This document shows, in pieces, positions 1 through 64,000 of a DNA stretch of 64,000 bases. Origin of the DNA: Candidatus Omnitrophica bacterium UBA6215. Its GTDB lineage: Bacteria; Omnitrophota; Gorgyraeia; Pluralincolimonadales; Pluralincolimonadaceae. The position numbers were made by a program, and so were the translations under genes. The stretch covers positions 84,879 to 148,878 of the forward strand of contig DISH01000006.1 of assembly GCA_002421665.1 (NCBI GenBank), read 5' to 3'. Position 1 is the stretch's first letter. Each line of letters opens with the position of its first letter. The notes beneath the pieces are model-generated. The model had not been told where the DNA came from. It saw nothing but the letters and a program-made list of their open reading frames with translations, and did no database searches.

Positions 1-292
1 CTTTTCTCCTCTCAGGGACAAGGGTGACTTGGCCAGGAACAAGGTCGAGCGCTACCGCTACTATCTCCGCGGCTATAGACATTTCCATGTTAAGGCGCGT
101 CTTTACCGTCTTCCTTAAAAGATAAAGATCCTTATCCTGCATATGCCGCCTGTCTTCCCTAAGGTGGGCCACGATAGAATCGCAACCTGCCGTTTCGCAA
201 ATACGGGCGGCCAGGACCGGGTCGGGCTCAAGCCCTCCCCTCGCCTGCCTTAAAGTAGCTATATGGTCTACATTTACGCCTAGATTGGGCAT
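1..292 (-). CDS. pdxJ: Pyridoxine 5'-phosphate synthase PdxJ, N-terminal part; the gene runs past the window start
   Basis: Hand translation of the minus strand from 292 downward gives [55 protein letters not shown]..., which matches the PdxJ N-terminus. The ORF is absent from the track because it is partial. Confidence 0.7.
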
Positions 293-301
293 CGATAAGG
301 G

Positions 302-460
302 TTATTTCTGCGGGAGCTCTGCGGGGGCTTCTTGATGGTACGCATCCGACTGTTTATAACGCGGTGATTTATCCAAGTCCTCGCGCGCATAAGCCCATAC
401 AATTATCGCCAGGACAAGTGCGATGATCTTAAGCCACAAATTCTTAGAGAGCCATCCCGT
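302..460 (-). CDS. 52-aa small membrane protein resembling only the N-terminal TM anchor of CdaR/YbbR; possibly a truncated cdaR
   Basis: Hand translation gives MTGWLSKNLWLKIIALVLAIIVWAYAREDLDKSPRYKQSDAYHQEAPAELPQK followed by a stop. It overlaps the cdaA stop, which is where cdaR normally sits. No YbbR domains follow, and pdxJ starts 10 nt downstream. Confidence 0.35.
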   Translation of the reverse strand, partial: TGWLSKNLWLKIIALVLAIIVWAYAREDLDKSPRYKQSDAYHQEAPAELPQK

Positions 461-462
461 CA

Positions 463-1308
463 TTATTTTTTCCTGTTAAAAAAGTGGTTGAAAGACAGCT
501 TGACATGCGGTTTCTTCTCTTTCTTCGGCCTGTAAAGAAGGGCGCGAAGGTGGTTGATAAGACGGTCCCTGTCGAGGTCACGGGTAAGCTTACCGGAATT
601 AGCTACGGATATTATACCGGTCTCTTCGGAAACAACGACGCACACCGCGTCCGTCTCCTCGGTAAGCCCTAACGCCGACCTGTGCCTGGTGCCAAGCATC
701 TTGCTTATGTCCGGATTCTGGGAAAGCGGGAATAAGCACCCCGCAGCAACTATTCTGTCCCCGTGTATCACGACCCCGCCGTCATGCAAAGGAGTATTGG
801 GCATGAATACGGTATTCAGCAACTCACTGGTTATTCCGCTGTCCAGGGAAACCCCGCTCTCTGTATAAGGCTCGAGGCTGACCTCCCTCTGGATCGCTAT
901 TATCGCGCCTATCTTCTTGCGGGCAAGTATCGAAACGGACTTAGCTATCTCCTCTATAGCCCTCTCCTCGGTCAGGATATTGCCAAAGACCTTCTCCCTG
1001 CCTATCCGGGCAAGACCGCTCCTCAGTTCAGGCTGAAAAACGATAAGGAATGCGATGACCGAAAGCGCGAAGAGTTTCGTGAATATCCAGTTGATGACGT
1101 CAAACTGCAGTTGCTGCGTGAGGAAGAATAATACGGTTATTATTATTATGCCGCGCAAAACCTGGACGGCGCGTGTGCCCTTTATGAAAGCCAGGAGCTT
1201 GTATATGACAAACCAGATTATGGCTATCTCGATAACGGGCTTCCACACCACGACGATAATCTGCATAGGTGTCCTGGCCTGGGAAAAATCGAAAAATTGG
1301 TCAACCAT
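463..1308 (-). CDS. cdaA: Diadenylate cyclase CdaA (c-di-AMP synthase) with N-terminal TM helices
   Basis: It has the DAC-domain motifs DGGVVIHGDRIVAAGCLFPLS and TRHRSALGLTEETDAVCVVVSEETG, and three predicted N-terminal TM segments. Confidence 0.9.
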   Translation of the reverse strand: MVDQFFDFSQARTPMQIIVVVWKPVIEIAIIWFVIYKLLAFIKGTRAVQVLRGIIIITVLFFLTQQLQFDVINWIFTKLFALSVIAFLIVFQPELRSGLARIGREKVFGNILTEERAIEEIAKSVSILARKKIGAIIAIQREVSLEPYTESGVSLDSGITSELLNTVFMPNTPLHDGGVVIHGDRIVAAGCLFPLSQNPDISKMLGTRHRSALGLTEETDAVCVVVSEETGIISVANSGKLTRDLDRDRLINHLRALLYRPKKEKKPHVKLSFNHFFNRKK

Positions 1309-2500
1309 TTATTATAGCTTCCGTTATCTGGACCGCCTGTTTCATTTGCCTTACATCATGGACCCTTACTATATCCGCGCCGTTCTGTATCGACAGGACT
1401 ACGGCCGCGGCTGTCCCGAACTGCCTGTTATCTTCGCCGGCACCTGCTACTTTCCCGATGAACGACTTGCGGGAAGGGCCCGACAGCACCGGGTAGCCCA
1501 AGGACTTGAATTCCCTCATGTTGTTTATTATCCTCAGGTTATGCTCCACGGTCTTTCCAAAGCCTATGCCGGGATCCAAGACAATACTTTCCCTTTTTAC
1601 GCCGGCGGCCTCGGCAGTATCCGCGCTCTCCCTTAGACAAGAGGATATCTCTCCTATAAGGTCTTTATATACCGGATCCCTCTGCTGCATCGTCCGGGGA
1701 GTTCCCTTCATATGCATAAGTACCACGGCTGCCTTATACCTGGCGGCGATCCCGGCGACCTTGCGGTCGTTCTTAAGCCCGGTCACGTCGTTGACGATAC
1801 AAGCGCCCGCATCAAGCGCCCTAAGGGCGACTTCCGACTTGCGGGTATCGACTGATATAGGAACTTTCAGGCGCCTTGCCAATCCTTTTATCACGGGGAT
1901 AACCCGCCTGCATTCTTCTTTTGCGGAGACCGGCTTTGCACCGGGCCGCGTAGATTCTCCTCCGATATCTATTATATCGGCACCCTGTTCTTCCATATTC
2001 AGGGCCTTCGCTACCGCATATTCCTTGTCAAAGTACATGCCGCCATCCGAAAAGGAATCGGGCGTTACGTTCAATACACCCATTATATGCACCCGCCGGT
2101 CCAGATTCAATTTATATTTCCCTGCGCACAGGGAAAAAACCCTCCTGCAGTGATCCGCTTCCAGTCCAGAGAGCATCTTGCCGAGCCTTGCTAAGCCCAG
2201 CGGCTGTTTATCAAGCTTGACGCACAACCGGTTTATCTGCGCAACGGTTCCGATTATCAGGCCCTGCGTCTGTTTCCTTCTCTTTACAAAAGCGTTCCAA
2301 GCAACTGCACAATCTCCGCCCGCCGAGAGCATCTCCTGCTTTATTATATTAAAGGCGTCCGAGCTCAATCCCGATACCTTGATAACACGGGACACCGATT
2401 TCGGGGCCATTATATCTATGCCGCCCTTATGTACATTAAGGGCACGCATTTCGCGTGCCGCTTCATCGGTATTCCTTATCGCAAGGACGCGCAATTCCAT
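1301..2500 (-). CDS. folP: Dihydropteroate synthase FolP with a ~125-aa N-terminal extension of unknown function
   Basis: The C-terminal ~270 aa carry the HIMGVLNVTPDSFSDGG pterin-binding signature and GGESTRPGA. The N-terminal 125 aa are not HPPK-like. Confidence 0.85.
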   Translation of the reverse strand: MELRVLAIRNTDEAAREMRALNVHKGGIDIMAPKSVSRVIKVSGLSSDAFNIIKQEMLSAGGDCAVAWNAFVKRRKQTQGLIIGTVAQINRLCVKLDKQPLGLARLGKMLSGLEADHCRRVFSLCAGKYKLNLDRRVHIMGVLNVTPDSFSDGGMYFDKEYAVAKALNMEEQGADIIDIGGESTRPGAKPVSAKEECRRVIPVIKGLARRLKVPISVDTRKSEVALRALDAGACIVNDVTGLKNDRKVAGIAARYKAAVVLMHMKGTPRTMQQRDPVYKDLIGEISSCLRESADTAEAAGVKRESIVLDPGIGFGKTVEHNLRIINNMREFKSLGYPVLSGPSRKSFIGKVAGAGEDNRQFGTAAAVVLSIQNGADIVRVHDVRQMKQAVQITEAIING

Positions 2501-2502
2501 AG

Positions 2503-4350
2503 TTACAACTCCAGGAGCTCTTTTATCTCCTTGACGTCAAGGACCTCTTTCTCTAAAAGTCTCTCTGCGAGGGCCTTTAATTTGTCCTTGTTATCCAAAA
2601 GCGTCTGCTTGGCCCTGTTATAACATTCGTCGACTATACGCTTCTCTTCCTGGTCTATAAGGAGAGCGGTCTGATCGCTGTAATTCTTTTCCTCGTAGAG
2701 GTCCCTCCCGAGAAATATCTGGTCCTGGTGCTTGCCGAACGCGAGATTGCCGAGTTTATCGCTCATGCCGAATTCGGTTACCATGCGGCGAGCCAATTCG
2801 GTTGCAACTTTAATGTCGTTGCGGGCTCCAGTTGTCACATCGGAAAATATTATCTCTTCTGAAGCCCTGCCGCCAAGGGCCATGGTTATCTCGGCCAAAA
2901 GCTCGTTCTTGGATTTATAGTATTTGTCCTCCGTAGGAGCCGTAAGCGTGTAGCCCCCCGCCATCCCCCTCGGCAATATAGTAACCTTGTGTAAGGGCTC
3001 CACTTTAGGTATAAGCAACGAAAGCAAGGCGTGGCCGGATTCATGGTAGGCCGTTATCTCCTTTTCATGAGCGCTGATCACGCGGCTCTTTCGCGCAGGG
3101 CCGGCGATCACCCTCTCTATCGATTCCCCGAGTTCTTCCATGGTAACGCCTTCCTTGTTCCTTCGGGAAGCCAACAGCGCTGCTTCATTGACCAGATTGG
3201 CAAGGTCAGCTCCGGAGAAACCCACTGTCCTCTGGGCAAGTACTTTGAGGTCTACCTCTGGCGCAAGCTTTATGCCTTTGGCGTGGACTTTCAATATTGC
3301 TTCCCTGCCGTTTATATCAGGCTCCGTAATATACACGACCCTGTCGAACCTTCCGGGACGTAAAAGCGCCCTGTCGAGAACATCGGGCCTGTTTGTAGCA
3401 GCTATGAGTATAATACCTTCCTGAGTGCCGAAACCATCCATCTCGACAAGGAGCGCATTCAATGTCTGCTCGCGCTCGTCATTACCTCCGCCGACACCTG
3501 CGAAACGCTGCCGGCCGACCGCATCTATCTCATCGACAAATATAATGCAGCCTTTCCCGCCTATCTTTGCGGCCCGCTTTGCCTCATCAAAAAGATCTCG
3601 CACCCTTGAAGCACCGACACCGACGAACATCTCGACGAAATCGGAACCACTTATGGAGAAGAACGGGACACCCGCTTCGCCCGCAACGGCCTTTGCAAGA
3701 AGCGTTTTGCCTGTCCCGGGCGGACCTATGAGCAGGACCCCTTTAGGTATCTTTCCTCCGAGACGCGTGAATTTTCGGGGATCTTTCAGGAACTCTATTA
3801 TCTCCTGCAGTTCTTCTTTTGCCTCATCCACGCCGGCGACATCATTGAAAGTGACTTTGACCTGCCCGCCCATGAACTGGCGCGCACGACTCTTGCCGAA
3901 CGAGAGTATCCTGCCCCCTCCCGACTGAGCACTCCTCGAAAGGACATACCAGAAGAACATCAGTACTATAAGCGGAAAGAGGATCGGCCAGAAAAAATTC
4001 GCGAAGAACGGGTTCGCTACATTAACCCTGAAATCCTTAATGTGGTCGCGCATGAGCTTGACAAGGTCCGGGTCGAACTCGGTGATGTATACCTTGTATA
4101 GCGAACCGTCCTTGAGCTTTCCCTGGACCACATAGTCCCTCTTTACTGCGGTATCTACGCCATTACCGGCAACAAGCCCGGTAAATTCCGAGAGGCTTAT
4201 CTCCCTGGGCTGCTGCAGGCTTAGGGATTCATTGTTAAAAACACCGGAAAAATACACCACTATCATCAGTATGACCAGCGATATCACTATACGCTGGAGC
4301 ATGACAGGTGATTGGTTGTTATTCTTTTTTCTTTTATGTCCGTTAGCCAT
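2503..4350 (-). CDS. ftsH: ATP-dependent zinc metalloprotease FtsH
   Basis: It has an N-terminal TM, the Walker A motif [23 protein letters not shown], the second region of homology, and the HESGHAL zinc site. Confidence 0.95.
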
Positions 4351-4407
4351 GTATTTTCCTTATGGGGATTTGATTATAACAGAAAGCCTCCGGCGAAGGC
4401 AAGCAAA

Positions 4408-5796
4408 TTAGGTTTTTTTAAAGGAGACCTTGAGTATCCTTTTTGTCCCGGGAAGTATCTTAACTTTGTCGGACAACCTCATGCCGCAGACCCATATTAT
4501 GTCTTTTCCGGATACCAGCAGCGGGACCGATGTGCGCTTCTGTCTGGGAACTTTTTGGTCAACAAAAAAATCCTGGAGCTTCTTTTCCTTTTCCATCCCA
4601 AGCGGCTTGAAGCGGTCGCCTCTCTCCCATGTCTTTATGTATAACGACCCTTCTATCCTGTCCAGATCGATGTATTCTACGCTGCAGGGTTTCCCGAACT
4701 CAACACTGGACTTAACCTGCTTTGCGTCAAAAGTCAGATTCAGCTCCGGTATGTCTACCGAACCCGGATAAGGGAACTGCCTCCACACCCTCGGGACCGC
4801 GGTCTTTTCCTTTATACGGGAAAAAGCAAGTATGTCCGCAGACCTGGAAACCCTTATTTTAGCCGGCAGGTCCAACGCTCCTTTGCCGGAAAGCATCAGG
4901 CCTTCTATATCCTCGATATGGGAATAATCTATACCCCTAAGATCCCCTTTTACTGCCTCTATCGCCTTCCGGATCACTCCGCGGCGTATACCCGGCTTCA
5001 GCGCTTTCAGCCGTTTGACATTCAACGATGCAGAGCCGCCTTTTATCTTCCCGCATCTCGAAAAAGACCTGTCTACCGCCTCCGCCACGATCTCATAATC
5101 ATAACTGAAATTCCAGGCACTCCTGGCAAGCGCATGCTTGATGTTAGGATTGTATCTCTCAAGCAACAGCATAAGCTCATGCCTGATCCTGTTCCTCAGG
5201 AATTTTTGCATAAGGTTCGTTGAATCCTGGCGGGCACTTATCTTCAGCCCGGACAGATAGGCCTCCACATCCCTCCTCCAGCACTCTATAAGAGGCCTGA
5301 TTATAAAAGCGCCGTTTATTGCTCTTTTTGGCGGTATTCCGCGAAGCCCTCCCAGCCCGGAACCCCGGATCATCCTCATAAGGACGGTCTCGGCCTGGTC
5401 ATCAAGAGTGTGACCCATCGCTATCTTCCTTGCGTCATGTTCCGCGGCAACCTTTATAAGGAACTCGTATCTCTTCCCGCGCGCCGCTTCTTCAAGCGAG
5501 AGTCCGGACCCCCCGGCATAAGCAGGGACATCGATCTTCTTGAATATAAGCGGCAATTTAAGCTTTTGGGAAAGGGCATATACGTATTCATAGTCCTTCT
5601 TCGTCTCTTCCGAAGAGCGGAACATATGGTCCATGTGGGCTATGTAGAGTTTGAGCCCGTAATCAAGCTTCAGGCCATTGAGGGCAAAAAGGAGAGCTGT
5701 AGAATCGGGACCTCCGGACACAGAGACGATAATTTTGTCGCCCTTGTCTATAAGGCCGAACTTGTCTATCGTACTCTTTACCTGGTCCGTGAACAT
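4408..5796 (-). CDS. tilS: tRNA(Ile)-lysidine synthetase TilS
   Basis: It has the PP-loop SVSGGPDSTALL and TilS-like architecture over 462 aa. Confidence 0.9.
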   Translation of the reverse strand: MFTDQVKSTIDKFGLIDKGDKIIVSVSGGPDSTALLFALNGLKLDYGLKLYIAHMDHMFRSSEETKKDYEYVYALSQKLKLPLIFKKIDVPAYAGGSGLSLEEAARGKRYEFLIKVAAEHDARKIAMGHTLDDQAETVLMRMIRGSGLGGLRGIPPKRAINGAFIIRPLIECWRRDVEAYLSGLKISARQDSTNLMQKFLRNRIRHELMLLLERYNPNIKHALARSAWNFSYDYEIVAEAVDRSFSRCGKIKGGSASLNVKRLKALKPGIRRGVIRKAIEAVKGDLRGIDYSHIEDIEGLMLSGKGALDLPAKIRVSRSADILAFSRIKEKTAVPRVWRQFPYPGSVDIPELNLTFDAKQVKSSVEFGKPCSVEYIDLDRIEGSLYIKTWERGDRFKPLGMEKEKKLQDFFVDQKVPRQKRTSVPLLVSGKDIIWVCGMRLSDKVKILPGTKRILKVSFKKT

Positions 5797-5800
5797 AGAA

Positions 5801-6394
5801 CTACTCGTACACTACTTCATCCAGATAAAAAGTGCATCCGCCCGGGTTGAGTTTGCTGTCAACGGTCCAACAGAAACCGCCTATGATGTTGGACAGATCC
5901 CTGCCGTTAAGGTCAATGGAATACTGCCTCCACACCGAGGAAAGCCTAAGATTGGGCAACTCCCTGGTAAAAGTATCGGTATAGTCGCCCTTTATGCCGC
6001 CTACTTTTATAGATATAACTTCCTTTCCGGTATCGCCCCTCATCCAGAAGGAAAGCCTCTTATGCCCGGTAAGGTCCATCCCTTTTTTTGCGCCCCAGTT
6101 GTTCTCGGGAAACAGCCAATAGACACCCGCCCATCCGTTGGAACCGCCCTTGGAACAATCGTAGGTCCATTTCATGCAGAACTTCTTTGATTTAGGGCTT
6201 ACGGTACAGTTGGGGTCGACCTTGATAGAGCCGGCATCTCCCATCCAACCGCACGGGGAGAAAGCACCCTTGCCTTCCTCATATACATAGACATTCCTGG
6301 CAGGCTTCAAACTGCTGGCAGACCTCTTCATTACCTGGGCATAACACGGCAGCACAAAAAGGAGAGATATCGCTAACGCGGCCAATCTTTTCAT
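5801..6394 (-). CDS. Secreted hypothetical protein with a signal peptide; beta-sandwich or CBM-like
   Basis: It starts with the signal peptide MKRLAALAISLLFVLPCYAQ and is rich in aromatic and Gly residues. GGAGGTGAAAG precedes the ATG as an RBS. Confidence 0.5.
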   Translation of the reverse strand: MKRLAALAISLLFVLPCYAQVMKRSASSLKPARNVYVYEEGKGAFSPCGWMGDAGSIKVDPNCTVSPKSKKFCMKWTYDCSKGGSNGWAGVYWLFPENNWGAKKGMDLTGHKRLSFWMRGDTGKEVISIKVGGIKGDYTDTFTRELPNLRLSSVWRQYSIDLNGRDLSNIIGGFCWTVDSKLNPGGCTFYLDEVVYE

Positions 6395-6415
6395 CTTTCA
6401 CCTCCGGTATGGATT

Positions 6416-6492
6416 TGGTGGCGGCGATCCGAATTGAACGGATGACATAGCGGGTATGAGCCGCTCGCTCTAACCATCTGAGCTACGCCGCC
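6416..6492 (-). tRNA. tRNA with CAU anticodon (elongator Met or lysidine-modified Ile2), encoded 3' CCA
   Basis: The minus-strand sequence GGCGGCGTAGCTCAGATGGTTAGAGCGAGCGGCTCATACCCGCTATGTCATCCGTTCAATTCGGATCGCCGCCACCA folds as a cloverleaf with a 7-bp acceptor stem, a GCTC/GAGC D-stem, an AGCGG/CCGCT anticodon stem and a GTTCAATTC T-loop. A paired G1:C72 excludes an initiator tRNA. Confidence 0.8.
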
Positions 6493-6557
6493 ATCATATT
6501 ATTTTGCGGGATAAGCTCGATTATATTATCACAAAAACCCGCATTTGGCAACAGGGT

Positions 6558-7583
6558 CTAACTTATCCATCCCCCGCCTGCCACATCCTGCCCACGGTAA
6601 AAAACAAAAGCCTGGCCCGGGGTTATTGCGTGCTGCGGGCTATCGAAGATGGCCTTTACCTTGCGGGGAGAAAGCGGGATTATCCTGCACGGGGATTTTT
6701 TGTGGTTATACCTTATCTTCGCCAAGGCCCTGAAAGGCTTGCCCGGGTTGTCGATTCCCATCCAGGAAACATCGGTGACGGTCAACTCCCTTGCCTTTAG
6801 ATCCTCCGCCGTGGCCAATACCACCTCGTTCTTAGCGGCATCAAGTTTCACGACATATAGGGGTTTTCCTGCCGCAATCCCCAATCCCTGCCTCTGCCCG
6901 ATAGTATAGAATGCCGTCCCTTTATGGCTTCCCAGACATTGCCCCGACAGGTCCTTTACCCTGCCCGGTTTTATTCCTTTGCACTCCCTCTTCAGGAACC
7001 GCCTGTAATCACCGCCCGCCAGGAAGCAGATATCCTGGCTTTCCCGCGTATGGCCTGGTAAGATCAACCCGGCTTTTGCAGCAACATCCCTGACTTCACC
7101 CTTCGTATATTTGCCTAATGGAAAAAGCAGGCGCGCTAACTGGCGCTGCCTGAGGGCAAAAAGGAAATACGACTGGTCCTTGAACTTATCGACCCCTTCC
7201 CTTATGCGGTAGCGGCCGTTAAGAGGCCGGTACAAGCGTACATAATGGCCCGTAGCCAGTAAACGGGCACCCAGGGACTTTGCCTTATCCAGCAGGATAC
7301 CGAACTTTATCCTGTTGTTGCACATAATGCAGGGGTTGGGTGTCCTGCCATGCAGGTATTCCGAGCAGAAATAACCGACTACGTCGCGCCTGAAAGCCTT
7401 CCGAAGGTCGACAACATGGTGGTCTATCCCAAGCGCCGAGGCGGTCTTGCGCGCATCCGCTGCGCATTGGGTATCCCAAAGCTTCATGGTGATCCCTGTT
7501 ACGTCATAACCTTCCCGTTTCAACAAAAAAGCGGCGACCGATGAATCCACGCCGCCGCTCATAGCGACAACAACCTTCTTCAT
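6558..7583 (-). CDS. mnmA: tRNA-specific 2-thiouridylase MnmA
   Basis: It has the N-terminal PP-loop MKKVVVAMSGGVDSSVAAFLL and the conserved CIMCNNRIKFG. Confidence 0.9.
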   Translation of the reverse strand: MKKVVVAMSGGVDSSVAAFLLKREGYDVTGITMKLWDTQCAADARKTASALGIDHHVVDLRKAFRRDVVGYFCSEYLHGRTPNPCIMCNNRIKFGILLDKAKSLGARLLATGHYVRLYRPLNGRYRIREGVDKFKDQSYFLFALRQRQLARLLFPLGKYTKGEVRDVAAKAGLILPGHTRESQDICFLAGGDYRRFLKRECKGIKPGRVKDLSGQCLGSHKGTAFYTIGQRQGLGIAAGKPLYVVKLDAAKNEVVLATAEDLKARELTVTDVSWMGIDNPGKPFRALAKIRYNHKKSPCRIIPLSPRKVKAIFDSPQHAITPGQAFVFYRGQDVAGGGWIS

Positions 7584-8659
7584 TTTTTCCGCGAACCTCT
7601 ATTGTTATATATGGAATAAACGGCGGCGAGCAGTATTATCAGCGTAAGACCCATCCCTGCAGGATTTAATTTCCGGGATCTTGCCGTAAGCGCTTGCTCA
7701 TTCAAAAGAAAATCATCGCAAGCGAATCTCCATTTAGCGGTCCCGCGATCGGTCTCTTGCGCATTTGTATATGTTATGCGCCCGGGCAGGGTGACGGATA
7801 TGTTAAAAGAATAATCCATAAAGACCGGCCAACCATACACCCCGAAAGAATCCTCGTAATTATCGGCGCTTAATGAACTGCCCAGGTCGGAAAGGGCTTC
7901 ATCTATCCTGCCGTGCACTTTAAGCAGCCTTTCCCTGGTCTTCTTCGGGTCCTGGCCCTTGTTGACAGAACAAATATAGGCAGCGACGGATAACGCAAAG
8001 CTGTCTTCTCCGTATCTTGCTTCGAACTCCTGCTTCTCGGCCTTGAAAAGAGGGTCTTCGCCTTCAAAAACCCTGCGGCCCTTTGACATAAACTCTCTCA
8101 GGAAAAAATCATAATATTGCCGATATATACCGTCCAAGAATGCCTTTATGCCGTCTCTTTGCACGAGGCCGGGAAATTCTTTCTCTATCTCCGAAACCGC
8201 TATATCCAAAGACCGGTCATACCACTGCGAGCAGAACTGTATGGCCTTCCTGCGATCCATACAGTCCCTGAACTTCTCTTCGTATTCATACACTGTGAAC
8301 AATATACCGTTATGTACCTTGAGAGAGAAACTGTTGGACGAAAGGTCCCCGGGATAGAAACCTTTCCTTACATAGTCCGGAGCAAGTTTGTTCATGTCCA
8401 TAAATGAACGTTTTACCTCATAGATATGGACGGGGGGATTGCCCTTCGCATATCTTTCGAGTTTCCACTCACCCGGCCCCGGCATGAGATAATTATTTAC
8501 AAGCTCGTCCTTCTCGCTCGCGCCGTCAGCCGAATAAGTCGTTATCCTGAACCCCGAGCCGTCATCGTTTATCCTTGTAACGGCGGTCATATTTATACGG
8601 CATCCGCAGAATACCAGAACAGGCAGGAAGACCAGCAGGCCATAAACAAAACGTTTCAT
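7580..8659 (-). CDS. Hypothetical lipoprotein with a C-terminal TM helix
   Basis: It has the lipobox-like N-terminus MKRFVYGLLVFLPVLVFCGC and a C-terminal hydrophobic segment GLTLIILLAAVYSIY. I recognised no family. Confidence 0.45.
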   Translation of the reverse strand: MKRFVYGLLVFLPVLVFCGCRINMTAVTRINDDGSGFRITTYSADGASEKDELVNNYLMPGPGEWKLERYAKGNPPVHIYEVKRSFMDMNKLAPDYVRKGFYPGDLSSNSFSLKVHNGILFTVYEYEEKFRDCMDRRKAIQFCSQWYDRSLDIAVSEIEKEFPGLVQRDGIKAFLDGIYRQYYDFFLREFMSKGRRVFEGEDPLFKAEKQEFEARYGEDSFALSVAAYICSVNKGQDPKKTRERLLKVHGRIDEALSDLGSSLSADNYEDSFGVYGWPVFMDYSFNISVTLPGRITYTNAQETDRGTAKWRFACDDFLLNEQALTARSRKLNPAGMGLTLIILLAAVYSIYNNRGSRKK

Positions 8660-10059
8660 GTAAGAGCCTTTAGGTATCTGTCTATCGCGGCAGCGGCCCT
8701 CTTGCCGGCACCCATAGCTGCTATTACGGTGCCTTCGCCCACGGTTATATCCCCTCCGGCAAATACTCCTTTCATAGACGTCATGTAATCCTTGTCTACA
8801 ACCACTTCCCCGTTTTTAGGGTCGGTATTTATGCCCTTGGTGGTCAAGGGTATAAGCGGATTAGGGCCTTGTCCTATCGCTATGATCACGGTATCTACCG
8901 GCATAGTGTATTCAGAACCCTTGACAGGAAGAGGGCGCCGGCGACCGCTGGAATCTGCTTCGCCTAATTCCATCTTCATACAGGTCATACTCCTGACCTC
9001 TCCCTTATCGCTGCCTTCTATGGAAAGGGGCGCCGTCAGGAAGCGGAATTCTATGCCCTCCTCGCCCGCGTGTTCGATCTCAGCCCGCCTGGCCGGGGCC
9101 TCGCGTGCGCTGCGCCGGTAGATTATCATGGCGTCTTTCGCACCGAGACGCTTGGCAACGCGGACGCAATCCATGGCGGTATTGCCCGCTCCGACTACCG
9201 CTACCCTCTCGCCGATCCTTACCGGTGTTTTGTAAACGGGGAACTCATAGGCATGCATAAGGTTGACCCTCGTCAGGAATTCATTCGCCGAGTATACGCC
9301 GTTGAGGTTCTCGCCTGGTATCCCGAGGAAATTGGGAAGCCCCGCTCCCGTTCCAATAAAAACTGCCCTGTAGCCGTCCTTAAAGAGGCCTTCGACGGTT
9401 ATCGTCCTGCCGATAAGTATATTGTACCTTATCTCAACACCGAGAGATTTCACATACTCTGTTTCCCTGTCGAGGATTGTCTTAGGGAGCCTGAATTCAG
9501 GTATGCCGTATCTCAATACGCCGCCGCTTGAAGTAAGCGATTCGAAAAGCGTGACCATATAACCGTATTTAGCCAGGTCGGCGGCCGCGGTCAACCCGGC
9601 AGGACCCGCACCGACTACCGCTACTTTCGCGCCGCGATCTTTCACGGCCGCGGCAACGTTAACGCGATCTCCCTGTCCGGGATGGTCCGCTTCCCAGTCC
9701 GCGACAAAACGCTCCAGGGCGCCAATCGCTATAGGCTCCTTCCTTGCGGCAAGCACACAATTAAACTCGCATTGGATCTCCTGCGGACACACTCTTCCGC
9801 ATATCGCCGGAAGGTTGTTCCTTTCCTTTATCTTCCTGGCTGCGCCGGCGAAATCCCTCTTGGCTATAAGCTCAATGAATCCGGGTATATCGATACCGAC
9901 AGGACAGCCGTTACAGCAGGGCTTCTTCTTACATGACATACAGCGTTTTGCCTCAAGGACCGCCTGCTCCGGCGTAAAACCCAAGGCTACTTCCTTGAAA
10001 TCCCGGCTCCTCCCGGAAGGTTCCCTGCACGGTTGTTTCTGGCGCGGGATATTTGCCAT
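8656..10059 (-). CDS. nfnB: NfnB-like subunit (GltD-like, 4Fe-4S clusters plus FAD/NADPH binding)
   Basis: Cys clusters CMSCKKKPCCNGCPV and CGRVCPQEIQCEFNC are followed by GltD-like Rossmann motifs VAVVGAGPAGL and VAVVGAGNTAMD. It is paired with a PyrK-like subunit. Confidence 0.8.
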   Translation of the reverse strand: MANIPRQKQPCREPSGRSRDFKEVALGFTPEQAVLEAKRCMSCKKKPCCNGCPVGIDIPGFIELIAKRDFAGAARKIKERNNLPAICGRVCPQEIQCEFNCVLAARKEPIAIGALERFVADWEADHPGQGDRVNVAAAVKDRGAKVAVVGAGPAGLTAAADLAKYGYMVTLFESLTSSGGVLRYGIPEFRLPKTILDRETEYVKSLGVEIRYNILIGRTITVEGLFKDGYRAVFIGTGAGLPNFLGIPGENLNGVYSANEFLTRVNLMHAYEFPVYKTPVRIGERVAVVGAGNTAMDCVRVAKRLGAKDAMIIYRRSAREAPARRAEIEHAGEEGIEFRFLTAPLSIEGSDKGEVRSMTCMKMELGEADSSGRRRPLPVKGSEYTMPVDTVIIAIGQGPNPLIPLTTKGINTDPKNGEVVVDKDYMTSMKGVFAGGDITVGEGTVIAAMGAGKRAAAAIDRYLKALT

Positions 10060-10061
10060 GG

Positions 10062-10874
10062 TTAAACGTCCATCGCTTTCTTCTCTTCCCCCAGGAATCT
10101 CTTGTTCCTGAGGAGTAATTCGTCGAAGTCCACCTGGTAGCCGTCGAATTCCGGGCCGTCAACGCAGGAAAAACGGGTCTTGCCCGCAACTGTGCAACGG
10201 CATGACCCGCACATCCCGGTCGCGTCAAGAAGGATCGCGTTAAGGCTTACCGTTATCGGTATCGCTTTTGGACGCGAGGTCTCCGTTACCGCGCGCATCA
10301 TAGGGAGCGGCCCGCAGCAGATTATCCTGTCTATCTTCTCGCCCCTCTTAAAAAGGTTCGCAAGTGCGTCTGTAACCAGGCCCTTATCGCCGTAACTTCC
10401 GTCATCCGTGGTAACGATAACTTCATCGGCAAGGCCCCTGAAGGTCTCCTCGAGTATAATCAGGTCCCTGTTACGCGCCCCTAATATCGTTATAACCCTG
10501 TTACCTGCCTCTTTCAAAGCACGCACTACGGTAAGGAGTTCGGCCGAACCTACTCCGCCGCCTATCATAACGACCGTGCCGAACTTCTTTATCTGACTCG
10601 GGTTCCCAAGCGGACCGAGTACATCCATTATGGAATCGCCGGGATTAAGCGAGCATAAGTCCTTGGTGGACCTCCCGGCTTCCTGGATTATCATGGTAAT
10701 GGTACCCTTATCCTTATCCATATCGCATATAGTAAGGGGTATCCTTTCCGAAAACTCGTCAAGCCTGACAACCACGAATTGCCCGGGTTTTGCCTCCCGT
10801 ACAACCATAGGAGCTTCAACCTTAAGCATGCTTATAGAACCGGCCAAGACCGTCTTTTCTATGACACTGTGCAT
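10062..10874 (-). CDS. nfnA: NfnA-like subunit (PyrK/SudB-like FAD and 2Fe-2S electron-transfer protein)
   Basis: It has the PyrK-like ferredoxin reductase fold and a C-terminal Cys cluster CGSCRCTVAGKTRFSCVDGPEF, and sits immediately upstream of the GltD-like subunit. Confidence 0.8.
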   Translation of the reverse strand: MHSVIEKTVLAGSISMLKVEAPMVVREAKPGQFVVVRLDEFSERIPLTICDMDKDKGTITMIIQEAGRSTKDLCSLNPGDSIMDVLGPLGNPSQIKKFGTVVMIGGGVGSAELLTVVRALKEAGNRVITILGARNRDLIILEETFRGLADEVIVTTDDGSYGDKGLVTDALANLFKRGEKIDRIICCGPLPMMRAVTETSRPKAIPITVSLNAILLDATGMCGSCRCTVAGKTRFSCVDGPEFDGYQVDFDELLLRNKRFLGEEKKAMDV

Positions 10875-10883
10875 CGATCCTGA

Positions 10884-11846
10884 TTACCTCCCGATCTGTT
10901 TACCGTAACCTGTCTCCAGGGCCTTAACGAGGTCCGTAAGGACGGAATTTACCGGGGTCGGAACACCTAGTGCCGCGCCTTCGGCGGCTATAGCCCCGTT
11001 TATATAATCTATCTCCGTCTTCTGGCCGTCGAGCACATCCTGGAGCATAGAACAGGCATTGTCCGAGCTCGAAGAACAGACTGATTCTATCTTCTTTACC
11101 GGGTCTGAATATACCAGACTTATCCGGCGGCGTTTAGCCACCTTGACCGCTTCCATTACGGCCTGTTTCATTACGTTCCTGGTCCATTCATATTTGAACA
11201 GGTCACCGTTCTTGAGGCGGGTCAGGGCACCCAGGGCGTTTATCCCGACGTTGATTATCAGCTTCGACCATATTACTTCTTTTATGTTGTCGGATATCTT
11301 GGTCTCGAATGAAGATTTCTTGAACAAGGCCGATATCTCTTCCAGCCTCCTGCGGGGAATATACCATTTCCTGACATCCTTACGGGCAGCAGGAGTATAC
11401 CATCTGCCTATTATTGTCTCCCCTTTCCCGGCATGCCTGACCTTTCCATCCCCGACATATGTCGAACCGTGCGAAGTGACCCCACCGACAACTTTCTCCG
11501 GCCCTACGATCTCGGCTATAACCTCTTCGTTCCCGAGACCGTTCTGGAGGGTCAGGACGAGGGTATTTTCGCCGATCGAAGCCTTAGCTTCCTTAACGGC
11601 TTCCTCGGTATCGTAGGATTTGACACAGACAATAACAAGATCACAGACCCCTATATCCTTTGCATCGCAGGTGGCCCTTACCTTAGCACTGAACTCCCCG
11701 ATCCCCTCGACCCTTATCCCGCTATTATTGATCTTCTTTGCGCGGTCCTGGACTTTGTCGAGCAGCCAAACATCTTCGCCCGATCTCGCCAAAGAAGCGG
11801 CTACCAGACAACCAAGGGCCCCCGGGCCGATGATCGCTATCTTCAT
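10884..11846 (-). CDS. panE: 2-dehydropantoate 2-reductase (ketopantoate reductase)
   Basis: The N-terminal Rossmann motif MKIAIIGPGALGCLVAASL is followed by an ApbA/PanE-like region. It is adjacent to panB. Confidence 0.85.
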   Translation of the reverse strand: MKIAIIGPGALGCLVAASLARSGEDVWLLDKVQDRAKKINNSGIRVEGIGEFSAKVRATCDAKDIGVCDLVIVCVKSYDTEEAVKEAKASIGENTLVLTLQNGLGNEEVIAEIVGPEKVVGGVTSHGSTYVGDGKVRHAGKGETIIGRWYTPAARKDVRKWYIPRRRLEEISALFKKSSFETKISDNIKEVIWSKLIINVGINALGALTRLKNGDLFKYEWTRNVMKQAVMEAVKVAKRRRISLVYSDPVKKIESVCSSSSDNACSMLQDVLDGQKTEIDYINGAIAAEGAALGVPTPVNSVLTDLVKALETGYGKQIGR

Positions 11847-12703
11847 CTGGTCCTCCTTACGGACTTGATCTTTTTCAGTTCTGATCCGTTCATTGTAAAA
11901 CTATGCTCCTGTGCCGGGAAGTTACCTGACTCCACATCATCCTTATACCTTTTGAAGGCATTAAGCATCTGCGGCCACAGGTCCGCGTATTTCTTCACGA
12001 ACTTCGGCGTAAATTTATCATACAACCCGATCATATCGTTGGTAACTATTACTTGCCCATTGCAATAAGGGCCTGCGCCAATACCTATGGTCGGTATGCC
12101 AATCTTTTCCGTTATAAGCTTCGCCAGCATATCCGGGACACATTCAAGGACAATGGCAAAGCACCCGGCCTTTTCGAGGGCTACAGCGGAATCAATAAGT
12201 TTTGCGGCGCCCCTGGCATCCTTACCCTGGACCCTGAACCCGCCAAGTTGGGCGGCTGTCTGGGGCGTAAGGCCTATATGCCCGAGAACGGGTATCCCGG
12301 CCTTGACCAGGGTTTTCACCGTGCCGGACATCTCCTCTCCGCCTTCGATCTTTACGGCTGTGCACCCGCCTTCTTTTATGAAACGGCCGGCATTCCGCAC
12401 AGTCTCCTTTTCGGCGATATTATAGGTCATGAAAGGCATATCACCTACAAGCAGGGCATATTTTACGCCGCGCCTGACAGCCTTGGCATGATGTATCATC
12501 TCATCCATGGTTACTGGTATCGTGGATTCGTAGCCGAGTACCGTCATGGCAAGCGAATCGCCGACAAGTACCATGTCCAAGCCCGCCTCGTCAATAAGGC
12601 GTCCGGAAGGATAATCATACGCGGTAAGCATGGTTATCTTCCTGCGATCATCCTTTTTCTTCTGAACATCAGGGATGGTCACCTTTCTGCGTTCGGCATT
12701 CAT
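11843..12703 (-). CDS. panB: 3-methyl-2-oxobutanoate hydroxymethyltransferase
   Basis: It has the KITMLTAYDYPSGRLIDEAGLDMVLVGDSLAM signature. Confidence 0.9.
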   Translation of the reverse strand: MNAERRKVTIPDVQKKKDDRRKITMLTAYDYPSGRLIDEAGLDMVLVGDSLAMTVLGYESTIPVTMDEMIHHAKAVRRGVKYALLVGDMPFMTYNIAEKETVRNAGRFIKEGGCTAVKIEGGEEMSGTVKTLVKAGIPVLGHIGLTPQTAAQLGGFRVQGKDARGAAKLIDSAVALEKAGCFAIVLECVPDMLAKLITEKIGIPTIGIGAGPYCNGQVIVTNDMIGLYDKFTPKFVKKYADLWPQMLNAFKRYKDDVESGNFPAQEHSFTMNGSELKKIKSVRRTR

Positions 12704-15129
12704 TGAGCGCTTCCTTTCATAAGGGACTTCACGATATTAACGGCTTCGATAGCGTCACGCGCATAAGCGGAGGCGCCTATCTGCCTGGCAAACGCCTCAT
12801 TAACCACCGCGCCGCCAACCATCGTCTTGAAATTTAATTCTCTCTTCTTCAATTCTTTAATGACGTGCTCCATCTGTATCATCGTGGTGGTCATCAGCGC
12901 GCTCAGTCCTATTATGTCGGCCTTGTTCTTTACCGCTTCCTTGATTATGATATCGGCGGACACGCTCCTGCCAAGATCGAATATCCTGTAACCGTGGTTC
13001 TCGAGCACCGATATGACGATATTCTTGCCTATATCGTGGATATCGCCTTCAACGGTCGCAAAAACGATCGTCCCCTTGTCCTCCTGTTCCCCCGGCCTGA
13101 TATCCCTCTTGAGGCGTCCGAATGCGCGCTGGACCGCCTCCGCCGAAAGTATCACCTGAGGGAGGAAGTACTCCCTCTTGCCGAATTTCTCCCCGACGGT
13201 CTCAAGGGCGGGGATCAATATACCGCCGTTTATCTCCAACGGCGGTATCCCCTGCGCCAGGGCTTCTTCGATATATCCTGCTATATTATCCTTATCTCCG
13301 TAGATCACAGCCTCGGTAAGGAGGGTCCTGACATCTTTCCCATCCCCCGGCTTAGACTTGCAGGACGAGGCAGGAATACGTATGACAGGATTCAACGCTT
13401 CCTTCAGGAATTGTTTTATCCGGGTATCCGTAGCGGCCCTCTTCTTCTTGCGTTTCGCGACCCAGAACATATTGTCGTCGCTCGGGTTGATTATCGCAAG
13501 GTCAAGGCCATAAGAAAGGGCCAATGAGAAGAAATCGGCGTTGATCTTCCTCCTGTTAGGAAGGCCAAATGATATGTTGCTGACACCAAGCGAGCACGAA
13601 AAACCGCTCTTCCTGAGGTCTCTTATAGCTTTCAAGGTCTCTCCCGCCTGCCCGGGTTCCGCCGATATCGCCAATGTAAGCGGGTCCACTATTATATCCT
13701 CTTTACGTATGCCAAGCGCCAGGGCCTTCTTTATTACCGTTGAAGCTATCTTTACGCGTGCCTTGGCGTTCTTCGGTATACCGCACTTATCAAGCGCCAG
13801 CACAAGTACTGCCGCGCCGTATTTCCTGGCCAGCGGGAGCATCGAGGCGATCTTCTCTTTCTCACCGTTAACTGAATTTATCAAGGGCTTGCCTGCTGTT
13901 TCCTTGAGGGCAGCCTCGACAGCGAACGGGCTCGTGCTGTCTATCGATATAGGCGCTTCGCTTACCGCCTGTACGGCTTCCACGGCAGACGCGATCGTAT
14001 CCTGCTCCCGGATGCCGGGAACCCCGACATTGATATCGAGTATATCTGCGCCTTTACGTGACTGTTCTATCGCTTCCCGTCTTATAATAACGTTTTTGCC
14101 CTGCTTTATCTCTTCCTGCAGGTCCTTCCTGCCCGTGGGATTTATCCTCTCGCCTATAATAACAGGCCTTGTTTTGGCATTAAGCTCGATCGTCTTCGTG
14201 CGCGAAGAGAGCCTGAAAGCCGGAATGTATTTCCGGTGTCGCGGCTTCTTTCCGCGTAAAATCCTGCTTACTTCCCTGATATGTTCGGGCGTAGTCCCGC
14301 AACATCCGCCTATCAGATTTACGCCGAGCGCAGCGAACCTGGCCGCATATCCCGCAAATGCCTTGGGAGTCTCGGGAAAATATGTCTTGCCTTCACGCAA
14401 TTCCGGCAAACCTGCATTCGGCTGGCAGGAGATGAACCTGTCAGTCAGAGGGGACATTTCTTTTATCACGTTCAACAATTCTTTCGGCCCGGTAGAACAG
14501 TTGGTGCCGATGATATCCGCACCAAGCGAATTCAGCAGAACGGCAAAAGCGGAAGGAGTAGTGCCGTAGGTACTGCGCTCGCCTCCTTCAAAAGTCATCT
14601 GGGCCTGGATAGGTAACCCGCCTATTTCCTTGGCAGCGATAACCGCCGCCTTAAGTTCCTTTATGTCGGCGAAGGTTTCGAGTATCACGAGATCGCAGCC
14701 GCCTTCCTTAAGTTGTCTTATCTGGTCTTCGAAGGCCTTGACCGCCTCATCGAACGAAAGGTCGCCGAGGGGGCTTATCTGCCTGTCGAGCGGCCCGACC
14801 GAACCGGCTACATATATCTTCCTCCCGCGGCATCCCGAAGCAGCGGACTTGGCTATCCGCGCCGCTTCATAATTGATCCTGTCGGCATCCTTCTCAAGGC
14901 CGTAAGAAGCGAGTTTCAACCTGCTAGCGCCGAACGAATTCGTTTCAATGACATCTGCGCCGGCATCTATATAGCTGCGGTGTATGCTGCCGATCACACC
15001 GGGATCGGAGATATTGAGTTCTTCCGGGCAAGCTCCCGCCTTAAGCGCTCCTGTCTCTTGCAGCACCGTCCCGAGAGCACCGTCGTATATCAGTATTTCA
15101 TTTTTTAGCCTTGCTAATACCTCTTTCAT
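12700..15129 (-). CDS. metH: Cobalamin-dependent methionine synthase core (Hcy-binding, pterin-binding and B12-binding domains), lacking the C-terminal reactivation domain
   Basis: It has the N-terminal S-methyltransferase domain LIYDGALGTVLQ, a pterin-binding domain and a B12 domain with the DxHxxG motif EGDIHDIGKNIV. At 809 aa it is too short to include the AdoMet activation domain. Confidence 0.85.
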   Translation of the reverse strand: MKEVLARLKNEILIYDGALGTVLQETGALKAGACPEELNISDPGVIGSIHRSYIDAGADVIETNSFGASRLKLASYGLEKDADRINYEAARIAKSAASGCRGRKIYVAGSVGPLDRQISPLGDLSFDEAVKAFEDQIRQLKEGGCDLVILETFADIKELKAAVIAAKEIGGLPIQAQMTFEGGERSTYGTTPSAFAVLLNSLGADIIGTNCSTGPKELLNVIKEMSPLTDRFISCQPNAGLPELREGKTYFPETPKAFAGYAARFAALGVNLIGGCCGTTPEHIREVSRILRGKKPRHRKYIPAFRLSSRTKTIELNAKTRPVIIGERINPTGRKDLQEEIKQGKNVIIRREAIEQSRKGADILDINVGVPGIREQDTIASAVEAVQAVSEAPISIDSTSPFAVEAALKETAGKPLINSVNGEKEKIASMLPLARKYGAAVLVLALDKCGIPKNAKARVKIASTVIKKALALGIRKEDIIVDPLTLAISAEPGQAGETLKAIRDLRKSGFSCSLGVSNISFGLPNRRKINADFFSLALSYGLDLAIINPSDDNMFWVAKRKKKRAATDTRIKQFLKEALNPVIRIPASSCKSKPGDGKDVRTLLTEAVIYGDKDNIAGYIEEALAQGIPPLEINGGILIPALETVGEKFGKREYFLPQVILSAEAVQRAFGRLKRDIRPGEQEDKGTIVFATVEGDIHDIGKNIVISVLENHGYRIFDLGRSVSADIIIKEAVKNKADIIGLSALMTTTMIQMEHVIKELKKRELNFKTMVGGAVVNEAFARQIGASAYARDAIEAVNIVKSLMKGSAQ

Positions 15130-15664
15130 ACACTTTCCTTATGGGTTTATGCCCGGCTTTGAGCAGCCCTATGCATGCCGTAACGGATTTTTCCGGCAGC
15201 ATTATGCAACTCTTTGTAGCGCGCACGCCTATCTTCTCCGCTTTTAAAACCTTTAATATCTTCGCCTGGTCAAAGATCGACCAGTCACCGTATCCCGGGC
15301 TGAAACGTGCGATGGTCGAAAAGCCCTCGGAACCGGCATTTTTGGTAACAGCCTTATCGATCGCGTCCGCCAAAGCTTCTGCCGCCTCGGAACCCACGGC
15401 ATCCAAGACTGTCGCCCGTGCTATTTCGCCGCCGCTTACATAAGAATTTATCTTTTCGGGGAGGTCCTTCCCTATCGTGCAGACGAATAACGCTGCCTTC
15501 ACCGACCCCCTGAGATGTTTCGCAAGGGAAGAACTCTTGACCTTAAGCCCGGAAGCGGAAAATCCGATCTTAGGTCCCCTGACGGTTATGTCGTATATAT
15601 TAAATACGGCCTTAGACTCGACCAGCGAAAGCCCTTCTTCCATCACCGAAGAGATGAATGACAT
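15098..15664 (-). CDS. Stand-alone MetH reactivation (AdoMet-binding activation) domain-like protein
   Basis: The 188-aa protein has an FSPGYGDW motif resembling the RxxxGY AdoMet-binding motif of the MetH activation domain, as in stand-alone Thermotoga-type proteins. It overlaps the metH start. Confidence 0.45.
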   Translation of the reverse strand: MSFISSVMEEGLSLVESKAVFNIYDITVRGPKIGFSASGLKVKSSSLAKHLRGSVKAALFVCTIGKDLPEKINSYVSGGEIARATVLDAVGSEAAEALADAIDKAVTKNAGSEGFSTIARFSPGYGDWSIFDQAKILKVLKAEKIGVRATKSCIMLPEKSVTACIGLLKAGHKPIRKVYERGISKAKK

Positions 15665-15773
15665 GACCCTCTTATCCGCCTTCGTCTTGTATTTCGCAAA
15701 CTTAAGGCGGGAAAGGACAAGCTCCGCGGGTATCTTTATAGGGATATTCTTAAGAAAGACTATCTCTCGCCTC

Positions 15774-16646
15774 CTAAAGGCCGGCCTTGTCCAGGATCCG
15801 GGGAACGAGCTTGTTCCAGCCCAGCGACATTATATGAACTCCATGGGCCAGGCCTTTCAAGTCTTTTATGGTGCGCGCTGCGATCTCGACGGCTTTATGT
15901 TGCCTGTCCGGCGCGTTCTCGATCTCTTCAATGAGTTTGTCGGGGATGAATATCCCGGCGACATTCTTGTTCATGAACCGGGCCATATCAGGGGATTTGA
16001 TGAGAATTATCCCGGCGATCACGCAGGTATCGAAACTTTTTACCTTATCCATGAACGCGGCAAAAGCGTCGACATCGTATACTCCCTGGGTCTGGAAGAA
16101 CGAGGCGCCGGCTTTTACCTTCTTCTCGAACTTTATCAGTTCCGGTTCAAGCGGATCGGCGCCGGGGTTAACGACAGCGCCTATGCAAAAACTCGGCACG
16201 CCTTTCAGTTCTTTGCCTGCCATATCCTTCCCGGTTTCAAGCCCTTTAAGCGTATTTATAAGTTGCACGGAATCCAGGTCGAATACAGGTTTTGCTGCAG
16301 GATGATCACCTCTCGACGGATGGTCGCCGGTAAGGACGAGTACATTCTCTATGCCGAGAGCCGCCGCAGATAGGGCATCGGACTGTAGCGCTATCCTGTT
16401 GCGGTCACGGCAGGTAAGCTGGTATATAGGCTCGACGCCTTCTTCCTTCAAAAGTCTGGAGACCGCAAGCGAACCCAGCCTCATTACCGCACTTTGTGAA
16501 TCCGTGACGTTGACGGCATCTACCCTGTCTTTAAGCATGAGGGCCTCTTCAAGGTTAGACTTTACGTCAATGCCTTTCGGCGGTCCGATCTCGGAGGTAA
16601 TTATGAACTTCCTGCTGCTTATCTTTTCTTTTAAGGTCATTATCAT
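15774..16646 (-). CDS. metF: Methylenetetrahydrofolate reductase
   Basis: It has the MetF fold signature across 290 aa and is adjacent to metV. Confidence 0.9.
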   Translation of the reverse strand: MIMTLKEKISSRKFIITSEIGPPKGIDVKSNLEEALMLKDRVDAVNVTDSQSAVMRLGSLAVSRLLKEEGVEPIYQLTCRDRNRIALQSDALSAAALGIENVLVLTGDHPSRGDHPAAKPVFDLDSVQLINTLKGLETGKDMAGKELKGVPSFCIGAVVNPGADPLEPELIKFEKKVKAGASFFQTQGVYDVDAFAAFMDKVKSFDTCVIAGIILIKSPDMARFMNKNVAGIFIPDKLIEEIENAPDRQHKAVEIAARTIKDLKGLAHGVHIMSLGWNKLVPRILDKAGL

Positions 16647-17302
16647 CTCTTCCTGACAGCGTCCACAATTATCCTGCGCGGCCTGATAGAACGTGAATGG
16701 TCCTTTGGCGGCATGATCTTCTTCATATTATCAAGCTTGCCCGCATCCTTGAGCCTGTTATATATCAACAACCACCCGCAGTCGATCTCGGGGTTTACTT
16801 CGCATTTGCCGTCCTTGGCGCCTCCGCATGGGCCGTTCTGGAGCCCCTTAGGGCATAACGCGTTCGGGCAATAACCTCCGGTCATAAAAAGGGTGCAGTC
16901 TCCGCATAATGCGCATACTTCATTGAACCTGCCCGCTCTCTCAGACTGACCCAGGAACAGGGTATCATTAGCCGGAACAACGTTCATGCCTGTCCCGGCA
17001 CAAACTGTATGCGCCCCGTCGCCGCAGCTCATGACAAGCACGGCCCCTGAACCCGATATTGCATCTTTGCCGTCGCGGAAACGTTTCTTTACCTCAAGCA
17101 GGTTGCACGGCGTATCCCAGACTTCGGCGGCGGTCACTTTCTTGCCTTTTCCCTCAAGGACCTGCCGCATGCTCTTTACCTCTTCTTCGCCTCCGGTCTT
17201 GCAAATGGTCGCGCATTGCGTGCATCCGACTATGAATACCTTTTCTATGCCATCGAGGCACTTGAGTATGTCATCTATTGGTTTCTGCCTGGTTATTATC
17301 AT
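16643..17302 (-). CDS. metV: MetV-like Cys-rich partner subunit of MetF (MTHFR C-terminal-like domain)
   Basis: It is Cys-rich and has the CPKGLQNGPCGG motif typical of the MTHFR_C / MetV family. It overlaps metF by 4 bp. Confidence 0.75.
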   Translation of the reverse strand: MIITRQKPIDDILKCLDGIEKVFIVGCTQCATICKTGGEEEVKSMRQVLEGKGKKVTAAEVWDTPCNLLEVKKRFRDGKDAISGSGAVLVMSCGDGAHTVCAGTGMNVVPANDTLFLGQSERAGRFNEVCALCGDCTLFMTGGYCPNALCPKGLQNGPCGGAKDGKCEVNPEIDCGWLLIYNRLKDAGKLDNMKKIMPPKDHSRSIRPRRIIVDAVRKR

Positions 17303-18114
17303 TTCTTCATCTGTTCCTTGAAAAGGGCTATGCAGTTGCGCATAGACATCATGACCGTAAGCGGCCCTACGCCTCCGGGTACGGGCGTAATGAAACCGGC
17401 GCGCTTTGCAGCCGAAGCGAATTCAACGTCGCCTTTGACCTTTCCTGCCACCTTTGTAATGCCTACGTCTACAACGATCGCCCCGTGCTTGATCCAACCG
17501 CCCCTTATGAGACCGGGCTTACCGACTGCAACAACAAGTACCTCGGCACGGCCGATGTGTTCTTTTAACTTCCCGCGGCCTGCAGTCCCGATATGGCAGA
17601 CCGTCACCGTCGCCAGCTTGTCCAGGAGGAACATGGCTATGGGTTTGCCGACAAGTTCGCCGTGACCGACAACAACCGCCTCCCTGCCGAAGAGGCTTAT
17701 CCCGGTCGAGTTTATTATCTCCATAACCGCCGACGCCGTGGGGTTGACCCTTTCAACGTTTTTGGCGGGATCTATATAGTATATGACCTGCTTGAGATTT
17801 ATCGTTTTGGGCACCGGCAGACCGAGCATAACAGCCGTAGTATCCTTATCCCTGTTTAGCTTCTTTATTACCCTGATAAGCTCATCCTGGGAAACGGAAT
17901 TGCAAAGATTGATCTTCCTGTACTTGATACCCAGCTCTCCCGCAAGCTTTTCCTGCGAATTAAGGTATATAGTCGCCGGCTTATGCCCGCCGATCTGGAT
18001 CACTGACAGCATCGGCGTCTTCCCGTATTTTTTCTTGATTGCACAGACTTCCCGTTTTATCTGCGCCTTCATCTTCACCGCCAACCGCTTTCCGTCAAGT
18101 ATCTTCGCGACCAT
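17299..18114 (-). CDS. folD: Bifunctional methylene-THF dehydrogenase / methenyl-THF cyclohydrolase
   Basis: It has the FolD signature across 271 aa (MVAKILDGKRLA... GRSxxVG-like regions). Confidence 0.9.
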   Translation of the reverse strand: MVAKILDGKRLAVKMKAQIKREVCAIKKKYGKTPMLSVIQIGGHKPATIYLNSQEKLAGELGIKYRKINLCNSVSQDELIRVIKKLNRDKDTTAVMLGLPVPKTINLKQVIYYIDPAKNVERVNPTASAVMEIINSTGISLFGREAVVVGHGELVGKPIAMFLLDKLATVTVCHIGTAGRGKLKEHIGRAEVLVVAVGKPGLIRGGWIKHGAIVVDVGITKVAGKVKGDVEFASAAKRAGFITPVPGGVGPLTVMMSMRNCIALFKEQMKK

Positions 18115-18594
18115 CTATCTGCCCGTCCATTTCTTATTGAGCCTGGCAAGATTCTCCGCTGCACCGGCCGAAGCCTTCAGAAACAACTCTGCCGCGCGAA
18201 GGTCCCCGGCAAGATTCCTGTTGCCTATCTTCCTGAGCCTCGGGCAATACTTAAGCGCCTCCTTCGAAAGAGCCGCGATCTCCTCAACGCACAACGTCGC
18301 TTTCTTCATAGAAGAAGCCGACCTTGTCCTCGAATATTGTTCGTATGACCTGGCATCCTTTTCTATGTACGCGGCAAGCTTCGTTTCCAGGCGCTGCGCT
18401 TTTAAAAAAATGGCCTTGGCATCCTTTTCATACATCCTGTATTTTTTCCTGCCTATAGTGAAGTTCGCGACTTTCATGATCAATGCCGCACCGATAGCCC
18501 CGGTCAACGCGGCCGAAGCTCCGCCTCCCGGCACCGGTTTCCTGTCTCCCAATGCCGCAGCAAAAATATCTATCCTGCTTTTGGAGGATATCAT
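18115..18594 (-). CDS. fchA: Methenyl-THF cyclohydrolase / cyclodeaminase-domain protein (FchA-like)
   Basis: It has PVPGGGASAALTGAIGAAL, typical of the FTCD cyclodeaminase domain. It sits between fhs and folD. Confidence 0.7.
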   Translation of the reverse strand: MISSKSRIDIFAAALGDRKPVPGGGASAALTGAIGAALIMKVANFTIGRKKYRMYEKDAKAIFLKAQRLETKLAAYIEKDARSYEQYSRTRSASSMKKATLCVEEIAALSKEALKYCPRLRKIGNRNLAGDLRAAELFLKASAGAAENLARLNKKWTGR

Positions 18595-20273
18595 CAGAAT
18601 AACCCCGATATGTTACCGTCGTCGTCAATATCCACCCTCTCGGCAAGGGGGACCTTCGGCATCCCGGGCATAAGGTTCATCTCGCCTGTAAGCGCGACAA
18701 GGAAACCCGCACCGGCCGAGACCTTGACTTCTTTTACCTTGAGACGCCACCCTGACGGGGCACCTTTCTGCTTGGGATCATCCGTAAAAGAAAGATGCGT
18801 CTTTGCCATATTGACCGGCAACTCGTCATAACCGTTCTCCGTAAGGAACGTGATATCATCTTCCGAAGAACCGACATATACAACACCTTCTGCACCATAG
18901 ACCTCTAAGGCTATCTTTTCTATCTTTTCCTTTATCGAAAGACTGAGTTCATAAAGCGGTTTAAACTTCGAAGGATGCTCCTGCATCGTAGATATGACGG
19001 CCTGGGCAAGTTTTTCCCCTCCTTCTCCGCCTTTTGCCACGACCTCGGTTATTTCTGCAAGCACCCCCTTGCTCCTGCATGATTCTTTTATCCTGTTGAG
19101 CTCATTATCGGTATCGGCCGGGAACCTGTTGATAGCTACGACCGGCCATATCCCGAATCTCTTGACATTCTCTAAATGCCTTTCCAGGTTGCAAAGGCCA
19201 TTGTTAAGAGAAACGAGGTCTTCCTTATCGAGCTCGCCGTCGGCCATTCCTCCGTGCGATTTAAGCGCCCTGGCGCTGACCACTACTACGGCACAATCCG
19301 GTTTGAACTTCCCCTGCCTGGTAACTACGTCGCAGAATTTCTCGAAACCCAGGTCCGTGCCGAACCCGGTCTCGATCACCGCGTAATCGGCGAGTTTAAG
19401 CGCCATCTGGGTAGCAAGCACGCTGTTCGTCCCGTGGGCTATGTTGCCAAAAGGCCCCATATGTATGAAAGCAGGCTGGCTTTCCAGGGTCTGGGCTATA
19501 TTCGGTTTTATTGCGTCTTTCAATATCGCAGCCATCGCACCAACAACTTTAAGTTCGGATGCCGTTACGGGCTTGCCTTTGCTGGTAAACCCTACTATCA
19601 TCCTGCCGAGCCTCTCTTTAAGGTCTTTGTAACCCGTGGTCAAGGCAAGGCAAGCCATGACTTCGGAGGCGGCGGTGATATCGAAACCGTCGCGCCGTTT
19701 TACGGCACCTTCGGCTGCGCCTACCTGTATCTCGCGCAGGCTCTTGTCGCAAAGATCTATCGCCCTTCGCCATAATATCTTCTTCGGGTCAAACTTGAGT
19801 TCGTTGCCCCTTGAGATATGGTTATCGATCGCGGCACTTAAAAGATTATGCGCAGAGGTAACGGCATGGATATCCCCTGTAAAATGGAGGTTTATATCTT
19901 CCATCGGTAAGACTTGGGCATACCCGCCTCCGCAACCTCCTCCTTTCAGGCCCAAAGCCGGCCCCAGGGAGGGTTCTCTCAAACAAAGTATTACGCGCTT
20001 CTTCAGGCGGCCCAACGCCTGGGTAAGGCCTATGGATACGCAGGTTTTGCCTTCGCCGTGCCTCGTCGGGGTTATGGCAGTGACAAGGACAAGTTTGCCG
20101 TCTGGACGGGCCTTAAGCCTCTGCAATACGCCGAGAACGACCTTGGCCTTGTAATTACCGTAAAGCTCGAGCTCATCTGCGTTTAAACCGGCTTTTGTCG
20201 CAACACCCACTATTTGCTTGGGATGCGTCAGCCTGGCTATTTCTGATGTAGAATGCGGTTTTTTAGCGAACAT
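18594..20273 (-). CDS. fhs: Formate--tetrahydrofolate ligase
   Basis: It shows strong FTHFS similarity over 559 aa (e.g. TPTRHGEGKT). Confidence 0.9.
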   Translation of the reverse strand: MFAKKPHSTSEIARLTHPKQIVGVATKAGLNADELELYGNYKAKVVLGVLQRLKARPDGKLVLVTAITPTRHGEGKTCVSIGLTQALGRLKKRVILCLREPSLGPALGLKGGGCGGGYAQVLPMEDINLHFTGDIHAVTSAHNLLSAAIDNHISRGNELKFDPKKILWRRAIDLCDKSLREIQVGAAEGAVKRRDGFDITAASEVMACLALTTGYKDLKERLGRMIVGFTSKGKPVTASELKVVGAMAAILKDAIKPNIAQTLESQPAFIHMGPFGNIAHGTNSVLATQMALKLADYAVIETGFGTDLGFEKFCDVVTRQGKFKPDCAVVVVSARALKSHGGMADGELDKEDLVSLNNGLCNLERHLENVKRFGIWPVVAINRFPADTDNELNRIKESCRSKGVLAEITEVVAKGGEGGEKLAQAVISTMQEHPSKFKPLYELSLSIKEKIEKIALEVYGAEGVVYVGSSEDDITFLTENGYDELPVNMAKTHLSFTDDPKQKGAPSGWRLKVKEVKVSAGAGFLVALTGEMNLMPGMPKVPLAERVDIDDDGNISGLF

Positions 20274-20284
20274 AGTAATTCTTT

Positions 20285-20313
20285 ATTATAGGTAAATATG
20301 CGTGATTTTGCAA
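20285..20313 (-). promoter_or_regulatory. Sigma70-like promoter TTGCAA-N17-TATAAT upstream of fhs, giving a leaderless or very short leader
   Basis: On the minus strand the sequence reads TTGCAAaatcacgcatatttaccTATAAT and ends 11 nt before the fhs ATG. No Shine-Dalgarno sequence lies between them. Confidence 0.35.
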
Positions 20314-20339
20314 TCCCAAAAAACTACAGGGAGATTATC

Positions 20340-22367
20340 TTAGTTTATCAGGAAAGTCGTCAGGTTGGAAAACTTGGCCTTGACCCAGATAACGGCGTCT
20401 TCGCGCTCGATGTCATAACGGTAATCGCTGCCTTCTTTAAGCGCCCTTCCGTTCATCTTGACGTTTACCGGATACTTGCCCCAATTCTTGATGATAAAAA
20501 CTGGGTTGAGTACCGTAGAGGATACGATCTTAGGATACATGCTGAACTGGCAACCGTGCCTGAGCCTGTCCGTCTCAAAGACAAGGGCCCTTTGGTAATA
20601 GTCGTTCCCGATGAATTTCGCGTCATCGCTTATCATCGTAATATCACCGGGGTAAAGCCACGAGGAAGTCTTGTCGCGGAGTTCCTGGTCATCCCAGGGC
20701 TTGCTTACACCTACGAGCATCGCCCAAGTCGTAGGGCCTGATACCTTTGGATGCCCGGCTACCGGAAGTAGAGATACATGGCCCGGTTCGCGTATATACC
20801 TGCCGTTTGTCTTGGAAGGCTCTTCGTACGGCATCTTATTGATCGGCCAATGCGAGAAAACAAAGAAATCGCCTTCATATTCATATCCACCCCTCAACTC
20901 TAAAGCCCAATTCTCCCCGTAATGGCCCCACCACTTGCTGAACGGCGCAGGAAAGGTCTTTGGGCAGGCCTCCTCTCCCTGCGCAAAAACTTCAAAAACC
21001 GCGGGCCTGTTCTTGAGATTTATGCGACAAACGGCCTCAGGCCAGTTCTTCGAGCTCTCGTCGAGTTTCGAAGGTCCGGTATTCTTGTTAAGATACCAGG
21101 CATATTCTATCTTGTCCCCTGCAAGGTTGAACAGGGTAACCGCCCTTTGTTCGATAATCTCTGAAGGTTTCACGCCGCCGCGCTTTACCACGGCAAGTTC
21201 GGAGACCTCATTCCAGTCTATTTCGTATCTCGTGGTCAGCACGGGGGTATATGTGACTTTCCTCACTCCCGTGCCGTCCGGGTAGAACGTGAACCACTCA
21301 TCGGCATACGGCCTCTCGACCGGGTCCAGGCCCCACCATTTATATTCGGGATCGGCGAGCACATATCTCCAGTGGACGACAACCCGGGCCTTGTTCGAGA
21401 CCTCTACCTCCGCCTTGGACCATCGCAACAGGCGGTCTCCCATCGGCTCACAGCAGCCTTCCGTGCCGCCGTTCCATATCTCGACGAACTCATAGTACGC
21501 GGCGCATTTGTCGTCTATATGCCACCAAGGTATATACTCCGCTTGGGACCAGAAAACGAACTTTGCCTTGTCATAATAGGGGAACTCCCTGTCAAAGGTC
21601 ACGACTATCGCATCGCCGGAGAAACCCGAAAATGTATAATCCCTCCTGACCGCCTTGAAACCGGTCTCCTTGTCCGACATATCGTCTGCGGGCGTCAAGA
21701 CTGCCATAGGCTTCATGAAAACGGCCCCGGATGGTGCGCTCCCGTCGCTCTTGACGTAAGGGTAAAAATAAAAGCCCCTCTTGTCCGTGTCGGGCAGGGT
21801 AGAGAATTCTATCCATCCCTCTGCCTGTTTCCCGTCAACCTTCCTGGAACAACGGTAATAGAAATGCAGGCAGGATGCTTTTTCGTCTTTTATTATGCGC
21901 AGGGCCGTTGTATCATAACCGAAAGACTCGTTATTAAGAAGAAATTCAAACCTCGGGTTCCACTGGGAATTCTGGGAAATGAAATCTTGCCCGTCCTTTA
22001 TGGCGAATACCCTTACCGTAACATTGCCTTCTTTGTCGGGTTTCCTTTCGATGCCGAAAAAATTGCTCGGGTCGGGCTTTCCCCCGTTATCCTTGAAAAG
22101 GATAATGCCGCACGGCCCCGCTTGGGGCTTGATCCCGGACTGCACTTCAAAATTTCCTCCGAATTTGCTGGGATTATATATTCCAAATAACCCTACCCGG
22201 TCCAATGACAATCGGACGCCCTCTTCGCTCTCGGATACCAAGCCTCCTTCGGTCGCGGGACCGAAATAATACGGTTCCCATTTCTTCTGCGCGTCATCCG
22301 CCGAGGCCCACCACGGCCGTAACAGGATCGAACAAAATATGAATAAGGCAGCTGTTCTCTTCAGCAT
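20340..22367 (-). CDS. Large secreted hypothetical protein (~675 aa); possible carbohydrate-active enzyme
   Basis: The track ORF extends to 22559. The signal peptide MLKRTAALFIFCSILLRPWWASA begins at the internal Met at 22367, and the upstream part overlaps rlmN. I recognised no family. Confidence 0.5.
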   Translation of the reverse strand: MLKRTAALFIFCSILLRPWWASADDAQKKWEPYYFGPATEGGLVSESEEGVRLSLDRVGLFGIYNPSKFGGNFEVQSGIKPQAGPCGIILFKDNGGKPDPSNFFGIERKPDKEGNVTVRVFAIKDGQDFISQNSQWNPRFEFLLNNESFGYDTTALRIIKDEKASCLHFYYRCSRKVDGKQAEGWIEFSTLPDTDKRGFYFYPYVKSDGSAPSGAVFMKPMAVLTPADDMSDKETGFKAVRRDYTFSGFSGDAIVVTFDREFPYYDKAKFVFWSQAEYIPWWHIDDKCAAYYEFVEIWNGGTEGCCEPMGDRLLRWSKAEVEVSNKARVVVHWRYVLADPEYKWWGLDPVERPYADEWFTFYPDGTGVRKVTYTPVLTTRYEIDWNEVSELAVVKRGGVKPSEIIEQRAVTLFNLAGDKIEYAWYLNKNTGPSKLDESSKNWPEAVCRINLKNRPAVFEVFAQGEEACPKTFPAPFSKWWGHYGENWALELRGGYEYEGDFFVFSHWPINKMPYEEPSKTNGRYIREPGHVSLLPVAGHPKVSGPTTWAMLVGVSKPWDDQELRDKTSSWLYPGDITMISDDAKFIGNDYYQRALVFETDRLRHGCQFSMYPKIVSSTVLNPVFIIKNWGKYPVNVKMNGRALKEGSDYRYDIEREDAVIWVKAKFSNLTTFLIN

Positions 22368-23485
22368 CCGGCTTCCTCTTGTCCACGCAGGCGTAATTGT
22401 CCGCATGCCGCATCGATATCCGCGCCGCGCTGCAAACGTACGGTGGAACTTATCTTTTCCTTCTCCAAGACTTCCCTGAACCGGCTCACTTCTTTCGCGG
22501 AAGGCGCAGAAAACCTGAAGTCGGAGACCGCATTGAAAGGTATAAGGTTTACCTTGCAATTAAGGCCCCTTAGGAGACCGGCCAGGTTATGGGCATCGGC
22601 CTGGGAAGAATTAATGTCCCTGATCAGGATGTACTCAAAAGTTATTATCCTGCCTTTTTGGCTGGTATATTCCCGGCAAATTTCCATAAGCTCGCTCAAC
22701 GGGTACTTCCTGTTTATGGGCATCAGCCTGGAACGCTTGGTATCTTCGGCCGCATGCAATGAGATCGACAACTCAAACTGCCGCTCCTCCTGCATGTACC
22801 TCTTTATGCCCGGTATATAACCTGCCGTGGATACGGTTATCTTCCTGGCACCTATACCCATACCGTGGGGCGAATTCATCGTGCCGATAGCCTTCATGAC
22901 GTTATCATAATTGGAAAGGGGTTCGCCCGTTCCCATCATCACTACGTTCGTTATCCGTTTGTCTCCGATATCACTCTGTATTGCAAGCGCCTGACTGAGT
23001 ATCTCCCCGCAACCAAGGTCCCTTTTGAGCCCTGAAAGGCCGCTAGCACAGAAATAACATCCGAACGCACAACCAACCTGAGATGACAGGCAAACGGTAT
23101 GTCTTCCCGGACCGCCTGAAGGACCTTTGGACGGGATATAAACGGATTCTACGGTTTCGCCGTCCGCCATCCGGAAGAGATATTTGCGGGTACCATCCGA
23201 CCTGGAAATCTGCTTTTTCGCAGTAGTAATGCCCGACATCTCAAACTTGTTTGAAAGATAATCCCTGACCTTGGAAGGCAGGTCCGTCATCTGCCCGAAA
23301 GAGGACGCTCTCTTGCCGTATATCCATTCAAAGACCTGCTCGGCCCTGTAAGCGGGTTCATTGAGGCTCTTGAACTTAGCGTAAAGTTCGACTAACGAAA
23401 GGTCTTTTATATCCCTCTTGTCTTCGGGCATCCTACTCCACCCTGAACGACCTGTTCGCGACTGCCACATTCCCGTAACCGTCAT
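22361..23485 (-). CDS. rlmN: 23S rRNA / tRNA adenine C2-methyltransferase, radical SAM
   Basis: It has the radical SAM motif CLSSQVGCAFGCYFCASG and an RlmN-like C-terminus. Confidence 0.9.
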   Translation of the reverse strand: MTVTGMWQSRTGRSGWSRMPEDKRDIKDLSLVELYAKFKSLNEPAYRAEQVFEWIYGKRASSFGQMTDLPSKVRDYLSNKFEMSGITTAKKQISRSDGTRKYLFRMADGETVESVYIPSKGPSGGPGRHTVCLSSQVGCAFGCYFCASGLSGLKRDLGCGEILSQALAIQSDIGDKRITNVVMMGTGEPLSNYDNVMKAIGTMNSPHGMGIGARKITVSTAGYIPGIKRYMQEERQFELSISLHAAEDTKRSRLMPINRKYPLSELMEICREYTSQKGRIITFEYILIRDINSSQADAHNLAGLLRGLNCKVNLIPFNAVSDFRFSAPSAKEVSRFREVLEKEKISSTVRLQRGADIDAACGQLRLRGQEEAGC

Positions 23486-24725
23486 TTACTATCAGGTAAA
23501 TCCTGTAGATACCTTTCTTGGGCGGCGCGACCATTTTAAATCTGGTGCCTTCACATTTTATCTCGGTATCGACCTCTTTATTCACGTAATATTTCAACAC
23601 GCCTTCCTCGGCTGTCGATACGACAAACTGGAAATCCAGCGGATTGCTGTCCTTATCGGAGGCTTCCGCGGTAATATCCACAACCTCACCCGGAGCTATC
23701 CCCTTGGCCTTGGCAAGCTTAAAGGCCGTTATCCTTGGGGGCAGGTTGGAAGGTCTGCTTCCCGTATACTTCTTGTAGACCTCCCAGAATGCCTGGCGCT
23801 TGAATAATTTGTAATTGATATTCCACCAGGTAAGCGATTCCTGAGTGGTCTCCCCAAGATGAAAAACGAAGCCCCCGACATTATAACCCTTGAAATCCAT
23901 TATCTGGCCCGTCATGTCCCTGTATATAGCCGCCTTGGCCTGGTCCGGTTCATCCTGAGATGCCCCGTTGGCGTCCTTCCTTACGTCCCACGGCCCGTGG
24001 GGGCCGTATTCCGTGACACAGTAAGGGATATTCAGGCCGGACTTATCCCATTTAGTATGCGACATCCTTATGCTCCCGTAGATGTTCATGCCGAATATAT
24101 CGAGGCTGGGGACATAATCATGTACATATCGCAAAGCGGTAGTATCGGCGGAAGTATAAATGACGGGGTGGTCCGGATCAAGGCCGTGGACGAACTTAAC
24201 CATCTCTTCCAGGAACTTCGCCAGTTCGACCCTCTCGTTCTCATCCTTTGTAAAAAAGAACGCCTCGTTTCCTATGTTCCACATGAGCAAGGCCGGGTGC
24301 TTCTTGAATTTATTTATGTAATCCTCTATCTCCTGCTTTTTCTTCGCCTTGTATTCGCTGTCGCCGATATATGTATGTCCTGATGTGCCGCCGGCAAAAT
24401 TCAGCCAGATACCGGCATCTACCATCAGGCCGTATTTCCATGCGGTATCGAAATACTCCCGGGTACCCTGATCCGTGCCCCATGTCCTTACGGCGTTAGC
24501 GCCAAGCTCCTGGGCAAGCCTCAAATAGTCCTCGCCGCCTTTACCCGTCATCTCGCCGATGCCAACACCTTTTATGTAGAAAGGTTTGCCGTTCACATCA
24601 AGGGTCCAACTGCCCTTTTCACCGGTAACCTTCACTACGCTGCCCTGCTCATCTTGTGCGAACACGTTAGCGTTTACAAAGAGACAGGCAGCCATCAGGA
24701 CAAATGCAGCGTATCGTTTATGCAT
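23433..24725 (-). CDS. Secreted clan GH-A glycoside hydrolase (GH2/GH5-like TIM barrel) with a C-terminal Ig-like domain
   Basis: The signal peptide MHKRYAAFVLMAACLFVNANVFA sits at an internal Met. The barrel has the acid/base motif MWNIGNE and a nucleophile-like VTEYG. Confidence 0.6.
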   Translation of the reverse strand: MHKRYAAFVLMAACLFVNANVFAQDEQGSVVKVTGEKGSWTLDVNGKPFYIKGVGIGEMTGKGGEDYLRLAQELGANAVRTWGTDQGTREYFDTAWKYGLMVDAGIWLNFAGGTSGHTYIGDSEYKAKKKQEIEDYINKFKKHPALLMWNIGNEAFFFTKDENERVELAKFLEEMVKFVHGLDPDHPVIYTSADTTALRYVHDYVPSLDIFGMNIYGSIRMSHTKWDKSGLNIPYCVTEYGPHGPWDVRKDANGASQDEPDQAKAAIYRDMTGQIMDFKGYNVGGFVFHLGETTQESLTWWNINYKLFKRQAFWEVYKKYTGSRPSNLPPRITAFKLAKAKGIAPGEVVDITAEASDKDSNPLDFQFVVSTAEEGVLKYYVNKEVDTEIKCEGTRFKMVAPPKKGIYRIYLIVNDGYGNVAVANRSFRVE

Positions 24726-25300
24726 TGTATTATCGCCTTTCCTTTTATGAAAGAGACCTTGTTTATCCCGCAATTATCGATCCTGACCGTCTTGAAGAAG
24801 TTGTCGAAATCGGTCTTCATCACCATGGAGAAAAAAGCCGCTATAACCCCCCAATGTGTCACTACGCAAACATCCGAATCGGGATTTTCTTTGGCTATGG
24901 CCCTGAAAATTTTCTTTATCCTCGAATTAAAACGAGGGACCCCCTCCCATCCAGGGATCCTGGCCTTTGACGGGGCTTTCTTCCAGGCAGCGTATGTTTT
25001 TGGGAATAGGCGTTTTACCTCCTCGATCGTCTTTCCCTGCCAGGCCCCAAGTATCATCTCCTCCAGGCGTGGTTCCGGCACCAATCGCGCGCCGGACGCT
25101 TCTGCTATCATCTGTGCGGTCTGCGCAGCACGTTTCAAGTCGCTGGAGTAGACAACTTTTATGCCCTCGCCCTTAAGGCGCCTTGCCGCGGCATGCGCCT
25201 GCTGCCTCCCTTTAGCGCTTAAGCCCGGGTCTTGCCTGCCTTGCACCCTTTGTTCCCTGTTCCAAACGGATTCCCCGTGCCTTATTATGAAGATATTCAT
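24695..25300 (-). CDS. Histidine phosphatase family protein (phosphoglycerate mutase-like)
   Basis: It has the N-terminal RHG motif [14 protein letters not shown]. Confidence 0.75.
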   Translation of the reverse strand: MNIFIIRHGESVWNREQRVQGRQDPGLSAKGRQQAHAAARRLKGEGIKVVYSSDLKRAAQTAQMIAEASGARLVPEPRLEEMILGAWQGKTIEEVKRLFPKTYAAWKKAPSKARIPGWEGVPRFNSRIKKIFRAIAKENPDSDVCVVTHWGVIAAFFSMVMKTDFDNFFKTVRIDNCGINKVSFIKGKAIIQCINDTLHLS

Positions 25301-25881
25301 TTATATAGGGTAAAAGTCCTCCTGTGTATGGGAGAAGGCCCTAACCGGGCCAAGGCCTTGAAATGGGCATTCGTACCGTATCCCTTATGCTGCTTGAAGC
25401 CGTATTCCGGATACATCAGGTCATAATATGACATTATAAAATCTCTTGTTACTTTAGCCACTATGGACGCGCAGGCGATAGATAATGAGCGGGATTCGCC
25501 GTTTATCAGGGGAGTCTTCGGGTATGGCATCTGGGGTGTGACGTTTCCGTCAATAAGAAGGTGATCGGGTGTTTCCTCAAGGCTGTAAACGGCCACCTCC
25601 ATCGCTTTCAGGGTGGCCTTCAATATATTTATGCCGTCTATCTCCTTTTCGCCTACAACCCCTATCCCGACACACGCTTTATCCATTATCTCAAAATATG
25701 CCTTTTCGCGGGATATCCTGGTAAGGACCTTGGAGTCGGCGATCCTGTTGCTGAACTTGAATTCCTTCAGTATGACAGCGGCAGCGACAACCGGCCCGGC
25801 CAACGGACCGCGGCCGGCTTCATCTACGCCCGCTATTCTCTGTTTTCCCTGCCTTATGAACTTCTTTTCATGATACAGCAT
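25297..25881 (-). CDS. rnhB: Ribonuclease HII
   Basis: It has the [19 protein letters not shown] motif. Confidence 0.9.
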
Positions 25882-26206
25882 CAGCCTTCTTGCCGACTTT
25901 GCTGCGCATGTAATAGAGCTTTGCCCTCTTCGGCTTAGAGGACTTTACTACCGATACCTTATCGATCGAAGGGGAATGGAGAGGAAAAGTCCTTTCTATG
26001 CCTTCGCCGTAAGAGATACGTCTTACCGTGAAAGTCGAGGCGAGACCGGATCCTCTCTTCTTTATTACCACTCCCTCGAACATCTGGATACGGAACTTAT
26101 CCTCTTCTTTAATTTTTACAGCAACCTTTACGGTATCCCCTACGCTGAAAACGGGGGCTTCTTTCTTTTCATATCCCTTCTCTGCCAGCGCAACCTTGCT
26201 CATCAT
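25868..26206 (-). CDS. rplS: 50S ribosomal protein L19
   Basis: It shows L19 similarity over 112 aa and follows trmD. Confidence 0.9.
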
Positions 26207-26892
26207 CTCTTCTCCTTATTGATCTTTTTATACATATCGGGACGCATTTTCTTCGTCCTCTTCAATGCCATCTCTCTTCTCCACGCATCTATCTTATTAT
26301 GGTCTCCCGACAACAACACGCGGGGGGCCTTCAAACCCCTGAAATCGGCCGGTCTCGTATACTGGGGATATTCCAATAACCCCGCCGAGAACGACTCGAA
26401 CTCAAGCGATTCCTCGTCTCCGACAACGCCGGGTATAAGCCTGACAACGCAATCTACCAGGGCCATAGCGGGTATTTCACCGCCTGTAAGTATAAAATCA
26501 CCCAAGGATATCTCATCGGTGACGCATTTCTGCCTGAACCGCTCGTCCACTCCTTCATAATGGCCGCAGACGATTATGATATGCGCGGCTCCGGCAAATT
26601 TTTTTGCAGCAGCCTGATCAAGTCTCTTGCCCTGTGGCGTCATCAGTACCACCTTCGAAGCCCTGCCTTTGAGCTCAGAAACTGCGTCAAAAAGCGGCTG
26701 GGGTTTTATGACCATACCGGGACCGCCGCCGAACGGCTTATCATCCACCTTGCGATGTCTGTCTTCCGTCCAGTCACGCAGGTTATGGACCCGTATATCC
26801 GCTTTCCCCTTCTTCTTAGCGCGCTTGATGATCGATTCCCCAAGGACACCGTCAAACATTGCGGGGAAGAGGGTAAGTATATCTACCCGCAT
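26203..26892 (-). CDS. trmD: tRNA (guanine37-N1)-methyltransferase
   Basis: It has the TrmD SPOUT fold ([13 protein letters not shown]...). Confidence 0.9.
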
Positions 26893-26894
26893 TA

Positions 26895-27137
26895 TTAAAT
26901 TATGCCGGATTTCCTGAAAATATTAGCCACGGCCACAGAAGGCTTTGCCCCGACCTTAAGCCAATGAAGTATCCTCTCCTTCTTCAGGTTGCCGAAGGCG
27001 GGTTTCTTAGTCGGGTCGTAATAACCGAGCTCTTCAAGGGCTTTCATGTCACGGCCCTTGTGTTCGTCTATCACGATTATCCTCTGGTGAGGCGTCTTCT
27101 TCGTACCAAGTCTCTTCAACCTTATTACCGCTGCCAT
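26895..27137 (-). CDS. rpsP: 30S ribosomal protein S16
   Basis: It has MAAVIRLKRLGTKKTPHQRIIV. Confidence 0.9.
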   Translation of the reverse strand: MAAVIRLKRLGTKKTPHQRIIVIDEHKGRDMKALEELGYYDPTKKPAFGNLKKERILHWLKVGAKPSVAVANIFRKSGII

Positions 27138-27141
27138 TAAA

Positions 27142-28407
27142 CTACTCCTCCTTTTCTCTTCTTATGTTTGCTCCCATCTGCGACAGTTTCATTTCTATCC
27201 TATCATATCCCCTGTCTAAATGGTAGACCCTTGAAACGTCGGTCTTGCCCCTTGCGGCCATACCCGCCAACACCAGGGCGGCTGACGCGCGCAGGTCCGA
27301 CGCCATCACCGGGGCTCCGCTCAACTGCTTTATGCCCTTGACTATGGCGGAATCGCCTTCCAGTTTTACCTGCGCTCCCATCCTGGCAAGTTCGCTGACG
27401 TGCATGAACCTGTCAGGGTATATCTTCTCCGTAATCACGCTGATACCATCGATAACGGATACAAGCGCCATCATCTGTGCCTGAAGGTCCGTCGGGAACC
27501 CGGGATACGGCAAGGTAGTTATATCGACCGGCTTAAGGTGCCTGCATGTACGCACCCTTATGTCCTTTCCGTGGCGGGTGACGGTCACGCCGGCATCCTG
27601 TAATTTATCGACAAGGGCCCCCAGATGGTCATACCTTGCCCCTTTTACCGTTATATCACCTTTAGTGATCGCAGCCGCTATCATGAACGTTCCCGCCTCG
27701 ATCCTGTCGGGTATCACCTCATGTTCGGCCCCGCCAAGCTTCTTGACCCCGTTTATCTCTATCAAAGGAGTGCCCGCGCCTTTTATCTTCGCGCCCATAT
27801 CAATAAGGAAATCCGCCAAGTCCACGACCTCGGGTTCGCAGGCCGCGTTCTCGATAACGGTCCTGCCCTTTGCAAGGGCAGCCGCCATCATGACATTGTC
27901 GGTGGCGAGCACCGATGACCCGAAAGAACCTCCCAGATATACGTGCGCGCCTTTCAGCTGTTTCGTCTCGGCAATGACATAACCGTGCTCTATCTTGATC
28001 TCGGCGCCAAGCGCTTTTATGCCCTTCAGGTGAAGGTCTACCGGCCTGTTGCCAATGGCACAACCTCCCGGGTACGACACCTGCGCCCGCTTGTGCTTGG
28101 CCAATATCGGGCCCAGCACACAGAATGACGCGCGCATCTCCTTTACATATTTATAAGGCGCTATATGGTTCCTGTATCCCTTTGGTTCTATCACCATACG
28201 GCCGCCGTCGAACTGGACCTTAACCCCCAGATTGCGCAGTATCTTTACCATGGTATTTACATCGCGCAACGCGGGGACTTTTTTTATTATGCACTTCTCG
28301 TCGGTAAGAAGTGTCGCGGCCATTATAGGCAGCGCCGAGTTCTTGGCTCCGCTGACCTCGACTGTCCCTTTTAGCCTTGTAGGCCCTTCAATAACTATTT
28401 TATCCAT
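27142..28407 (-). CDS. murA: UDP-N-acetylglucosamine 1-carboxyvinyltransferase
   Basis: It shows MurA similarity over 421 aa and has the active-site Cys region. Confidence 0.9.
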   Translation of the reverse strand: MDKIVIEGPTRLKGTVEVSGAKNSALPIMAATLLTDEKCIIKKVPALRDVNTMVKILRNLGVKVQFDGGRMVIEPKGYRNHIAPYKYVKEMRASFCVLGPILAKHKRAQVSYPGGCAIGNRPVDLHLKGIKALGAEIKIEHGYVIAETKQLKGAHVYLGGSFGSSVLATDNVMMAAALAKGRTVIENAACEPEVVDLADFLIDMGAKIKGAGTPLIEINGVKKLGGAEHEVIPDRIEAGTFMIAAAITKGDITVKGARYDHLGALVDKLQDAGVTVTRHGKDIRVRTCRHLKPVDITTLPYPGFPTDLQAQMMALVSVIDGISVITEKIYPDRFMHVSELARMGAQVKLEGDSAIVKGIKQLSGAPVMASDLRASAALVLAGMAARGKTDVSRVYHLDRGYDRIEMKLSQMGANIRREKEE

Positions 28408-28414
28408 TCAGGTA

Positions 28415-29200
28415 TCAGCGCCTCTTAGCGATCATGATCCTGTCTATACCGTTATAATCCTTGATAACCTCGGGCCGGTGATAATCCCCGCAAAGTTCCA
28501 TTATTTTCCTGACATCCCCGGTTTGTCCAAAGCCTATCTCAAGCACAAGAAAACCCCCGCCCTTAAGCCTGCCGGAGGCCTCCGGTATTATCCTGCGGTA
28601 ATAATCAAGGCCTTTAGGCCCGCCGTCAAGCGCTATCCTGGGTTCGCTCTTGACCTCGGGCGGAAGAGAATCATAATCTTCGCTCGGGATATACGGCGGA
28701 TTCGATATTATAATATCGAATTTCGCATTCTCCGGGATCCTGCTGAAAAGGTCCGAAACCACAAAATCGATGCCTTCGGTTATGCCGTTCGCCGCAGAAT
28801 TACCGCGGGCCACTTCAAGGGCTTCTTCGGAGACATCGGAAGCTACTATTTTACAGGACGGGTCCATTTTTGTCAAACTTACCGCGATGGCCCCGGAACC
28901 CGTCCCCAGGTCAAGGATCACCGGCCGTTCCATACCCTCCCTCTCGATAAGGGTCAATACGCGCTCGACGAGCATCTCGGTCTCGGGCCTGGGTATAAGG
29001 ACCGAGCTGTTAACGTCGAATTCAAAACCCATGAACTCCGTGACACCGGTAATATATTGGACGGGAACGCCGCGCGCATAAGAATCGAGCGCCTCATGAA
29101 AGGCCTCGATCTTCTCCTCGTCGGCCTCATAATCCCCCATATACAGTTGGGTGCGATCGCAGTTAAAAACCCAACATGCCAGTTGTTCCAGTGAATCCAT
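28415..29200 (-). CDS. prmC: Release factor glutamine methyltransferase
   Basis: It has the NPPY motif IISNPPYIP and the SAM-binding LDLGTGSGAIA, and lies downstream of prfA. Confidence 0.85.
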   Translation of the reverse strand: MDSLEQLACWVFNCDRTQLYMGDYEADEEKIEAFHEALDSYARGVPVQYITGVTEFMGFEFDVNSSVLIPRPETEMLVERVLTLIEREGMERPVILDLGTGSGAIAVSLTKMDPSCKIVASDVSEEALEVARGNSAANGITEGIDFVVSDLFSRIPENAKFDIIISNPPYIPSEDYDSLPPEVKSEPRIALDGGPKGLDYYRRIIPEASGRLKGGGFLVLEIGFGQTGDVRKIMELCGDYHRPEVIKDYNGIDRIMIAKRR

Positions 29201-29202
29201 AT

Positions 29203-30273
29203 TTATTTTGCCTCTTTCAACTTAAGGTCCTTTTCCTGCTTTAGGAGCTCCATGATTATCCCCTCGAGGTCACCCTCAAGCACGTTCTCAAGGTTATGCA
29301 CGGTAAGGCCTATCCTGTGGTCGGTAATACGCCTGTCCGGATAATTGTAGGTACGGATCTTCTCGCTCCTCTCGCCCGTTCCTATTTGTGTCTTACGCTC
29401 CCTGGCTATCTTATCGTGCTGTTCGGTCACGGCCTTATCGAGAAGCCTGGCGCGCAAGACCTTCATAGCCTTGTTCTTATTCTTCAGTTGGGACCTTTCG
29501 TCCTGACACTGCACCACTATGCCGGAAGGTATATGTGTGATCCTCACCGCGGAATCGGCGGTATTGACCGACTGCCCGCCTGCGCCGGAGGACCTGAAGA
29601 CATCTACCCTTAGGTCCTTCGGGTCTATCTTTATATCGACATCTTCCGCTTCCGGAAGCACTGCAACAGACACCGTAGAGGTATGTATCCTGCCGGAAGC
29701 TTCGGTAACCGGGACCCTTTGTACCCTGTGTACGCCGGATTCGAACTTCATCTTCCGGTACACGCCGTTGCCGTTCACGCCGAATACGATCTCTTTGAAG
29801 CCGCCGGCTTCCGAAACACTGGAGCTGAGCGTTTCGACAGACCACCCCTTGCCCACCGCATACTTTGAATACATCCTGAAAAGGTCCGCGGCAAAAAGCG
29901 ATGCCTCCTGCCCACCTGTTCCCGCCCTTATCTCAACGATTATATTCTTGTCCGCATCGGGGTCATCTTCGAGAAGAAGGTCCTCGATCTCCTTTTCCAA
30001 TGCAGGCAGGCGTTTCTTCAGGTCCAGGAGTTCGTCCTTTGCGAGTTCCGCGAGACCGGCATCCTCGGATTTCTTCCCGAGCATCTCCTCGAGCCCCGCT
30101 ATCTCCGCGCTGACTTTCTTATATTCCCTGTACCTTCCGACTATTGCCCTCAGGGAAGCAAGTTCCTTCGTGTAACGCTGATAGGCGGACGAATCCGCTA
30201 TCACCTTAGGGTCGGTGATCAGTTTTTCCAATTCGTCATAGCGCTTGAGCCTGGTCTCCAAAGCCTCGAACAT
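29203..30273 (-). CDS. prfA: Peptide chain release factor 1
   Basis: It has the GGQ motif SGAGGQSVN and a PxT-type decoding region. Confidence 0.95.
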   Translation of the reverse strand: MFEALETRLKRYDELEKLITDPKVIADSSAYQRYTKELASLRAIVGRYREYKKVSAEIAGLEEMLGKKSEDAGLAELAKDELLDLKKRLPALEKEIEDLLLEDDPDADKNIIVEIRAGTGGQEASLFAADLFRMYSKYAVGKGWSVETLSSSVSEAGGFKEIVFGVNGNGVYRKMKFESGVHRVQRVPVTEASGRIHTSTVSVAVLPEAEDVDIKIDPKDLRVDVFRSSGAGGQSVNTADSAVRITHIPSGIVVQCQDERSQLKNKNKAMKVLRARLLDKAVTEQHDKIARERKTQIGTGERSEKIRTYNYPDRRITDHRIGLTVHNLENVLEGDLEGIIMELLKQEKDLKLKEAK

Positions 30274-30288
30274 ATCGCGACCCGGAGT

Positions 30289-30486
30289 TTACCTCTTGTA
30301 TTTCTTTTTAAACTTCTCGACCCTGCCGGCGGTATCGATCAGCTTGGTTGTGCCGGTAAAGAACGGATGGCACTTCGAGCAGATCTCAACCTTGATGTTA
30401 GGTTTTACCGAGCGGGTATGTATAACTTCCCCGCAAGCACAGGTTATGGTCGTAGGTTCGTATTTTGGATGGATCTTGTCTTTCAT
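30289..30486 (-). CDS. rpmE: 50S ribosomal protein L31
   Basis: It has [21 protein letters not shown]... with the CxxC zinc ribbon. Confidence 0.9.
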
Positions 30487-30505
30487 TTCATCTTTCTCCT
30501 TTTTA

Positions 30506-31864
30506 TTATTTCTGCTGCATGTTCATAATGAACTCTGCGTTCGTCTTGGTCTTGCTCAGCCTGTCGACAAGCAATTCCATGGCCTCGTCGGAGTTCATCT
30601 CGTTAAGCACTTTCCTGAGTATCCATATACGCTTGATGTCCTCATCCTTCAAGAGCAGGTCCTCTTTCCTGGTATTCGACCGTTTAATGTCGATGGCAGG
30701 ATATATCCTCTTCTGGAACATGTTCCTGTCAAGCTGGAGTTCCATATTGCCGGTTCCCTTGAACTCCTCAAAGATGACCTCATCCATACGGCTGCCGGTA
30801 TCTACAAGGGCCGTAGCTATGATTGTCAGTGAACCGCCTTCCTCCACCGCCCTGGCGGCCCCGAAGAACCTCTTCGGCTTATGCAGGGCGCTGGAATCGA
30901 CACCGCCCGAAAGGATCTTTCCGCTGTGCGGGGCTACCGTATTGTAGGCGCGCGCCAAGCGGGTGATCGAGTCGAGAAGTACAACGACATCCTTCTTGTT
31001 TTCAACGAGCCTTTTAGCCTTCTCGAGCACTATTTCGGCAACCTGGATGTGCCTCTCGGCAGGTTCGTCGAAAGTGGAACTTACGACCTCTCCTTTGACC
31101 GAACGCTGCATATCGGTAACTTCTTCCGGGCGCTCATCTATAAGAAGGACTATCAGGACCACATCCGGGTAGTTCTTCATTATCGAATTGGCTATCTTCT
31201 GCAAAAGTATCGTCTTGCCGCTGTAAGGCTGGGCAACTATAAGGCCCCTTTGCCCCTTACCGATGGGCGTCAGAAGGTCCATTATCCTCATTGATACTTC
31301 ACCCGGTTCGGTCTCAAGGACATAACGTTCGTTCGCATATAACGGGGTAAGGTTATCGAACAGGGTACGTTCCTTCATTGATTCAGGGTGCTCCATGTTG
31401 ACCACCTCAACCTTAAGAAGGGCAAAATAACGTTCCCCTTCCTTGGGAGGGCGTATCTGCCCGCTCACGGTATCCCCTGTCCTCAAGTCGAACCTCCTGA
31501 TCTGGCTGGGCGAGACATATATGTCGTCCGGCGAAGGCAGGTAGTTATAATTCGACGAACGCAGGAACCCGAAGCCGTCAGGCAATATTTCAAGCACGCC
31601 CTCGCCGAACATAAAACCTTCTTTCTCGGCCTGGGCCTGGAGTATCTTGAAAATAAGGTCCTGCTTCTTGAGCCCGCTTATCGAATTGATATTGAGGTCC
31701 TTGGCGGCCTTGGTAAGCTCCTGTATCGTCATTTTCTTCAATTTGGCGATATTGAGCACAGGGCCCGGAGATTCCTTAGGCTCTGCGGCCTCCTTGATCT
31801 CCTTGGTATCCTTGTTTTCCTTGCTTGTTTGTTTTCCATTCGTTTCTTCACTGCTACTTTTCAT
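30506..31864 (-). CDS. rho: Transcription termination factor Rho with a short charged N-terminal extension
   Basis: It has Rho RNA-binding and ATPase domains with a Walker A region. The N-terminus has a ~40 aa Lys/Glu-rich insertion. Confidence 0.9.
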
Positions 31865-32372
31865 TCCATTCCTCCTCTTCCATAAAAACCTTGAATATTC
31901 CCCCCTCTTTTTGCGCCAAAGCCAACGCTTCTACTGCGCATCCCAGTAACTCATCCCCGGAGAAAGCGAATGAAAAATAGTTCGCGATCCCCACGGAAAC
32001 CGAGATCTTGAGTTTCTCTGAAGCGAATTCACGCGACTTTACCGCCTGCAGGATCCTGGCGCTGCGCTCCTTTGCCTCCTTTAATGTCACATCCCTTAGA
32101 AGGACCAGGAACTCATCGCCTCCAAATCTCGCAAGCAAGTCCTTTCCGCCGAGACCGCCCTTCAATAACCCGGCCAGGGACCCCAGGACTTCATTACCGG
32201 TGTTCCTTCCGTACCAGCGGTTGACGCGTTCGAGATTATCTATGTCAACAAGAAGCAATGCGACACTAGGGAGCACTCTCTTATCTTTAGAGCCGGATAT
32301 CTCGTTGTCCAGGACACCTATGATATCCTCTATTTTATTAGGGCAACCTATGCTCCCACCAGCTTCTTCCAT
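31854..32372 (-). CDS. Stand-alone GGDEF domain protein (putative diguanylate cyclase) with no sensor domain
   Basis: It has the RFGGDEF active-site motif. At 172 aa it is a GGDEF domain only. Its end overlaps the rho start by 11 nt. Confidence 0.8.
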
Positions 32373-32947
32373 ATCTGTCTGACCTGTTTCTCCGTGGCTA
32401 TAGGAGAGCCTCCGTTATCCACCACATAATCGGCAACTGCCACTTTCTCCTTAAGCGGCATCTGCGCGGATATCCTTTTAAGCGCTTCGCAACGGCTTAT
32501 ACCGAGCTTGCTGCACGCCCTTTCTATCTGGACGCGCCTCGGGGCTGCAACTACCACCAGTTTATCTATATATCGCCTACCGCCGGACTCCAGAAGCAGC
32601 GGCACATCAAGTACTATGATAGCGGACTTATCGGCCCTGCGTATACCGGCTGCGGCCGCGCGCATATGCCTGTATATCTCGGGATGCAATATAGCGCAAA
32701 GCCTGTCCAATTCCTTAGTATCGGAAAAGACAACCTTTCCAAGGGCTTTCCTGTCTATATACCCGTCGTGCCTCAAGACCTTATTGCCAAAAACCGAGAC
32801 TACTTTCTTCCAAGCAGGCTTTCCGGGTTCCATGATACGGTGGGATATTTCATCCGCATCTATGACAGCCGCGCCCATCCTCCTGAACATCGCGGAGACG
32901 GTGCTCTTGCCCGTACCGATACTTCCGGTAACTCCTATAACAGGCAT
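32348..32947 (-). CDS. coaE: Dephospho-CoA kinase
   Basis: It has the P-loop VIGVTGSIGTGKST. I placed the start at the internal Met (MPVIGVTG) abutting the glgA stop; the track ORF has a 32-aa non-homologous extension. Confidence 0.85.
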   Translation of the reverse strand: MPVIGVTGSIGTGKSTVSAMFRRMGAAVIDADEISHRIMEPGKPAWKKVVSVFGNKVLRHDGYIDRKALGKVVFSDTKELDRLCAILHPEIYRHMRAAAAGIRRADKSAIIVLDVPLLLESGGRRYIDKLVVVAAPRRVQIERACSKLGISRCEALKRISAQMPLKEKVAVADYVVDNGGSPIATEKQVRQIWKKLVGA

Positions 32948-32949
32948 CT

Positions 32950-34347
32950 TCAAACCAGTTTCTTGTATAATTCCAGGTATTTCTTCGCCGAACGCTGCCA
33001 CGAAAAATCGCACGCCATGGCGTTCGACACCAACTTCGTCCACAACCTCTTCTGCTTATAGACCATCAGGGCGCGCCTTACGGCGTCAAAAAGTTCCCAG
33101 GTATCATATCGACCGAAAAGGAATCCGTTGCCCTCGCCGGTCTTTATGTCAAACTCTGATATCGTATCGGCCAGCCCTCCGGTATTGCGGGCTATTGGTA
33201 TAGTCCCGTACCTGAGCGATATCATCTGCCCAAGTCCGCAGGGCTCATATCTTGACGGCATAAGGAACATGTCAGAGCCGGCATAAATCTTCTTTGCCAA
33301 AACTTCGTCAAACCTTAGGTTTATCGATGCTTTGCGGGGCATCCTCCTGCTAATCTCCCCGAACAGCCGGTGGTATTTCTCCTCGCCGGTCCCCAGGAGC
33401 ACGAATTGGACATCCATATCATCCAAGAGCCGGCTGATCATCCCGGATATGAGGTCCAATCCCTTTTGGTCCGCTAATCTGGATATCACCCCTATAAGGG
33501 GTATACCGGCCTTTACATCAAGCCCGCATTCTTTTTGGAGTAAGGCCTTGTCCATTGCCTTGCCCCCGGGCCTTGAGGCTGAAAAATGATATTTCAGTTC
33601 GGTATCTTTTGACGGGTTCCATTCGCCGTAATCGATCCCATTGAGTATCCCAAAAAGGCGGTCCCTTCTTTCCCTGAGCAACGGATCGAGCCCGCAGCCG
33701 AACTCTCCGGTCTGGATCTCCTCGGCATACGCAGGTGATACGGTATTAATGAAATCCGAAAAGACCAAACCTCCTTTCAGGAGATTCACCATATCGTAGA
33801 ACTCCAGCCTGTGCATGGTAAAATATTCCCATCCCAGTTTTATCCTCGGAAAATCGAGTTTGGGGAAAATACCCTGGTAACCAAGGTTATGGACCGTTAT
33901 CAGCGTCTTTATCCCTTTGTAAAACTTATACTTAGGCCAAAATATCTCTTTAAGATATAATGGAACAAGGGCCGTCTGCCAATCATTGCAATGTATGATA
34001 TCGGGTTTGAATTTCTTTTTTCTTATGATCTCGAGGACCTGTTTTGAAAAGAACACGAACCTGTCGAGGTTATCTCCGTAATCTTCGCCGTTCTCGGCAT
34101 ACAGGCCGTCCCGCATGAAATAACCGTCATTCTCGATGAAATATACCGGTACCTTGCCGCCCAGGGAAGCCTCATTGCCTTTGACTTTCACGCATTTGTA
34201 TTTCGGGGTCACCACCCTTATGTCGACCCCGGATTTATTGAGCGCAACGGGCAGGCTCCCGGCAACATCGGCCAGTCCGCCAGTCTTGGAATAAGGCTCT
34301 ACTTCGCTTGAGGCAAACAGCACTTTCAGTTTACTGCGCACAGCCAT
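32950..34347 (-). CDS. glgA: Glycogen synthase (ADP-glucose type)
   Basis: It has the KTGGLADV motif and a GT5 architecture. Confidence 0.9.
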   Translation of the reverse strand: MAVRSKLKVLFASSEVEPYSKTGGLADVAGSLPVALNKSGVDIRVVTPKYKCVKVKGNEASLGGKVPVYFIENDGYFMRDGLYAENGEDYGDNLDRFVFFSKQVLEIIRKKKFKPDIIHCNDWQTALVPLYLKEIFWPKYKFYKGIKTLITVHNLGYQGIFPKLDFPRIKLGWEYFTMHRLEFYDMVNLLKGGLVFSDFINTVSPAYAEEIQTGEFGCGLDPLLRERRDRLFGILNGIDYGEWNPSKDTELKYHFSASRPGGKAMDKALLQKECGLDVKAGIPLIGVISRLADQKGLDLISGMISRLLDDMDVQFVLLGTGEEKYHRLFGEISRRMPRKASINLRFDEVLAKKIYAGSDMFLMPSRYEPCGLGQMISLRYGTIPIARNTGGLADTISEFDIKTGEGNGFLFGRYDTWELFDAVRRALMVYKQKRLWTKLVSNAMACDFSWQRSAKKYLELYKKLV

Positions 34348-34348
34348 A

Positions 34349-37015
34349 TCAGGCGGCCTCCAGCCAGTTCTTTCCCGCTTTTATCTGGACCTTTACAGGA
34401 ACTTTGAGCTTAACCACTTCTTCCATCCTTGTCTTTACAAGACCTTTCATGGTTTCCAGTTCTTCTTCGGGTACCTCAAAAACAAGCTCATCGTGCACCT
34501 GCAGGATCATCTTGGACCTCAATTTCTTCTCGTCAATCAAGCGATGGATATTGATCATCGCGATCTTTATCAGATCCGCAGCTGAACCCTGTATAGGGGC
34601 GTTTATCGCAGCCCTTTCGGCAAACTGCCTGACGGAATTGTTAGTACTGTTGATCTCCGGCAGGTACCTGCGCCTGTTCAGTATCGTAGTTACGTAACCG
34701 TCCCGCCTGGCTTCCTCCACGAGACCCTCGAGGAATACCTTAACCTTGACGTATTTATCAAAATATGCGTCTATAAACTCCCTGGCCTTTGATATCTCTA
34801 TGCCGAGTTCCTTTGAAAGACCGAAAGGGCTCATACCGTATACTATCCCGAAGTTGACCGTCTTGGCTATAGAGCGCATCTCGCTGGTAACATCTTTTTC
34901 CCCGACCCCGAATATAAGTGAAGCGGTATGGGCATGTATGTCGCGGTCATTCTCGAAAGCCTTCAGAAGCTCACCATCCGAAGAAAAATGTGCGAGTATC
35001 CTCAGCTCTATCTGCGAATAATCCGCGGCCAGTATCGACCACCCCTTGTTCCCGGATACAAAAGCCTTGCGTATCTTCCTGCCCATCTCTGTCTTTACCG
35101 GGATATTCTGAAAATTTGGGTCCGAGGAACTAAGCCTGCCGGTAGCGGTTACCGTCTGGTTAAATGAAGTATGCACCCGCCCGGTCTTGCCGTTCACCAG
35201 TTCCGGCAATGCATCGACATAAGTAGATTTGAGCTTCTGGATCTCCCTGTATTTCAACAATAACACGGGTAAAGGGTGGACCGCCGACAAGGTATCCAGG
35301 ACGTCAACATCCGTTGAATGGCCCGTCTTTGTCTTCTTTACCGTCGGGAGCCCGAGTTTAACAAAGAGCACTTCGGAAAGCTGCTTAGGAGAATTGATAT
35401 TGAACTCCGTCCCTGCAGTTTCGTATATTTCCGTCGTCAATTTGTCAAGATGCTTCTCCATATCATCCGACATTTTGCCCAAGTAACCGGTATCGATAGC
35501 CACACCGGTAAACTCCATGTCCTCCAGGCAATCAACCAGCGGCATCTCGACCTCATGAAAAAGTTTTCCCATATCCTTTTCTTCAATCTGGGCATCCAGC
35601 ACTTTTTTGAGCCTGAAGGTCGCGTCGGAATCCTGGCAACAATAGTCTTTTACGCGGGCAACATCGACCTCCTTCATAGTTATCTTCTTCTTGCCCTCGC
35701 CTATAAGCTCGGTTATAGGGGTCTTCTTCAACCCCAGGTATTCCAACGATATATCCTCAAGGTTATGGTTGAATTTTGAAGGGTTTAGGATATACGAGGC
35801 TACCATAGTATCAAAGATCCGTCCTTTTATCTTTACTCCGTTTACTTCCAAAAGCAGCTTCTCATATTTTATGTTCTGGCCTATCTTCGTTATGGCCTTG
35901 TCCTCCAATACCTTTTTAAGCCGGCCGAAAACTTCCTGCTTAGGTAATCCTCCCTCCACGTCGCCAATAGGAACGTAAAAGGCGAGGCCCTCCTTCCAGC
36001 AAAAAGATACGCCCACGGGCTCGCAGGACATGGGATCCGGACCGGTCGTCTCGAAATCCAGAGCAAACTCATTTTGCGCCGACAAATCCTTTACCAGGCT
36101 CTCAAAACCGTCCCTGCCAGATACAAGCCTGTAATCACCGGATATCTTCTTGCCCGGCGAAGAGAGATCCTTCAGCAGTCTCTTGAATTCAAGTTCGTTG
36201 AATAGCTCATACAATCTTTGCCCGTCCGGCGCTTCCAGGCGGAGGGATTCAAGGTCGATCTCTATAGGCACATTGCCGTCGACTGTAGCCAGTTCCTTGC
36301 TCATGATCGCCTGTTCTCTGCCTTCCGATATTTTTTTACGCAGGCCCTCGGACTTTATGGAATTAACGCCATCCAAGACCTTTTCGAGGCTGCCAAAATC
36401 CTCCATGAGTTTCCTTGCAGTCACTTCCCCGACTCCGGTTATACCGGGAATATTGTCGGAAGCATCTCCCATAAGCGCTATGAGATCCGTTATCTTCCCC
36501 GGGAGGACTCCGTATCGCTCTTTTACCGCTTCGGCATCATATATGAGCCCTTCTTTGTGGACATTGTATACGCTGGTATGCGGCCCGACAAGCTGAAGCA
36601 TGTCCTTATCCCCCGTCACTATATAGACCTCGAAACCTTCCCTGGAAGCCCTGCCGGCGACGGTCGCCAGGATATCATCCGCCTCGTAACCCTGCATTTC
36701 AAAGATCGGTATATTATACGCCCTTACCACTTCTTTTATTATGGGCATCTGGTCTACAAGTTCTTCCGGCATCGGTTTCCGGTGTATCTTGTATTTCTCG
36801 AACTTCTTATGCCTGAAAGTCGGCCCTTTCAAGTCGAAAGCTATCGCCATATATCCGGGCTTCTCTTCCTTGACGATCTTGTTGATCATCGTGATAAACC
36901 CGTATATCGCATTCGTAGGCTGGCCTTTCGAGTTTGTCAGGGCGCGTATGGCATAAAATGCCCTGTAACAGAACGAATTGCCATCTACGAGAAACAACCT
37001 TCTTTTATCGGACAT
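34349..37015 (-). CDS. polA: DNA polymerase I
   Basis: It has 5'-3' exonuclease, 3'-5' exonuclease and Pol A palm/fingers motifs across 888 aa. Confidence 0.95.
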   Translation of the reverse strand: MSDKRRLFLVDGNSFCYRAFYAIRALTNSKGQPTNAIYGFITMINKIVKEEKPGYMAIAFDLKGPTFRHKKFEKYKIHRKPMPEELVDQMPIIKEVVRAYNIPIFEMQGYEADDILATVAGRASREGFEVYIVTGDKDMLQLVGPHTSVYNVHKEGLIYDAEAVKERYGVLPGKITDLIALMGDASDNIPGITGVGEVTARKLMEDFGSLEKVLDGVNSIKSEGLRKKISEGREQAIMSKELATVDGNVPIEIDLESLRLEAPDGQRLYELFNELEFKRLLKDLSSPGKKISGDYRLVSGRDGFESLVKDLSAQNEFALDFETTGPDPMSCEPVGVSFCWKEGLAFYVPIGDVEGGLPKQEVFGRLKKVLEDKAITKIGQNIKYEKLLLEVNGVKIKGRIFDTMVASYILNPSKFNHNLEDISLEYLGLKKTPITELIGEGKKKITMKEVDVARVKDYCCQDSDATFRLKKVLDAQIEEKDMGKLFHEVEMPLVDCLEDMEFTGVAIDTGYLGKMSDDMEKHLDKLTTEIYETAGTEFNINSPKQLSEVLFVKLGLPTVKKTKTGHSTDVDVLDTLSAVHPLPVLLLKYREIQKLKSTYVDALPELVNGKTGRVHTSFNQTVTATGRLSSSDPNFQNIPVKTEMGRKIRKAFVSGNKGWSILAADYSQIELRILAHFSSDGELLKAFENDRDIHAHTASLIFGVGEKDVTSEMRSIAKTVNFGIVYGMSPFGLSKELGIEISKAREFIDAYFDKYVKVKVFLEGLVEEARRDGYVTTILNRRRYLPEINSTNNSVRQFAERAAINAPIQGSAADLIKIAMINIHRLIDEKKLRSKMILQVHDELVFEVPEEELETMKGLVKTRMEEVVKLKVPVKVQIKAGKNWLEAA

Positions 37016-37113
37016 TGCTCAATATAGATATTCTTCTTATTATTGGGTACTTTTCCGGTGTAGGTGATATGCGGGAATACAATAAGGCGTGAACCCCAAA
37101 AATACTGGTTTGT

Positions 37114-37437
37114 CTATTCTTTGAGCTTTACAGCCGTTCCATAAGCATATACATAACCGCTGTAATTGAAGTAATTGATACCTATTACATAATCGGCTCC
37201 AAGGTCCCTCGCAGTATCCTTTAACTTGTCGTTAAGGCCGTCGAGATTCACCTCTCCTCCGCGAGCCGAGATTATCCCTATTACTTTATATGATTCCTTC
37301 AGGTCCCCAGTGGTAAGGACTATCTCTTTCTGTTTGCCGCTGGAACCCTTATTCTTGGGCATCACCTGGGCATCAATAGTCGAAACCAATACCAGCGCAG
37401 CCAGAACGGTCGCAACTATAAATATATTACGTTTCAT
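37114..37437 (-). CDS. Small secreted YbjQ/DUF74-like protein, last gene of the pilus-like cluster
   Basis: A signal peptide is followed by LGADYVIGINY...YAYGTAVKL, which resembles the YbjQ family core. It overlaps the secretin stop by 4 bp. Confidence 0.4.
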   Translation of the reverse strand: MKRNIFIVATVLAALVLVSTIDAQVMPKNKGSSGKQKEIVLTTGDLKESYKVIGIISARGGEVNLDGLNDKLKDTARDLGADYVIGINYFNYSGYVYAYGTAVKLKE

Positions 37438-38558
37438 AGTACCGGTTCTCCTCTGGAATCAAGTACCGTAGCCGTGAGGAATATCAAAAGGTTCTTCTTC
37501 GCACTGGTACTGTGATGGGTCTTGAAAAGGTCCCCTACCAGCGGGATATCTCCCAGTACGGGCACCTTTCTCTTCGTGACATCCTCAGTCTCCCTGATAA
37601 GGCCGCCGATAACGACGGTCTCTCCGCTCTTAAGTACGACAGATGTCTGTGTGGTCCTGGTATCTATTACTGGATAGCCCAGCCCGTCGGGGAACTCAGC
37701 CGCGGCAGAGATGGGCACCTGGTCGACCAGAACGCTCACTTCCGGATGTATATCCATGGTGATTATCTTGTTGTCGCCTGAAACGGTAGGAGTTACCTCA
37801 AGCATGATCCCTGTAACCTTTTCGGCAACCTTATATACCTCGACCATGATAGGCCTGCCGGTAGTACCAATATTCGTCCTCGTGAAATCGGAAGCATAGG
37901 GTACTATATTGGCAAGCTGTATGTTGGCCATCTGCCCGGAAAGCGTAGTTACCGTAGGCGACGAGAGCAGGTTTAACTTGCCTTGCTCCTCGAGGGCCTT
38001 TATATGCATTCGTATCTGGTTACCTGCGGCCGTGAAAGTACCGAGTTGTAAATCCAAACCGCCAGCTTCGTTCGTAAGCCCAAATACACCTGCGAGGTCG
38101 TTATTGGCATCGCTTCTGTCCAACATTGAATTAGAAAACATACTCACGCCGGTATTGCTAAAACGGTTATTCTTCTCCGCGGAGCGGTTGGGTCTGTACC
38201 ATTCCCATTCCACTCCAAGTTCCTCGATGTCGGTAACATCTATCTCCACGAACCTGGCCTGGATCTTCACCTGGCTGGGGCCGGTGTCCCAAAGCTCAAT
38301 AAGGTCCCTGGCCAATGTCTGGTTGGTCGGGGTATCAGTTATTGTCAAAACACCGGTGATATCATCCATGACTATCTTCCTTTCCGGATTCTCCGGCAGG
38401 GCCTGCTGAAGATAGTCTTGAATATTGTCGGCCTCTCCGCCTGACGAACTTTCTCCTGCCCCCTCGCTTTCCGCCTGGGCAAACACGTTCGATGAAACAA
38501 AGAAGGCGAAGGCTGTTAAAATCGTTGCAAATATCAAAACCCGTCCGGTCATCTTCAT
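37434..38558 (-). CDS. Short secretin (N-domain plus secretin domain), paralog 2
   Basis: It has a signal peptide, an N3-like domain IQARFVEIDV, and the secretin C-domain motif KVPVLGDIPLVGDLFKT...KKNLLIFLTATV. Confidence 0.7.
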   Translation of the reverse strand: MKMTGRVLIFATILTAFAFFVSSNVFAQAESEGAGESSSGGEADNIQDYLQQALPENPERKIVMDDITGVLTITDTPTNQTLARDLIELWDTGPSQVKIQARFVEIDVTDIEELGVEWEWYRPNRSAEKNNRFSNTGVSMFSNSMLDRSDANNDLAGVFGLTNEAGGLDLQLGTFTAAGNQIRMHIKALEEQGKLNLLSSPTVTTLSGQMANIQLANIVPYASDFTRTNIGTTGRPIMVEVYKVAEKVTGIMLEVTPTVSGDNKIITMDIHPEVSVLVDQVPISAAAEFPDGLGYPVIDTRTTQTSVVLKSGETVVIGGLIRETEDVTKRKVPVLGDIPLVGDLFKTHHSTSAKKNLLIFLTATVLDSRGEPVL

Positions 38559-39649
38559 CTTACTGCCTCCCCTCTGGCATTGATGATGCTCGCCGTGATG
38601 AAAATAAGGAGGTTCTTCTTGCGCTGGTTCTTATAATCATATTGGAACGCCTTGCCCAGGACAGGAATATCTCCCAGTACGGGTACCTTCATCTTAGTTA
38701 TAGTCTCTTCGTCCTTTATCATGCCGCCTAACACTATCGTTTGTCCGCTGTCAACAACAACACTCGTCTGGGCGGTCCTTACATCCACAACCGGCCAACC
38801 TAACGAATCAGGGATCAGCGGCACGGCATCTGTCGCGGTGACGTTTCCAAGCTGCCCGGTCTCACCGCTCGTGGTCAACGTGGATATGCTTACCTGGTCC
38901 TTAAGGATACTTACCTCGGGATGCAGGTCTAGGGTTATGGTATTGGAGCCTTCGGTCACATAGGGAGTAGCCTCAAGGAATATCCCTATGGGTTTCTCGG
39001 CCAATGTAAGTTTATAGCTCCATATAGGATCTTCTGCCGTACCTATATTCTCAAGGGTAAAATCCGACACATAGGGCTGTGTCCTTACAACCTGGATATT
39101 GGCCATCTGTCCCGCGATCGTGGTGATCTTGGGTGAAGACAAAAGGTTGGCTTTGCCCTGTTCGGCCAACGCTCTAAGATTGGCAACAAAATAATCGCCG
39201 CCCTCCAGGATCTTAAAGAGCAGCAACTGGCTGGCATAACCACCGGAAAGCGGGAACGTACCTCCCGTAGCGGTATCCCAGACAACCTGTCCCGGTCCTA
39301 CCCTACTACCCCTGAGACCCTTATTGCTGGGGTGGCCTTCGTGCATCTCATAATATTCTACGCCAAGTTCCCAGAGATCGGTGACATCGACTTCGACAAA
39401 CCTTGTCTCTATCATGACCTGTTTAGGCCCGACCTCGTACTGCTTAATAAGGTCCTTTATGAGAGATTGGTTCGTCTTCGTGTCGGTCACTGTAAGGAGC
39501 TTCGTGGCCTGGTTGTATGTTATTTTCCTGCCGTCCTGCGGCGGCAGGCTGTTCTGGAGATACTCAGCAATGGTAAGATCTTCCGAAAACGCGATAAAGG
39601 GAAGCCCCAAGAGGGAAACGACCGCTAGAATAAGGAGATTTTTTCTCAT
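38555..39649 (-). CDS. Short secretin (N-domain plus secretin domain), paralog 1
   Basis: It has a signal peptide, the N-domain LLTVTDTKTNQSLIKDLIKQYEVGPKQVMIETRFVEV, and the secretin motif KVPVLGDIPVLGKAFQY...KKNLLIFITASI. Confidence 0.7.
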   Translation of the reverse strand: MRKNLLILAVVSLLGLPFIAFSEDLTIAEYLQNSLPPQDGRKITYNQATKLLTVTDTKTNQSLIKDLIKQYEVGPKQVMIETRFVEVDVTDLWELGVEYYEMHEGHPSNKGLRGSRVGPGQVVWDTATGGTFPLSGGYASQLLLFKILEGGDYFVANLRALAEQGKANLLSSPKITTIAGQMANIQVVRTQPYVSDFTLENIGTAEDPIWSYKLTLAEKPIGIFLEATPYVTEGSNTITLDLHPEVSILKDQVSISTLTTSGETGQLGNVTATDAVPLIPDSLGWPVVDVRTAQTSVVVDSGQTIVLGGMIKDEETITKMKVPVLGDIPVLGKAFQYDYKNQRKKNLLIFITASIINARGEAVR

Positions 39650-39651
39650 GT

Positions 39652-40767
39652 CTATTCCTGTTTGGTCTCGAATTCCTTCAGTTTAACTTCCCTGGTCTTG
39701 CGTTCCGGATATTTGAGCTTGTAGGTCCTGGTTACCAAGTCTTCTCTCTGTATTACGGATTTGCTTGATACGTAGACATAATTCGGTTCTACTTTATATG
39801 CTAATTGCGTTGTCTTGAAAGCTATGTCCAATACATCAAGAAGGGGCATGGGAGTAGCCGTGCTCAAGGAAATCTTTATGGGGCTGTCTTTCGTAAGGTT
39901 TGCAAGCTCCCTTTCGTCGACAACAATTGTAACGCCCGTCATCTCCATCAACTGTCGGATCAAGTCCTGTATATCCGCATCGGTTACTGAAATCGCCGGA
40001 ACCATTACGCTGCGCATCTTGTCGACCAGGGCCTTTTTCGCTTCCTGTTCAGCTCTTTCGGCCTCAGATATAACTTCTTCTATCTGAACCTCTTCTTTAG
40101 CCGGAGGCGTAGGAGGCAACCAGCTCCTGTCTACGTCCCGCAGCGAAGCCTGTTCCGCGGTTTCCTTTTCCTCGCTTATGACCTGTCTATCTTTTATTAT
40201 ATCCTTGCGCTCCGCAAGCGTAGATTTTTCCCTGAGATAATAGTTTTCGGCTTTCTGGGCCTTCTCAAGCCAAAGGCGGGCTTCCGAATCATTCGGATTT
40301 GCCGCAAGAGCAGTCTCAAAATCGCTTACTGCCGCGGAATACTGTTTATTGACATAATTAGCCTTACCTCTCTTTACCATGGAACCCGTTACCGTTCCAG
40401 GTACGTCCTTAACTATCCCTTCCTTGCATAACTCAACGTAATGGGCCGCAGACTTGTTCCTGGGATCCATCTGTACGATCTTCTCGAACATCTGCTGGGC
40501 AGTCTCGTAATTTTTGGCTTCGTATTCTTTTTTAGCTTGGTTGAAGAGGTCTGAAATAACGGTTTTCCGTTCGCTCTTCTTTTGCTTTGCGAGGTCCTGG
40601 GCTATTATCTTGGCCTCGACGGAATCATCGGAATACGCTGAAGTACTTGCTGCGCGGGCTTCGCTTCCAGAGAAATAAAACAATGAGATAATAAAGAACA
40701 AATTAAAAGTCAGGCAAATACAAAAAAACGGCAGTACCGTTCTTTTAACCCCATTGGTAATATCCAT
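39652..40767 (-). CDS. Membrane-anchored TPR protein with a C-terminal STN / secretin-N0-like domain (pilotin or MshN/PilF-like)
   Basis: It has an N-terminal TM, TPR-like repeats (AKKEYEAKNYETAQQMFEKIVQMDPRN...) and a C-terminus ISLSTATPMPLLDVLDIAFKTTQLAYKVEPNYVYVS resembling STN/N0 domains. Confidence 0.45.
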   Translation of the reverse strand: MDITNGVKRTVLPFFCICLTFNLFFIISLFYFSGSEARAASTSAYSDDSVEAKIIAQDLAKQKKSERKTVISDLFNQAKKEYEAKNYETAQQMFEKIVQMDPRNKSAAHYVELCKEGIVKDVPGTVTGSMVKRGKANYVNKQYSAAVSDFETALAANPNDSEARLWLEKAQKAENYYLREKSTLAERKDIIKDRQVISEEKETAEQASLRDVDRSWLPPTPPAKEEVQIEEVISEAERAEQEAKKALVDKMRSVMVPAISVTDADIQDLIRQLMEMTGVTIVVDERELANLTKDSPIKISLSTATPMPLLDVLDIAFKTTQLAYKVEPNYVYVSSKSVIQREDLVTRTYKLKYPERKTREVKLKEFETKQE

Positions 40768-40772
40768 TTATA

Positions 40773-41450
40773 TCATCTCCCCTTGTTAATAACCCACTCT
40801 TGATTTTGGCCGTATAATACCACACTACCCGGCTTTATGTCAAGAACTTTATAACCGTTGTACTCCTCGCCCTTCTTGACTTCGAATGTCTTGTCGTTCA
40901 TTGAGTCATATAATTTAGCTATAAGCTCTTTACTTTTAACGGGTTTCTTGTACTCAAGGATGAGCTGGCCGTCTCTGTTTTCTGCCTTGATCAGTTTGGA
41001 GTTTATTTCCAAAATTTTGTAATCCTTAAACTTTTCCCCCTTCTTAGCAAAATATGTCTTACCCGACCAGTTGATCTGCCCTATCATGGTCCCATCCTGC
41101 TTCTGGATGAAGCCGTTATACATAAAAGGCAGATTGTTCGCTCCTATGGAAACGACCTTAAGCTTTTCCGGGCTGAACTGCTCGGGGGGCGCTTCCGGTT
41201 TGATAAAAATATTCCTGTCGAACAAAGGCTTATATCTCGATATCGCGAACGGTGAATTAATACCGTCGATAAGCGCGGCATATTTGTCGGTTGTATCCGC
41301 GACTTCACTGTCCTGGGCTTTCTGCGTTCCGGCCTTCTCCTCTATTAAAACATCTGATCCTTCAGGCGCAAAGAGGGATGATCCCCTCCAAAGAAAGACG
41401 AGCCATATCGCAAACAGGATCATAGTTGCTATTTTATAAACGTCCTTCAT
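40773..41450 (-). CDS. Bitopic membrane protein, putative PilP/GspC-like assembly component
   Basis: It has an N-terminal TM and a beta-rich periplasmic region. The call is based on its position between the PilO-like gene and the secretins, with no strong motif. Confidence 0.3.
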   Translation of the reverse strand: MKDVYKIATMILFAIWLVFLWRGSSLFAPEGSDVLIEEKAGTQKAQDSEVADTTDKYAALIDGINSPFAISRYKPLFDRNIFIKPEAPPEQFSPEKLKVVSIGANNLPFMYNGFIQKQDGTMIGQINWSGKTYFAKKGEKFKDYKILEINSKLIKAENRDGQLILEYKKPVKSKELIAKLYDSMNDKTFEVKKGEEYNGYKVLDIKPGSVVLYGQNQEWVINKGR

Positions 41451-42211
41451 TTCTTCTCCTGTTGCTGTACGGCAGCCACTATTATCATTTCAACCTTAAG
41501 CGCGCCCTTTTCGCCCATATCTTCATTTACTGTCTTTGCTTTTATCATCTCTATTCTGAACGGTATCCCCGCAGAATACAATTTATACATAAAATTCACG
41601 AGGTTATCGCTCTTGCATTCGAATGAAATCCTGACCGGGAAATTCCTGAACAGAGGGTCTTTCTCGCCTTCAAGAACGACCACTTTGGATTCCAGGAACT
41701 CTACGGATGAGACTTCGGGTATCTTGGACTGCAGCATAAGGTCGATGATCTCGGCGATTATATCCAGCTGCTTGACCCTTACCGGAAGGTCCGCCGGTGC
41801 GGGGATATCATGCTCATACCGCTCAAACCCCAGCCAGAACGGGAATTGGAAATCAATAGGAGCGCCTTTATCCTTTATATTCTTTTGGACCCTGTAAAGC
41901 TCTTCCTTGAATTTCAAGGCATCGCCGACATCCTTTGGCATCTGCGCAACAGGTTTGGAGAAGAGCCCCTTGCTCATGCGCTCGTTCACGCTGTTAAGGG
42001 AACCCATCTGCCTTTCCAGTCTAAGCCTTTCCCTGTTGAGGTTGCCGAGCCCTTCGCTCCTGAAGTTATCCAGTTCTCCGGTCTTGCCTTCTATGGACCT
42101 CTTCAAGGAAATCCTGTCCAGCCCAACTAAAACGGCTATGCCTAGGGAAATCAAGAAAAGCACTCCCAGTGCAATTTTTGTCATTATATGGGACTTTATC
42201 CCGTTAGCCAT
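41447..42211 (-). CDS. PilO/GspM-like bitopic membrane protein
   Basis: It has an N-terminal TM, then a coiled coil, then an alpha/beta domain. It sits immediately downstream of the PilM-PilN fusion. Confidence 0.4.
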   Translation of the reverse strand: MANGIKSHIMTKIALGVLFLISLGIAVLVGLDRISLKRSIEGKTGELDNFRSEGLGNLNRERLRLERQMGSLNSVNERMSKGLFSKPVAQMPKDVGDALKFKEELYRVQKNIKDKGAPIDFQFPFWLGFERYEHDIPAPADLPVRVKQLDIIAEIIDLMLQSKIPEVSSVEFLESKVVVLEGEKDPLFRNFPVRISFECKSDNLVNFMYKLYSAGIPFRIEMIKAKTVNEDMGEKGALKVEMIIVAAVQQQEKK

Positions 42212-42213
42212 TC

Positions 42214-43851
42214 TTATTTTTTGTCCTTATCAGAATCCAGCGGTTCCGATAGCATCCCGCGCGCTTTAAGCTTGAACTTTATGGAAAAATCCCTTATCTG
42301 CCCCATGCCCTCTTCGTCGTCTTTCGGGAGACTCGCGTAAATTATATCTACACTTTCAAAGAAAGGGGATTCCGCCAGTTTGTTCTTGAAATCCGTGATA
42401 GCGGTCAGGTTCTCGGAGGTCCTGCCTTCTATAGTTACCCAATCTTTCTCCATACCAAACGAAGTAAGCCATGTCTCTTTCGGAAGGAGTTTTTCGACCT
42501 CAAGGAAAGACTCCAGCAAAAGCGATCTTCTGGCTGCTATATTCTCAAGCGGTTTTATGCTTAACTCGCCTTTCTTTATGCTATCCTTAAGGGATGCGAT
42601 CTTGGTCTTGACTCCCTCATACTGAGATAACATTTCATCCAGGAAGGATATCTGTTTTCTTAAGGCTCCCGACTGGAACCATATGTTCATTGCTATGGTG
42701 AAGGGAATGAGGGCGAGCATGATCCCAGCCGATATTATCCATATTCTCTCTTTCTTGAAGTCCCTCTCCTCTTTCCTCTCTATCGGCAGCAGGTCTATAT
42801 TTGTCGGGCATCTCTGAAGCACCCGCAGACCAAGGCCGATAGCCGCTCCGAACCTTGACTGGAAATCTATATCCACCCTGAGGTTGGAAGGACACTTTAT
42901 CTTCTGGCCGAGGTTAGCGCGCCTGATCTGCATGCCCAGGCTCTTCGACAGGAAATCCTCAATACCTTTTAGCTTAGAACCGCCTCCGGATAGTATCACT
43001 TCGCCGAAAACCGTATTCTTACCGTGTTTCGTTTTGTAAAATTCAAGCGACTGTACTATAGAGGAGACCATATCGGAAACGACGGAGTTGAGGATACCGG
43101 AGAGATCTTTTCCGGTTGAACTTACATTGGAGGGCATCAGACCGTCCGATGGGACAACCATGCCTTCTTTCCTTTTAAGTTCCTCCGCCTTGTCAAAAGG
43201 CATGTTAAGTTTGGTGGCGATAGCATGTGTCATCTCGTCACCGGCTATAAGCACGGAACGAACCCAAAACCCTTTGTCCTCAACGACTATAAGGTTTGTG
43301 GCCTTAGCGCCGATATCTATTATTATACCCTTGGATATGGGTTCATTGAACGTTATCGCGTTAAGCAGGGAGAGCGGGCTTACATCAACGGAATCTATAG
43401 CAAGGCCTGTCCTGGAAAAATTCGCGAGGGTAGATTCAACCAGTTCTTTTTTTGCGGCAACGAACAGGACATCCTCTTCCGGCCCTGAACTGCTGCGGAA
43501 TATCTGGTGGTCCCAGGTGATCTTATCGAGAGGGAACGGGACCTGTTGCTGGGCCTCGTATTTTATTATTTTGCCTATTTTGCCTTTTTGTATTTTGGGG
43601 AGCTTCAGGAACCTTATGAAGACGGACTGCCCGGAGAGGGATATGGCGGTATTCCCGCCGCGTATCTTTTCTGTTTTCAGGAGACCTTCCAGACCTTCCC
43701 TTATAAGGGCTTCCCTTTTGTCCTGGTCGGAATGCTGGGTAAGGTCAAAAAACTTCGCCCGAAGGAGTTGAAAACCTTCAGCTGTCTTTTCAAGCTCTAT
43801 AAGCTTGACTGAGCCTGCGCCTATATCGATACCGAGAGCACGTTTTCCCAT
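42214..43851 (-). CDS. PilM-PilN fusion protein (actin-like ATPase domain fused to a PilN/GspL-like TM segment)
   Basis: It has the N-terminal PilM-like motif LGIDIGAGSVKLIEL. The central region has the PilN/GspL hallmark NIDLLP followed by a TM helix and a coiled coil. Confidence 0.7.
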   Translation of the reverse strand: MGKRALGIDIGAGSVKLIELEKTAEGFQLLRAKFFDLTQHSDQDKREALIREGLEGLLKTEKIRGGNTAISLSGQSVFIRFLKLPKIQKGKIGKIIKYEAQQQVPFPLDKITWDHQIFRSSSGPEEDVLFVAAKKELVESTLANFSRTGLAIDSVDVSPLSLLNAITFNEPISKGIIIDIGAKATNLIVVEDKGFWVRSVLIAGDEMTHAIATKLNMPFDKAEELKRKEGMVVPSDGLMPSNVSSTGKDLSGILNSVVSDMVSSIVQSLEFYKTKHGKNTVFGEVILSGGGSKLKGIEDFLSKSLGMQIRRANLGQKIKCPSNLRVDIDFQSRFGAAIGLGLRVLQRCPTNIDLLPIERKEERDFKKERIWIISAGIMLALIPFTIAMNIWFQSGALRKQISFLDEMLSQYEGVKTKIASLKDSIKKGELSIKPLENIAARRSLLLESFLEVEKLLPKETWLTSFGMEKDWVTIEGRTSENLTAITDFKNKLAESPFFESVDIIYASLPKDDEEGMGQIRDFSIKFKLKARGMLSEPLDSDKDKK

Positions 43852-43894
43852 ATGGCTTGCGTATTATTCTATAAAATTAATCCCGGGTTGTCAA

Positions 43895-45088
43895 TTATTT
43901 TCGCGCGCGCTCTAATCTTTGGCACTCTACCATATTTTCGAAGGAATCTTGTTTGATCTGCCCGTCCTTTGAAAAATCATTGGCGATCGAAAAACAAAAA
44001 TAGGCCGTCTTTGCCTTTTCGCCTTTCTCCGGCTGTTTAAGCCTCCCTGCCTTCTTCAGGAGGTCTTCTCCCTGTTTGAAGTACCGGCCGCTCAAGTCGC
44101 TTATATATGACTGGTCCTGCATCCTTAACATATAACCTGTTATGAGAGCATGGCGGGCATCGCTGGAAGGTTCGGGTCTTGTATCAAAAAACCTCTTAAT
44201 GGCGTCCCGGGCTTTCGAATCCGCCATCTTCCTGACCTGCCCTCCGGATGAAGCAGCAACAATATCGTAACATGCGACCGCAGCGATGTAATAGCCGCTC
44301 TTCCTGTCCTTGTCAACTTCTTCGGCGCGCTCTTCGTAATCTATCCCCCTGTTGATGCACTTAATAAAATATGCCTGCTTGCATTCATCCGTATCCATGT
44401 GGGAAAGGACCGATTGCATCTCCTCGGCGGCAAAAACTATTTCAGGCGGCTCCTGTAAATTGTCAAGGATCTTCGATGCCCTGAAATTCCCCCAGATCTT
44501 AGTTATCAGGCCCCTGGACCTTCCCGCATAAGATGAATCCGGGTAAAGGGAGATCACCGACTTCGCCAACTGTTCGGCCTTATAATATTCGCCCCATTTA
44601 TATTCTGTCTCCGCTACGGCAAATAGTTTTTCGGCCTCTTTTTCCTGCACAACCGCGAGGTCCTTACCCGCTTTCTCTGCAAGTTTGGGATCCAATTCCT
44701 TCGCTATCCTGTAATGCCTGTCTGCCATTTCGAAGAGACCGTTCTCCGGGGTCGCATTGTCATAACACCATTTTGCAAGCTGGAGTTGCGCGGACGCGTC
44801 ATCCGGTTTTATACCATTGACCTTCAAAAAATATATATCCTGTTTTGTATAAAGGTCTTCTTCCCGTATGTCCGATCTTACGACGTTCTTTATCCACGCT
44901 TTCGGGAAAGTGCTTGTCCCCCCGGCCTTGAGCTTTACGGTAACATGGGTATCGCTCTCGTTCACTATCTTGCCGTCCATCTTCCCTCCTCCATCCTTCA
45001 GTTCGATAACATCGGCGGACCCGGCAGGACAAGACAATACCAGGGAAGCTGCCAGCAGGACAAGAACCGGAAAACCGCGACTCGACAT
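43895..45088 (-). CDS. Secreted hypothetical protein with TPR-like helical repeats
   Basis: It has the signal peptide MSSRGFPVLVLLAASLVLSCPAGSA. I recognised no family. Confidence 0.4.
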   Translation of the reverse strand: MSSRGFPVLVLLAASLVLSCPAGSADVIELKDGGGKMDGKIVNESDTHVTVKLKAGGTSTFPKAWIKNVVRSDIREEDLYTKQDIYFLKVNGIKPDDASAQLQLAKWCYDNATPENGLFEMADRHYRIAKELDPKLAEKAGKDLAVVQEKEAEKLFAVAETEYKWGEYYKAEQLAKSVISLYPDSSYAGRSRGLITKIWGNFRASKILDNLQEPPEIVFAAEEMQSVLSHMDTDECKQAYFIKCINRGIDYEERAEEVDKDRKSGYYIAAVACYDIVAASSGGQVRKMADSKARDAIKRFFDTRPEPSSDARHALITGYMLRMQDQSYISDLSGRYFKQGEDLLKKAGRLKQPEKGEKAKTAYFCFSIANDFSKDGQIKQDSFENMVECQRLERARK

Positions 45089-45096
45089 CTCTCCTC

Positions 45097-47610
45097 CTAT
45101 TTACAATATACCACCTTAGCGGGCGGTAAATAAGTCATCGTAACATCTTCCAGGACGGGGGTCTCCGCGTAGCCGGCATCGGAACTTGATAACGTCGCTA
45201 TAAAAGCTGCGCCGGAAGACACGCCTCCTATCGGACCATCCTTTGAAACGCCGATGGTGCCTATACCCCTGTCAACCTGCATCGACACCCGTTCTGAAAC
45301 TTCGCTGGCCGTAGAGGGCAGAGTCAGTGTCCATGAGATAGTGCCCCACCTGACATTTTCGGAGGTTATCATGTTCGGACAGCGATAAGAACCCGAGGAC
45401 GGTATTATCCTTAGTTCATCCCATTTAGGCGAAGCATTGTTGCCATAAAGCGCAGGATACCATTGCGTAAGCTGCCAGTTGTTCAAGTCATTGTTGTTGA
45501 TCGTCCAAAAACCGTAACGGTCGCGCTTGAGCTCGTTAGAGGCGTCATTATGGAACGGGATCATTACATAGTTCGTTGTCGCCGGGCTGAAACCGACGCT
45601 TCCGAGAAACCATCCGTTGTTGAAATTATAATACCTGTGCCAACCCTGGCCTACGGCAAGGTAGACGCGGTAATTCGGGCTCTGGGTTGCGCTTACCACC
45701 AGTTTAAGCGTCTCCTTCACGGGGCAGACACCGTGGAATTGTTCGAATCCCTGGTCCCCGGATGAGACGGTATAGTCGAAATAGTGGTTGACCTGCGGAT
45801 CGGACAGGCCGTAAAGGTAACCTATATTATATGTGCGTTCGTTCCTAAGCGACGGGGAGTTATTCCACATATGAAGCAATATCTTGCTGTCCGCAAAATC
45901 CTTTCCTTCGCGGGAAGACGCCGGTTCGTTCGTCGCAGAGTCACGCTCGACCGTCCAGCCGGGCCGGGTTATATCCCTTCTCGGGGAATATTCAAAACCC
46001 CAGTTCTGTGTCCAGAGTTTTCCCTTGACCTGGTTCGCCCATGTAAAATCAACATGTCCGGTATCTTCCCAGCCGTCGCCGCCCGGGGAAGGCCTCAGCG
46101 ACACCCTGAAAGAAAAAGCATTGCCGAATGTCCATCTGCTGTTATCCGACAATGCAAACTTAGGCCATCCTTCCCCCCACATCTCACAGTCCCCGTCGGA
46201 ATCGCTGTCAGATATATAAAGCGTGGCGTTCTGTTGCTGCCAATTCGACCAGCTGTACCCGGTCTTGTTCGTATTATCGTTGTCCTCGTCAAAGTTGTCC
46301 CAGAACCCAAGCTTGAGCGAATTGGGAACGGTTGTGTAATCAGAAGCGTAGATAAGGCCCTGGTCATCCGTAGATACCACCGGACAGGAATTCAGCCAGG
46401 TTACCCTTGAAAAAACCGGCTGGTCCAGGACGCCGTTGCCGTTCTTGTCCTCGCCCGGATCCAGCAGGCCGTTATAGTTCGCGTCCTCTCCGCGGAACTG
46501 TTCCTTCGTCGTGTAACTGACCACTTCAAATATCTTTACGACCGCCAGGGTCTCTTGCGCTGAACCAGTCCTGTCAACAGGGTCTGAAAGATCGCCGTCA
46601 GAATTCGTATCTATACCGACAGTCCCGGTAGAACATATTTCAAAGTAGCCCCCGGGATTGAAACAGAAATCCGTGGTATACAAAGAAGGCTTCACCCTGT
46701 TGGGATTGGCATTGGCTTTTATATTTATCCTGTCGATGGAACTAAGGGACGGGGTTATGGAAACATTATCTATAAAATCGTCGAATCCCCCTGATGCAGC
46801 CGTCCCGTTCCAGCTCCTGAAAGGCACAGAGGAACGTTGTGTCACGATCGCAGCGGCAAGAGCCGATGCCTGCGCATCCGTTACTATTCCCATCAGGACT
46901 GCCCGGAGAACCTCCTGGCCGGCGGTATTAATATTGACGGGGGCTTTCCTCTGGTAACTTCCGGGGCCTGTCATCCCCGGAGAAGTGCTGTCCTCGCTGT
47001 TCTCATCTATGTACCCGTAGACACAGATATAATCCCTGACCACGGCATACTTTGAGGCATCCCATCCGGAAGATGTCATTACCTCTTCCTTGGTAGCGAA
47101 CGGCCTGTTGGTATTATCGGCTATGGCCTCTCCATCTGCCCGGGCCAGGCCCAGTACGACCGCAAGATTGCCAAGAATGGTCCTTAAATTTGGGTTCGTA
47201 TCGTTTACATTGACCTGCGAAGCAGTATCCGTCACCTTCAATGAATATACGGCTATGCTGTTCCTCCCGATATCACCTAAAGAACCGCTGGTACCGTTGC
47301 CCGCTATCCCGTCACGAAGGTCGAACGACGGGTTGGAAGCGCTTGTGTAATTCCAGTCGCAGGAAGCCGACGGAAGCCCGATAAAATCGCTCGCGGAGAG
47401 TTCCCTTAAATACACCACTGCCAGGCTGATCCCGGCGTCCGAGGCCTGTTTGGCTTTCATATTCTCTATGTGGTTGGACGATGCTTTGAGATCAAAAGTC
47501 ATATTAAAAGCAAAAGAGGTGGCTATCAGCGCGACGAGAGCAAGCACTCCCACCGTCACGATAAGAGCTACGCCTTTATTGTCTCTTCTTCTGATAAGGT
47601 CTTTGGTCAT
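45097..47610 (-). CDS. Giant GspK-like minor pseudopilin (837 aa), paralog 2
   Basis: It has a prepilin-like N-terminus RRRDNKG|VALIVTVGVLALVALIATSF without Glu+5, which is GspK-like. It also has the helix-hairpin-helix motif PVNINTAGQEVLRAVL and a C-terminal motif TPVLEDVTMTY shared with the 951-aa paralog. Confidence 0.6.
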   Translation of the reverse strand: MTKDLIRRRDNKGVALIVTVGVLALVALIATSFAFNMTFDLKASSNHIENMKAKQASDAGISLAVVYLRELSASDFIGLPSASCDWNYTSASNPSFDLRDGIAGNGTSGSLGDIGRNSIAVYSLKVTDTASQVNVNDTNPNLRTILGNLAVVLGLARADGEAIADNTNRPFATKEEVMTSSGWDASKYAVVRDYICVYGYIDENSEDSTSPGMTGPGSYQRKAPVNINTAGQEVLRAVLMGIVTDAQASALAAAIVTQRSSVPFRSWNGTAASGGFDDFIDNVSITPSLSSIDRINIKANANPNRVKPSLYTTDFCFNPGGYFEICSTGTVGIDTNSDGDLSDPVDRTGSAQETLAVVKIFEVVSYTTKEQFRGEDANYNGLLDPGEDKNGNGVLDQPVFSRVTWLNSCPVVSTDDQGLIYASDYTTVPNSLKLGFWDNFDEDNDNTNKTGYSWSNWQQQNATLYISDSDSDGDCEMWGEGWPKFALSDNSRWTFGNAFSFRVSLRPSPGGDGWEDTGHVDFTWANQVKGKLWTQNWGFEYSPRRDITRPGWTVERDSATNEPASSREGKDFADSKILLHMWNNSPSLRNERTYNIGYLYGLSDPQVNHYFDYTVSSGDQGFEQFHGVCPVKETLKLVVSATQSPNYRVYLAVGQGWHRYYNFNNGWFLGSVGFSPATTNYVMIPFHNDASNELKRDRYGFWTINNNDLNNWQLTQWYPALYGNNASPKWDELRIIPSSGSYRCPNMITSENVRWGTISWTLTLPSTASEVSERVSMQVDRGIGTIGVSKDGPIGGVSSGAAFIATLSSSDAGYAETPVLEDVTMTYLPPAKVVYCK

Positions 47611-47701
47611 TGCCGCAAAAAATATACCTTATAAAAAATGTTAATTCAAGAGTAAAAAATACCCACGAGGGCATAACAGCATAAAAACATTACGTCGCAG
47701 C

Positions 47702-48601
47702 TTATTTCCTTCTGCCCGCCGCAAAGGCACCGATATCGCCGCGGGAACCGTCGGGGTCGTTATATTGCTTGTCCGGGTCCCCTGAATCTATACATGGAGA
47801 GCCTGCTTTAAGGCTATAATCATCCTTGGACGGGTTCATGAATTTTGGATCCGAAATCAGGTCATGCTCTCCCTTTTTGCAATCGATAAAATCCTTAACA
47901 TCCCAAAATATGTTATACTCCAGCTTAAGATAGACATCTTCACGGGGTTTCTGCCAGTATTTAGCCGCGTCTTTCTCGGATACGTCATTTGGGTTCGCCA
48001 TAATGGGGGGTTTTGTCACGAATATACCTACCCTGTTATTATAGAAGATACTATTCCTTATAGTAAGGTCTATGGGACCCTGCCAAAGCTGCAGCCCGTA
48101 TCCGCCGTTGATGATATCGCAGTTCGAGATGACCGCATTCTCCACCGAGCTTATTTTCAGGCACGTGGATAGGTTCTTCCCCCTCAATATGCAGTTCTTC
48201 ATCTTCAGGCCGTTCATGCCATTGACGGACAGCGGAAATCCGTCAACTTCTATCGTCAGGGCCTCCAGAGTAAGGTTGTTTATACTGCCGTTAACGGAAA
48301 CTATTGACAGGCCTTCCCGGCCCAATTTAATTGTCGTCCTGTCGGCTCCGTGTCCAGCCAAACGGGTATTACCCTTGAAGATCGTGGAGCCGTCCGCAGA
48401 GAAATCCCCCTCGCCCAGAAATATCGTATCGCCCGGCAGCGACTTTTCGCAGGCTTCTTTTATCGTCTTGCAGTCACCCGGAACGCGTATTGTATATTTA
48501 TCTGCGATCGCCGCAATAGAAACCGCATTGACCGCTAAAAAACCCGTCAGGACAGCGGACAACAAACGCATTTTACCCATATCGATAATCTTCCGGTTCA
48601 T
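47702..48601 (-). CDS. Secreted right-handed beta-helix repeat protein (pectin-lyase fold-like)
   Basis: It has a signal peptide, and repeated motifs NCILRGKN...ISNCDIINGGYGLQL...IRNSIFYNNRVGIFV typical of parallel beta-helix repeats. The start may be an internal Met. Confidence 0.5.
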   Translation of the reverse strand: MNRKIIDMGKMRLLSAVLTGFLAVNAVSIAAIADKYTIRVPGDCKTIKEACEKSLPGDTIFLGEGDFSADGSTIFKGNTRLAGHGADRTTIKLGREGLSIVSVNGSINNLTLEALTIEVDGFPLSVNGMNGLKMKNCILRGKNLSTCLKISSVENAVISNCDIINGGYGLQLWQGPIDLTIRNSIFYNNRVGIFVTKPPIMANPNDVSEKDAAKYWQKPREDVYLKLEYNIFWDVKDFIDCKKGEHDLISDPKFMNPSKDDYSLKAGSPCIDSGDPDKQYNDPDGSRGDIGAFAAGRRK

Positions 48602-51453
48602 CGTTGATAGAATACCGTTGTAAAAGGTTTATGGTAGATAACCGTGACATCCGTAAGTACCGGGGTCACGCTGCTCGCCGAATAATCATTTGGATCAAGC
48701 GCGCTCGTTGCCAACAGGGCCTTATACTGGAACTTCCTCCCGGAGATAGCCGAGACCGAGTCTCCGCTTGCATAAGTGGAGACGAAGCTGTCCGAGGACG
48801 ATGCCCTCGCATACATGGTTATCGATGTGCTGGTCGGTATTATAGCATTCCATGTTATGGTATCCCATGATATCCCTGTGTTATCTGTCGGTAATTTCGT
48901 GATCAAAGGAGCCGATACGATATACCCCTTCGGGTATATGATCCTGACGTCATCGAACTGGTTGACGCATTCTGAGTCGGAACCCCACCAATCGGCATTC
49001 CTCTCTGCCAACTCTTCTATGAAAGCATTATTCGCGTGAGTGCTCCAGAACTGGGTAAAATCGGCATAATAAAGGTTATTGCCCCTTAATTTTACCACTC
49101 CTTCTTTTGAAGCACTGCCGGCTACGCGCAGAGCACCCTGCACGAAACCGGAGCCCGCCGAAGTGGTATAAGTATAATAGGGCCTGTAAGACGTCCCTAC
49201 CCCCACGGCTGCCAATATATAATACCGGGAATCATCCGGCCATATCGCATATGTCGCATTCCCTACGATTTTACCGGGCAAATTAGTCTCGTTCATATCC
49301 ACCGAATAAAGATCGTTATCGCCATCCTTCACAAGGGTATAATAGCCCCCGGTGGCTTTGGTCCCCTCGTAAGGCTCCTCCTTAAGAAAGAGATAGCCTG
49401 TTAACCATGAAGGACTGTAAGCGGGGGTGGGCTGTCCCGGGTTCGTCAGGCGCTTGCTCGGGGGTTTATGCCATACCCAGCTACCGGTCTGCTGCTGGCC
49501 GTCATCATAGACATAACATCTGGCAAATATATCATATCCCAACTCGGCGCTTGGGGCGTAATAATTGCCGTTGACTTCTGCGCTCCTCTCTTCGGGATAA
49601 CGCTGGACTGTGGTTCCTTCCACGATATCGGTATAATAACCTTTCATATCAAGCCTCAAGCTGTACGTTCCGTCAAAACCCTGCCTTAGGGAGGTATCGC
49701 CGAAACTCAGGTCCCATCTCGAATCAGTTCCCCAGATCACATCGGTAGGGATGTCGAAAGTCTTGCCATCCGGAAAAGTATAACTTACGGCAGGCGTGAC
49801 TCCCGTGATCTTGGCCAGATATCCGCCTCTCCATGTTACGACACTGTAGGCTACATCGTCATCAAAATCATCCCAATAACCGAGTTTGACAGAATCATAA
49901 CATTTCGTATAACCGGAGGTCTCCCATGCCATGCAGGAACCGTTCCACGAGTCGGCGCTTATAGGGCAGGAGTCCAGCCAGGTTACGTTCCTGACCTCGC
50001 CATCGCTCAGATCTCCGTAATCCGAGAACCAAGCTGCATAAAACTCGGCCCTGGTAGTCTGCGTCATGGTATTAAAAACTTCCACGACGGATACCATCTG
50101 CCTCTCGGCAAGCGTGGAGCCATCCGCCCTCTTCGCTTTACCCGTAGCCACTATTTTGATTATCCCCCCGGAATTGTAATCCGCGCCAAGGGTCGATGCG
50201 GGAACGCGGTCTGATGTGGTCCATTTATCAAGTATCCTGCCGTAATACGAAGTAGGCAGGTAAGCAAAATAATCGGCTGGGACATAATCTTCCGCGCCAA
50301 GGGCATTCCATTTCAGTTCCAAGGTATTCTGGTTCTCATAATTGTAGAAATCGAACCTTATCGGATGCCACCCTCCGCGGGTAAACTTCACGGAACCGCT
50401 GGTAAGCGCTCCGGAACTCCAGGTGCCCATAGACCTCTCCGTCCAATCCGCTATAAGCTGCCTCCCGTCTATAAAAAGCCTGCATCCCTGTTCGCTGCGC
50501 ATCCTGAACGTTATGTCCTGGTTTATCTTGTTATCGGGGATATAGATGAAACCCGTAAATACCATGCCATAGCGTTCCATCCCGTATTTATTTTGCCAGT
50601 CGGTTATGACATATCCCCCGGAAAATTCCGCGTCATGCGCTTCTGCCCACCCCGAATTATCTCCGTCTGTCCCCGGGAAAGTCCCTGAAGGCGGGTATGG
50701 GCTCGAAGCAGCAGCCTTCGCCTCTTTCATAGCACCCAGATCTATGACCTTTCCTGAATAATAATCGAGGGAAAGTATGGTGTCCCTGCTCCAGGTCTCC
50801 CTGCTGTTAGTATAACCTTTGCATATCAGGCCGCCTTGTATTAACGGCGCATATATCGTAATGAGGCCTTTTATGCTATTGTATTTCCCGTCATCCTTGA
50901 GGACCAGACGAACCTCTTCTATAGTGGCAAAGGGCGCATTCTTGGCGTTTGTCTCGTCGCCGGCTGCCGAGACACGACCCGTAGAGGTCAGCAGCTGCGT
51001 CGTTGCGCTGGAGTCCTGGTCGACATAATCGATTATCTTCGCAATATCGTCATAGCTCAGGCCTGCGGCAGCAAGCGTTTCGATCCACGGGTAATCGGTC
51101 TCGTCGATATTGTTGATATTGATCACTTGGTCCTGTCTTTCGACATAAACCTGGCAGCTCCCTCCCGGAAGGTCTACCTCGGTACCGGGAGAAGAATAAT
51201 TTGCCGCTATATCAGCCATTAGCGCGCTGTAACCGTTACTTGCCGCCCAGCTGCGTATTTCCGCAACAGCGCGGTCGATGCCTGCCCGAGCCATCTCCTC
51301 AGCCTGGGTCTGGTTGACGAAATTCTGGACTGCCTTATACTCCATCTGCATGTTTATGGCGAAACTCGTGGCTATCATAGCCACGAGCGCAAGTATGCCT
51401 ACGGCTATTATAAGGGCAACGCCTTTCTTTTGTTTTAAGACCGCCTTATCCAC
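48598..51453 (-). CDS. Giant GspK-like minor pseudopilin (951 aa) carrying a PA14 domain, paralog 1
   Basis: It has the N-terminus KQKKG|VALIIAVGILALVAMIATSF without Glu+5, a GspK-like motif VININNIDETD...NAPFATIEEV, and a PA14-like segment GFIYIPDNKINQDITFRMRSEQGCRLFIDGRQLIADW...WHPIRFDFYNYENQNTLELKW. Confidence 0.6.
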   Translation of the reverse strand: MDKAVLKQKKGVALIIAVGILALVAMIATSFAINMQMEYKAVQNFVNQTQAEEMARAGIDRAVAEIRSWAASNGYSALMADIAANYSSPGTEVDLPGGSCQVYVERQDQVININNIDETDYPWIETLAAAGLSYDDIAKIIDYVDQDSSATTQLLTSTGRVSAAGDETNAKNAPFATIEEVRLVLKDDGKYNSIKGLITIYAPLIQGGLICKGYTNSRETWSRDTILSLDYYSGKVIDLGAMKEAKAAASSPYPPSGTFPGTDGDNSGWAEAHDAEFSGGYVITDWQNKYGMERYGMVFTGFIYIPDNKINQDITFRMRSEQGCRLFIDGRQLIADWTERSMGTWSSGALTSGSVKFTRGGWHPIRFDFYNYENQNTLELKWNALGAEDYVPADYFAYLPTSYYGRILDKWTTSDRVPASTLGADYNSGGIIKIVATGKAKRADGSTLAERQMVSVVEVFNTMTQTTRAEFYAAWFSDYGDLSDGEVRNVTWLDSCPISADSWNGSCMAWETSGYTKCYDSVKLGYWDDFDDDVAYSVVTWRGGYLAKITGVTPAVSYTFPDGKTFDIPTDVIWGTDSRWDLSFGDTSLRQGFDGTYSLRLDMKGYYTDIVEGTTVQRYPEERSAEVNGNYYAPSAELGYDIFARCYVYDDGQQQTGSWVWHKPPSKRLTNPGQPTPAYSPSWLTGYLFLKEEPYEGTKATGGYYTLVKDGDNDLYSVDMNETNLPGKIVGNATYAIWPDDSRYYILAAVGVGTSYRPYYTYTTSAGSGFVQGALRVAGSASKEGVVKLRGNNLYYADFTQFWSTHANNAFIEELAERNADWWGSDSECVNQFDDVRIIYPKGYIVSAPLITKLPTDNTGISWDTITWNAIIPTSTSITMYARASSSDSFVSTYASGDSVSAISGRKFQYKALLATSALDPNDYSASSVTPVLTDVTVIYHKPFTTVFYQR

Positions 51454-51462
51454 TCTATACCT

Positions 51463-52212
51463 CTACTGTACGCGTATGAAATCCGTAAAAGTCCTCTTCT
51501 GGCTCCCGTCGCGGCTTTGTATCGTTATTGAAACCGCTACCGCGTTGGGCAAACCATCCGGGACCTTCGCGTTGTTCCCGTCGTCATAATTCTGGCTGGG
51601 GCTTCCATCAAGGAGGTCCAGTCCGGAATTCCACTCGCTCGCCGTCGTTGCCGGAAGCCCCCCGACGGCGGACTTATAATAATATGTGAACTGCAAGTCC
51701 GTAACATTGCGCGCTATGATATCATCGGAAAAAGTCCCTGAACTGTTGTTTGAAAAATCGTATACCACCGGGACCGTGCTGCCATTAAAATATTCGAAAT
51801 GCCTCATTAGGCAGTTATCGTCACGAAGCCAGTAACCTATTTCGCACAGGTCCTGCATACCGGGGTTATCTTCAACCGGCGCCACAAGGAACAACTCATC
51901 GGCGACAGAACCGGATTTAATTATATAGGTGCCGCCCTTGTCGTTGCCCTGGAACTTTGTCCAATAGCCGGTATTATCCGATTTCTGGTAGAGTACGGCA
52001 GAGGGTATCTCCTTGCGCATAAGTTCCAGCGCGAACCTGGCATTCTGGTATATATCCAGCAATGTCTCGGATTTACGCCATGAATCGAGGGCCCCCCTGA
52101 AGACCGTGAACAGCGATAGAACAACTATAGAGAAGATAACAGAAACTACCAGTATCTCCACAAGGGTGAGTCCTGCCCTGCAGGCCTTTAAATTCTTACC
52201 TGTCCGCGACAT
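51463..52212 (-). CDS. Type IV prepilin-like minor pseudopilin (GspJ/PilW-like)
   Basis: It has a class III signal MSRTGKNLKACRAG|LTLVEILVVSVIF with Glu+5. Confidence 0.6.
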   Translation of the reverse strand: MSRTGKNLKACRAGLTLVEILVVSVIFSIVVLSLFTVFRGALDSWRKSETLLDIYQNARFALELMRKEIPSAVLYQKSDNTGYWTKFQGNDKGGTYIIKSGSVADELFLVAPVEDNPGMQDLCEIGYWLRDDNCLMRHFEYFNGSTVPVVYDFSNNSSGTFSDDIIARNVTDLQFTYYYKSAVGGLPATTASEWNSGLDLLDGSPSQNYDDGNNAKVPDGLPNAVAVSITIQSRDGSQKRTFTDFIRVQ

Positions 52213-52549
52213 TTATGGTAAAACCTCTCTGAAAACTCTTATTGCCCTGCCCCCAGCCGACAGTGCAGATCACCTGCCTTAAATTATCCACGGAGGTAGT
52301 CGAGACCGTCTGGGTCCAGGTATATGCGGGATCTGTGAACGTGCCTGAGGTAGTGCCGAGACTGGGAAAACCGTTGTTCCTTATCCGTTCAAAATGCTCG
52401 TGGGCGAATATCGTGGCCTGGGTGGCGCTTACCGACCTTCGGGCGGAATCGAAACCTATCGGGAAAAGGGACAGTATCCCCACCAGCCCTATCGCGAGGA
52501 TAGAAAGAGAGATGATTATTTCGATGAGGGTAAATCCGCTCCTCTTCAC
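52196..52549 (-). CDS. Type IV prepilin-like minor pseudopilin (GspI-like)
   Basis: It has MKRSG|FTLIEIIISLSILAIGL with Glu+5, and at 117 aa has a GspI-like size. Confidence 0.65.
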   Translation of the reverse strand: MKRSGFTLIEIIISLSILAIGLVGILSLFPIGFDSARRSVSATQATIFAHEHFERIRNNGFPSLGTTSGTFTDPAYTWTQTVSTTSVDNLRQVICTVGWGQGNKSFQRGFTINVADR

Positions 52550-52577
52550 GCTGCGCCCTCGCTTTTACCGGCCCGGC

Positions 52578-53075
52578 TTATCTGGTCCAGTTCGTTACGT
52601 TGTCCGTGCCTCCGACCACCCTGTCCGGACCATACGAAATAATATCGACGTAATAACCGCCGTGCCCTGAAGTATCGGGATTAGTATAAGTCAATGCCGT
52701 GCCCCAGGCATCGATTATCGTGCTGCCTCCGGTAAGGTCATTGTCCTTGAATGTCATATAAGGTCCCGACCAGTTGGTAGTAGGAAGCGTGTAAGTACCG
52801 GTACCTATAACATAGTTACCGGTATTGTTCACAAGGCAGTTATACAAGTTAGTATTGCCGCTTCGCGGATAACCGCCAAGATCAGCCTGGAACATCCCAA
52901 TACCGGTCTCTATCGCGGCTATCATCGCCTTTGTGCGGGCTATCATCGCCTTCTGCCTTGCGGTCTGGGCGGCCGCCGCCACCAATCCCGCCAACAGCAA
53001 TATTATAGTCATGACGACCACAAGTTCTATTATGGTGAAACCTTTCTTCCTGTTCGTCCTAACCATATTAACCAC
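52578..53075 (-). CDS. Major pseudopilin / type IV pilin (GspG-like)
   Basis: It has MVNMVRTNRKKG|FTIIELVVVMTIILLLAGLVAAAA with Glu+5, and a GspG-like length and periplasmic domain. Confidence 0.75.
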   Translation of the reverse strand: MVNMVRTNRKKGFTIIELVVVMTIILLLAGLVAAAAQTARQKAMIARTKAMIAAIETGIGMFQADLGGYPRSGNTNLYNCLVNNTGNYVIGTGTYTLPTTNWSGPYMTFKDNDLTGGSTIIDAWGTALTYTNPDTSGHGGYYVDIISYGPDRVVGGTDNVTNWTR

Positions 53076-54333
53076 CTCCTAAAGCTGTTACGAGCTGGAA
53101 GAGCGGCAAGAACATGGCTATTACTATGAACCCGACTATCATACCCAGCCCGATGATCAAAAACGGCTCTAGCAACGACATCAAACCCGTTACAGTGACA
53201 TCGACCTCTTCATCATATACATCTGCGACCTTCAACAACATCTGGTCCAAGGCACCTGTCTCCTCCCCTACGGAGATCATGTTAACGGCCATCGCCGGGA
53301 AGAGCCCTGCCTTAAGCAGGGGTTTGGCTATCGTCTCCCCTTCCCTTACCGCATCGTGTACCACCACTATGGAACGGGCCATCGCCTCATTGCCGGTAGT
53401 GTCCTTCGAGACCATAAGGGATTGCAATATAGGCACACCGCTTGACAACAGCGTTCCGAGCGTCCTGGAGAAACGGGCGATGGCAATCTTCCTTAACAAC
53501 TGGCCCATTACCGGTATCTCCAACTTACCCTTATCAATCAGAAGTTTTGTCACAGGCAAACTGTATAGGACATTCCATAGGACGATGAGTAATACTACTA
53601 AGCCTATGCCGATATACCATCTGCTCCTCGCAAAATCGCTGACCACAAGGAGGACTTTGGTCATTACCGGAAGTTCTACGTTCATTTCTTTGAATATCTG
53701 CAAAAATTTGGGGACGATAAACGTTATAAGAAAACCCAGTACCGATAGAGCCATGGTAAGAACGAGGGCGGGATAGACCATGGCCGATTTTATCCTTCCC
53801 TCCAATCTTTGGGATTTTTCGGCAAACTCCGCAAGACGGGTAAGTACCACTTCGAGCACACCGCCGGCTTCACCCGCCTTTACCGTATTTACATACAGGG
53901 GCGGGAACGCCTTGGGGAATTTTGAAAGCGCTTCGGAAAAAGAGCTGCCGCCTTCAACCTGCTCGGCAAGCCCGCGGATAGTAGTCTTCAATATCCCCGA
54001 CTTCTCTTGCCTTTCAAGGACATACAAGGCGCGGACAAGGGGCAGACCGGAACCTATAAGGGTAGCCAGCTGCCTGGTAAACACGGTTATCTGCTTGGCG
54101 CTGACACCTCCGAAAGACAGGCTTAAAGCTGATTTCGCCGGCTTGGGGCCGCCGGGTATCTCCCTGTTCCTTAAGGGAGATCCGTCATTTTTATCCTTCT
54201 CTTCATTGATACTTATGGGATAAAGGCCCTTCTGGCGCATCTGCTCCATGGCATCCTGATTGCCGGAAGCCTCGAGCCTGCCTTTACTCTCCTTGCCGTC
54301 CTTGTCTATAGCGACGTAATTGAAGATGGCCAT
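53068..54333 (-). CDS. Inner-membrane platform protein GspF/PilC family
   Basis: It has two T2SF repeats and three TM helices. A strong RBS GGGGGAG precedes the ATG. Confidence 0.85.
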   Translation of the reverse strand: MAIFNYVAIDKDGKESKGRLEASGNQDAMEQMRQKGLYPISINEEKDKNDGSPLRNREIPGGPKPAKSALSLSFGGVSAKQITVFTRQLATLIGSGLPLVRALYVLERQEKSGILKTTIRGLAEQVEGGSSFSEALSKFPKAFPPLYVNTVKAGEAGGVLEVVLTRLAEFAEKSQRLEGRIKSAMVYPALVLTMALSVLGFLITFIVPKFLQIFKEMNVELPVMTKVLLVVSDFARSRWYIGIGLVVLLIVLWNVLYSLPVTKLLIDKGKLEIPVMGQLLRKIAIARFSRTLGTLLSSGVPILQSLMVSKDTTGNEAMARSIVVVHDAVREGETIAKPLLKAGLFPAMAVNMISVGEETGALDQMLLKVADVYDEEVDVTVTGLMSLLEPFLIIGLGMIVGFIVIAMFLPLFQLVTALGGG

Positions 54334-54361
54334 TAATTTTATCTCCCCCTTCTATATTATA

Positions 54362-54390
54362 AATATACCTTATACAAAGGTCTTTGTCAA
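54362..54390 (-). promoter_or_regulatory. Possible internal sigma70-like promoter TTGACA-N17-TATATT upstream of the GspF gene
   Basis: On the minus strand the sequence reads TTGACAaagacctttgtataaggTATATT and lies in the 69-nt gap between the ATPase and platform genes. Confidence 0.25.
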
Positions 54391-54402
54391 AGGCTCAAAA
54401 AA

Positions 54403-56154
54403 CTACATTACGGAAGATTGAGCCTCCTTTAGCACCTCTTCTGCGGTTGTGACCCCGGCGTTTATCTTTTCCAGGCCGTCGTCCAGGAGCGTCTTCATGC
54501 CGTTCTCAATAGCAGCTTTCTTTATAAGGGCTGTATGCGCCTTTTCTATCACAAGCTGCCTTATCTTCTCGTTCAATACAAGGAGTTCGTATATACCCGT
54601 CCTGCCTTTGTAACCCGAATTGTTGCATTTCACGCAACCTGTGCCCCTGTAAAATTTCCTGTTTTTCGCTTCTTCGGGCGCCAGCCCCAGGTCGGATATC
54701 AGTTCGGGTTCCGGGATATACTCTTCCTTGCAGTTCTGGCATATCTTGCGCACAAGCCTCTGGGCGAGCACCGCTTCAAGCGTGGAAGTCACGAGAAATG
54801 GCTCGACGCCCATATCGATCAACCTCGTGATGGTTCCTGCTGCGTCGTTGGTATGCAACGTAGAGAAGACCAAATGTCCGGTAAGGGAAGCCTGTATCGC
54901 TATCTGTGCGGTCTCGGCATCCCTTATCTCGCCTACCATTATTATATCGGGATCCTGCCTTAATATATGGCGAAGGGACGTGGCGAATGTAAGGCCTATC
55001 TTAGCATTTATCGGGACCTGTATTACACCCTTAAGGTCGTACTCAACAGGATCCTCGGTCGTGATAACTTTATATTCTATTTTGTTTATCTCCCTCATGC
55101 ATCCATATAATGTAGTGGTCTTGCCGCAACCGGTCGGCCCGGTAGTAAGGAATATGCCGTTGGGTTTGACTATTATGCTCCTTATCCTCTTCTTGGTTTC
55201 ATCGAGCATCCCGACCTCGTCTATGGAAAGGCTTACCGTCGTCCTGTCGAGGACCCTCATGACGATGCTCTCACCGAATATCGTAGGCAAAGTAGATATA
55301 CGCAGGTCCACGCTCTTGCCTTCTATCGTGACCATGATGCGCCCGTCCTGCGGAAGGCGGCGCTCGGCTATATCAAGGTTCGCCATGACCTTTATCCTGG
55401 ATGACAGGCCGAGGCTAAGGTTCTTCGGAGGCCTGGCTACCTCGTAAAGGACGCCGTCCACCCTGTACCTTATCCTGTAATCTTGTTCGAAAGGCTCGAA
55501 ATGTATGTCGGATGCCTTCTCCCTGACCCCCTGGAGAAGTATCATATTAAGGAGCTTGATTACGGGGGCGCGTGAAGCAAGCTCCTGGAGTGTAGCTATG
55601 TCATTTATCTCTTCTCCCTCAGGGACAAGCTCCATCTTCTCGCCAAAGACGCCGAGGACGTCCTGTATCGTCTCGCCCTCGGAACCGTAATACCTCTGTA
55701 TCTGCTCCTTTATCTCCTCGTCGCTGGCAACCACACCCTTTATGTTCATCCCGAGGGTAAACCTCAGGTCGTCAAAAGCGGCTACATTTAGCGGGTCCGC
55801 TATGGCTATCGAAAGCTGGTTGCCTTCAACAGAAACCGGGAGGATGGTATATATCTTCGCAACGGAAGCCGGGACCTTGTCAATGACCTCCTTAGGGATC
55901 TTCATGTCCTTGAGCCTGACCACAGAGAACCCGGACCGCGCCCCCAGCAGCTGCAGGATATCGTCTTCCTTGACGATACCCATATCGACGAATATCCTTC
56001 CTAGAAGCTTGCCGGTAAGCTTCTGCTCTTCCAGAGCCTGCTCGAGCTGGCGTTCGTTTATCATCCCCTTCTCAAGGAGAAGCTGGCCTATCCGCTTGTA
56101 TTTTTCCTGTTTAGGTTGCTCTTTTTCGGCAGCCATACCTATATTACTCCTCAT
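54403..56154 (-). CDS. GspE/PilB-family secretion ATPase 2 with an N-terminal MshEN-type domain
   Basis: It has the Walker A motif TGPTGCGKTTTLY and a tetracysteine CQNC...CVKC. Its N-terminal RIGQLLLEKGMINERQLEQALEEQ matches the 24-residue MshEN c-di-GMP-binding consensus. Confidence 0.9.
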   Translation of the reverse strand: MRSNIGMAAEKEQPKQEKYKRIGQLLLEKGMINERQLEQALEEQKLTGKLLGRIFVDMGIVKEDDILQLLGARSGFSVVRLKDMKIPKEVIDKVPASVAKIYTILPVSVEGNQLSIAIADPLNVAAFDDLRFTLGMNIKGVVASDEEIKEQIQRYYGSEGETIQDVLGVFGEKMELVPEGEEINDIATLQELASRAPVIKLLNMILLQGVREKASDIHFEPFEQDYRIRYRVDGVLYEVARPPKNLSLGLSSRIKVMANLDIAERRLPQDGRIMVTIEGKSVDLRISTLPTIFGESIVMRVLDRTTVSLSIDEVGMLDETKKRIRSIIVKPNGIFLTTGPTGCGKTTTLYGCMREINKIEYKVITTEDPVEYDLKGVIQVPINAKIGLTFATSLRHILRQDPDIIMVGEIRDAETAQIAIQASLTGHLVFSTLHTNDAAGTITRLIDMGVEPFLVTSTLEAVLAQRLVRKICQNCKEEYIPEPELISDLGLAPEEAKNRKFYRGTGCVKCNNSGYKGRTGIYELLVLNEKIRQLVIEKAHTALIKKAAIENGMKTLLDDGLEKINAGVTTAEEVLKEAQSSVM

Positions 56155-57856
56155 AGCCGTGCGTGATGCGCACGACCTCAGAAATCGTCGTTATGCCTTC
56201 CCTTACCTTATTAAGGCCGTCTTCCCTCAGGAGCTTCATGCCGCTGCGGCGAGCGGCTTCCCTTATCTCCTGCGAAGAAAGCCTTTTTACTATCATCTCG
56301 CGTATCTCGTCATTATTGACCAGCAGCTCAAATATTCCGATCCTTCCTTTGTATCCGGTATAATTACACATTTTGCATCCTTTACCCCTGAACAGCTGCA
56401 TTTCTTCGACGGCCTTCGGGTCGCCGGACTTCTGTCCCAGGAGATACAATTCTTCGTAGGAAGGTTTATAGGGCTCCTTGCAGTTCTGGCATATCTTGCG
56501 CACAAGCCTCTGGGCCATGACCGCCTGGACCGTAGAGCTGACGAGATATGACTTTACACCCATATCTATGAGCCGGGTAAATGCGCCGGCGGCATCGTTG
56601 GTATGCAGAGTACTGAAAAGAAGATGCCCCGTAAGGGCAGCCTGTATGGCTATAGACGCGGTCTCAAAATCACGGATCTCGCCGACCATTATTACATCGG
56701 GCGCCTGCCTGAGCATGGTCCTTAATCCCGAGGCGAAGGTGAGTCCTATCGAGGGCCGTACATGGACCTGATTTATGCCCGAGATCTGGTACTCGACCGG
56801 GTCTTCTACCGTTATAAGTTTTTTATTGGGTTTATTTATATAGCTAAGGGCCGCATAAAGCGTCGTTGTCTTTCCGCTTCCGGTAGGGCCCGTAATAAGC
56901 AACATGCCGTACGGCAGGTGTATCAGTTTCTCGAAAGTCTCTGCATCCTCATGGAGGAACCCGAGCTCGGCAAGGCCAAGCATAAAACTGGACTTATCGA
57001 GGATCCTCATGACCACGCTCTCCCCGTATATAGCCGGAAGCGTGGAGACGCGCAGGTCAAGGTCCTTGCCCATGCCTTGTATCCTTATCCTGCCGTCCTG
57101 CGGCAGGCGCTTCTCGGCTATATTCATGCCCGCCATGATCTTAAGACGGCTCAATATGGAAGGTTGCAGCTGTTTCGGGGGGCCGGGAACTTCGTGCAAT
57201 ACGCCGTCTATCCTGTACCTCACGCGGAACTTGTCTTCAAGCGGCTCAACATGTATATCGGAAGCGCGGTTCTTTACGGCTTCGGATATTATCTGGGTAA
57301 CAAGCTTTATTATGGGCGCTTCATCCTTTTCTTCTTCTTTCACGACTTCAGCCGCGACGCCTTTAAAAGATACCGTCGCGTTGTCGTCCTGTTTCTGCGC
57401 AACGGCATCCAGTATGTTCTTGCTTCCTCCGTAATGTTTCTCAAGCGCTATGTTTATGTTCGATTCGGAGCTAAAAACAAAATCGATCTTCGAGCCTATA
57501 AACGTTTCAAGGTTGTCCTGGGCCAGAAGGTTAATGGGATCATCCGTTGCAATGGTCAGGATATCATTCTCGAATTTGATGGGAACCAACTTGTGGCGGT
57601 ATGCTAATGCCGGTTTTACCTTGGAAAGGATATCGAAGGGGATTTCCATATCGAATATAGGGGCGCGGACAAGGGAAAACTCCTGGATTATAAGATCTCT
57701 GAGCTGTTCGGTCTGGAGGAACCCTATGCCGTTGAGGATATCGGAAAGACGGTTTCCGGAATCAAGCTGCGATTTCAGGACACTCTTTAATTGGGATTCG
57801 TCAAGTATCCCTATCGACTTGAGGTATTCGCCTATAAGCCTGCTTCTATTGATCAA
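56144..57856 (-). CDS. GspE/PilB-family secretion ATPase 1 with an N-terminal MshEN-like domain
   Basis: It has the Walker A motif TGPTGSGKTTTLY and a tetracysteine CQNC...CKMC. It starts at a TTG preceded by the RBS AAGGGGGAGAG. Its N-terminal RLIGEYLKSIGILDESQLKSVLKSQ resembles the MshEN motif with one inserted residue. Confidence 0.9.
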   Translation of the reverse strand: MINRSRLIGEYLKSIGILDESQLKSVLKSQLDSGNRLSDILNGIGFLQTEQLRDLIIQEFSLVRAPIFDMEIPFDILSKVKPALAYRHKLVPIKFENDILTIATDDPINLLAQDNLETFIGSKIDFVFSSESNINIALEKHYGGSKNILDAVAQKQDDNATVSFKGVAAEVVKEEEKDEAPIIKLVTQIISEAVKNRASDIHVEPLEDKFRVRYRIDGVLHEVPGPPKQLQPSILSRLKIMAGMNIAEKRLPQDGRIRIQGMGKDLDLRVSTLPAIYGESVVMRILDKSSFMLGLAELGFLHEDAETFEKLIHLPYGMLLITGPTGSGKTTTLYAALSYINKPNKKLITVEDPVEYQISGINQVHVRPSIGLTFASGLRTMLRQAPDVIMVGEIRDFETASIAIQAALTGHLLFSTLHTNDAAGAFTRLIDMGVKSYLVSSTVQAVMAQRLVRKICQNCKEPYKPSYEELYLLGQKSGDPKAVEEMQLFRGKGCKMCNYTGYKGRIGIFELLVNNDEIREMIVKRLSSQEIREAARRSGMKLLREDGLNKVREGITTISEVVRITHGYEE

Positions 57857-57887
57857 AGCCCGACTCTCTCCCCCTTATATTTCACGA

Positions 57888-57905
57888 GCGCCGCGGACGC
57901 GGCGC
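57888..57905. promoter_or_regulatory. Perfect GC-rich inverted repeat GCGCCGCG-GA-CGCGGCGC in the leader of the pilus ATPase operon (candidate operator)
   Basis: It is an 8-bp perfect palindrome with a 2-nt spacer, about 30 nt upstream of the ATPase-1 RBS and just downstream of the HTH-TM gene. No U-tract follows it. Confidence 0.3.
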
Positions 57906-57995
57906 AATCACCATGCTCCGGAGAAACAGTTTTCACCTTGTCCTCAAACAACCCAAGCTTTACCCTTATATTACCACATTTTGTATTTACTTCAA

Positions 57996-58391
57996 CTATT
58001 TCCTGGTAATAATGAACACCGTCAAAAGCACTATCAGGATAAAGACGAGGATATAGAAATCGTTCAGATAAACAAAATCCCTGACTTTATCGAAAAGCGA
58101 ATACCTTTGCCTGCTTTCGGGCTCACTCGTCGGGGAGAGATGGTAGATGGGGACGGACTGGTGTTTTAGCACCTTAAGGCGGCTCTTAAGGGCCGCGACC
58201 TGCCCCTTCCTGAGCCTTACGAACTCCCCTCCTATCCTGTAGGCCGGGATCTTGCCTTCGGCCACAAAAGACTTTACATCTTCCTCGTCCAACTCGAGTA
58301 TGCTTGCAGCTTCCTCGATGGTTATAAGCCTTTCGCGGTCGCTTTTCCCGTCCGGAGCTCTATTTAATTCTCTCCGAGCTGATCCATTCAT
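57996..58391 (-). CDS. Membrane-anchored HTH (excisionase/MerR-type HTH_17-like) DNA-binding protein
   Basis: It has LITIEEAASILELDEEDVKSFVAEGKIPAYRIGGEFVRL (helix-turn-helix) and a C-terminal TM helix FYILVFILIVLLTVFII. Confidence 0.5.
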   Translation of the reverse strand: MNGSARRELNRAPDGKSDRERLITIEEAASILELDEEDVKSFVAEGKIPAYRIGGEFVRLRKGQVAALKSRLKVLKHQSVPIYHLSPTSEPESRQRYSLFDKVRDFVYLNDFYILVFILIVLLTVFIITRK

Positions 58392-58899
58392 CTATTTTCG
58401 CTTTGTCAAAATGAAGTTTATCGCCTTCCCTGATAGACGGAAGTTTTCCGTTAGACGCCCAATCCGACACGACGGAGACATCCACTTCCAGATACCTGGC
58501 GACCTCATCCGTATCCATCAACTGCGCTCCGGATTGGGAAACGCTCTTTATCCCGGAAGTCATCTGGCAGTTCCCGTTCAAGACGGAACCCTTGCCCACC
58601 TCAAGGAGGGGAGTGCGTATATTGCCGTCCACCCTGGCTGGTGAAATAAGCTTCAGGGATTTCTTCGCGATCACTTCGCCCGTTACCCGGCCGGCTATCG
58701 TGATCTCGTCACCGGTTATATTGGCATTGACGAAAGCCTTCTCTCCTATGGTCAAAGTCCCCTTCGTGTCCAGGGTACCTTCGAACCTGCCGTTTATCTG
58801 CAGGTTCACGGGGTCTTTGAACGACATGGTGCCTTGCATGCTGGCGTCTACGTCCAATACCTTCTCTTCCACCTTCTTGTTCTTGCCTATCATCGCCAA
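58360..58899 (-). CDS. Bactofilin fused to a C-terminal HTH_17-like DNA-binding domain
   Basis: It has the bactofilin beta-helical repeats ...DGNIRTPLLEVGKGSVLNGNCQMT (cf. BacM ...GNIHTPRLTIEEGAVFNGNIRM). The C-terminus reads DTDEVARYLEVDVSVVSDWASNGKLPSIREGDKLHF. Confidence 0.65.
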   Translation of the reverse strand: MAMIGKNKKVEEKVLDVDASMQGTMSFKDPVNLQINGRFEGTLDTKGTLTIGEKAFVNANITGDEITIAGRVTGEVIAKKSLKLISPARVDGNIRTPLLEVGKGSVLNGNCQMTSGIKSVSQSGAQLMDTDEVARYLEVDVSVVSDWASNGKLPSIREGDKLHFDKAKIDEWISSERIK

Positions 58900-58929
58900 G
58901 CACCCCCCTTTCCGTTATCGGATATCTTT

Positions 58930-59610
58930 TTAGATATCCGACATTACCTTCCAGTCCGCCCTTGCCACGCCCTTGAGTTGGCGTATCTTGGAGATTATCT
59001 CATTATCATATTCGTTGCTTAAAAGCTTGAGGTTTATCCTTAGGACCATCCCCTCGCAACCCTGTATCCTTTTGGCGTCAAAATCCTTTATCTCAATATC
59101 ATATTCCGAAAGTACGTCGCGTATCTCCTCTAACCTGACAACCCCGCCCGGGACCTCTATCTCGAGCGATTTATACCAATCCTTGCGTATCATTATCTTT
59201 TCCACCCTGTTGAGGAAAAAGAGAGTGGCAAGCACTATGGCTGTAGCGGCGGCCGCAGGAGCAAAAACCCCGGCGCCGACTGCAAGGCCTATACCTGCCA
59301 CGGTCCAAAGGCTTGCGGCGGTCGTAAGCCCTCTTACCGATGCCTTGAACCTGATTATGGTACCGGCACCCAGAAAACCTATGCCGCTTACTACCTGCGC
59401 GGCTATCCGGCCAGGATCGGGGGTAGAAAGCCCCCTGTATATATCGAATATATGCATGGATGTCAGCATTATAAGGGTAGAACCCACGCCTACGAGTATA
59501 TGGGTCCTGAAACCCGCAAGCCTCCCGTGTATCTCGCGCTCATATCCCACCAACCCGCTCAGAAAAGCGGCAAGACATAACCGTATGATCATCTCGTAAT
59601 CGGAAAGCAT
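58930..59610 (-). CDS. mgtC: MgtC/SapB family membrane protein
   Basis: It has the MgtC N-terminal TM domain IIRLCLAAFLSGLVGYEREIHGRLAGFRTHILV and a C-terminal ACT-like domain. Confidence 0.8.
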   Translation of the reverse strand: MLSDYEMIIRLCLAAFLSGLVGYEREIHGRLAGFRTHILVGVGSTLIMLTSMHIFDIYRGLSTPDPGRIAAQVVSGIGFLGAGTIIRFKASVRGLTTAASLWTVAGIGLAVGAGVFAPAAAATAIVLATLFFLNRVEKIMIRKDWYKSLEIEVPGGVVRLEEIRDVLSEYDIEIKDFDAKRIQGCEGMVLRINLKLLSNEYDNEIISKIRQLKGVARADWKVMSDI

Positions 59611-59630
59611 AGCCTCTTCTCCTGTCCTGT

Positions 59631-60626
59631 TCAGACGGCCAGGTCCGGACGGACCTTTAGGTCCATAACGGACTTTATCCTCTTCATGTATAACATGTAT
59701 CCGGCCGCCGCGATCATCGCGCCGTTGTCCAGTGAAAGCTTCATCTCCGGGAACACAACGTCTATACCGCTCTCTTCACCTGCCTCGGAAAGCCTTGAGC
59801 GCAAAAGCCTGTTGGCGCTGACCCCCCCGCCCGCTATAAGCACATCCGCCTTTTCCTTCAGGCAGGCATATACAGCCCTCTCAACCACATACTCAACGGC
59901 TATCCTCTGGAAACTTGCGGCGATATCCGATATCTCTTTGACCCCGGGCTTGCGGCCTTTCGTATGATATAATACCGCCGTTTTTAGCCCGCTGAAACTG
60001 AAATCGTATGAATCTTCTCCGAGAAACGGGACCTTAAACTTAACCGAACGGGGATCCCCGTTCACGGCAGCCTTCTCTATTGCGGGACCTCCCGGATACC
60101 CTAAACCCAGGACTTTTGCAACTTTGTCGAAAGCTTCCCCGATGGCGTCATCCCTTGTCTGCCCCAAAAGCTTGAAGCTCCCCACGCCCCCGCACAAGAC
60201 CAATCCGGTATGGCCTCCGGATATAACAAGCCCCATAAAAGGGAACTTTATGTCAGGGCGGCTTACGAGCCCGGAATACAAATGGGCCCACAGGTGGTTG
60301 ACCCCTATTACCGGGACGTTAAGGGAATGGCCGAGCGCCTTGGCAAAAGAAACACCTACAAGCAAGGCTCCTACCAGGCCGGGACCCTTTGTAACCGCTA
60401 TCATATCTACATCGCGAGGGCGGATACCGGCGGTATCGAGCGCGTCCCTTACAACATAATCTATCACTTCCACGTGGTAACGGGTAGCTATCTCAGGGAC
60501 CACTCCGCCATATTTCTTATGGAACTCCAGGGACGAGGCAACTGTATTGGATAATATCCGCCTTCCGTCCTTTACTACACTGGCACCGGTCTCGTCACAC
60601 GATGTCTCGATACCTAATACAAGCAT
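59631..60626 (-). CDS. tsaD: tRNA N6-adenosine threonylcarbamoyltransferase
   Basis: It has MLVLGIETSCDETGASVV and the Kae1/TsaD metal-binding HxxH region. Confidence 0.9.
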   Translation of the reverse strand: MLVLGIETSCDETGASVVKDGRRILSNTVASSLEFHKKYGGVVPEIATRYHVEVIDYVVRDALDTAGIRPRDVDMIAVTKGPGLVGALLVGVSFAKALGHSLNVPVIGVNHLWAHLYSGLVSRPDIKFPFMGLVISGGHTGLVLCGGVGSFKLLGQTRDDAIGEAFDKVAKVLGLGYPGGPAIEKAAVNGDPRSVKFKVPFLGEDSYDFSFSGLKTAVLYHTKGRKPGVKEISDIAASFQRIAVEYVVERAVYACLKEKADVLIAGGGVSANRLLRSRLSEAGEESGIDVVFPEMKLSLDNGAMIAAAGYMLYMKRIKSVMDLKVRPDLAV

Positions 60627-60629
60627 GGA

Positions 60630-61763
60630 TTATTCCGCCAACTCCGAAACGGGCACGGCCTCCACGCCTCTTGCCTTGAGGGTAGGCATCAATTGCCCGA
60701 GCACGGTAATGGTATTGGGCCTGTCATGGCCTATAGCCACAGCGCTGCCGTTCCTAATGGCTGCGCTGACGGCTTTCTCGAACTGGGCCCTTATATAATT
60801 CTCATTACTTTCATTATCAAGGAATATCGACCTCTTCGCGAACCTTACGCCTATCTTTTTGGCAATGTATTCCCCGGTAGAATCATTGGTTACAAGACTG
60901 TCCAGAAAGAACATGTCCCTCTTCTTCAGCTCTTCCAGGAAGACGCCCATAAGCCGCGGGTCTTCCGTGGCCTTGGAGCCCTCGTGGTTGTTAGCTCCGA
61001 CGGCATACGGGACACTGGCCAAAGCTTTATTGAAAGTCGCCCTTATCTGATCGTCACTCATGGTAGTAAGCAGCGTAAGGGTCTCAAGCCTCATCTTGGC
61101 TTTCGGTTCCATGGGCATATGCACGATGATCTCGAACCCTTTCTCCTTGGCCTTCCGCGCAATCTCGGCCGAATAAGGAAGGGAAGGCAATATCGAAAGG
61201 GTAACGGGTTCATTTATCTTCATCAGACCCTGCAGGTTCCTTGCACTGTAGCCCCAGTCATCCAGGACTATGGCAAGTTTAGGGAACTTCTCTTTCGGCG
61301 GAACCGCCGGCAAGACCGGGGCAACAGGAAGAGCGGCTTGGGCGGCAAGCTTGTGTATAAGGGTCAGGCGCAGCACGGGGATATCCGAATTACGTTCGGT
61401 GATTATATATGAGACTTCCTCCCTCGCCTGTTCTTTGCCTTTTACGGAAACTTCCCTTATTCCCCTGACCTCGCCTCTTATATCGAAACCATTCTTTCTC
61501 AGCGATTTCTCGAGAGAACGGCGGAAGTCGGCAAACTTGAAATCATCTTTTACCCAATAACGCCTCTCCGTATATACATGCCTGAACTTTCCGACCATGT
61601 CCCTGGAAGAGACCTTGGAGGACGCAAGTTCCTTCCCGACCACCTTATACAGCGGACGGGATTCCAAAAACCCGGATATAACACCGTAAATATACATGGC
61701 GGTTATTACGGTTGCAACAACTACCACTATATGGGACGATCTTATTTTTTTTATTTTTTTCAT
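60630..61763 (-). CDS. Divergent polysaccharide deacetylase (YibQ-like) with an N-terminal TM
   Basis: It has PKLAIVLDDWGYSARNLQGLMKINEPVTLSILP...IVHMPMEP, typical of the YibQ / Polysacc_deac_2 family. Confidence 0.7.
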   Translation of the reverse strand: MKKIKKIRSSHIVVVVATVITAMYIYGVISGFLESRPLYKVVGKELASSKVSSRDMVGKFRHVYTERRYWVKDDFKFADFRRSLEKSLRKNGFDIRGEVRGIREVSVKGKEQAREEVSYIITERNSDIPVLRLTLIHKLAAQAALPVAPVLPAVPPKEKFPKLAIVLDDWGYSARNLQGLMKINEPVTLSILPSLPYSAEIARKAKEKGFEIIVHMPMEPKAKMRLETLTLLTTMSDDQIRATFNKALASVPYAVGANNHEGSKATEDPRLMGVFLEELKKRDMFFLDSLVTNDSTGEYIAKKIGVRFAKRSIFLDNESNENYIRAQFEKAVSAAIRNGSAVAIGHDRPNTITVLGQLMPTLKARGVEAVPVSELAE

Positions 61764-63055
61764 TTTTTCGCAGCAAAGGTTTTATATATCTTCATGGTCT
61801 TTATTGCATCAATGGCGCCTTGCAGCTGGTTGTCATAATCGGCTTTCTTGGATGTCGGCGCGCCTTTCTCCTGCTCCAGTTTATCGAATACCTCATCGGG
61901 ATTTTTCTTGCCTTCAGCCTCCTGCTTATTAAGCTGTTCACGCTCTATAACAAGATCCGGGATTATGCCCTGCCCGTGTATGGAACGCCCGTTGGGGGTA
62001 TAATATTTGCTGGTGGTCAACCTTACGGCAGAACCGTCGGACAAGGGTATTACCGTCTGCACCGATCCCTTGCCGAAGCTTTTTACACCTACTATTATGG
62101 CCCTCTTCAAGTCCTGCATGGCCCCGGCCACTATTTCCGAAGCTGAAGCCGAACCCTGGTCTACTATGACAACCATAGGCATGTCCGTCCTTGGGTGCTT
62201 GTCTTTAGCCCTGAACTCCATGGCCTGTTTGCCGTCCCTTCCTTTAGTATATACTATAAGCTCGCCGGCGGGCAGGAATTTGCCTGCGACATCGGCAGCC
62301 ACATTAAGGAGCCCGCCAGGGTCATTCCTGAGGTCAAGGATAAGACTGTCTATACCCTGCTTTTCGAGGTCCGCAAGCGCCTCCTCAAGATCCTTGGCCG
62401 AACGTTCTTGAAAAACGCTAAGTTTTATGTAGCCGATCTTGTCTTCAAGCACCTTCGCTTCTTTTATGGACTTTACCTTTATGGTATCCCGCGTTATACT
62501 GAAATCGAGTATTTTGCCTTCGCCTTCTCTCAGGACCGTTATAGTAACGGAAGTCCCCGGCTTACCGCGTAATTTCTTTACCGCTTCAAGCAACGTTATA
62601 CCCCTGGTTATCTCGTTGTTTATCTTGACTATCCTGTCCTGGGACTTGACCCCTGCCTTGAATGCCGGGGTGTCCTCTATAGGAGCTATGACAGTAAGCA
62701 GGTCGTCCTTTATGGCTATCTCGATACCAATGCCCCCGAACTCACCCTCGGTCTCGACTTTCATCTCCGCATAGGTCTCGGGATCCATGAATTCACTGTA
62801 CTTATCAAGGGACTGTATCATACCCTTGAGGGCGCCATATATAAGGTCTTTAGATTTGACATTGTCTACATATTCGGAACGCACCAGGGTCAGGACATCC
62901 GAAAACAGCTCAAGCTGCTTATATATATCCTCTGGCTTATCCTGTGCCTTACCCTGGGTCTCTTCCTTAGCCTTCTCCGCCGTAGCAGAATAAACAAAAC
63001 CCGGGACGACAATAGCCGCAGCCAGCACCAGCAATAAAAATCTCTTCTTGAACAT
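61760..63055 (-). CDS. ctp: Carboxyl-terminal processing protease (S41) with a PDZ domain
   Basis: It has a signal peptide, a PDZ region, and an S41 catalytic region GSASASEIVAGAMQD...K. Confidence 0.85.
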   Translation of the reverse strand: MFKKRFLLLVLAAAIVVPGFVYSATAEKAKEETQGKAQDKPEDIYKQLELFSDVLTLVRSEYVDNVKSKDLIYGALKGMIQSLDKYSEFMDPETYAEMKVETEGEFGGIGIEIAIKDDLLTVIAPIEDTPAFKAGVKSQDRIVKINNEITRGITLLEAVKKLRGKPGTSVTITVLREGEGKILDFSITRDTIKVKSIKEAKVLEDKIGYIKLSVFQERSAKDLEEALADLEKQGIDSLILDLRNDPGGLLNVAADVAGKFLPAGELIVYTKGRDGKQAMEFRAKDKHPRTDMPMVVIVDQGSASASEIVAGAMQDLKRAIIVGVKSFGKGSVQTVIPLSDGSAVRLTTSKYYTPNGRSIHGQGIIPDLVIEREQLNKQEAEGKKNPDEVFDKLEQEKGAPTSKKADYDNQLQGAIDAIKTMKIYKTFAAKK

Positions 63056-63072
63056 CTCTTCTCCTTCCCCGT

Positions 63073-64000
63073 TTATTTTTTGCCTGCAAGCCTTTTTCTC
63101 AAAACTTCATTGACCATGGCCGGGTTTGCCTTGCCTCTGGTCTTCTTCATGACCTGCCCGACCAGGAACATCAGCGCGCTATCCTTGCCCTTCATAAAAT
63201 CCTCTACCGTCTTGGAGTTCTCTGCTATGGCCTCATCGGCGAACTTCTCGAGTTCCGAGACATCGGAGATCTGGGACAGCCCTTTTTCCGATATTATCAC
63301 GGAAGCTTCTTTCCCTGTATCGCACATCTCCGGGATTATCTCCTTCGCCATCTTTCCGCTTATCTTCCCGGAGTCTATCTCTTTAAGCAGCCCGGCCAGC
63401 GAAGCAGGTTTCATCTTAATAGCGGTTATGGACATCGCCCTGGAATTCAAATACGCCGATATATCCCCCATCATCCAGTTGGAGACCGTCTTCGGCTTAT
63501 CATAATTTTTCAGGCATTCTTCAAAATAATCGGCGTTCTCCTTCTCCTGCGTCAACACCTCGGCGTCATAATCGGGAAGACCGAGCAAATTCATGAACCT
63601 TTCCTTCCTTGCCTTGGGCAATTCTGGAAGCGAGGCCTTCTGGGCTTTTGCAACATTGCCGTCCAGAGCAAAAGGCACAAGGTCCGGTTCGGGAAAATAC
63701 CTGTAATCATGAGCCTCTTCCTTAGAGCGCATTGAAATGGTGATGTTCTTTTCGGGGTCCCAAAGCCTGGTCTCCTGGACTATCCTTTCTCCGGAATCAA
63801 GCAACCCCGACTGCCTGCCTATCTCAAATTCAAGCGCTGCCTTAACGCCCTTGAAAGAGTTCATGTTCTTGACCTCGGCCTTCGTACCCAGGCCCTTATC
63901 CCCCTTAGGCCTTAAAGATATATTGGCGTCGCAGCGTAAGCTGCCTTTTTCCATGTCGCAATCAGATACATCCAGATATTTTAACAGCAGTTTGAGGTTA
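63073..64000 (-). CDS. gatB: Asp/Glu-tRNA amidotransferase subunit B, C-terminal portion; the gene runs past the window end
   Basis: It has ...GSLRCDANISLRP...YRYFPEPDLVP and a C-terminal GatB/YqeY domain. The reading frame stays open beyond the listed Met to position 64000. Confidence 0.85.
   Translation of the reverse strand, partial: NLKLLLKYLDVSDCDMEKGSLRCDANISLRPKGDKGLGTKAEVKNMNSFKGVKAALEFEIGRQSGLLDSGERIVQETRLWDPEKNITISMRSKEEAHDYRYFPEPDLVPFALDGNVAKAQKASLPELPKARKERFMNLLGLPDYDAEVLTQEKENADYFEECLKNYDKPKTVSNWMMGDISAYLNSRAMSITAIKMKPASLAGLLKEIDSGKISGKMAKEIIPEMCDTGKEASVIISEKGLSQISDVSELEKFADEAIAENSKTVEDFMKGKDSALMFLVGQVMKKTRGKANPAMVNEVLRKRLAGKK

Follow-up and report, generated by a model that had tools for sequence, protein, structure and literature searches.

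A packed unit of 13 genes in Candidatus Omnitrophica bacterium UBA6215 is, in our judgement, probably a single-promoter, translationally coupled operon which supplies folate-bound C1 units at every oxidation level directly to biosynthesis, the most likely route leading from formate through these C1 units to methionine and to the vitamin precursor pantoate. The window in which it lies is the whole stretch of DNA that was analysed, 64,000 nt of contig DISH01000006.1 (84,879-148,878), and all positions given below are relative to it. All parts of the operon are known enzyme types, and both of its immediate C1 consumers, MetH and PanB, are anabolic. The features are as follows, in the direction of transcription.

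20285..20313, minus strand: sigma-70-type promoter TTGCAA-17 nt-TATAAT, 10/12 matches, 5' of fhs
18594..20273, minus strand: fhs, formate--tetrahydrofolate ligase, 559 aa (PF01268 (FTHFS), 789 bits; NF010030, 778 bits, cut-off 652)
18115..18594, minus strand: short fchA-like gene, 159 aa, FTCD_C family (PF04961, 100 bits)
17299..18114, minus strand: folD variant, 271 aa, with K56Q, Q100G, D125E, R173H and S197I (human numbering) and a 16-residue loop deletion
16643..17302, minus strand: metV, Cys-rich subunit of a two-subunit methylene-THF reductase, predicted Fe-S, 219 aa, 15 Cys (PF12225, 118 bits)
15774..16646, minus strand: metF, catalytic subunit of methylene-THF reductase, 290 aa (PF02219 (MTHFR), 147 bits)
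15761..15775, minus strand: proposed non-canonical start of the reactivation gene (AGGAGG at 15775-15770, 6-nt spacer, ATA at 15763-15761)
15098..15763, minus strand: stand-alone MetH reactivation (AdoMet-binding) protein, about 221 aa (Met_synt_B12; 1J6R/TM0269)
12700..15129, minus strand: metH core, 809 aa (S-methyl_trans, Pterin_bind, B12-binding_2 and B12-binding; no activation domain)
11843..12703, minus strand: panB, ketopantoate hydroxymethyltransferase, which uses 5,10-methylene-THF (TIGR00222, 346 bits)
10884..11846, minus strand: panE, 2-dehydropantoate 2-reductase (TIGR00745, 287 bits)
10062..10874, minus strand: nfnA, small subunit of NADH-dependent ferredoxin:NADP oxidoreductase (5JCA_S, 5e-90; 4YLF_A, 2e-79)
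8656..10059, minus strand: nfnB, large subunit (4YLF_B, 5.4e-163)
7580..8659, minus strand: 359-aa protein, lipoprotein-like signal at the N-terminus and hydrophobic segment at the C-terminus, overlapping each neighbouring gene by 4 bp
6558..7583, minus strand: mnmA, tRNA 2-thiouridine synthase, final gene of the packed unit (NF001138, 408 bits)
6538..6555, minus strand: weak hairpin resembling a terminator, with a T-run after it, directly 3' of mnmA, not above chance alone

The packed unit spans 20273 to 6558, and every junction is either a gap of at most 10 nt or an overlap of 1-32 nt; fhs and the fchA-like gene overlap by 1 nt, the reactivation gene and metH by 32 nt, and 4-bp overlaps are found at folD/metV, metV/metF, metH/panB and panB/panE. 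In agreement with the initial annotation, the genes from fhs to metH are co-oriented and tightly packed with several such overlaps, and panB, panE and nfnAB, identified by family and PDB matches, follow directly. The near-consensus promoter reported there was likewise recovered as the top-scoring minus-strand match in the region; a single match of this kind is not significant, as the scan returned 23 sites where 11 were expected by chance, but the position of the promoter is kept in six Omnitrophota lineages, with a -35 box (TTGCAA or TTGACG), TATAAT and 11 nt to the ATG. As the -10 box ends 11 nt from the fhs ATG and fhs has no Shine-Dalgarno sequence, its mRNA would be nearly leaderless, while at the other end the hairpin after mnmA is a possible operon end. 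The overlaps on both sides of the gene for the 359-aa protein indicate that it is co-transcribed; family searches gave no match for this protein, its gene is kept in position in relatives, and it is probably functionally unrelated to the operon. The packing through to mnmA goes beyond the initial annotation, as do the loss of the FolD catalytic lysine and, for the reactivation gene, the greater length and the proposed non-AUG start described below.

The MetH core comprises the Hcy-binding, pterin-binding, B12 cap and B12-binding domains, carries the motifs GGCCG, DIHDIG (DxHxxG), SALM (SxL) and VGGA, and its TIGR02082 alignment ends at model position 860 of 1182. The earlier proposal of a split MetH was upheld in that the activation domain is absent from metH and a separate gene matches Met_synt_B12 and 1J6R, whereas the length of 188 aa given for the small protein had to be corrected to about 221 aa. 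The 188-aa ORF (15098-15664) scored 29.4 bits against Met_synt_B12 (cut-off 25) and matched PDB 1J6R/TM0269 with E=8e-14, and a profile of the reactivation protein and its homologues matched 1J6R over the full length (E=1.6e-32). The FSPGYGDW motif attributed to the small protein is present as RFSPGYGDW, the R, S, G and Y of which are invariant across 27 homologues. When considered as the full protein, the 188-aa ORF (ATG at 15664) was rejected as a truncated call, since 33 conserved upstream codons are clearly translated: across 7 lineages they differ 33, 24 and 251 times at the first, second and third codon position, respectively, corresponding to 220 synonymous versus 64 non-synonymous codon differences, and they align with the N-terminus of Thermotoga TM0269 (crystal-structure sequence). 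In the lineages compared no canonical start occurs before codon +15 to +39; 7 lineages have ATA or ATC at the homologous codon, a distant lineage has ATG, and AGGAG precedes the AUA or AUC by 6-7 nt across lineages. In E. coli, initiation from AUA or AUC reaches 1-2% of the AUG level (10.1101/063800). Because the AUA lies 6 nt past an AGGAGG which includes the metF TAG stop (15776-15774), the reactivation protein is probably made at a low level via coupling to metF translation, and a low level would suit a factor that is required only occasionally.

The same gene order was observed in six other Omnitrophota lineages (L005, L006, L007, L085, L087 and L088/L089; panE is missing at the L006, L087 and L088 loci), and in these relatives synteny reaches unrelated genes, namely rnhB, rlmN, the lipoprotein gene, mnmA and tilS. 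The conserved order may thus be partly plain lineage synteny. Taken to its extreme, this would make the locus a mere row of housekeeping genes with no functional unit, and the AUA start an annotation curiosity with a true product of 188 aa from the ATG, as gene callers and the NCBI annotation, both of which use downstream canonical starts, would have it (homologue lengths of 142-209 aa). Such a reading is highly improbable, however, given the close packing of 13 genes behind one conserved promoter, the almost exclusively third-position differences in the upstream codons and their alignment with TM0269; moreover, the called starts vary between lineages with the chance position of a canonical codon.

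For the operon as a supplier of C1 units to biosynthesis, the first step would be the ATP-driven loading of formate onto THF by Fhs, the N-terminus of which (MFAKKPHSTS) is kept across lineages with synonymous changes. The fchA-like product is presumed to be a methenyl-THF cyclohydrolase that would convert 10-formyl-THF to methenyl-THF; its gene adjoins folD in all relatives examined, and the product reached only 72 bits with the NCBIfam FchA equivalog (cut-off 275), over model positions 5-86 of 207. In FolD the catalytic Lys (human K56) is replaced by Gln and the NADP 2'-phosphate ligands R173 and S197 are altered (residue roles from PMC3368264). K56Q, D125E, R173H and S197I hold throughout a FolD subfamily of at least 121 sequences, Q100G and the 16-residue loop deletion being additional changes in the clade of the window FolD. 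From these substitutions the variant is probably a dehydrogenase only, forming methylene-THF, which would account for the separate FchA. PanB and PanE would then divert methylene-THF to pantoate, and MetVF, consisting of MetV and MetF only ('type II'), would reduce the remainder to methyl-THF, from which the four-domain MetH would methylate homocysteine. Oxidised MetH cobalamin would be repaired in trans by the separate 221-aa AdoMet-binding protein, as by TM0269 for TM0268, and NfnAB may balance NADPH, NADH and ferredoxin for the reductive steps.

All steps between formate and methylene-THF are reversible, so that methylene-THF derived from serine or glycine could also be oxidised to formate, Fhs then yielding ATP and only a side stream reaching methionine and pantoate. 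The replacement of R173 and S197, suggesting an NAD-linked, catabolic-style dehydrogenase, would fit such an oxidative direction, and NfnAB could re-route the reducing equivalents. We nevertheless regard it as quite unlikely, as fhs, first in the unit and nearest the promoter, is co-translated with two biosynthetic enzymes that consume C1 units and with MetVF, which is strongly reductive, and as glyA and glycine-cleavage genes are absent from the operon and the 64-kb window. In addition, Seymour et al. (2023) take the phylum's missing formate dehydrogenase to mean that formate is taken up into the methyl branch.

The two-subunit reductase proposed earlier was confirmed by matches of MetV to the MTHFR C-terminal family PF12225 and of MetF to PF02219. 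The order fhs-fchA-folD-metV-metF is that of acetogen clusters, for example in Clostridium ljungdahlii and Acetobacterium woodii. This block could accordingly be the methyl branch of a working Wood-Ljungdahl pathway, with AcsE, CFeSP and ACS (with or without CODH) encoded elsewhere and methyl-THF passing both to acetyl-CoA and to MetH, a possibility that we consider unlikely even though acetogens are where this type of reductase, MetVF, has been studied (PMC8760232) and AcsB is widespread among Omnitrophota (at least 120 clusters). In the more distant Omnitrophota L090 and L091, fhs-FTCD_C-folD-metF has the same trmD-rplS-rnhB surroundings and is followed immediately by acsB, cooS and cooC, so that the methyl branch is of acetyl-CoA-pathway ancestry, and formate-fed Wood-Ljungdahl pathways occur in many Gorgyraia and Velamenicoccia (Seymour et al. 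2023). In the window, however, the slot 3' of metF is occupied by metH, panB, panE and nfnAB; CODH/ACS, AcsE and CFeSP genes were found neither in the 64 kb nor, as for any carbonyl-branch gene, within 10 kb either side of the operon in six related lineages, and 0 of the 120 best AcsB clusters lay on a contig equal in length to one of the large contigs bearing the operon, which is weak negative evidence. The window was tied to its Pluralincolimonadaceae relatives by similarity and synteny: syntenic relative L007 is GCA_903889135.1, genus Pluralincolimonas (Pluralincolimonadaceae; GTDB f__UBA6215), and homologue P0009 stems from the Pluralincolimonas namesake genome 2-02-FULL-50-19. For this type genus of the family, the published description gives complexes I and V, an ATP/ADP translocase and 'no genes for acetogenesis', and the family is not among the listed Wood-Ljungdahl-bearing ones (Seymour et al. 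2023). We infer that the carbonyl branch is absent from the cell, and overall no evidence for acetate production from CO2 was found. The C1/folate-centred, possibly formate-utilising metabolism suggested in the initial annotation is thereby retained, while its acetogenic variant is not supported, in view of the downstream users MetH and PanB, the 64 kb lacking CODH/ACS, and the relatives' genus.

As compared to known systems, the operon shares with Wood-Ljungdahl methyl-branch clusters (acetogens, L090/L091) the order fhs-fchA-folD-(metV)-metF and the lack of an adjacent formate dehydrogenase, but instead of acsE, CFeSP, ACS and CODH it carries metH with its reactivation gene, panB, panE and nfnAB; the acsB-linked loci L090 and L091, in turn, show no metV. 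The window FolD shares both Pfam domains with bifunctional FolD (human DC301 1A4I, E. coli 1B0A), matches the solved structures at 1e-51 and keeps Y52, H196, G273 and G276, yet at the loci examined its gene always adjoins a separate FTCD_C cyclohydrolase-like gene. As in the type II MetVF systems of C. ljungdahlii, C. aceticum, E. callanderi and T. kivui, defined as metV and metF without rnfC2 or hdrCBA-mvhD (PMC8760232), a Cys-rich metV (PF12225) and metF (PF02219) are adjacent and overlapping, and neither rnfC2 nor hdrCBA-mvhD lies near them; in contrast to those acetogens, the window organism is probably not one, and methyl-THF would go to MetH of the same operon. NfnAB is co-operonic with MetVF here but belongs to none of the described MetVF clusters. 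A split cobalamin-dependent methionine synthase is known from T. maritima, where, in the account of Huang et al. (2007) cited in PMC10293825, TM0268 is a four-domain MetH without the AdoMet/reactivation domain and TM0269 a neighbouring small homologue of that domain; the window protein, for which a reactivation role is predicted, keeps the RxxPGYG motif of TM0269. The small gene is described in that account as downstream of metH, whereas here it lies upstream with a 32-nt overlap and has its proposed start at a conserved AUA/AUC codon coupled to the metF stop. Finally, the two subunits of NfnAB, the activity of which is likewise predicted, give very strong full-length matches to T. maritima NfnAB (4YLF) and Pyrococcus furiosus NfnI (5JCA), from which only the genomic setting differs, in this case inside an operon for folate C1, methionine and pantoate metabolism.

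All sizeable gene-like ORFs in the window (1-64000) lie on the minus strand, a co-orientation that is unusually strict over the whole 64 kb, and every 2-kb bin has a negative GC skew. Thirteen of these genes form a run from 20313 to 6558 (minus strand) in which every junction is an overlap of 1, 4 or 32 nt or a gap of 0-10 nt, and which we favour reading as an anabolic folate C1 operon. The initial annotation had described a Wood-Ljungdahl methyl-branch cluster at 12700-20313; its gene identities and its account of the packing were correct, while the unit proved to be larger, the packing running on through a lipoprotein-like gene into mnmA.

Genes of the operon, in operon order
18594-20273, minus strand: fhs (Pfam and NCBIfam)
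minus strand: fchA-like gene, 159 aa, FTCD_C family (Pfam and NCBIfam; far under the NCBI FchA cut-off)
17299-18114, minus strand: folD (Pfam and NCBIfam; both THF_DHG_CYH domains present)
minus strand: metV (PF12225)
minus strand: metF (Pfam and NCBIfam)
minus strand: small Met_synt_B12 protein, the reactivation gene (PF02965, 29.4 bits against a cut-off of 25)
minus strand: metH, 809 aa (Hcy, pterin, B12-cap and B12 domains; activation domain absent)
minus strand: panB and panE (Pfam and NCBIfam)
minus strand: nfnA and nfnB (the nearest relatives of solved structure are the Thermotoga maritima NfnAB subunits, 4YLF; 2e-79 and 5.4e-163)
7580-8659, minus strand: lipoprotein-like gene, 359 aa (no family match)
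minus strand: mnmA, the last gene of the run

The 359-aa protein, which is kept in relatives, has a lipoprotein-type signal (…LVFCGC) and a hydrophobic C-terminal segment, and its gene is translationally coupled between nfnB and mnmA via 4-bp overlaps. A weak terminator-like hairpin follows mnmA, and then a tRNA-Met(CAT) gene (6416-6492, minus strand, CCA end encoded) that was found by ARAGORN, whereas scanning the entire window against Rfam at gathering thresholds gave no match whatever; it lies between mnmA and a 197-aa gene, some 600 nt upstream of tilS (4408-5796), and could be a lysidine-modified tRNA-Ile2. Elsewhere in the window, folP (dihydropteroate synthase; 1301-2500, minus strand) is extended at its N-terminus by about 135 aa that match no family, the DHPS domain occupying residues 139-395 of 399. 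A large type IV pilus or type II secretion-like cluster (37434-57856, minus strand) encodes two tandem secretins, a PilM-PilN fusion, a T2SS-G-type pseudopilin, T2SS-F and two T2SS-E ATPases, together with several large proteins with no or weak family matches (397, 837 and 951 aa with a PA14 domain; a 299-aa beta-helix), and is in keeping with pilus systems already reported in Omnitrophota.

The exact sequence is also present in JGI metagenome 3300001592 and in the Logan assemblies of SRR942928 and SRR943317, and six other lineages have the same gene order (loci L005, L006, L007, L085, L087 and L088/L089), with protein identities of about 60-90% where measured. In the JGI copy (L002, contig Draft_10000041) fhs, folD, nfnB, mnmA and a GH2-like gene are each broken into two ORFs; the genes are intact in the other assemblies, and the breaks are most likely frameshifts from assembly or sequencing rather than pseudogenes. 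The otherwise identical operon lacks panE in L006, L087 and L088/L089, where panB is followed directly by nfnA, indicating that PanE is dispensable at that position.

The best minus-strand promoter match near the cluster is TTGCAA-17-TATAAT at 20313-20285. Such sites are common by chance, 23 promoter-like matches having been found where 11 were expected; six lineages, however, retain a -35 element that reads TTGCAA or TTGACG, a fully consensus TATAAT and a distance of 11 nt to the fhs ATG, and this conservation makes the promoter credible. No Shine-Dalgarno sequence precedes fhs in these six lineages, all changes among them in its first ten codons are synonymous, and the fhs mRNA is probably almost leaderless. 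Directly upstream of the promoter lies a gene for a conserved 675-aa protein (20340-22367, minus strand; the ORF is 739 aa from an upstream TTG) with no Pfam or NCBIfam match. Among the related loci that reach that far, its position is kept in L001, L005 (70% identity), L085 and L088, and not in L087.

The split of MetH proposed in the initial annotation was borne out. The 809-aa core has four Pfam domains (Hcy-binding, pterin-binding, B12-cap and B12-binding) and no PF02965, TIGR02082 aligning over positions 2-860 of 1182, and it contains NCSTGP, GGCCGTTPEH, EGDIHDIGKN, LSALMTTT and MVGGAV. We take the Zn-binding cysteines of the Hcy domain and the DxHxxG...SxL...GG pattern of the B12 domain to be the motifs of cobalamin-dependent methionine synthases, and by these motifs the metH product fits that enzyme. 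The adjacent separate ORF, which had been suggested to encode the activation domain, indeed matches PF02965 (29.4 bits, cut-off 25) as well as 1J6R (7.7e-14). In its RFSPGYGDW segment the R, S, G and Y are invariant in 27 homologues, and the segment aligns with RISPGYGD of 1J6R and RPAPGY of 1MSK; RxxPGY(G) is presumably the AdoMet-binding motif, as in E. coli MetH. The same four-domain core with an adjacent reactivation-domain protein is found in T. maritima (TM0268/TM0269), and by analogy the window protein may reactivate its MetH. T. maritima MetH depends on the separate TM0269 for reactivation (Huang et al. 2007, cited by PMC10293825).

Relatives of this stand-alone domain occur in at least 580 stretches among GTDB species representatives. 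Among the best 80 of these, metH lies directly downstream in 50 and directly upstream in 4, the metH-linked loci spanning Negativicutes, Elusimicrobia, Aminicenantes, Clostridia, Spirochaetota and others, and 26, in other phyla, have no adjoining metH (L033 and 25 others among L005-L084). The L033 gene has genes for QueC, a solute-binding protein and a methionine aminopeptidase as neighbours. In the 10 kb around the same best 80 of at least 580 loci, metF was found in 13, metV in 4, fhs in 3 and panB in 4, a rarity which argues that the complete arrangement is specific to the lineage of the window.

The reactivation protein had been given a length of 188 aa, which is too short. Its homologues have an N-terminal stretch (…IKIP…VLSRLKFAKYKT…) that is absent from the 188-aa ORF, and the window encodes the same stretch in frame immediately 5' of that ORF's ATG, with no ATG, GTG or TTG before it. 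The first codon of the stretch is ATA (15763-15761), 6 nt past an AGGAGG (15775-15770) that includes the metF TAG stop. This arrangement is common to seven lineages, the codon being ATA in the window and L085 and ATC in L005, L006, L007, L087 and L088, in all cases with AGGAG 6-7 nt 5' of it and in four of the seven with an in-frame stop just four codons upstream; in L008, a more distant Omnitrophota locus, the homologous codon is ATG. Over the 33 upstream codons, differences among the seven lineages at codon positions 1, 2 and 3 number 33, 24 and 251, the codon differences being synonymous in 220 cases and non-synonymous in 64, and a profile that includes the extended sequences matches TM0269 (PDB 1J6R) with E=1.6e-32 (profile 5-208 of 212, chain residues 17-213 of 214). 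The codon-position pattern and the profile match together show that the extension is translated and belongs to the fold, so that the predicted protein is about 221 aa, starting at AUA. Because of the AUA/AUC start, the gene is mis-called in all seven lineages, where the first canonical start lies 15 to 39 or more codons further 3' and the call is short by as much. A scan of all window genes revealed no other gene with a long open stretch lacking a canonical start.

Initiation at AUA and AUC reaches 1-2% of that at AUG in E. coli (10.1101/063800), and the reactivation protein may thus be made at a low level, coupled to metF termination, as would suit a repair factor. A metF-reactivation fusion by stop read-through or frameshift was rejected: in L006, L007, L087 and L088 the metF TAG shares the frame of the gene that follows, in the window, L085 and L005 it does not, and one recoding mechanism cannot fit all of these. 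An RNA element, such as a riboswitch, in what looked like a 109-nt gap between metF and the 188-aa ORF, or elsewhere, was likewise discarded, as the Rfam scan was empty and the gap is coding.

In the human enzyme, replacement of K56 of FolD abolishes the cyclohydrolase, whereas dehydrogenase activity survives. Relative to human DC301 (1A4I), the window FolD carries the substitutions K56Q, Q100G, D125E, R173H and S197I, keeps H196, and is missing 16 residues from the loop after D125. Gln occupies the K56 position in 120 of 121 aligned sequences (window plus its 120 nearest homologues), across which K56Q, D125E, R173H and S197I are nearly invariant, while Q100G and the 16-residue deletion distinguish the window's own FolD clade (271-273 aa). 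K56, in the YxxxK motif, and Q100 are the catalytic pair, D125 is a pterin ligand, and R173, H196 and S197 form the NADP 2'-phosphate site (PMC3368264). The window protein has both domains of a bifunctional FolD but neither the catalytic lysine nor the 2'-phosphate ligands R173 and S197, and judged from these residues it would be a dehydrogenase-only enzyme, possibly NAD-linked. A FolD of this kind would explain the adjoining FTCD_C cyclohydrolase-like gene, which stands beside folD in every locus examined (the six relatives, L090 and L091).

The pairing of MetV and MetF put forward initially was confirmed, MetV matching PF12225 and the two genes, which lie between folD and the reactivation gene, overlapping each other by 4 bp. 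No RnfC2 or HdrCBA-MvhD partner gene lies next to metVF, and no Rnf or Hdr family was detected in the 64-kb window. Type III MetVF is partnered by RnfC2 and type IV by HdrCBA-MvhD, type II having neither (PMC8760232), and by that definition the window pair is assigned, from its gene context, to type II. Type II enzymes carry two [4Fe-4S] clusters in MetV, whose window sequence has 15 Cys, and a flavin in MetF, and in vitro they accept electrons from ferredoxin rather than NAD(P)H; which donor serves them in vivo has yet to be settled in acetogen bioenergetics (PMC8760232). Further along the operon, the adjacent small FAD/[2Fe-2S] and large GltD-like subunits of NfnAB are full-length homologues of the T. 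maritima enzyme.

The methyl-branch enzymes Fhs, cyclohydrolase, dehydrogenase and MTHFR are all in the window, and in one alternative reading the operon is the methyl branch of an acetyl-CoA pathway whose carbonyl genes lie elsewhere in the genome. In two more distant Omnitrophota loci, L090 and L091 (FolD about 51% identical), the trmD-rplS-rnhB neighbourhood of the window operon recurs, and there an fhs-FTCD_C-folD-…-metF block leads straight into cooC-cooS-…-acsB or into acsB alone. The block therefore has an acetyl-CoA-pathway ancestry in the phylum. These loci lack metV, and run as cooC-cooS-ferredoxin-Pyr_redox-acsB (L090, 7796-20861) or with acsB alone (L091, 7739-15458). An AcsB query from L091 retrieved at least 120 Omnitrophota AcsB clusters among matches listed down to 70% identity, and several Omnitrophota AcsB proteins (P0286, P0337, P0350 and P0355) are fused to a Pyr_redox_2 domain, at about 1028 aa. 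In the window lineage the slot 3' of metF is occupied by the reactivation gene, metH, panB, (panE) and nfnAB, and neither CODH/ACS (AcsB), AcsE nor CFeSP (AcsCD) was found in the 64 kb, nor AcsE, AcsCD or AcsB within 10 kb of the operon in the six related lineages. All named homologues are Candidatus Omnitrophota; one comes from the genus namesake 2-02-FULL-50-19, and L007 (GCA_903889135.1) belongs to Gorgyraia, Pluralincolimonadales, Pluralincolimonadaceae, genus Pluralincolimonas (GTDB o__UBA6215), following Seymour et al. 2023. The text and genus description there give the genus 'no genes for acetogenesis', and Pluralincolimonadaceae is missing where families that have the Wood-Ljungdahl pathway, partial or complete, are listed. 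Pluralincolimonadales lack acetate kinase and phosphotransacetylase; their acetyl-CoA synthetase is of the ADP-forming kind, and they also encode complex I and an F-type ATPase. The window GC of about 51% agrees with the 51.75% given for the type species. From this context and literature we infer a source genome that probably lacks the carbonyl branch; the suggestion of an acetogenic metabolism is not upheld, and a methyl branch serving distant carbonyl genes is less probable than an anabolic operon. The second alternative, an oxidative flux through the same enzymes toward formate, is likewise the less probable. No formate dehydrogenase was found in the 64-kb window, and the enzyme is given as lacking across pathway-carrying Omnitrophota by Seymour et al. 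2023. A 2026 preprint on complete Omnitrophota genomes holds nothing on C1 metabolism.

In the anabolic operon, Fhs would convert formate to 10-formyl-THF at the expense of ATP, the FchA-like protein would form methenyl-THF from it, and the FolD variant would yield methylene-THF. The latter may leave through PanB and PanE, towards ketopantoate and pantoate, or through MetVF as methyl-THF and then MetH as methionine, with the 221-aa protein repairing MetH in trans in an AdoMet-dependent manner and NfnAB interconverting NADPH, NADH and ferredoxin for these steps; flux direction, electron donors and expression levels are here deduced from the gene content. A more far-reaching joint reading, which we regard as unlikely to hold as a whole, is that a Wood-Ljungdahl locus ancestral to the Pluralincolimonadaceae lineage lost its carbonyl branch there and was re-wired as the formate-scavenging biosynthetic operon of a small-genome, possibly host-dependent bacterium, with a cyclohydrolase-dead, probably NAD-linked 'Q-type' FolD obligatorily paired with FchA, a reactivation subunit throttled by an AUA/AUC start coupled to metF termination, and NfnAB as a possible physiological electron-supply partner of type II MetVF.

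Clusters of fhs-fchA-folD-metVF are routinely scored as a 'Wood-Ljungdahl methyl branch' and thence as acetogenesis; here the same block is tied to the synthesis of methionine and pantoate, and the lineage has been published as non-acetogenic; the cluster alone is therefore not evidence of acetogenesis. The lysine-less FolD subfamily is a testable candidate for a monofunctional NAD-linked methylene-THF dehydrogenase, and the MetVF-NfnAB co-operon is a testable candidate bearing on the electron donor of type II MetVF. We found no description of a methyl branch wired to metH, panBE and nfnAB in one operon, of a reactivation gene with a conserved AUA/AUC start, of the near-leaderless conserved promoter, or of a lysine-less FolD subfamily paired with FchA. 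Split MetH, MetVF, NfnAB and Omnitrophota methyl-branch genes (the last by Seymour et al. 2023) are already described, and the features reported here are refinements of such systems that change no major concept, rather than a new kind of system.

Follow-up and report, generated by a model that had tools for sequence, protein, structure and literature searches.

The closest described counterparts of the locus analysed here are the type IVa pilus (T4aP) of Myxococcus, Pseudomonas and Geobacter (PilB/T/C/M/N/O/P/Q), the type II secretion system (T2SS; GspC–O), the MSHA pilus of Vibrio (MshE, MshL, MshN, MshQ) and the 'type IV pili-like' cluster Amuc_1098–Amuc_1102 of Akkermansia muciniphila. In Myxococcus xanthus, multiple minor-pilin/PilY1 clusters constitute alternative priming complexes, and ComZ of Thermus is a large K-type tip pilin with inserted domains. 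CpaL of Caulobacter is another such pilin, and an in-cis beta-strand model has been demonstrated for it and for GspK (PMC13533445). In Omnitrophota, T4aP are reported to be near-universal and expressed, and host-attached lifestyles have been inferred; a TXSScan-based survey finds them in 135 of 141 Velamenicoccia genomes and in most other members of the phylum (PMC10066038).

The window, a stretch of 64,000 nucleotides from Candidatus Omnitrophica bacterium UBA6215 (Candidatus Omnitrophota), contains 19 co-oriented genes at positions 37114–58899, all on the minus strand. The order E-E-F-G-I-J-K...PilMN-O-P-secretin-polA is repeated throughout Omnitrophota and is also found in Auribacterota, UBP3, Planctomycetota and Verrucomicrobiota; the cluster adjoins polA, an arrangement that is vertically conserved across Omnitrophota and related phyla. 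Pfam and NCBIfam searches recovered all the genes listed in the initial annotation, with their positions, strand and domain content, after small corrections. Its description of a T2SS/T4P mosaic is also accurate: T2SS-type G, J and K genes are combined with PilB-like ATPases and a PilM-PilN/PilO module.

The same annotation considered the locus an atypical system that could not be recognized, and this view has to be abandoned. Because the gene order is widespread, the back half has homologues in the Akkermansia cluster (curated families Amuc_1101, Amuc_1100 and Amuc_1098) and T4aP are so frequent in the published survey (PMC10066038), the system is neither rare nor an orphan. In the uncultured phylum Omnitrophota this type IV pilus-like cluster is standard and inherited, a lineage-typical type IV filament machine related to the PVC-group pilus of Akkermansia (Amuc_1098–1101). 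Although widespread, it has been described only loosely. Giant tip proteins with predicted sugar-binding capacity, two assembly motors and a three-gene outer-membrane pore appear to be undescribed in this lineage. Likewise, the ATPase pair with the MshEN motif in only one member (E2, not E1), the absence of PilT between these ATPases, and the split secretin with its 107-aa companion protein do not appear to have been reported before.

Assembly motors, platform and filament subunits

Two GspE/PilB-type ATPases with MshEN domains followed by GspF had been proposed, and the Pfam matches bear this out. E1 (56144–57856) scores 478.6 bits for T2SSE and 53.6 bits for MshEN, and E2 (54403–56154) 473.6 and 74.7 bits, respectively. 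The two proteins are 46% identical and both carry Walker A, Walker B, the His box and two CxxC motifs. The tandem c-di-GMP-binding motif (NCBIfam NF053729, cutoff 38) is intact in E2 (63.7) and degenerate in E1 (27.3). This difference is kept between the two orthogroups, which are separate across Omnitrophota, and E2 orthologues retain the motif. E1 and E2 are old PilB-type paralogues, of which E2 alone has retained the MshEN c-di-GMP motif. An ATPase with a c-di-GMP-binding MshEN domain is also a feature of the MSHA pilus. In relatives, a PilT/PilU-family gene (444–446 bits, cutoff 319) lies between E1 and E2; this PilT gene is found at homologous loci in other Omnitrophota but not in the clade's locus, which makes retraction uncertain here. 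The platform protein F (53068–54333), of the GspF/PilC type, matches T2SSF in two repeats (Pfam, 199.9 bits) and reaches 411.9 bits for NCBIfam GspF (cutoff 424).

The filament genes are of the GspG/I/J/K type, in contrast to the PilA/FimU/PilVWX/PilY1 set of T4aP. The prepilin motif G|F/LTxxE, with Glu5, is seen in G, I and J. G (52578–53075) is a GspG-type major (pseudo)pilin (Pfam T2SSG 40.4 bits, cutoff 21; N_methyl 30.4 bits) with the C-terminal pattern DAWG...GH..YDI.S.G.D..GG.D..NW in its translation. I (52196–52549) fits a GspI/PilV-like minor pilin by size and position; its NCBIfam scores for PilV, XpsI and GspI (37.2, 32.4 and 28.3 bits) are each under cutoff, and the family profile search matched no GspI structure. 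J (51463–52212) is GspJ-like, its family profile (A7) matching the globular domain of EpsJ (2ret_B, E=6.3e-6). I, J and K also show weak matches to Verru_Chthon B, C and A, limited to the N-terminal helix and far under cutoffs.

These subunits agree with an alternative that we consider unlikely, a T2SS-like machine in which GspG would form a short pseudopilus in the periplasm, with I-J-K as its cap, and push folded exoproteins through the secretin; the candidate substrates would be the beta-helix protein of the cluster or enzymes that degrade glycans. G passes the T2SSG cutoff, I, J and K resemble GspI/J/K, and the genes, at a locus without PilT, are arranged as in a T2SS (E-F-G-I-J-K-(L-like MN)-(M-like O)-D). 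Both ATPases also clear the NCBIfam GspE equivalog cutoff of 630.25 (633.5 for E1, 654.6 for E2) and fall short of the PilB one (634.4 and 644.5). Beyond the cluster, no PilT, prepilin peptidase, GspH, GspC or additional pilin was found in the whole window, as already stated for the peptidase, GspH and GspC. The T2SS-type filament genes, the GspE scores and the lack of PilT and prepilin peptidase in the window all count against a pilus. However, the PDB scores of the two ATPases are 507–566 bits for T4aP PilB and 426–437 for GspE/EpsE, the best matches being PilB of Geobacter and Myxococcus (507.7 bits for E1 with the Geobacter protein; 566 bits for E2 with PilB). PilT is present in homologous loci, and the Omnitrophota systems are labelled T4aP in the TXSScan survey (PMC10066038). 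A prepilin peptidase is similarly missing from the MSHA locus.

Inner-membrane module and split secretin

The back half of the cluster has the same order as the Akkermansia cluster: MN corresponds to Amuc_1101, O to Amuc_1100, and the TPR and secretin genes to Amuc_1098, while P occupies the position of Amuc_1099. Two Verrucomicrobiota loci (L065 and L066), with F-G-I-J-K upstream and polA downstream, bridge both systems. The relationship to the Amuc families is distant, since every score is far under the equivalog cutoffs.

MN (42214–43851) is indeed an end-to-end PilM-PilN fusion (PilM_2 120.5 bits, PilN 36.2 bits) and a relative of the Amuc_1101 family (278.8 bits, E=1e-82); L354 and P356, in its PilN motif 'NIDLLP', are invariant positions. 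The fusion has the domain layout of GspL, in line with a T2SS-like machine, but the GspC, GspL, GspM and GspO families were not detected, PilM_2, PilN and PilO being matched instead, and GspH is absent from the main locus. The PilM, PilN and PilO homologues, the PilC-type platform, the PilB-like ATPases and a secretin are shared with T4aP, from which the clade's locus differs by the PilM-PilN fusion, the two PilB paralogues and the absence of PilT and PilD. O (41447–42211), previously called PilO-like, has a family profile (A5) that matches Amuc_1100 (6lad/6kny, E=7e-10) and PilO (3jc8_O, E=1.5e-5; 2rjz, E=0.005) in the PDB. Amuc_1100 is presented as an outer-membrane pilus protein in the Akkermansia literature, whereas its homologue here resembles a PilO-type assembly protein of the inner membrane. 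P (40773–41450) is a bitopic protein that follows O in 50 loci. Its position is that of PilP/GspC/Amuc_1099, so that the label PilP-like holds for position, but homology to PilP or GspC is unsupported by Pfam and PDB searches.

TPRN0 (39652–40767), first described as a TPR-STN protein, does have TPR repeats (residues 70–180) but is a secretin's N-terminal half (TPR + N0 region), detached from the rest: it aligns to residues ~73–398 of the fused 630–790-aa secretins of relatives and matches Amuc_1098 positions 159–370. The two short secretins previously recognized are D1 (38555–39649; 364 aa), with its own signal peptide, Secretin_N and Secretin domains (Pfam Secretin 131.1 bits), and its paralogue D2 (37434–38558; 374 aa; 148.4 bits), 46% identical to D1. 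Fused secretins align with D1 over their C-terminal half, and D1 forms a separate orthogroup across the split-secretin clade, and D2 is likewise retained as an orthogroup. Y107 (37114–37437) is a small secreted protein of 107 aa. The earlier designation YbjQ-like cannot be kept, since the match is sub-threshold (18.9 bits, cutoff 23), as is that to DUF1471. Y107 occurs in 22 loci, all of the split D1+D2 class or close relatives, and is absent where the secretin is fused. The secretin is divided between TPR-N0 and the two paralogous pore genes, both of which are retained and always occur alongside the 107-aa protein.

This organization differs from the single 805-aa chain of Amuc_1098 and from the T4aP secretin, which is neither split nor duplicated and has AMIN domains in place of TPR at its N-terminus. 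Contrary to what a T2SS-like machine would predict, the secretins score 160–179, far under the GspD cutoff (351), and have no N0–N3 array in a single chain. The MSHA locus shares a TPR protein adjoining the secretin, but the scores for MshL (142–155) are also under cutoff (250), and no MshM is present here.

Giant K proteins and their partner genes

The two giant GspK-like proteins, and PA14 in the first, were correctly described. K1 (48598–51453; 951 aa) carries PA14 and ConA-like lectin modules, and K2 (45097–47610; 837 aa) ConA-like lectin/glucanase-fold modules. Both are GspK-fold tip pilins, with models that match GspK/XcpX and with GspK-like N-termini that lack Glu5, as is typical of GspK. 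The lectin-like/GH16-like folds do not by themselves prove sugar binding and could instead serve catalysis. The C-termini of K rank among the best-conserved positions and fit the in-cis beta-strand model of GspK and CpaL (PMC13533445). Like CpaL and ComZ, the K proteins begin with a minor-pilin domain, continue with a large middle region and end in a conserved extreme C-terminus, by which the pilin beta-sheet would be completed in cis. They differ by their PA14 and ConA-like inserts, their larger size and their number (at least five copies, each with a dedicated downstream partner gene). A very large protein also follows the minor pilins in the MSHA locus, but the giants here are K-type pilins, unlike the non-pilin MshQ.

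The secreted beta-helix and TPR-like proteins proposed earlier were confirmed. BH (47702–48601), the partner of K1, is a secreted right-handed beta-helix protein with a signal peptide (Pfam Beta_helix 31.7 bits, cutoff 25.9). X397 (43895–45088), the partner of K2, is a secreted TPR protein whose profile (A8) matches TPR proteins, among them BamD (E=3e-6); the match to PilF (E=0.015) is not significant. The K-BH pairing is found again in five loci (L013–L016 and L019). The K-X397 pairing is also repeated, and is duplicated as a unit in L008, L011 and the satellite cassette L086. This H-I-J-K cassette, apart from the core genes and very likely in the same genome as the cluster, has three more K genes, giving at least five K paralogues with partner genes. 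Several interchangeable tip cassettes per machine, and a satellite away from the core, recall the Myxococcus PilY1 clusters and the Verru_Chthon cassette (TIGR02598–02600); the partners here are beta-helix or TPR proteins, compared with PilY1 in Myxococcus. For a T2SS-like machine, K proteins that carry several lectin modules and, at 837–951 aa, are three times as large as GspK seem too bulky as a periplasmic cap, and the set of paralogues and partners resembles an adhesin repertoire more than piston parts.

Proposed function and duplicated components

Judging from the encoded proteins, the product is most likely an extracellular adhesive pilus with predicted sugar-binding modules at its tip. 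We favour, with moderate confidence, an adhesive pilus that is gated by c-di-GMP and whose interchangeable tips bind glycans, for attachment to hosts or surfaces. In such a pilus, a prepilin peptidase whose gene lies elsewhere would process G, I, J, K1 and K2. I, J and one K, homologous to GspI-J-K, may form the tip initiation complex with K, devoid of Glu5, at the apex; the extreme C-terminus of K would probably fold back to supply the final beta-strand of the pilin domain, exposing the PA14 and ConA-like modules. The GspG-type subunit would be polymerized under this tip by the two PilB-type hexameric ATPases on the PilC/GspF platform, E2 being putatively gated by c-di-GMP through MshEN and E1 having lost the motif. 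The PilM-PilN fusion, the PilO homologue and P would connect the platform to the outer-membrane pore (TPR-N0, D1 and D2, plus Y107). K1 with the beta-helix protein and K2 with the TPR protein would be alternative tip cassettes, with three more K from the satellite cassette, and the cell would use the pilus to fasten itself to host, prey or surface glycans.

The three tandem paralogue pairs (ATPase, K and secretin) noted earlier are real. This pairing, the c-di-GMP motif difference between E1 and E2 and the retention of D1 and D2 each as an orthogroup would suit two machines sharing F, G, I, J, MN, O and P (e.g. E1+D1+one K and E2+D2+the other K), and forming two pores or two kinds of filament, each controlled in its own way. 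We regard this as improbable, since the duplications are unlike in age and distribution and nothing ties either E to one given D or K. E1/E2 is the oldest pair, D1/D2 is intermediate and K1/K2 recent; they do not reflect one coordinated doubling. The E1/E2 pair accompanies one fused secretin and one K in L035, L042 and L049, the D1/D2 pair is found in ~20 loci, and two K genes at the main locus in only 5 loci. We consider a competence pilus for DNA uptake, in which K would be the DNA receptor at the tip like Thermus ComZ, very improbable: a helix-hairpin-helix segment in the K2 family profile matches ComEA (8dfk, E=1.2e-6), PF12836 occurs in several homologues and polA is persistently adjacent, but the same segment aligns to the GspK alpha-domain (3ci0_K) and therefore reflects the fold without indicating that DNA is bound, none of ComEC, ComEA and DprA is in the window, and the extra K modules are lectin or PA14 folds.

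Upstream of E1, the single HTH-TM regulator of the initial annotation corresponds to two overlapping ORFs. The HTH_17 domain (Pfam, 29.1 bits) and the C-terminal TM helix, seen as a hydrophobic C-terminus in the translation, are indeed present in the 131-aa protein (57996–58391), which is a conserved upstream neighbour. The other ORF (58360–58899) encodes a 179-aa bactofilin + HTH_17 protein (Pfam Bactofilin 82.3 bits, HTH_17 38.6 bits), also a conserved upstream neighbour, whose belonging to the system is uncertain. Both genes are kept upstream in two loci (L087 and L088), but larB/larC-like genes separate them there from E1. A GGDEF ORF is located 5 kb from the cluster.

Gene content and surroundings of the cluster

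On the minus strand, the region 37114–58899 contains 19 closely spaced ORFs, all in one orientation, as determined by ORF calls and domain scans. Nearly all the components named in the initial annotation were borne out by the scans. Its 'HTH-TM regulator' is a merger of two ORFs, one coding for a protein with bactofilin and HTH_17 domains and the other for an HTH_17 protein whose C-terminus carries a transmembrane (TM) helix. In transcription order, these are followed by the genes of two PilB/GspE-type ATPases (E1 and E2, both T2SSE + MshEN) and the GspF/PilC platform protein; a GspG-type pilin (G), two minor pilins with Glu5 (I and J), K1 (951 aa, PA14), a beta-helix protein with a signal peptide (BH), K2 (837 aa) and a secreted TPR protein (X397); and a PilM–PilN fusion (MN), two bitopic proteins (O and P), a protein with TPR repeats and weak matches to N0/STN (TPRN0), two short secretins (D1 and D2) and a secreted protein of 107 aa (Y107). 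K1 and K2 are giant putative tip pilins of the GspK fold.

Outside the cluster, the window carries housekeeping genes (polA, glgA, rho, prfA, murA, tsaD, gatB and others). Two components of type IVa pili (T4aP), the retraction ATPase PilT and the prepilin peptidase PilD, are missing from the 64 kb window; neither they nor additional pilins were found in the rest of the window, and the absence of a prepilin peptidase reported in the initial annotation holds across the 64 kb. There are no Rfam matches in the window to riboswitches, for c-di-GMP or other. The use of promoter and terminator scans to define operon limits was dropped, as the counts were not above chance level.

The bactofilin polymer domain fused to the HTH_17 DNA-binding domain is encoded at 58360–58899, and relatives keep this fusion ahead of their pilus genes. 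A bactofilin of Myxococcus aids the polar placement of PilB and PilT; by analogy, the fusion protein could serve in positioning. In two related loci (L087:1659–3631 and L088:1704–3643), LarB-like (AIRC) and LarC-like (Ni_insertion) genes are located between the HTH genes and E1; the same interval in the window is only a 139 bp gap. Downstream of the cluster, at a distance of about 5 kb, an ORF of 172 aa (31854–32372) has a GGDEF diguanylate cyclase domain. No ORF was called in the 577 bp preceding it, so the gene may be longer or degraded. Further away, a 739 aa ORF (20340–22559) has no Pfam match, and a secreted protein of 446 aa (23433–24773) has a GH2 TIM-barrel match; GH2 enzymes are reported to recur in the vicinity of secretion loci and giant genes of Omnitrophota.

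Motor ATPases, filament subunits and putative tip pilins

E1 and E2 share 46% identity, and the Walker A, Walker B, His box and tetracysteine motifs are kept in both. Their placement relative to named references was judged by comparison of HMM and PDB scores. The closest solved relatives are the T4aP PilB proteins of Geobacter and Myxococcus (500–566 bits, against 426–437 bits for GspE/EpsE). Both ATPases score above the NCBIfam cutoff for the GspE equivalog of type II secretion systems (T2SS; 633.5 for E1 and 654.6 for E2, cutoff 630.25) and just under that for the PilB equivalog (634.4 and 644.5, cutoff 675.65). The tandem c-di-GMP-binding MshEN motif (NF053729) of the MshE type, as in MSHA, is intact in E2 (63.7 bits, cutoff 38) and below the cutoff in E1 (27.3 bits), and the same difference is seen between their orthologues. 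Proteins at the E1 and E2 positions form separate orthogroups, even in loci where PilMN is only about 25–35% identical to that of the window, which shows that the duplication is old. A gene of the PilT/PilU family (444–446 bits, cutoff 319) lies between E1 and E2 in six relatives from other Omnitrophota lineages (L025, L032, L035, L042, L049 and L063), for example at L032:3513–4574. E1 and E2 adjoin without it in the window and its clade, and it is also missing in L030, L033 and L045.

The filament genes correspond to the T2SS pattern of a GspG major pseudopilin with a GspI/J/K tip: a GspG-type major subunit and I/J/K-type minor subunits replace the type IVa major pilin and FimU/PilVWX/PilY1 of T4aP, and PilY1 is absent. 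G scores above the Pfam T2SSG cutoff and has a visible GspG C-terminal pattern, and the J family profile matches EpsJ over the globular domain. The matches of I to PilV, XpsI and GspI are all sub-threshold; profile-to-PDB searches did not identify it as GspI, only the N-terminal helix being matched.

K1 and K2 lack Glu5, as does GspK. Their AlphaFold models are of good confidence, with pLDDT values of 79.4 for K1 and 87.4 for K2 (pTM 0.84 for K2), and the extreme C-termini rank among the most conserved positions in both K families. K-type tip pilins require a terminal beta-strand, which both GspK and the 600 aa CpaL provide in cis; the middle region of CpaL is dispensable (PMC13533445). The conserved C-termini match this finding, and by analogy K1 and K2 may use the same strand step.

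Every K gene has a partner gene after it. Single K–BH or K–X397 pairs are found in many Omnitrophota, and both occur in tandem in the clade of the window. In L008 and L011, K and X397 have been duplicated together. A satellite cassette (L086:8319–22411; ENA ERZ27315056 k141_1183271, 351,934 bp), without an ATPase, platform or secretin of its own, codes in order for a GspH-like protein, I, J, K (949 aa, PA14), two X397-like proteins, K (1041 aa), an X397-like protein and K (1027 aa). It very likely belongs to the same genome as the window, and with its three K genes the total of giant K pilins in this genome very likely comes to five or more. Immediately upstream of the cassette there is a complete rRNA operon (16S, two tRNAs, 23S and 5S; L086:3003–8177), which gives a 16S sequence for placing the organism.

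X397 was considered as a pilotin of the PilF/Tgl type and rejected: its PilF match is not significant (E = 0.015) and the lipobox Cys is not conserved in homologues. A protein of 384 aa in another locus (L019:3864–5018) matches both the N-terminal 'DVIxLKDGG' region of X397 and the beta-helix partner, and the two types of partner may share an N-terminal module. A diversity-generating retroelement or template repeats aimed at the lectin modules of K were also rejected, the E1/E2 paralogue repeat being the only repeat found.

Envelope module and split secretin

MN is an end-to-end PilM–PilN fusion (PilM_2, 120.5 bits; PilN, 36.2 bits), with the PilN segment 'NIDLLP' kept at invariant positions. 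Its domain layout is that of GspL, but its sequence is of the PilM type. The T4aP alignment proteins PilM, PilN and PilO are all present, the first two as one chain and the third as O, whose profile matches PilO structures. There are no matches to T2SSC, T2SSL or T2SSM; the homologues here are of the PilM–PilN and PilO types. MN is a clear homologue of the Amuc_1101 family (278.8 bits, E = 1e-82) and not an equivalog (cutoff 650). With its family profile, O matches crystal structures of Amuc_1100 (E = 7e-10) better than PilO; as a single sequence, O scores 27 bits against the Amuc_1100 family (cutoff 180). P is bitopic and has a conserved position in the place of PilP; it was not accepted as PilP or GspC, as PDB and Pfam profile searches gave no similarity.

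The Pfam secretin domain is found in both short secretins (131 and 148 bits). They score 127 and 170 with the PilQ subfamily model of T4aP (cutoff 284) and 160 and 179 with the GspD equivalog of T2SS (cutoff 351), in which N0–N3 form one chain whereas here the N-terminal half is a separate gene. The MshL model of MSHA gives 142 and 155 (cutoff 250); the MshM-like ATPase of that system is absent, and the TPR domain occurs only within the secretin N-terminus. Amuc_1098 is a TPR and secretin protein in a single chain; all its parts are present here, over three genes (scores 46, 141 and 126, cutoff 750). TPRN0 aligns to approximately positions 73–398, and D1 and D2 to approximately positions 380–780, of the single 630–790 aa secretins of relatives, and D1 and D2 each have a signal peptide. 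The secretin is thus truly split and not frameshifted.

D1 and D2 are distinct orthogroups over about 20 Omnitrophota loci, down to 31–37% PilMN identity, so both copies have long been retained. Tandem full-length secretins of other phyla are no closer in score to D1 than to D2, and so probably arose by duplications of their own. Two such secretins (approx. 660–820 aa) are found in L034, L039, L041, L046, L050, L057, L063 and L075, from Auribacterota, UBP3 and unclassified MAGs; in L034, L039, L046 and L075 they are followed by a third large protein (668–687 aa) without a secretin match. Among the best 80 of 266 related loci, Y107 is present in 22, all within the split D1 + D2 class or its close kin and none with a fused secretin.

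Distribution, relation to known systems and proposed function

A scan of one genome per species identified 266 related stretches, the best 80 of which were annotated by iterated HMMs derived from the proteins of the window. The query was a narrowed PilMN alignment, a broad 17-sequence version being too divergent. Synteny was counted over the 76 loci among these 80 that have a called MN. Of these, 73 have downstream sequence; MN is followed by O in 65 of them, and the order O–P is found in 50. A secretin follows MN in 62 of the 76 loci, and 25 have an upstream gene for a K-type protein of 600 aa or more. In the window, polA (34349–37015) lies directly downstream of the secretin genes, as it does in 28 of the 76 loci from several phyla (including L065 and L066 from Verrucomicrobiota); this neighbourhood is unusually stable, for no obvious functional reason.

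The phyla represented among the annotated loci are Omnitrophota, Auribacterota, UBP3, Planctomycetota (including Ca. Uabimicrobium) and Verrucomicrobiota. The verrucomicrobial L065 has the order F-G-...-I-J-K(1010 aa)-MN-O-P-secretin-polA, and its proteins match the Amuc_1101, Amuc_1100 and Amuc_1098 families as well as Verru_Chthon A and C. The synteny across phyla and the homology to the Amuc families establish that the cluster is old, has been inherited vertically and belongs to the core genome of PVC-related phyla. Since the gene order is widespread, this is not a unique system without a name, as was suspected in the initial annotation.

By sequence comparison, the back half of the cluster is homologous to the 'type IV pili' cluster of Akkermansia (PMC5332112, PMC10688800), so that the much-studied Amuc_1100 is placed as a PilO-type assembly protein in a machine common to PVC-related phyla. 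The window proteins differ from Verru_Chthon A/B/C (TIGR02598/02599/02600) in that only the N-terminal 40–66 residues match (21–28 bits, cutoffs 51–332). A 'T2SS-like' locus has been described beside Omnitrophota giant genes (West-Roberts 2023); it is of the Tad/RcpC type, there is no giant gene in the window, and the two are not identical. A TXSScan-based survey reported T4aP in 135 of 141 Velamenicoccia genomes and most other Omnitrophota, a figure that may include this locus, and T4aP expression was reported for Ca. Velamenicoccus archaeovorus (PMC10066038).

The locus works like T4aP or T2SS, and is a strict member of none of the T4aP, T2SS, MSHA or Amuc_1098–1101 equivalogs. Within the type IV filament superfamily, it falls in a PVC/Omnitrophota branch that surveys have annotated and that has never been dissected. 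Three features appear to be undescribed: the pair of subfunctionalized PilB proteins, the tip pilins of the GspK fold that bear lectin modules and are encoded in K + partner cassettes, and the secretin spread over three genes, together with the small protein that accompanies it. As a natural mosaic of T4aP and T2SS in a deep-branching group, the locus bears on the origin of secretion systems from pili.

The best-supported reading is that of an adhesive type IV filament: a c-di-GMP-gated machine would extrude a fibre of the GspG type, for which I, J and K would form the priming tip. The K subunit would display lectin modules there, and the pilus would adhere through glycan-binding tips that can be exchanged. 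The homologies, the folds, the E1/E2 motif difference, the split of the secretin and the synteny are observed directly; assembly outside the cell, binding of sugars, gating by c-di-GMP, the position of K at the tip and the parts played by P, Y107 and the partner proteins are inferred. Its chief competitor is a secretion piston like that of T2SS, which would account for filament genes of the T2SS type and for the lack of PilT, but is weakened by the PilMNO module, the PilT of relatives, the absence of GspC/L/M and the bulky, multiple K proteins. That the paralogue pairs represent two machines is less probable, since the pairs differ in age; a single coordinated duplication of E, K and D is rejected because the three duplications differ in distribution. 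A competence (DNA-uptake) machine is improbable, its one pointer being a helix-hairpin-helix segment shared by GspK.

Omnitrophota are uncultured, mostly ultra-small and thought to live attached to other cells. The adhesive filament reading fits this inferred lifestyle, and the core-genome locus provides concrete, testable attachment candidates in the putative lectin-bearing tip pilins and c-di-GMP-gated motor. The secretin is a natural experiment in division into separate ring and pore subunits. We propose, as a speculation that we consider rather unlikely, that the outer-membrane pore of this clade is an obligately multi-gene secretin, the first split hetero-oligomeric one, made of a detached TPR-N0, two co-assembling paralogues (D1/D2) and a strictly co-occurring 107 aa protein, and that at least five K + partner cassettes per genome serve as swappable pilus tips, by which a bacterium that is ultra-small and probably depends on a host would select the glycans of host or prey that it grips.

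Identical copies of K2 occur on a 206 kb JGI metagenome contig and in several further assemblies, and homologues of the PilMN fusion at 60–98% identity nearly all carry the label Candidatus Omnitrophota. Some MAGs (L006, L008 and others), with PilMN 85–98% identical to that of this Omnitrophota locus, are recorded as 'uncultured Planctomycetia bacterium'; these labels are probably automated mislabels. A PilMN–O–secretin module of the same family is present in the chromosomes of Ca. Uabimicrobium (L068 and L074), a predatory planctomycete with phagocytosis-like feeding.

Follow-up and report, generated by a model that had tools for sequence, protein, structure and literature searches.

The locus and its operon

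The window analysed here is a stretch of DNA of 64,000 nucleotides, and the organism that carries the split secretin locus is an uncultured Omnitrophota bacterium. The core of the locus is formed by three minus-strand genes, coding for a protein with TPRs and an N0-like domain (TPR-N0) and for two secretin paralogues, SecA and SecB; their ORFs have exactly the coordinates given by the initial annotation (Table 1). Currently, these genes are annotated as "hypothetical protein" or "TPR repeat protein".

Table 1. Features of the split secretin locus and of the surrounding operon
Feature	Position	Strand	Evidence
107-aa secreted protein	37114..37437	-	weak YbjQ/BhsA-like matches
SecB, 374 aa	37434..38558	-	Pfam, PDB sequence matches, NCBIfam, B clade
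SecA, 364 aa	38555..39649	-	Pfam, NCBIfam, NJ tree A clade, orthologues in all loci
SecA-specific Thr/Ser/Gly-rich insertion, ~aa 257-274	38828..38881	-	pairwise and orthologue alignments
TPR-N0 protein, 371 aa	39652..40767	-	Pfam TPR, weak STN/N0, AF2, Foldseek, NCBIfam
TPR-N0 C-terminal tail, aa 343-371, LVTRTYKLKY-x-RKTxxVKL	39655..39741	-	alignments, AF2, in-silico fusion
TPR-N0 secretin-type N0 (STN-like) domain, aa 255-335	39763..40005	-	AF2, Foldseek, profile search
TPR-N0 helical/TPR region, then long helix, aa 48-216	40120..40626	-	Pfam TPR, AF2 helices
TPR-N0 N-terminal hydrophobic helix, aa 11-37	40657..40737	-	AF2 helix, sequence inspection
225-aa protein, PilP position	40773..41450	-	synteny
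254-aa Amuc_1100-like protein, PilO position	41447..42211	-	NCBIfam Amuc_1100_fam E=2.7e-6
PilM-PilN fusion, 545 aa, Amuc_1101 family	42214..43851	-	Pfam, NCBIfam
Same operon, upstream part	43895..57856	-	Pfam

The gene for the 107-aa protein overlaps the SecB stop with its start by 4 bp, and the genes downstream of the split locus are those for PolA, GlgA, CoaE, (GGDEF), Rho, RF1 and PrmC. On the other side, the 225-aa protein has no Pfam, NCBIfam or PDB match, so that its assignment as "PilP" is by position only; the synteny of its gene is kept across the loci. PF28028 is present in the homologues of the 254-aa Amuc_1100-like protein at loci L017 and L022, while the PilM-PilN fusion is recognized by Pfam PilM_2 (1e-34) and PilN (6.5e-9) and by NCBIfam Amuc_1101_fam (1.1e-82). 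According to Pfam, the upstream part of the operon encodes a 397-aa TPR-like protein, a beta-helix protein, two pseudopilins (one GspG-like), two giant GspK/PilX-like minor pseudopilins of 837 and 951 aa, the longer with a PA14 domain, a GspF/PilC platform protein and a pair of ATPases of the GspE/PilB type; these two might just as well serve one separate pore each. The platform genes (PilMN, Amuc_1100, "PilP" and GspF) are present in one set, as against two secretins and one N0 protein. No AMIN domain is found by Pfam in the proteins of the window; the distant N0 protein of L023 carries one. On the whole, the region probably codes for the channel module, in the outer membrane, of a type IV pilus/T2SS-like machine of the PVC type (Akkermansia Amuc_1098-1101-like).

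The three secretin-related proteins

In the TPR-N0 protein, Pfam finds TPR_19, TPR_2 and TPR_1 above threshold, and STN (1.5e-3) and GspD_N0 (2.1e-3) below it. AF2 models aa 260-335 as a beta-alpha-beta-alpha-beta-alpha-beta-beta domain, and among the 50 Foldseek matches to PDB listed for the protein the only ones outside the TPRs are two N0 domains, that of LspD (7pmp; rmsd 2.6 A over 86 columns) and that of PilQ (4ar0); a profile of the C-terminal region matches, among PDB sequences, exclusively GspD/XcpQ N0 domains (E=2.4e-4). The STN/N0-like C-terminus that had been noticed on this protein thus agrees with the weak Pfam similarity, the predicted fold, the Foldseek matches and the profile matches. 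Moreover, NCBIfam Amuc_1098_fam matches over positions 159-370 of 805 (E=1.6e-12, 46.4 bits). These comparisons strongly support the view that the TPR-N0 protein is the N-terminal half of a PilQ secretin of the PVC type, separated from its pore half.

The N-terminal hydrophobic helix of the same protein is possibly a signal anchor or a long signal peptide, with "ARA/AS" as putative A-x-A cleavage site; the AxA segment is missing in L011 and L013. By inspection, no lipobox as expected for TPR lipoprotein pilotins (PilF/PilW/Tgl/TadD type) is present in MDITNGVKRTVLPFFCICLTFNLFFIISLFYFSGSEARAAS. The class of TPR-only pilotins is ruled out for this protein, since an N0 domain is also found on the chain.

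SecA and SecB each contain the secretin domain end to end (Pfam Secretin, profile positions 1-168 of 169: 131.1 bits, E=4e-38 for SecA; 148.4 bits, E=2e-43 for SecB), above the PF00263 gathering cut-off of 27.5 bits, and both retain the KVPVLGDIP...KKNLLIF end. The Secretin_N matches (E=2e-4 and 5e-6, respectively) begin at profile position 11-14 of 69, indicating that the N domain of both proteins is incomplete and lacks its first beta-strand. The initial description of one N domain plus one secretin domain on each protein is thus upheld by Pfam, neither paralogue being without the secretin domain, with the refinement that the N domain is not whole. No N0 is found by Pfam in SecA or SecB; an N0 together with a complete N domain on the pore polypeptide, a criterion for secretins, is found on neither. 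SecA consists of a signal peptide (putative, Sec-type, by inspection MRKNLLILAVVSLLGLPFIAFS/ED), the incomplete alpha-beta-beta-alpha N domain and the secretin domain; SecB has in addition an acidic Gly/Ser-rich linker after its signal peptide (likewise putative and by inspection, ...ILTAFAFFVSSNVFA/QA). The Thr/Ser/Gly-rich insertion of SecA, in a putative barrel loop, varies in length among SecA orthologues and has no equivalent in SecB.

The best 120 SecB homologues are all 339-396 aa long, so that the "minimal" size is a family trait and not a truncation. Among PDB sequences, SecB matches XcpQ, GspD and PilQ, spanning the N3 domain to the end; the best matches are XcpQ (1.2e-26) and V. cholerae PilQ (1.2e-24), while RcpA is matched weakly (2.5e-13). 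In NCBIfam, SecA matches GspD (5.9e-47) and Amuc_1098_fam (4.9e-41, 140.6 bits), and SecB the latter with 125.5 bits; on the Amuc_1098 profile the two cover the C-terminal part, positions 662-804. SecA and SecB share 46% identity over 348 aa and are about equally conserved, with 54-97% and 56-97% identity among orthologues of the two paralogues. In a NJ tree, SecA-type and SecB-type sequences separate into two clades, and each contig contributes one sequence to each of them; as far as sequences can tell, these are two old, anciently diverged clades.

Gene fission and position of the break

The orthologous locus L019 of another Omnitrophota genome (GCA_043800345.1) contains a single 707-aa gene with TPR, STN and Secretin domains (MFH0839317.1, P0241), in the order PilMN, Amuc_1100-like, 707-aa gene, PolA, GlgA, CoaE, Rho, RF1, PrmC; phylum, operon and downstream genes are the same as in the window, but the secretin is a single gene in a single copy. 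The 107-aa gene, which in general accompanies the split module, is missing there and at L023. P0241 matches the NCBIfam Amuc_1098 profile with 3e-68. The unsplit gene at an orthologous position, together with the sharing out of this profile between the split proteins, points to a true gene fission, and a fission plus duplication of an ancestral single secretin is very probable. The split secretin that the initial annotation had considered possible is thus borne out by the L019 gene, the shared profile and a break inside the N domain.

The TPR-N0, SecA-type and SecB-type genes are kept in the same order in every one of the ~30 loci examined, as scored where enough sequence was available; these form a sample, partly redundant, of 16 GTDB species, L017, L022, L023 and metagenome loci. 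The junctions measure -4 to +6 bp in most loci. The tandem pair, whose conservation in related genomes had been raised as a question, is therefore present throughout, and among these loci none is split with a single pore gene or retains one paralogue only.

The position of the break is indicated by the C-terminal tail of the TPR-N0 protein. Its motif, VTRTYKLKY, is near-invariant across 16 orthologues and 48 homologues, down to ~33% overall identity, and even the highly diverged N0 protein of L023 ends with TTRFFRLRH at its extreme C-terminus. In the unsplit homologues of the TPR-N0 protein (P0241, P0239, P0220 and P0207), N0 is followed by L[IVT]T[RK]xYxL, a low-complexity linker, alpha1-beta2-beta3-alpha2 and the secretin domain, and the split proteins align to either side of this linker; in P0241, for instance, LTTRIYRLSHG follows N0 and a long linker precedes the remaining N domain. 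In the AF2 model of P0207, ITKTYK is a confident strand (pLDDT ~88) between N0 and alpha1, which completes a beta-alpha-beta-beta-alpha N domain, while in the model of the TPR-N0 protein alone the tail motif is disordered; from this topology and this disorder, the predicted strand would pair with the N domain and not with N0. When the tail is fused in silico to the SecB N domain, the Secretin_N score rises from 31.2 to 40.9 bits, with coverage 1-69, as compared with 30.1-35.9 bits for 11 shuffled tails, one of which (35.9 bits) likewise gave a full-length match; fusion to SecA produces a small gain of 2.3 bits. We propose that the tail is the missing beta1 of the SecA/SecB N domain. A split of the ancestral secretin in the loop between beta1 and alpha1 is strongly supported, and re-attachment of TPR-N0 by strand donation in trans appears rather more probable than not.

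Composition of the pore and comparison with known systems

T2SS, T3SS, type IV pili and filamentous phages share the secretin as their gate in the outer membrane. Secretins are regarded as homo-oligomers of a single multidomain protein, forming a gated barrel of 12-17 subunits in this membrane. At this locus, the ancestral secretin would have carried a signal peptide, TPRs, N0, one N domain and the secretin domain on one chain, and its split would have generated a TPR-N0-beta1 protein and a protein with the alpha-beta-beta-alpha N domain and the secretin domain, the latter now represented by the two tandem paralogues. SecA and SecB would be inserted in the outer membrane as a gated beta-barrel, most probably one mixed ring, for example an alternating one; TPR-N0 would complete the N domain of a secretin subunit with the conserved strand at its own C-terminus, its N0 would connect the pore with the PilM/N-Amuc_1100-"PilP" inner-membrane platform, and its TPRs may have a pilotin-like role. 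As judged from sequence, a mixed, hetero-oligomeric ring is plausible, if a little short of probable. More tentatively, the secretin may be an obligate three-protein one, where SecA takes turns with SecB around one even-numbered ring and the TPR-N0 strand completes one paralogue only. Such an alternating ring, if real, would be without precedent as a hetero-oligomeric secretin barrel, and if one paralogue only is completed, the symmetry of the periplasmic N0/TPR ring would be half that of the pore. No report of a mixed secretin barrel or of a conserved pair of pore paralogues was found in the literature. The other arrangement considered initially, two stacked rings, is unlikely, since SecA and SecB share the same architecture, including a full membrane-inserting secretin domain.

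It is somewhat unlikely that there are two homo-oligomeric pores, one of SecA and one of SecB, which have different jobs (e.g. extrusion of the pilus in one case, secretion of proteins or uptake of DNA in the other) and share the inner-membrane platform and the TPR-N0 adaptor. The secretin barrels in the PDB match lists each consist of one protein type, the operon has two PilB/GspE-like ATPases, the paralogues are just 46% identical and the variable SecA loop fits specialization; however, a single platform set and a single N0 protein would have to serve two pores, the orthologous unsplit machines have one secretin, and split and duplication always occur together with tight, probably translationally coupled junctions, which independent pores do not need. 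A still less likely alternative is that one paralogue is the channel and the other a non-pore accessory (assembly factor, periplasmic or gating ring, degenerating copy). Degenerate secretin-like relatives do exist, such as P0207, which lacks the KVPxLGDIP region and matches Secretin profile positions 7-127 only, but SecA and SecB both match the whole profile with E<=4e-38, keep the C-terminal end and are about equally conserved.

As for the TPR-N0 protein, there is a rather low chance that it is an evolutionary remnant with an independent role (pilotin-like TPR factor or alignment-complex subunit) and no re-association through its tail. TPR proteins serve as T4P/Tad pilotins (background cited in PMC4960237; PMC10499894), N0 domains are also known from non-secretin proteins (PMC3093366), multi-N0 proteins exist, and the rhizobial remnant RhcC1 persists next to an unrelated secretin (PMC4500985). 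The near-invariance of the tail, its C-terminal position again in L023, its correspondence to the strand missing from both secretins and the lack of a visible lipobox speak against a remnant. Finally, frame breaks in two metagenome contigs (SecB in L024, SecA in L027) recall the possibility that frameshifts or assembly errors have broken up one secretin gene, but such an artefact is refuted by the three-gene structure, which is conserved at 33-100% identity in ~30 loci from independent assemblies; SecA and SecB have separate start codons and a signal peptide each, and at 46% identity the two are not fragments of one ORF.

Among the closest known counterparts is Amuc_1098 of Akkermansia muciniphila, a 907-aa PilQ that carries TPRs at its N-terminus and was located in the outer membrane by experiment (PMC4960237). 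The order TPR, N0, N and secretin domain is shown here by the split proteins collectively, and the adjacent Amuc_1101_fam (PilMN) and Amuc_1100_fam (254-aa) proteins lie immediately upstream; Amuc_1098, however, is one polypeptide from one gene, whereas the window has a secretin split inside the N domain with a duplicated pore half. The family equivalog NF042912 has a profile of 805 positions, a cut-off of 750 bits and proteins of ~800-900 aa; TPR-N0, SecA and SecB, each covering part of the profile, stay far below this cut-off. Scores also lie under the cut-offs for T2SS GspD (TIGR02517: 179.1 and 160.4 bits versus 351, only profile positions 290-600 being matched) and T4aP PilQ (TIGR02515: 170.4 and 127.4 versus 284). 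GspD (N0-N1-N2-N3) and PilQ (AMIN-N0-N1) are one chain each, unlike the proteins of this locus; the barrels that they form are homo-oligomers. Phage f1 pIV (N0-N3-secretin, 15-mer, PDB 7ofh), which appears among the sequence and fold matches, has the domain content of SecA or SecB plus the TPR-N0 C-terminus, but it is one homo-oligomeric chain without TPR region. Hetero-complexes around the secretin are normal in T2SS/T4aP, with accessory rings and pilotins (AspS/PulS, PilF/Tgl, TsaP); PDB 6ve2, by its title, combines a PilQ 14-mer and a TsaP heptamer. A two-gene precedent is RhcC1/RhcC2 of the rhizobial T3SS, where RhcC1 is the remnant of an N-terminal part and the pore is a protein of its own, RhcC2; the latter is described as a separately acquired, Tad-like secretin, so that the two are not halves of one gene (PMC4500985). 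That system differs in being a T3SS, in lacking duplicated pore paralogues and in giving no evidence for a within-domain break; a secretin of this type was rejected here, since the cluster is T4P/T2SS-like, the two halves stem from a single gene of the Amuc_1098 type and the RcpA match is weak.

The way in which Omnitrophota live, attached to hosts or as predators, is thought to rest on type IV pili (PMC10066038). At this locus, a secretin is broken within a ring-building domain, its pore half is duplicated and all three pieces are kept across deep divergence; annotation tools that expect a single protein of PilQ or GspD size will miscall these Omnitrophota systems. The presence of three conserved genes in place of one large secretin suggests that the pore may contain more than one kind of subunit, and the locus offers a test bed for the N0/N-domain coupling of the pore with the inner-membrane platform, for the handling of symmetry mismatch between the two and for whether two subunit types can build a secretin barrel.

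Domain content of the three genes

The two tandem minimal secretins (SecA and SecB) and the protein encoded upstream of SecA (TPR-N0) are read from the minus strand, exactly at the coordinates of the initial annotation. Each secretin has a single weak Pfam Secretin_N match (SecB, 5e-6; SecA, 2e-4); together with the Secretin matches, which are far beyond chance, this bears out their description as secretin-like proteins with one N domain each. Pairwise alignment gives 46% identity across 348 residues, with an extra loop rich in Thr, Ser and Gly that is present in SecA and missing from SecB. All the 120 best SecB homologues are 339-396 aa long, thus the short length is a property of the family; the nearest ones come from Candidatus Omnitrophota MAGs.

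Coordinates of the features in the window and in the compared loci
Sequence	Feature	Coordinates	Strand	Description
Window	GGDEF protein	31854-32372	minus	172 aa, stand-alone; inserted between coaE and rho
Window	107-aa secreted protein	37114-37437	minus	weak YbjQ/BhsA/McbA-like matches
Window	SecB	37434-38558	minus	374 aa; Pfam Secretin E=2e-43, profile 1-168/169
Window	SecA	38555-39649	minus	364 aa; Pfam Secretin E=4e-38, end-to-end
Window	TPR-N0	39652-40767	minus	371 aa; Pfam TPR matches above threshold
Window	GspK/PilX-like minor pseudopilin	45097-47610	minus	837 aa
Window	Right-handed beta-helix protein	47702-48601		secreted
Window	GspK/PilX-like minor pseudopilin	48598-51453	minus	951 aa; PA14 domain
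Window	Two adjacent GspE/PilB-type ATPases	54403-57856	minus	583 and 570 aa, full-length; MshEN N-terminal domain on both
Window	HTH_17 protein	57996-58391	minus	
Window	Bactofilin-HTH_17 fusion	58360-58899	minus	HTH_17 DNA-binding domain
L019	Amuc_1100-like and 'PilP-position' proteins	8732-9964		apparently one gene, 410 aa
L020	P0207	210-1409		399 aa, unsplit N0-N-secretin-like; degenerate pore domain
L023	Detached N-terminal half	6001-7701		diverged; AMIN and two N0
L024	SecB	4752-5920		local frame break
L027	SecA	4408-5522		local frame break

In TPR-N0 the Pfam matches to STN and GspD_N0 are sub-threshold (about 2e-3). The AF2 model (alignment of 48 rows, mean pLDDT 76) places a hydrophobic N-terminal helix at residues 11-37, then helical/TPR repeats, a long helix at 161-216 and a beta-alpha-beta-alpha-beta-alpha-beta-beta domain at 260-335, while the final ~29 residues are disordered. 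Among the 50 PDB matches listed by Foldseek, the sole non-TPR ones are to N0 domains, that of Legionella LspD (7pmp; rmsd 2.6 A, 86 columns) and that of Neisseria PilQ (4ar0); a profile of residues 232-371 matched, among PDB sequences, solely N-terminal fragments of GspD/XcpQ, at N0 (E=2.4e-4). Since predicted fold, structural matches and sequence profile agree, the C-terminal region is assigned as an N0 domain, as its initially proposed STN/N0-like character implied. Stretches akin to this domain also occur in tandem, four to seven at a time, in the larger proteins P0208, P0214, P0222 and P0223 (905-1655 aa).

Unsplit relatives and the position of the break

An exhaustive phmmer search with TPR-N0 residues 250-371 gave 71 representatives, which include, besides the TPR-N0 family, single-chain secretins with the parts in the same order: P0241 (707 aa, TPR-STN-Secretin), P0239 (893 aa, AMIN-TPR-N0-Secretin_N-Secretin), P0220 (924 aa) and P0207 (N0-N-degenerate secretin). 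P0241 is MFH0839317.1, annotated as a Candidatus Omnitrophota protein, and is encoded at locus L019, where genes for an ATPase, GspF, GspG, pseudopilins, PilMN and an Amuc_1100-like protein precede the single 707-aa secretin, and PolA, GlgA, CoaE, Rho, L31, RF1 and PrmC follow it; the window counterpart is PolA, GlgA, CoaE, GGDEF, Rho, RF1 and PrmC. The two loci are orthologous; thus, in place of one secretin gene, the window lineage has TPR-N0, SecA, SecB and a 107-aa gene.

The curated NCBIfam Amuc_1098 model (805 positions) points independently to gene fission: TPR-N0 covers positions 159-370 (E=1.6e-12), the C-terminal part is matched by both SecA (4.9e-41) and SecB (1.8e-36), and the unsplit P0241 matches at 3e-68. 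Amuc_1098 is the PilQ of A. muciniphila, a protein of 907 residues with N-terminal BamD-like TPRs and a C-terminal secretin domain, located in the outer membrane by immuno-EM (PMC4960237). The orthologous locus and the profile coverage strongly support the split secretin put forward initially: a PVC-type PilQ has turned into three genes, all kept together.

The break can be placed within the N domain. In the 69-position Secretin_N profile the matches of SecA and SecB start at 11-14; mature SecA begins essentially at helix alpha1 ('LTIAEYLQNSL'), and in SecB solely an acidic Gly/Ser-rich stretch lies ahead of this helix. Strand beta1 of the beta-alpha-beta-beta-alpha N domain is therefore missing from both. 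Directly after N0, TPR-N0 ends with a tail, 'LVTRTYKLKY-x-RKTxxVKL', with a motif that is near-invariant among 16 orthologues and still conserved in homologues of as little as ~33% identity. The unsplit proteins carry the same motif after N0 ('ITKTYKLEFG', 'TTRIYRLSHG', 'ETRIYHLRKG', 'ITKVYSLKHA'), followed by a low-complexity linker of 20-90 residues and then by alpha1-beta2-beta3-alpha2; aligned together with them, the split families fall on either side of this linker.

In the AF2 model of P0207 (mean pLDDT 84), 'ITKTYK' (131-136) is a confident strand, the linker (137-160) has low confidence, and a helix (161-168), two strands (176-180 and 185-190) and a further helix (192-205) follow; from the motif strand onward the predicted topology is that of a canonical N domain, and the best Foldseek matches are all secretins. 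In the TPR-N0 model, where N0 is present and the N domain absent, the motif is disordered. With the tail fused in silico to the SecB N domain, Secretin_N scores 40.9 bits instead of 31.2, with a match now spanning 1-69; 11 shuffled tails scored 30.1-35.9 bits, and for SecA the increase was small (24.2 to 26.5 bits). We conclude from alignments and models that the gene broke in the beta1-alpha1 linker of the N domain. We infer, rather than observe, that the tail strand pairs with a secretin N domain and can complete it in trans; strand complementation by TPR-N0 is probable.

A second tail segment, 'RKTREVKLKEF', was considered as a second beta1, one strand for each paralogue, but this is not supported: its fusion gave no gain beyond the shuffle range, it is unstructured in P0207 and it is missing in L023, a divergent split locus. 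P0207 itself lacks the KVPxLGDIP region, matches the Secretin profile at 7-127 only, and lies outside any pilus operon, next to genes for a VWA-domain protein and an AbiEii toxin.

Conservation of the trio and its operon

The secretin genes stand at the end of a long type IV pilus/T2SS-like operon, with all surrounding genes on the minus strand. It encodes two GspE/PilB-type ATPases, GspF/PilC, a GspG-like and a second pseudopilin, two giant GspK/PilX-like proteins, a beta-helix protein, a 397-aa TPR-like protein, a PilM-PilN fusion, proteins of 254 and 225 aa, TPR-N0, SecA, SecB and the 107-aa secreted protein; polA, glgA, coaE, a GGDEF gene, rho, prfA and prmC lie downstream. PilMN matches NCBIfam Amuc_1101_fam (1e-82) and the 254-aa protein Amuc_1100_fam (2.7e-6), which links the system with the 'Amuc' pilus cluster of Akkermansia/PVC. 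By its gene position the 225-aa protein is a candidate PilP/GspC-HR; it has no match in Pfam, NCBIfam or PDB sequences. The 254- and 225-aa genes correspond in L019 to the apparent 410-aa gene, which may reflect a second fission or a fusion difference between the lineages.

Neither of the ATPases is a short PilT-like retraction ATPase. The large pseudopilins, with the beta-helix protein between them, suggest a bulky adhesive or enzymatic pilus tip. The bactofilin fusion and the HTH_17 protein after it lie directly upstream of the operon; the GGDEF gene is missing at the corresponding position in L017, a split relative, and in L019.

The order from PilMN to the 107-aa gene is invariant in 16 GTDB Omnitrophota species, spanning SecB identities of 56-97%. 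It is also kept in L017 (SecB 42% identical), in the split relative L022 and in every metagenome locus that extends far enough downstream, among them a deep branch (L039-L048) with TPR-N0 identity of 33-36%. Thus, the tandem pair, whose conservation the initial annotation proposed to check, is retained in these related genomes, with gaps of -4 to +6 bp between trio genes in most loci. L023 is more divergent still and its flanking genes differ; an AMIN-TPR-2xN0 protein ending 'TTRFFRLRH' is followed by two secretins of 326-334 aa, again starting at alpha1, and this arrangement may be either an independent or a very old case of the split. BamD- and LptE-like genes lie beyond its secretins. Among the loci examined, the only single-secretin ones are unsplit (L019, L021, L050, L051), and none is split with one secretin or with a lost paralogue.

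In a midpoint-rooted NJ tree of 131 minimal secretins, all upstream genes form an A clade and all downstream genes a B clade, with one member of each per contig. These two clades and the conserved trio indicate that the duplication is old and both copies are under constraint.

The start of the 107-aa gene overlaps the SecB stop by 4 bp; nearly all loci with the split module also have this gene, at identities as low as 29-42%, and it is absent from both L019 and L023. Its product is a candidate for a new accessory or pilotin-like factor. The frame breaks in L024 and L027 probably stem from assembly or indel errors in stretches of low complexity; in the aligned SecB and TPR-N0 segments the L024 contig and the window are 100% identical, and the SecB of L024 is publicly annotated as a truncated 311-aa protein (P0003).

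Assembly of the pore and relation to known secretins

SecA and SecB would likely be exported by Sec and form the gated barrel; TPR-N0 would likely dock via its C-terminal strand, bringing a pilotin-like TPR part and the N0 domain, through which other systems make contact with PilP/GspC-type partners. A heteromeric secretin, as initially envisaged, is plausible, and we give about even odds to a putative ring shared by SecA and SecB. The operon has a single platform gene set and a single N0 protein for its two pore genes, the unsplit orthologous machine manages with a single secretin, fission and duplication strictly co-occur and the trio genes are tightly coupled; furthermore, paralogues that arose from a homomer usually go on assembling together. 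However, the operon contains two ATPases, the loop is specific to SecA and, to our knowledge, no mixed secretin barrel has been described. Two stacked rings, the other arrangement initially considered, are unlikely, since both proteins have identical, complete membrane-barrel domains.

The nearest relatives are the unsplit Omnitrophota orthologue and the Amuc_1098-type PilQ, which has the same parts and the same neighbours but on a single chain. The minimal N0-N-secretin content of phage pIV equals that of the TPR-N0 C-terminus and SecA or SecB summed. The only two-gene precedent found in the literature is the secretin of rhizobial T3SS, with rhcC1 as the N-terminal remnant and rhcC2 as a Tad-like secretin acquired separately (PMC4500985); it differs from the trio in system and origin, and lacks duplicated pores. 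Omnitrophota papers cite type IVa pili without secretins (PMC10066038, bioRxiv 10.64898/2026.06.07.730766), and searches on heteromeric, tandem or split secretins, secretin gene fission and Omnitrophota pili returned nothing comparable.

Since the window proteins fall below the curated NCBIfam cut-offs for GspD, PilQ and Amuc_1098, and SecA and SecB have no N0 on the same chain as the pore, they are filed outside these equivalogs, as a new split and duplicated variant within the secretin superfamily.
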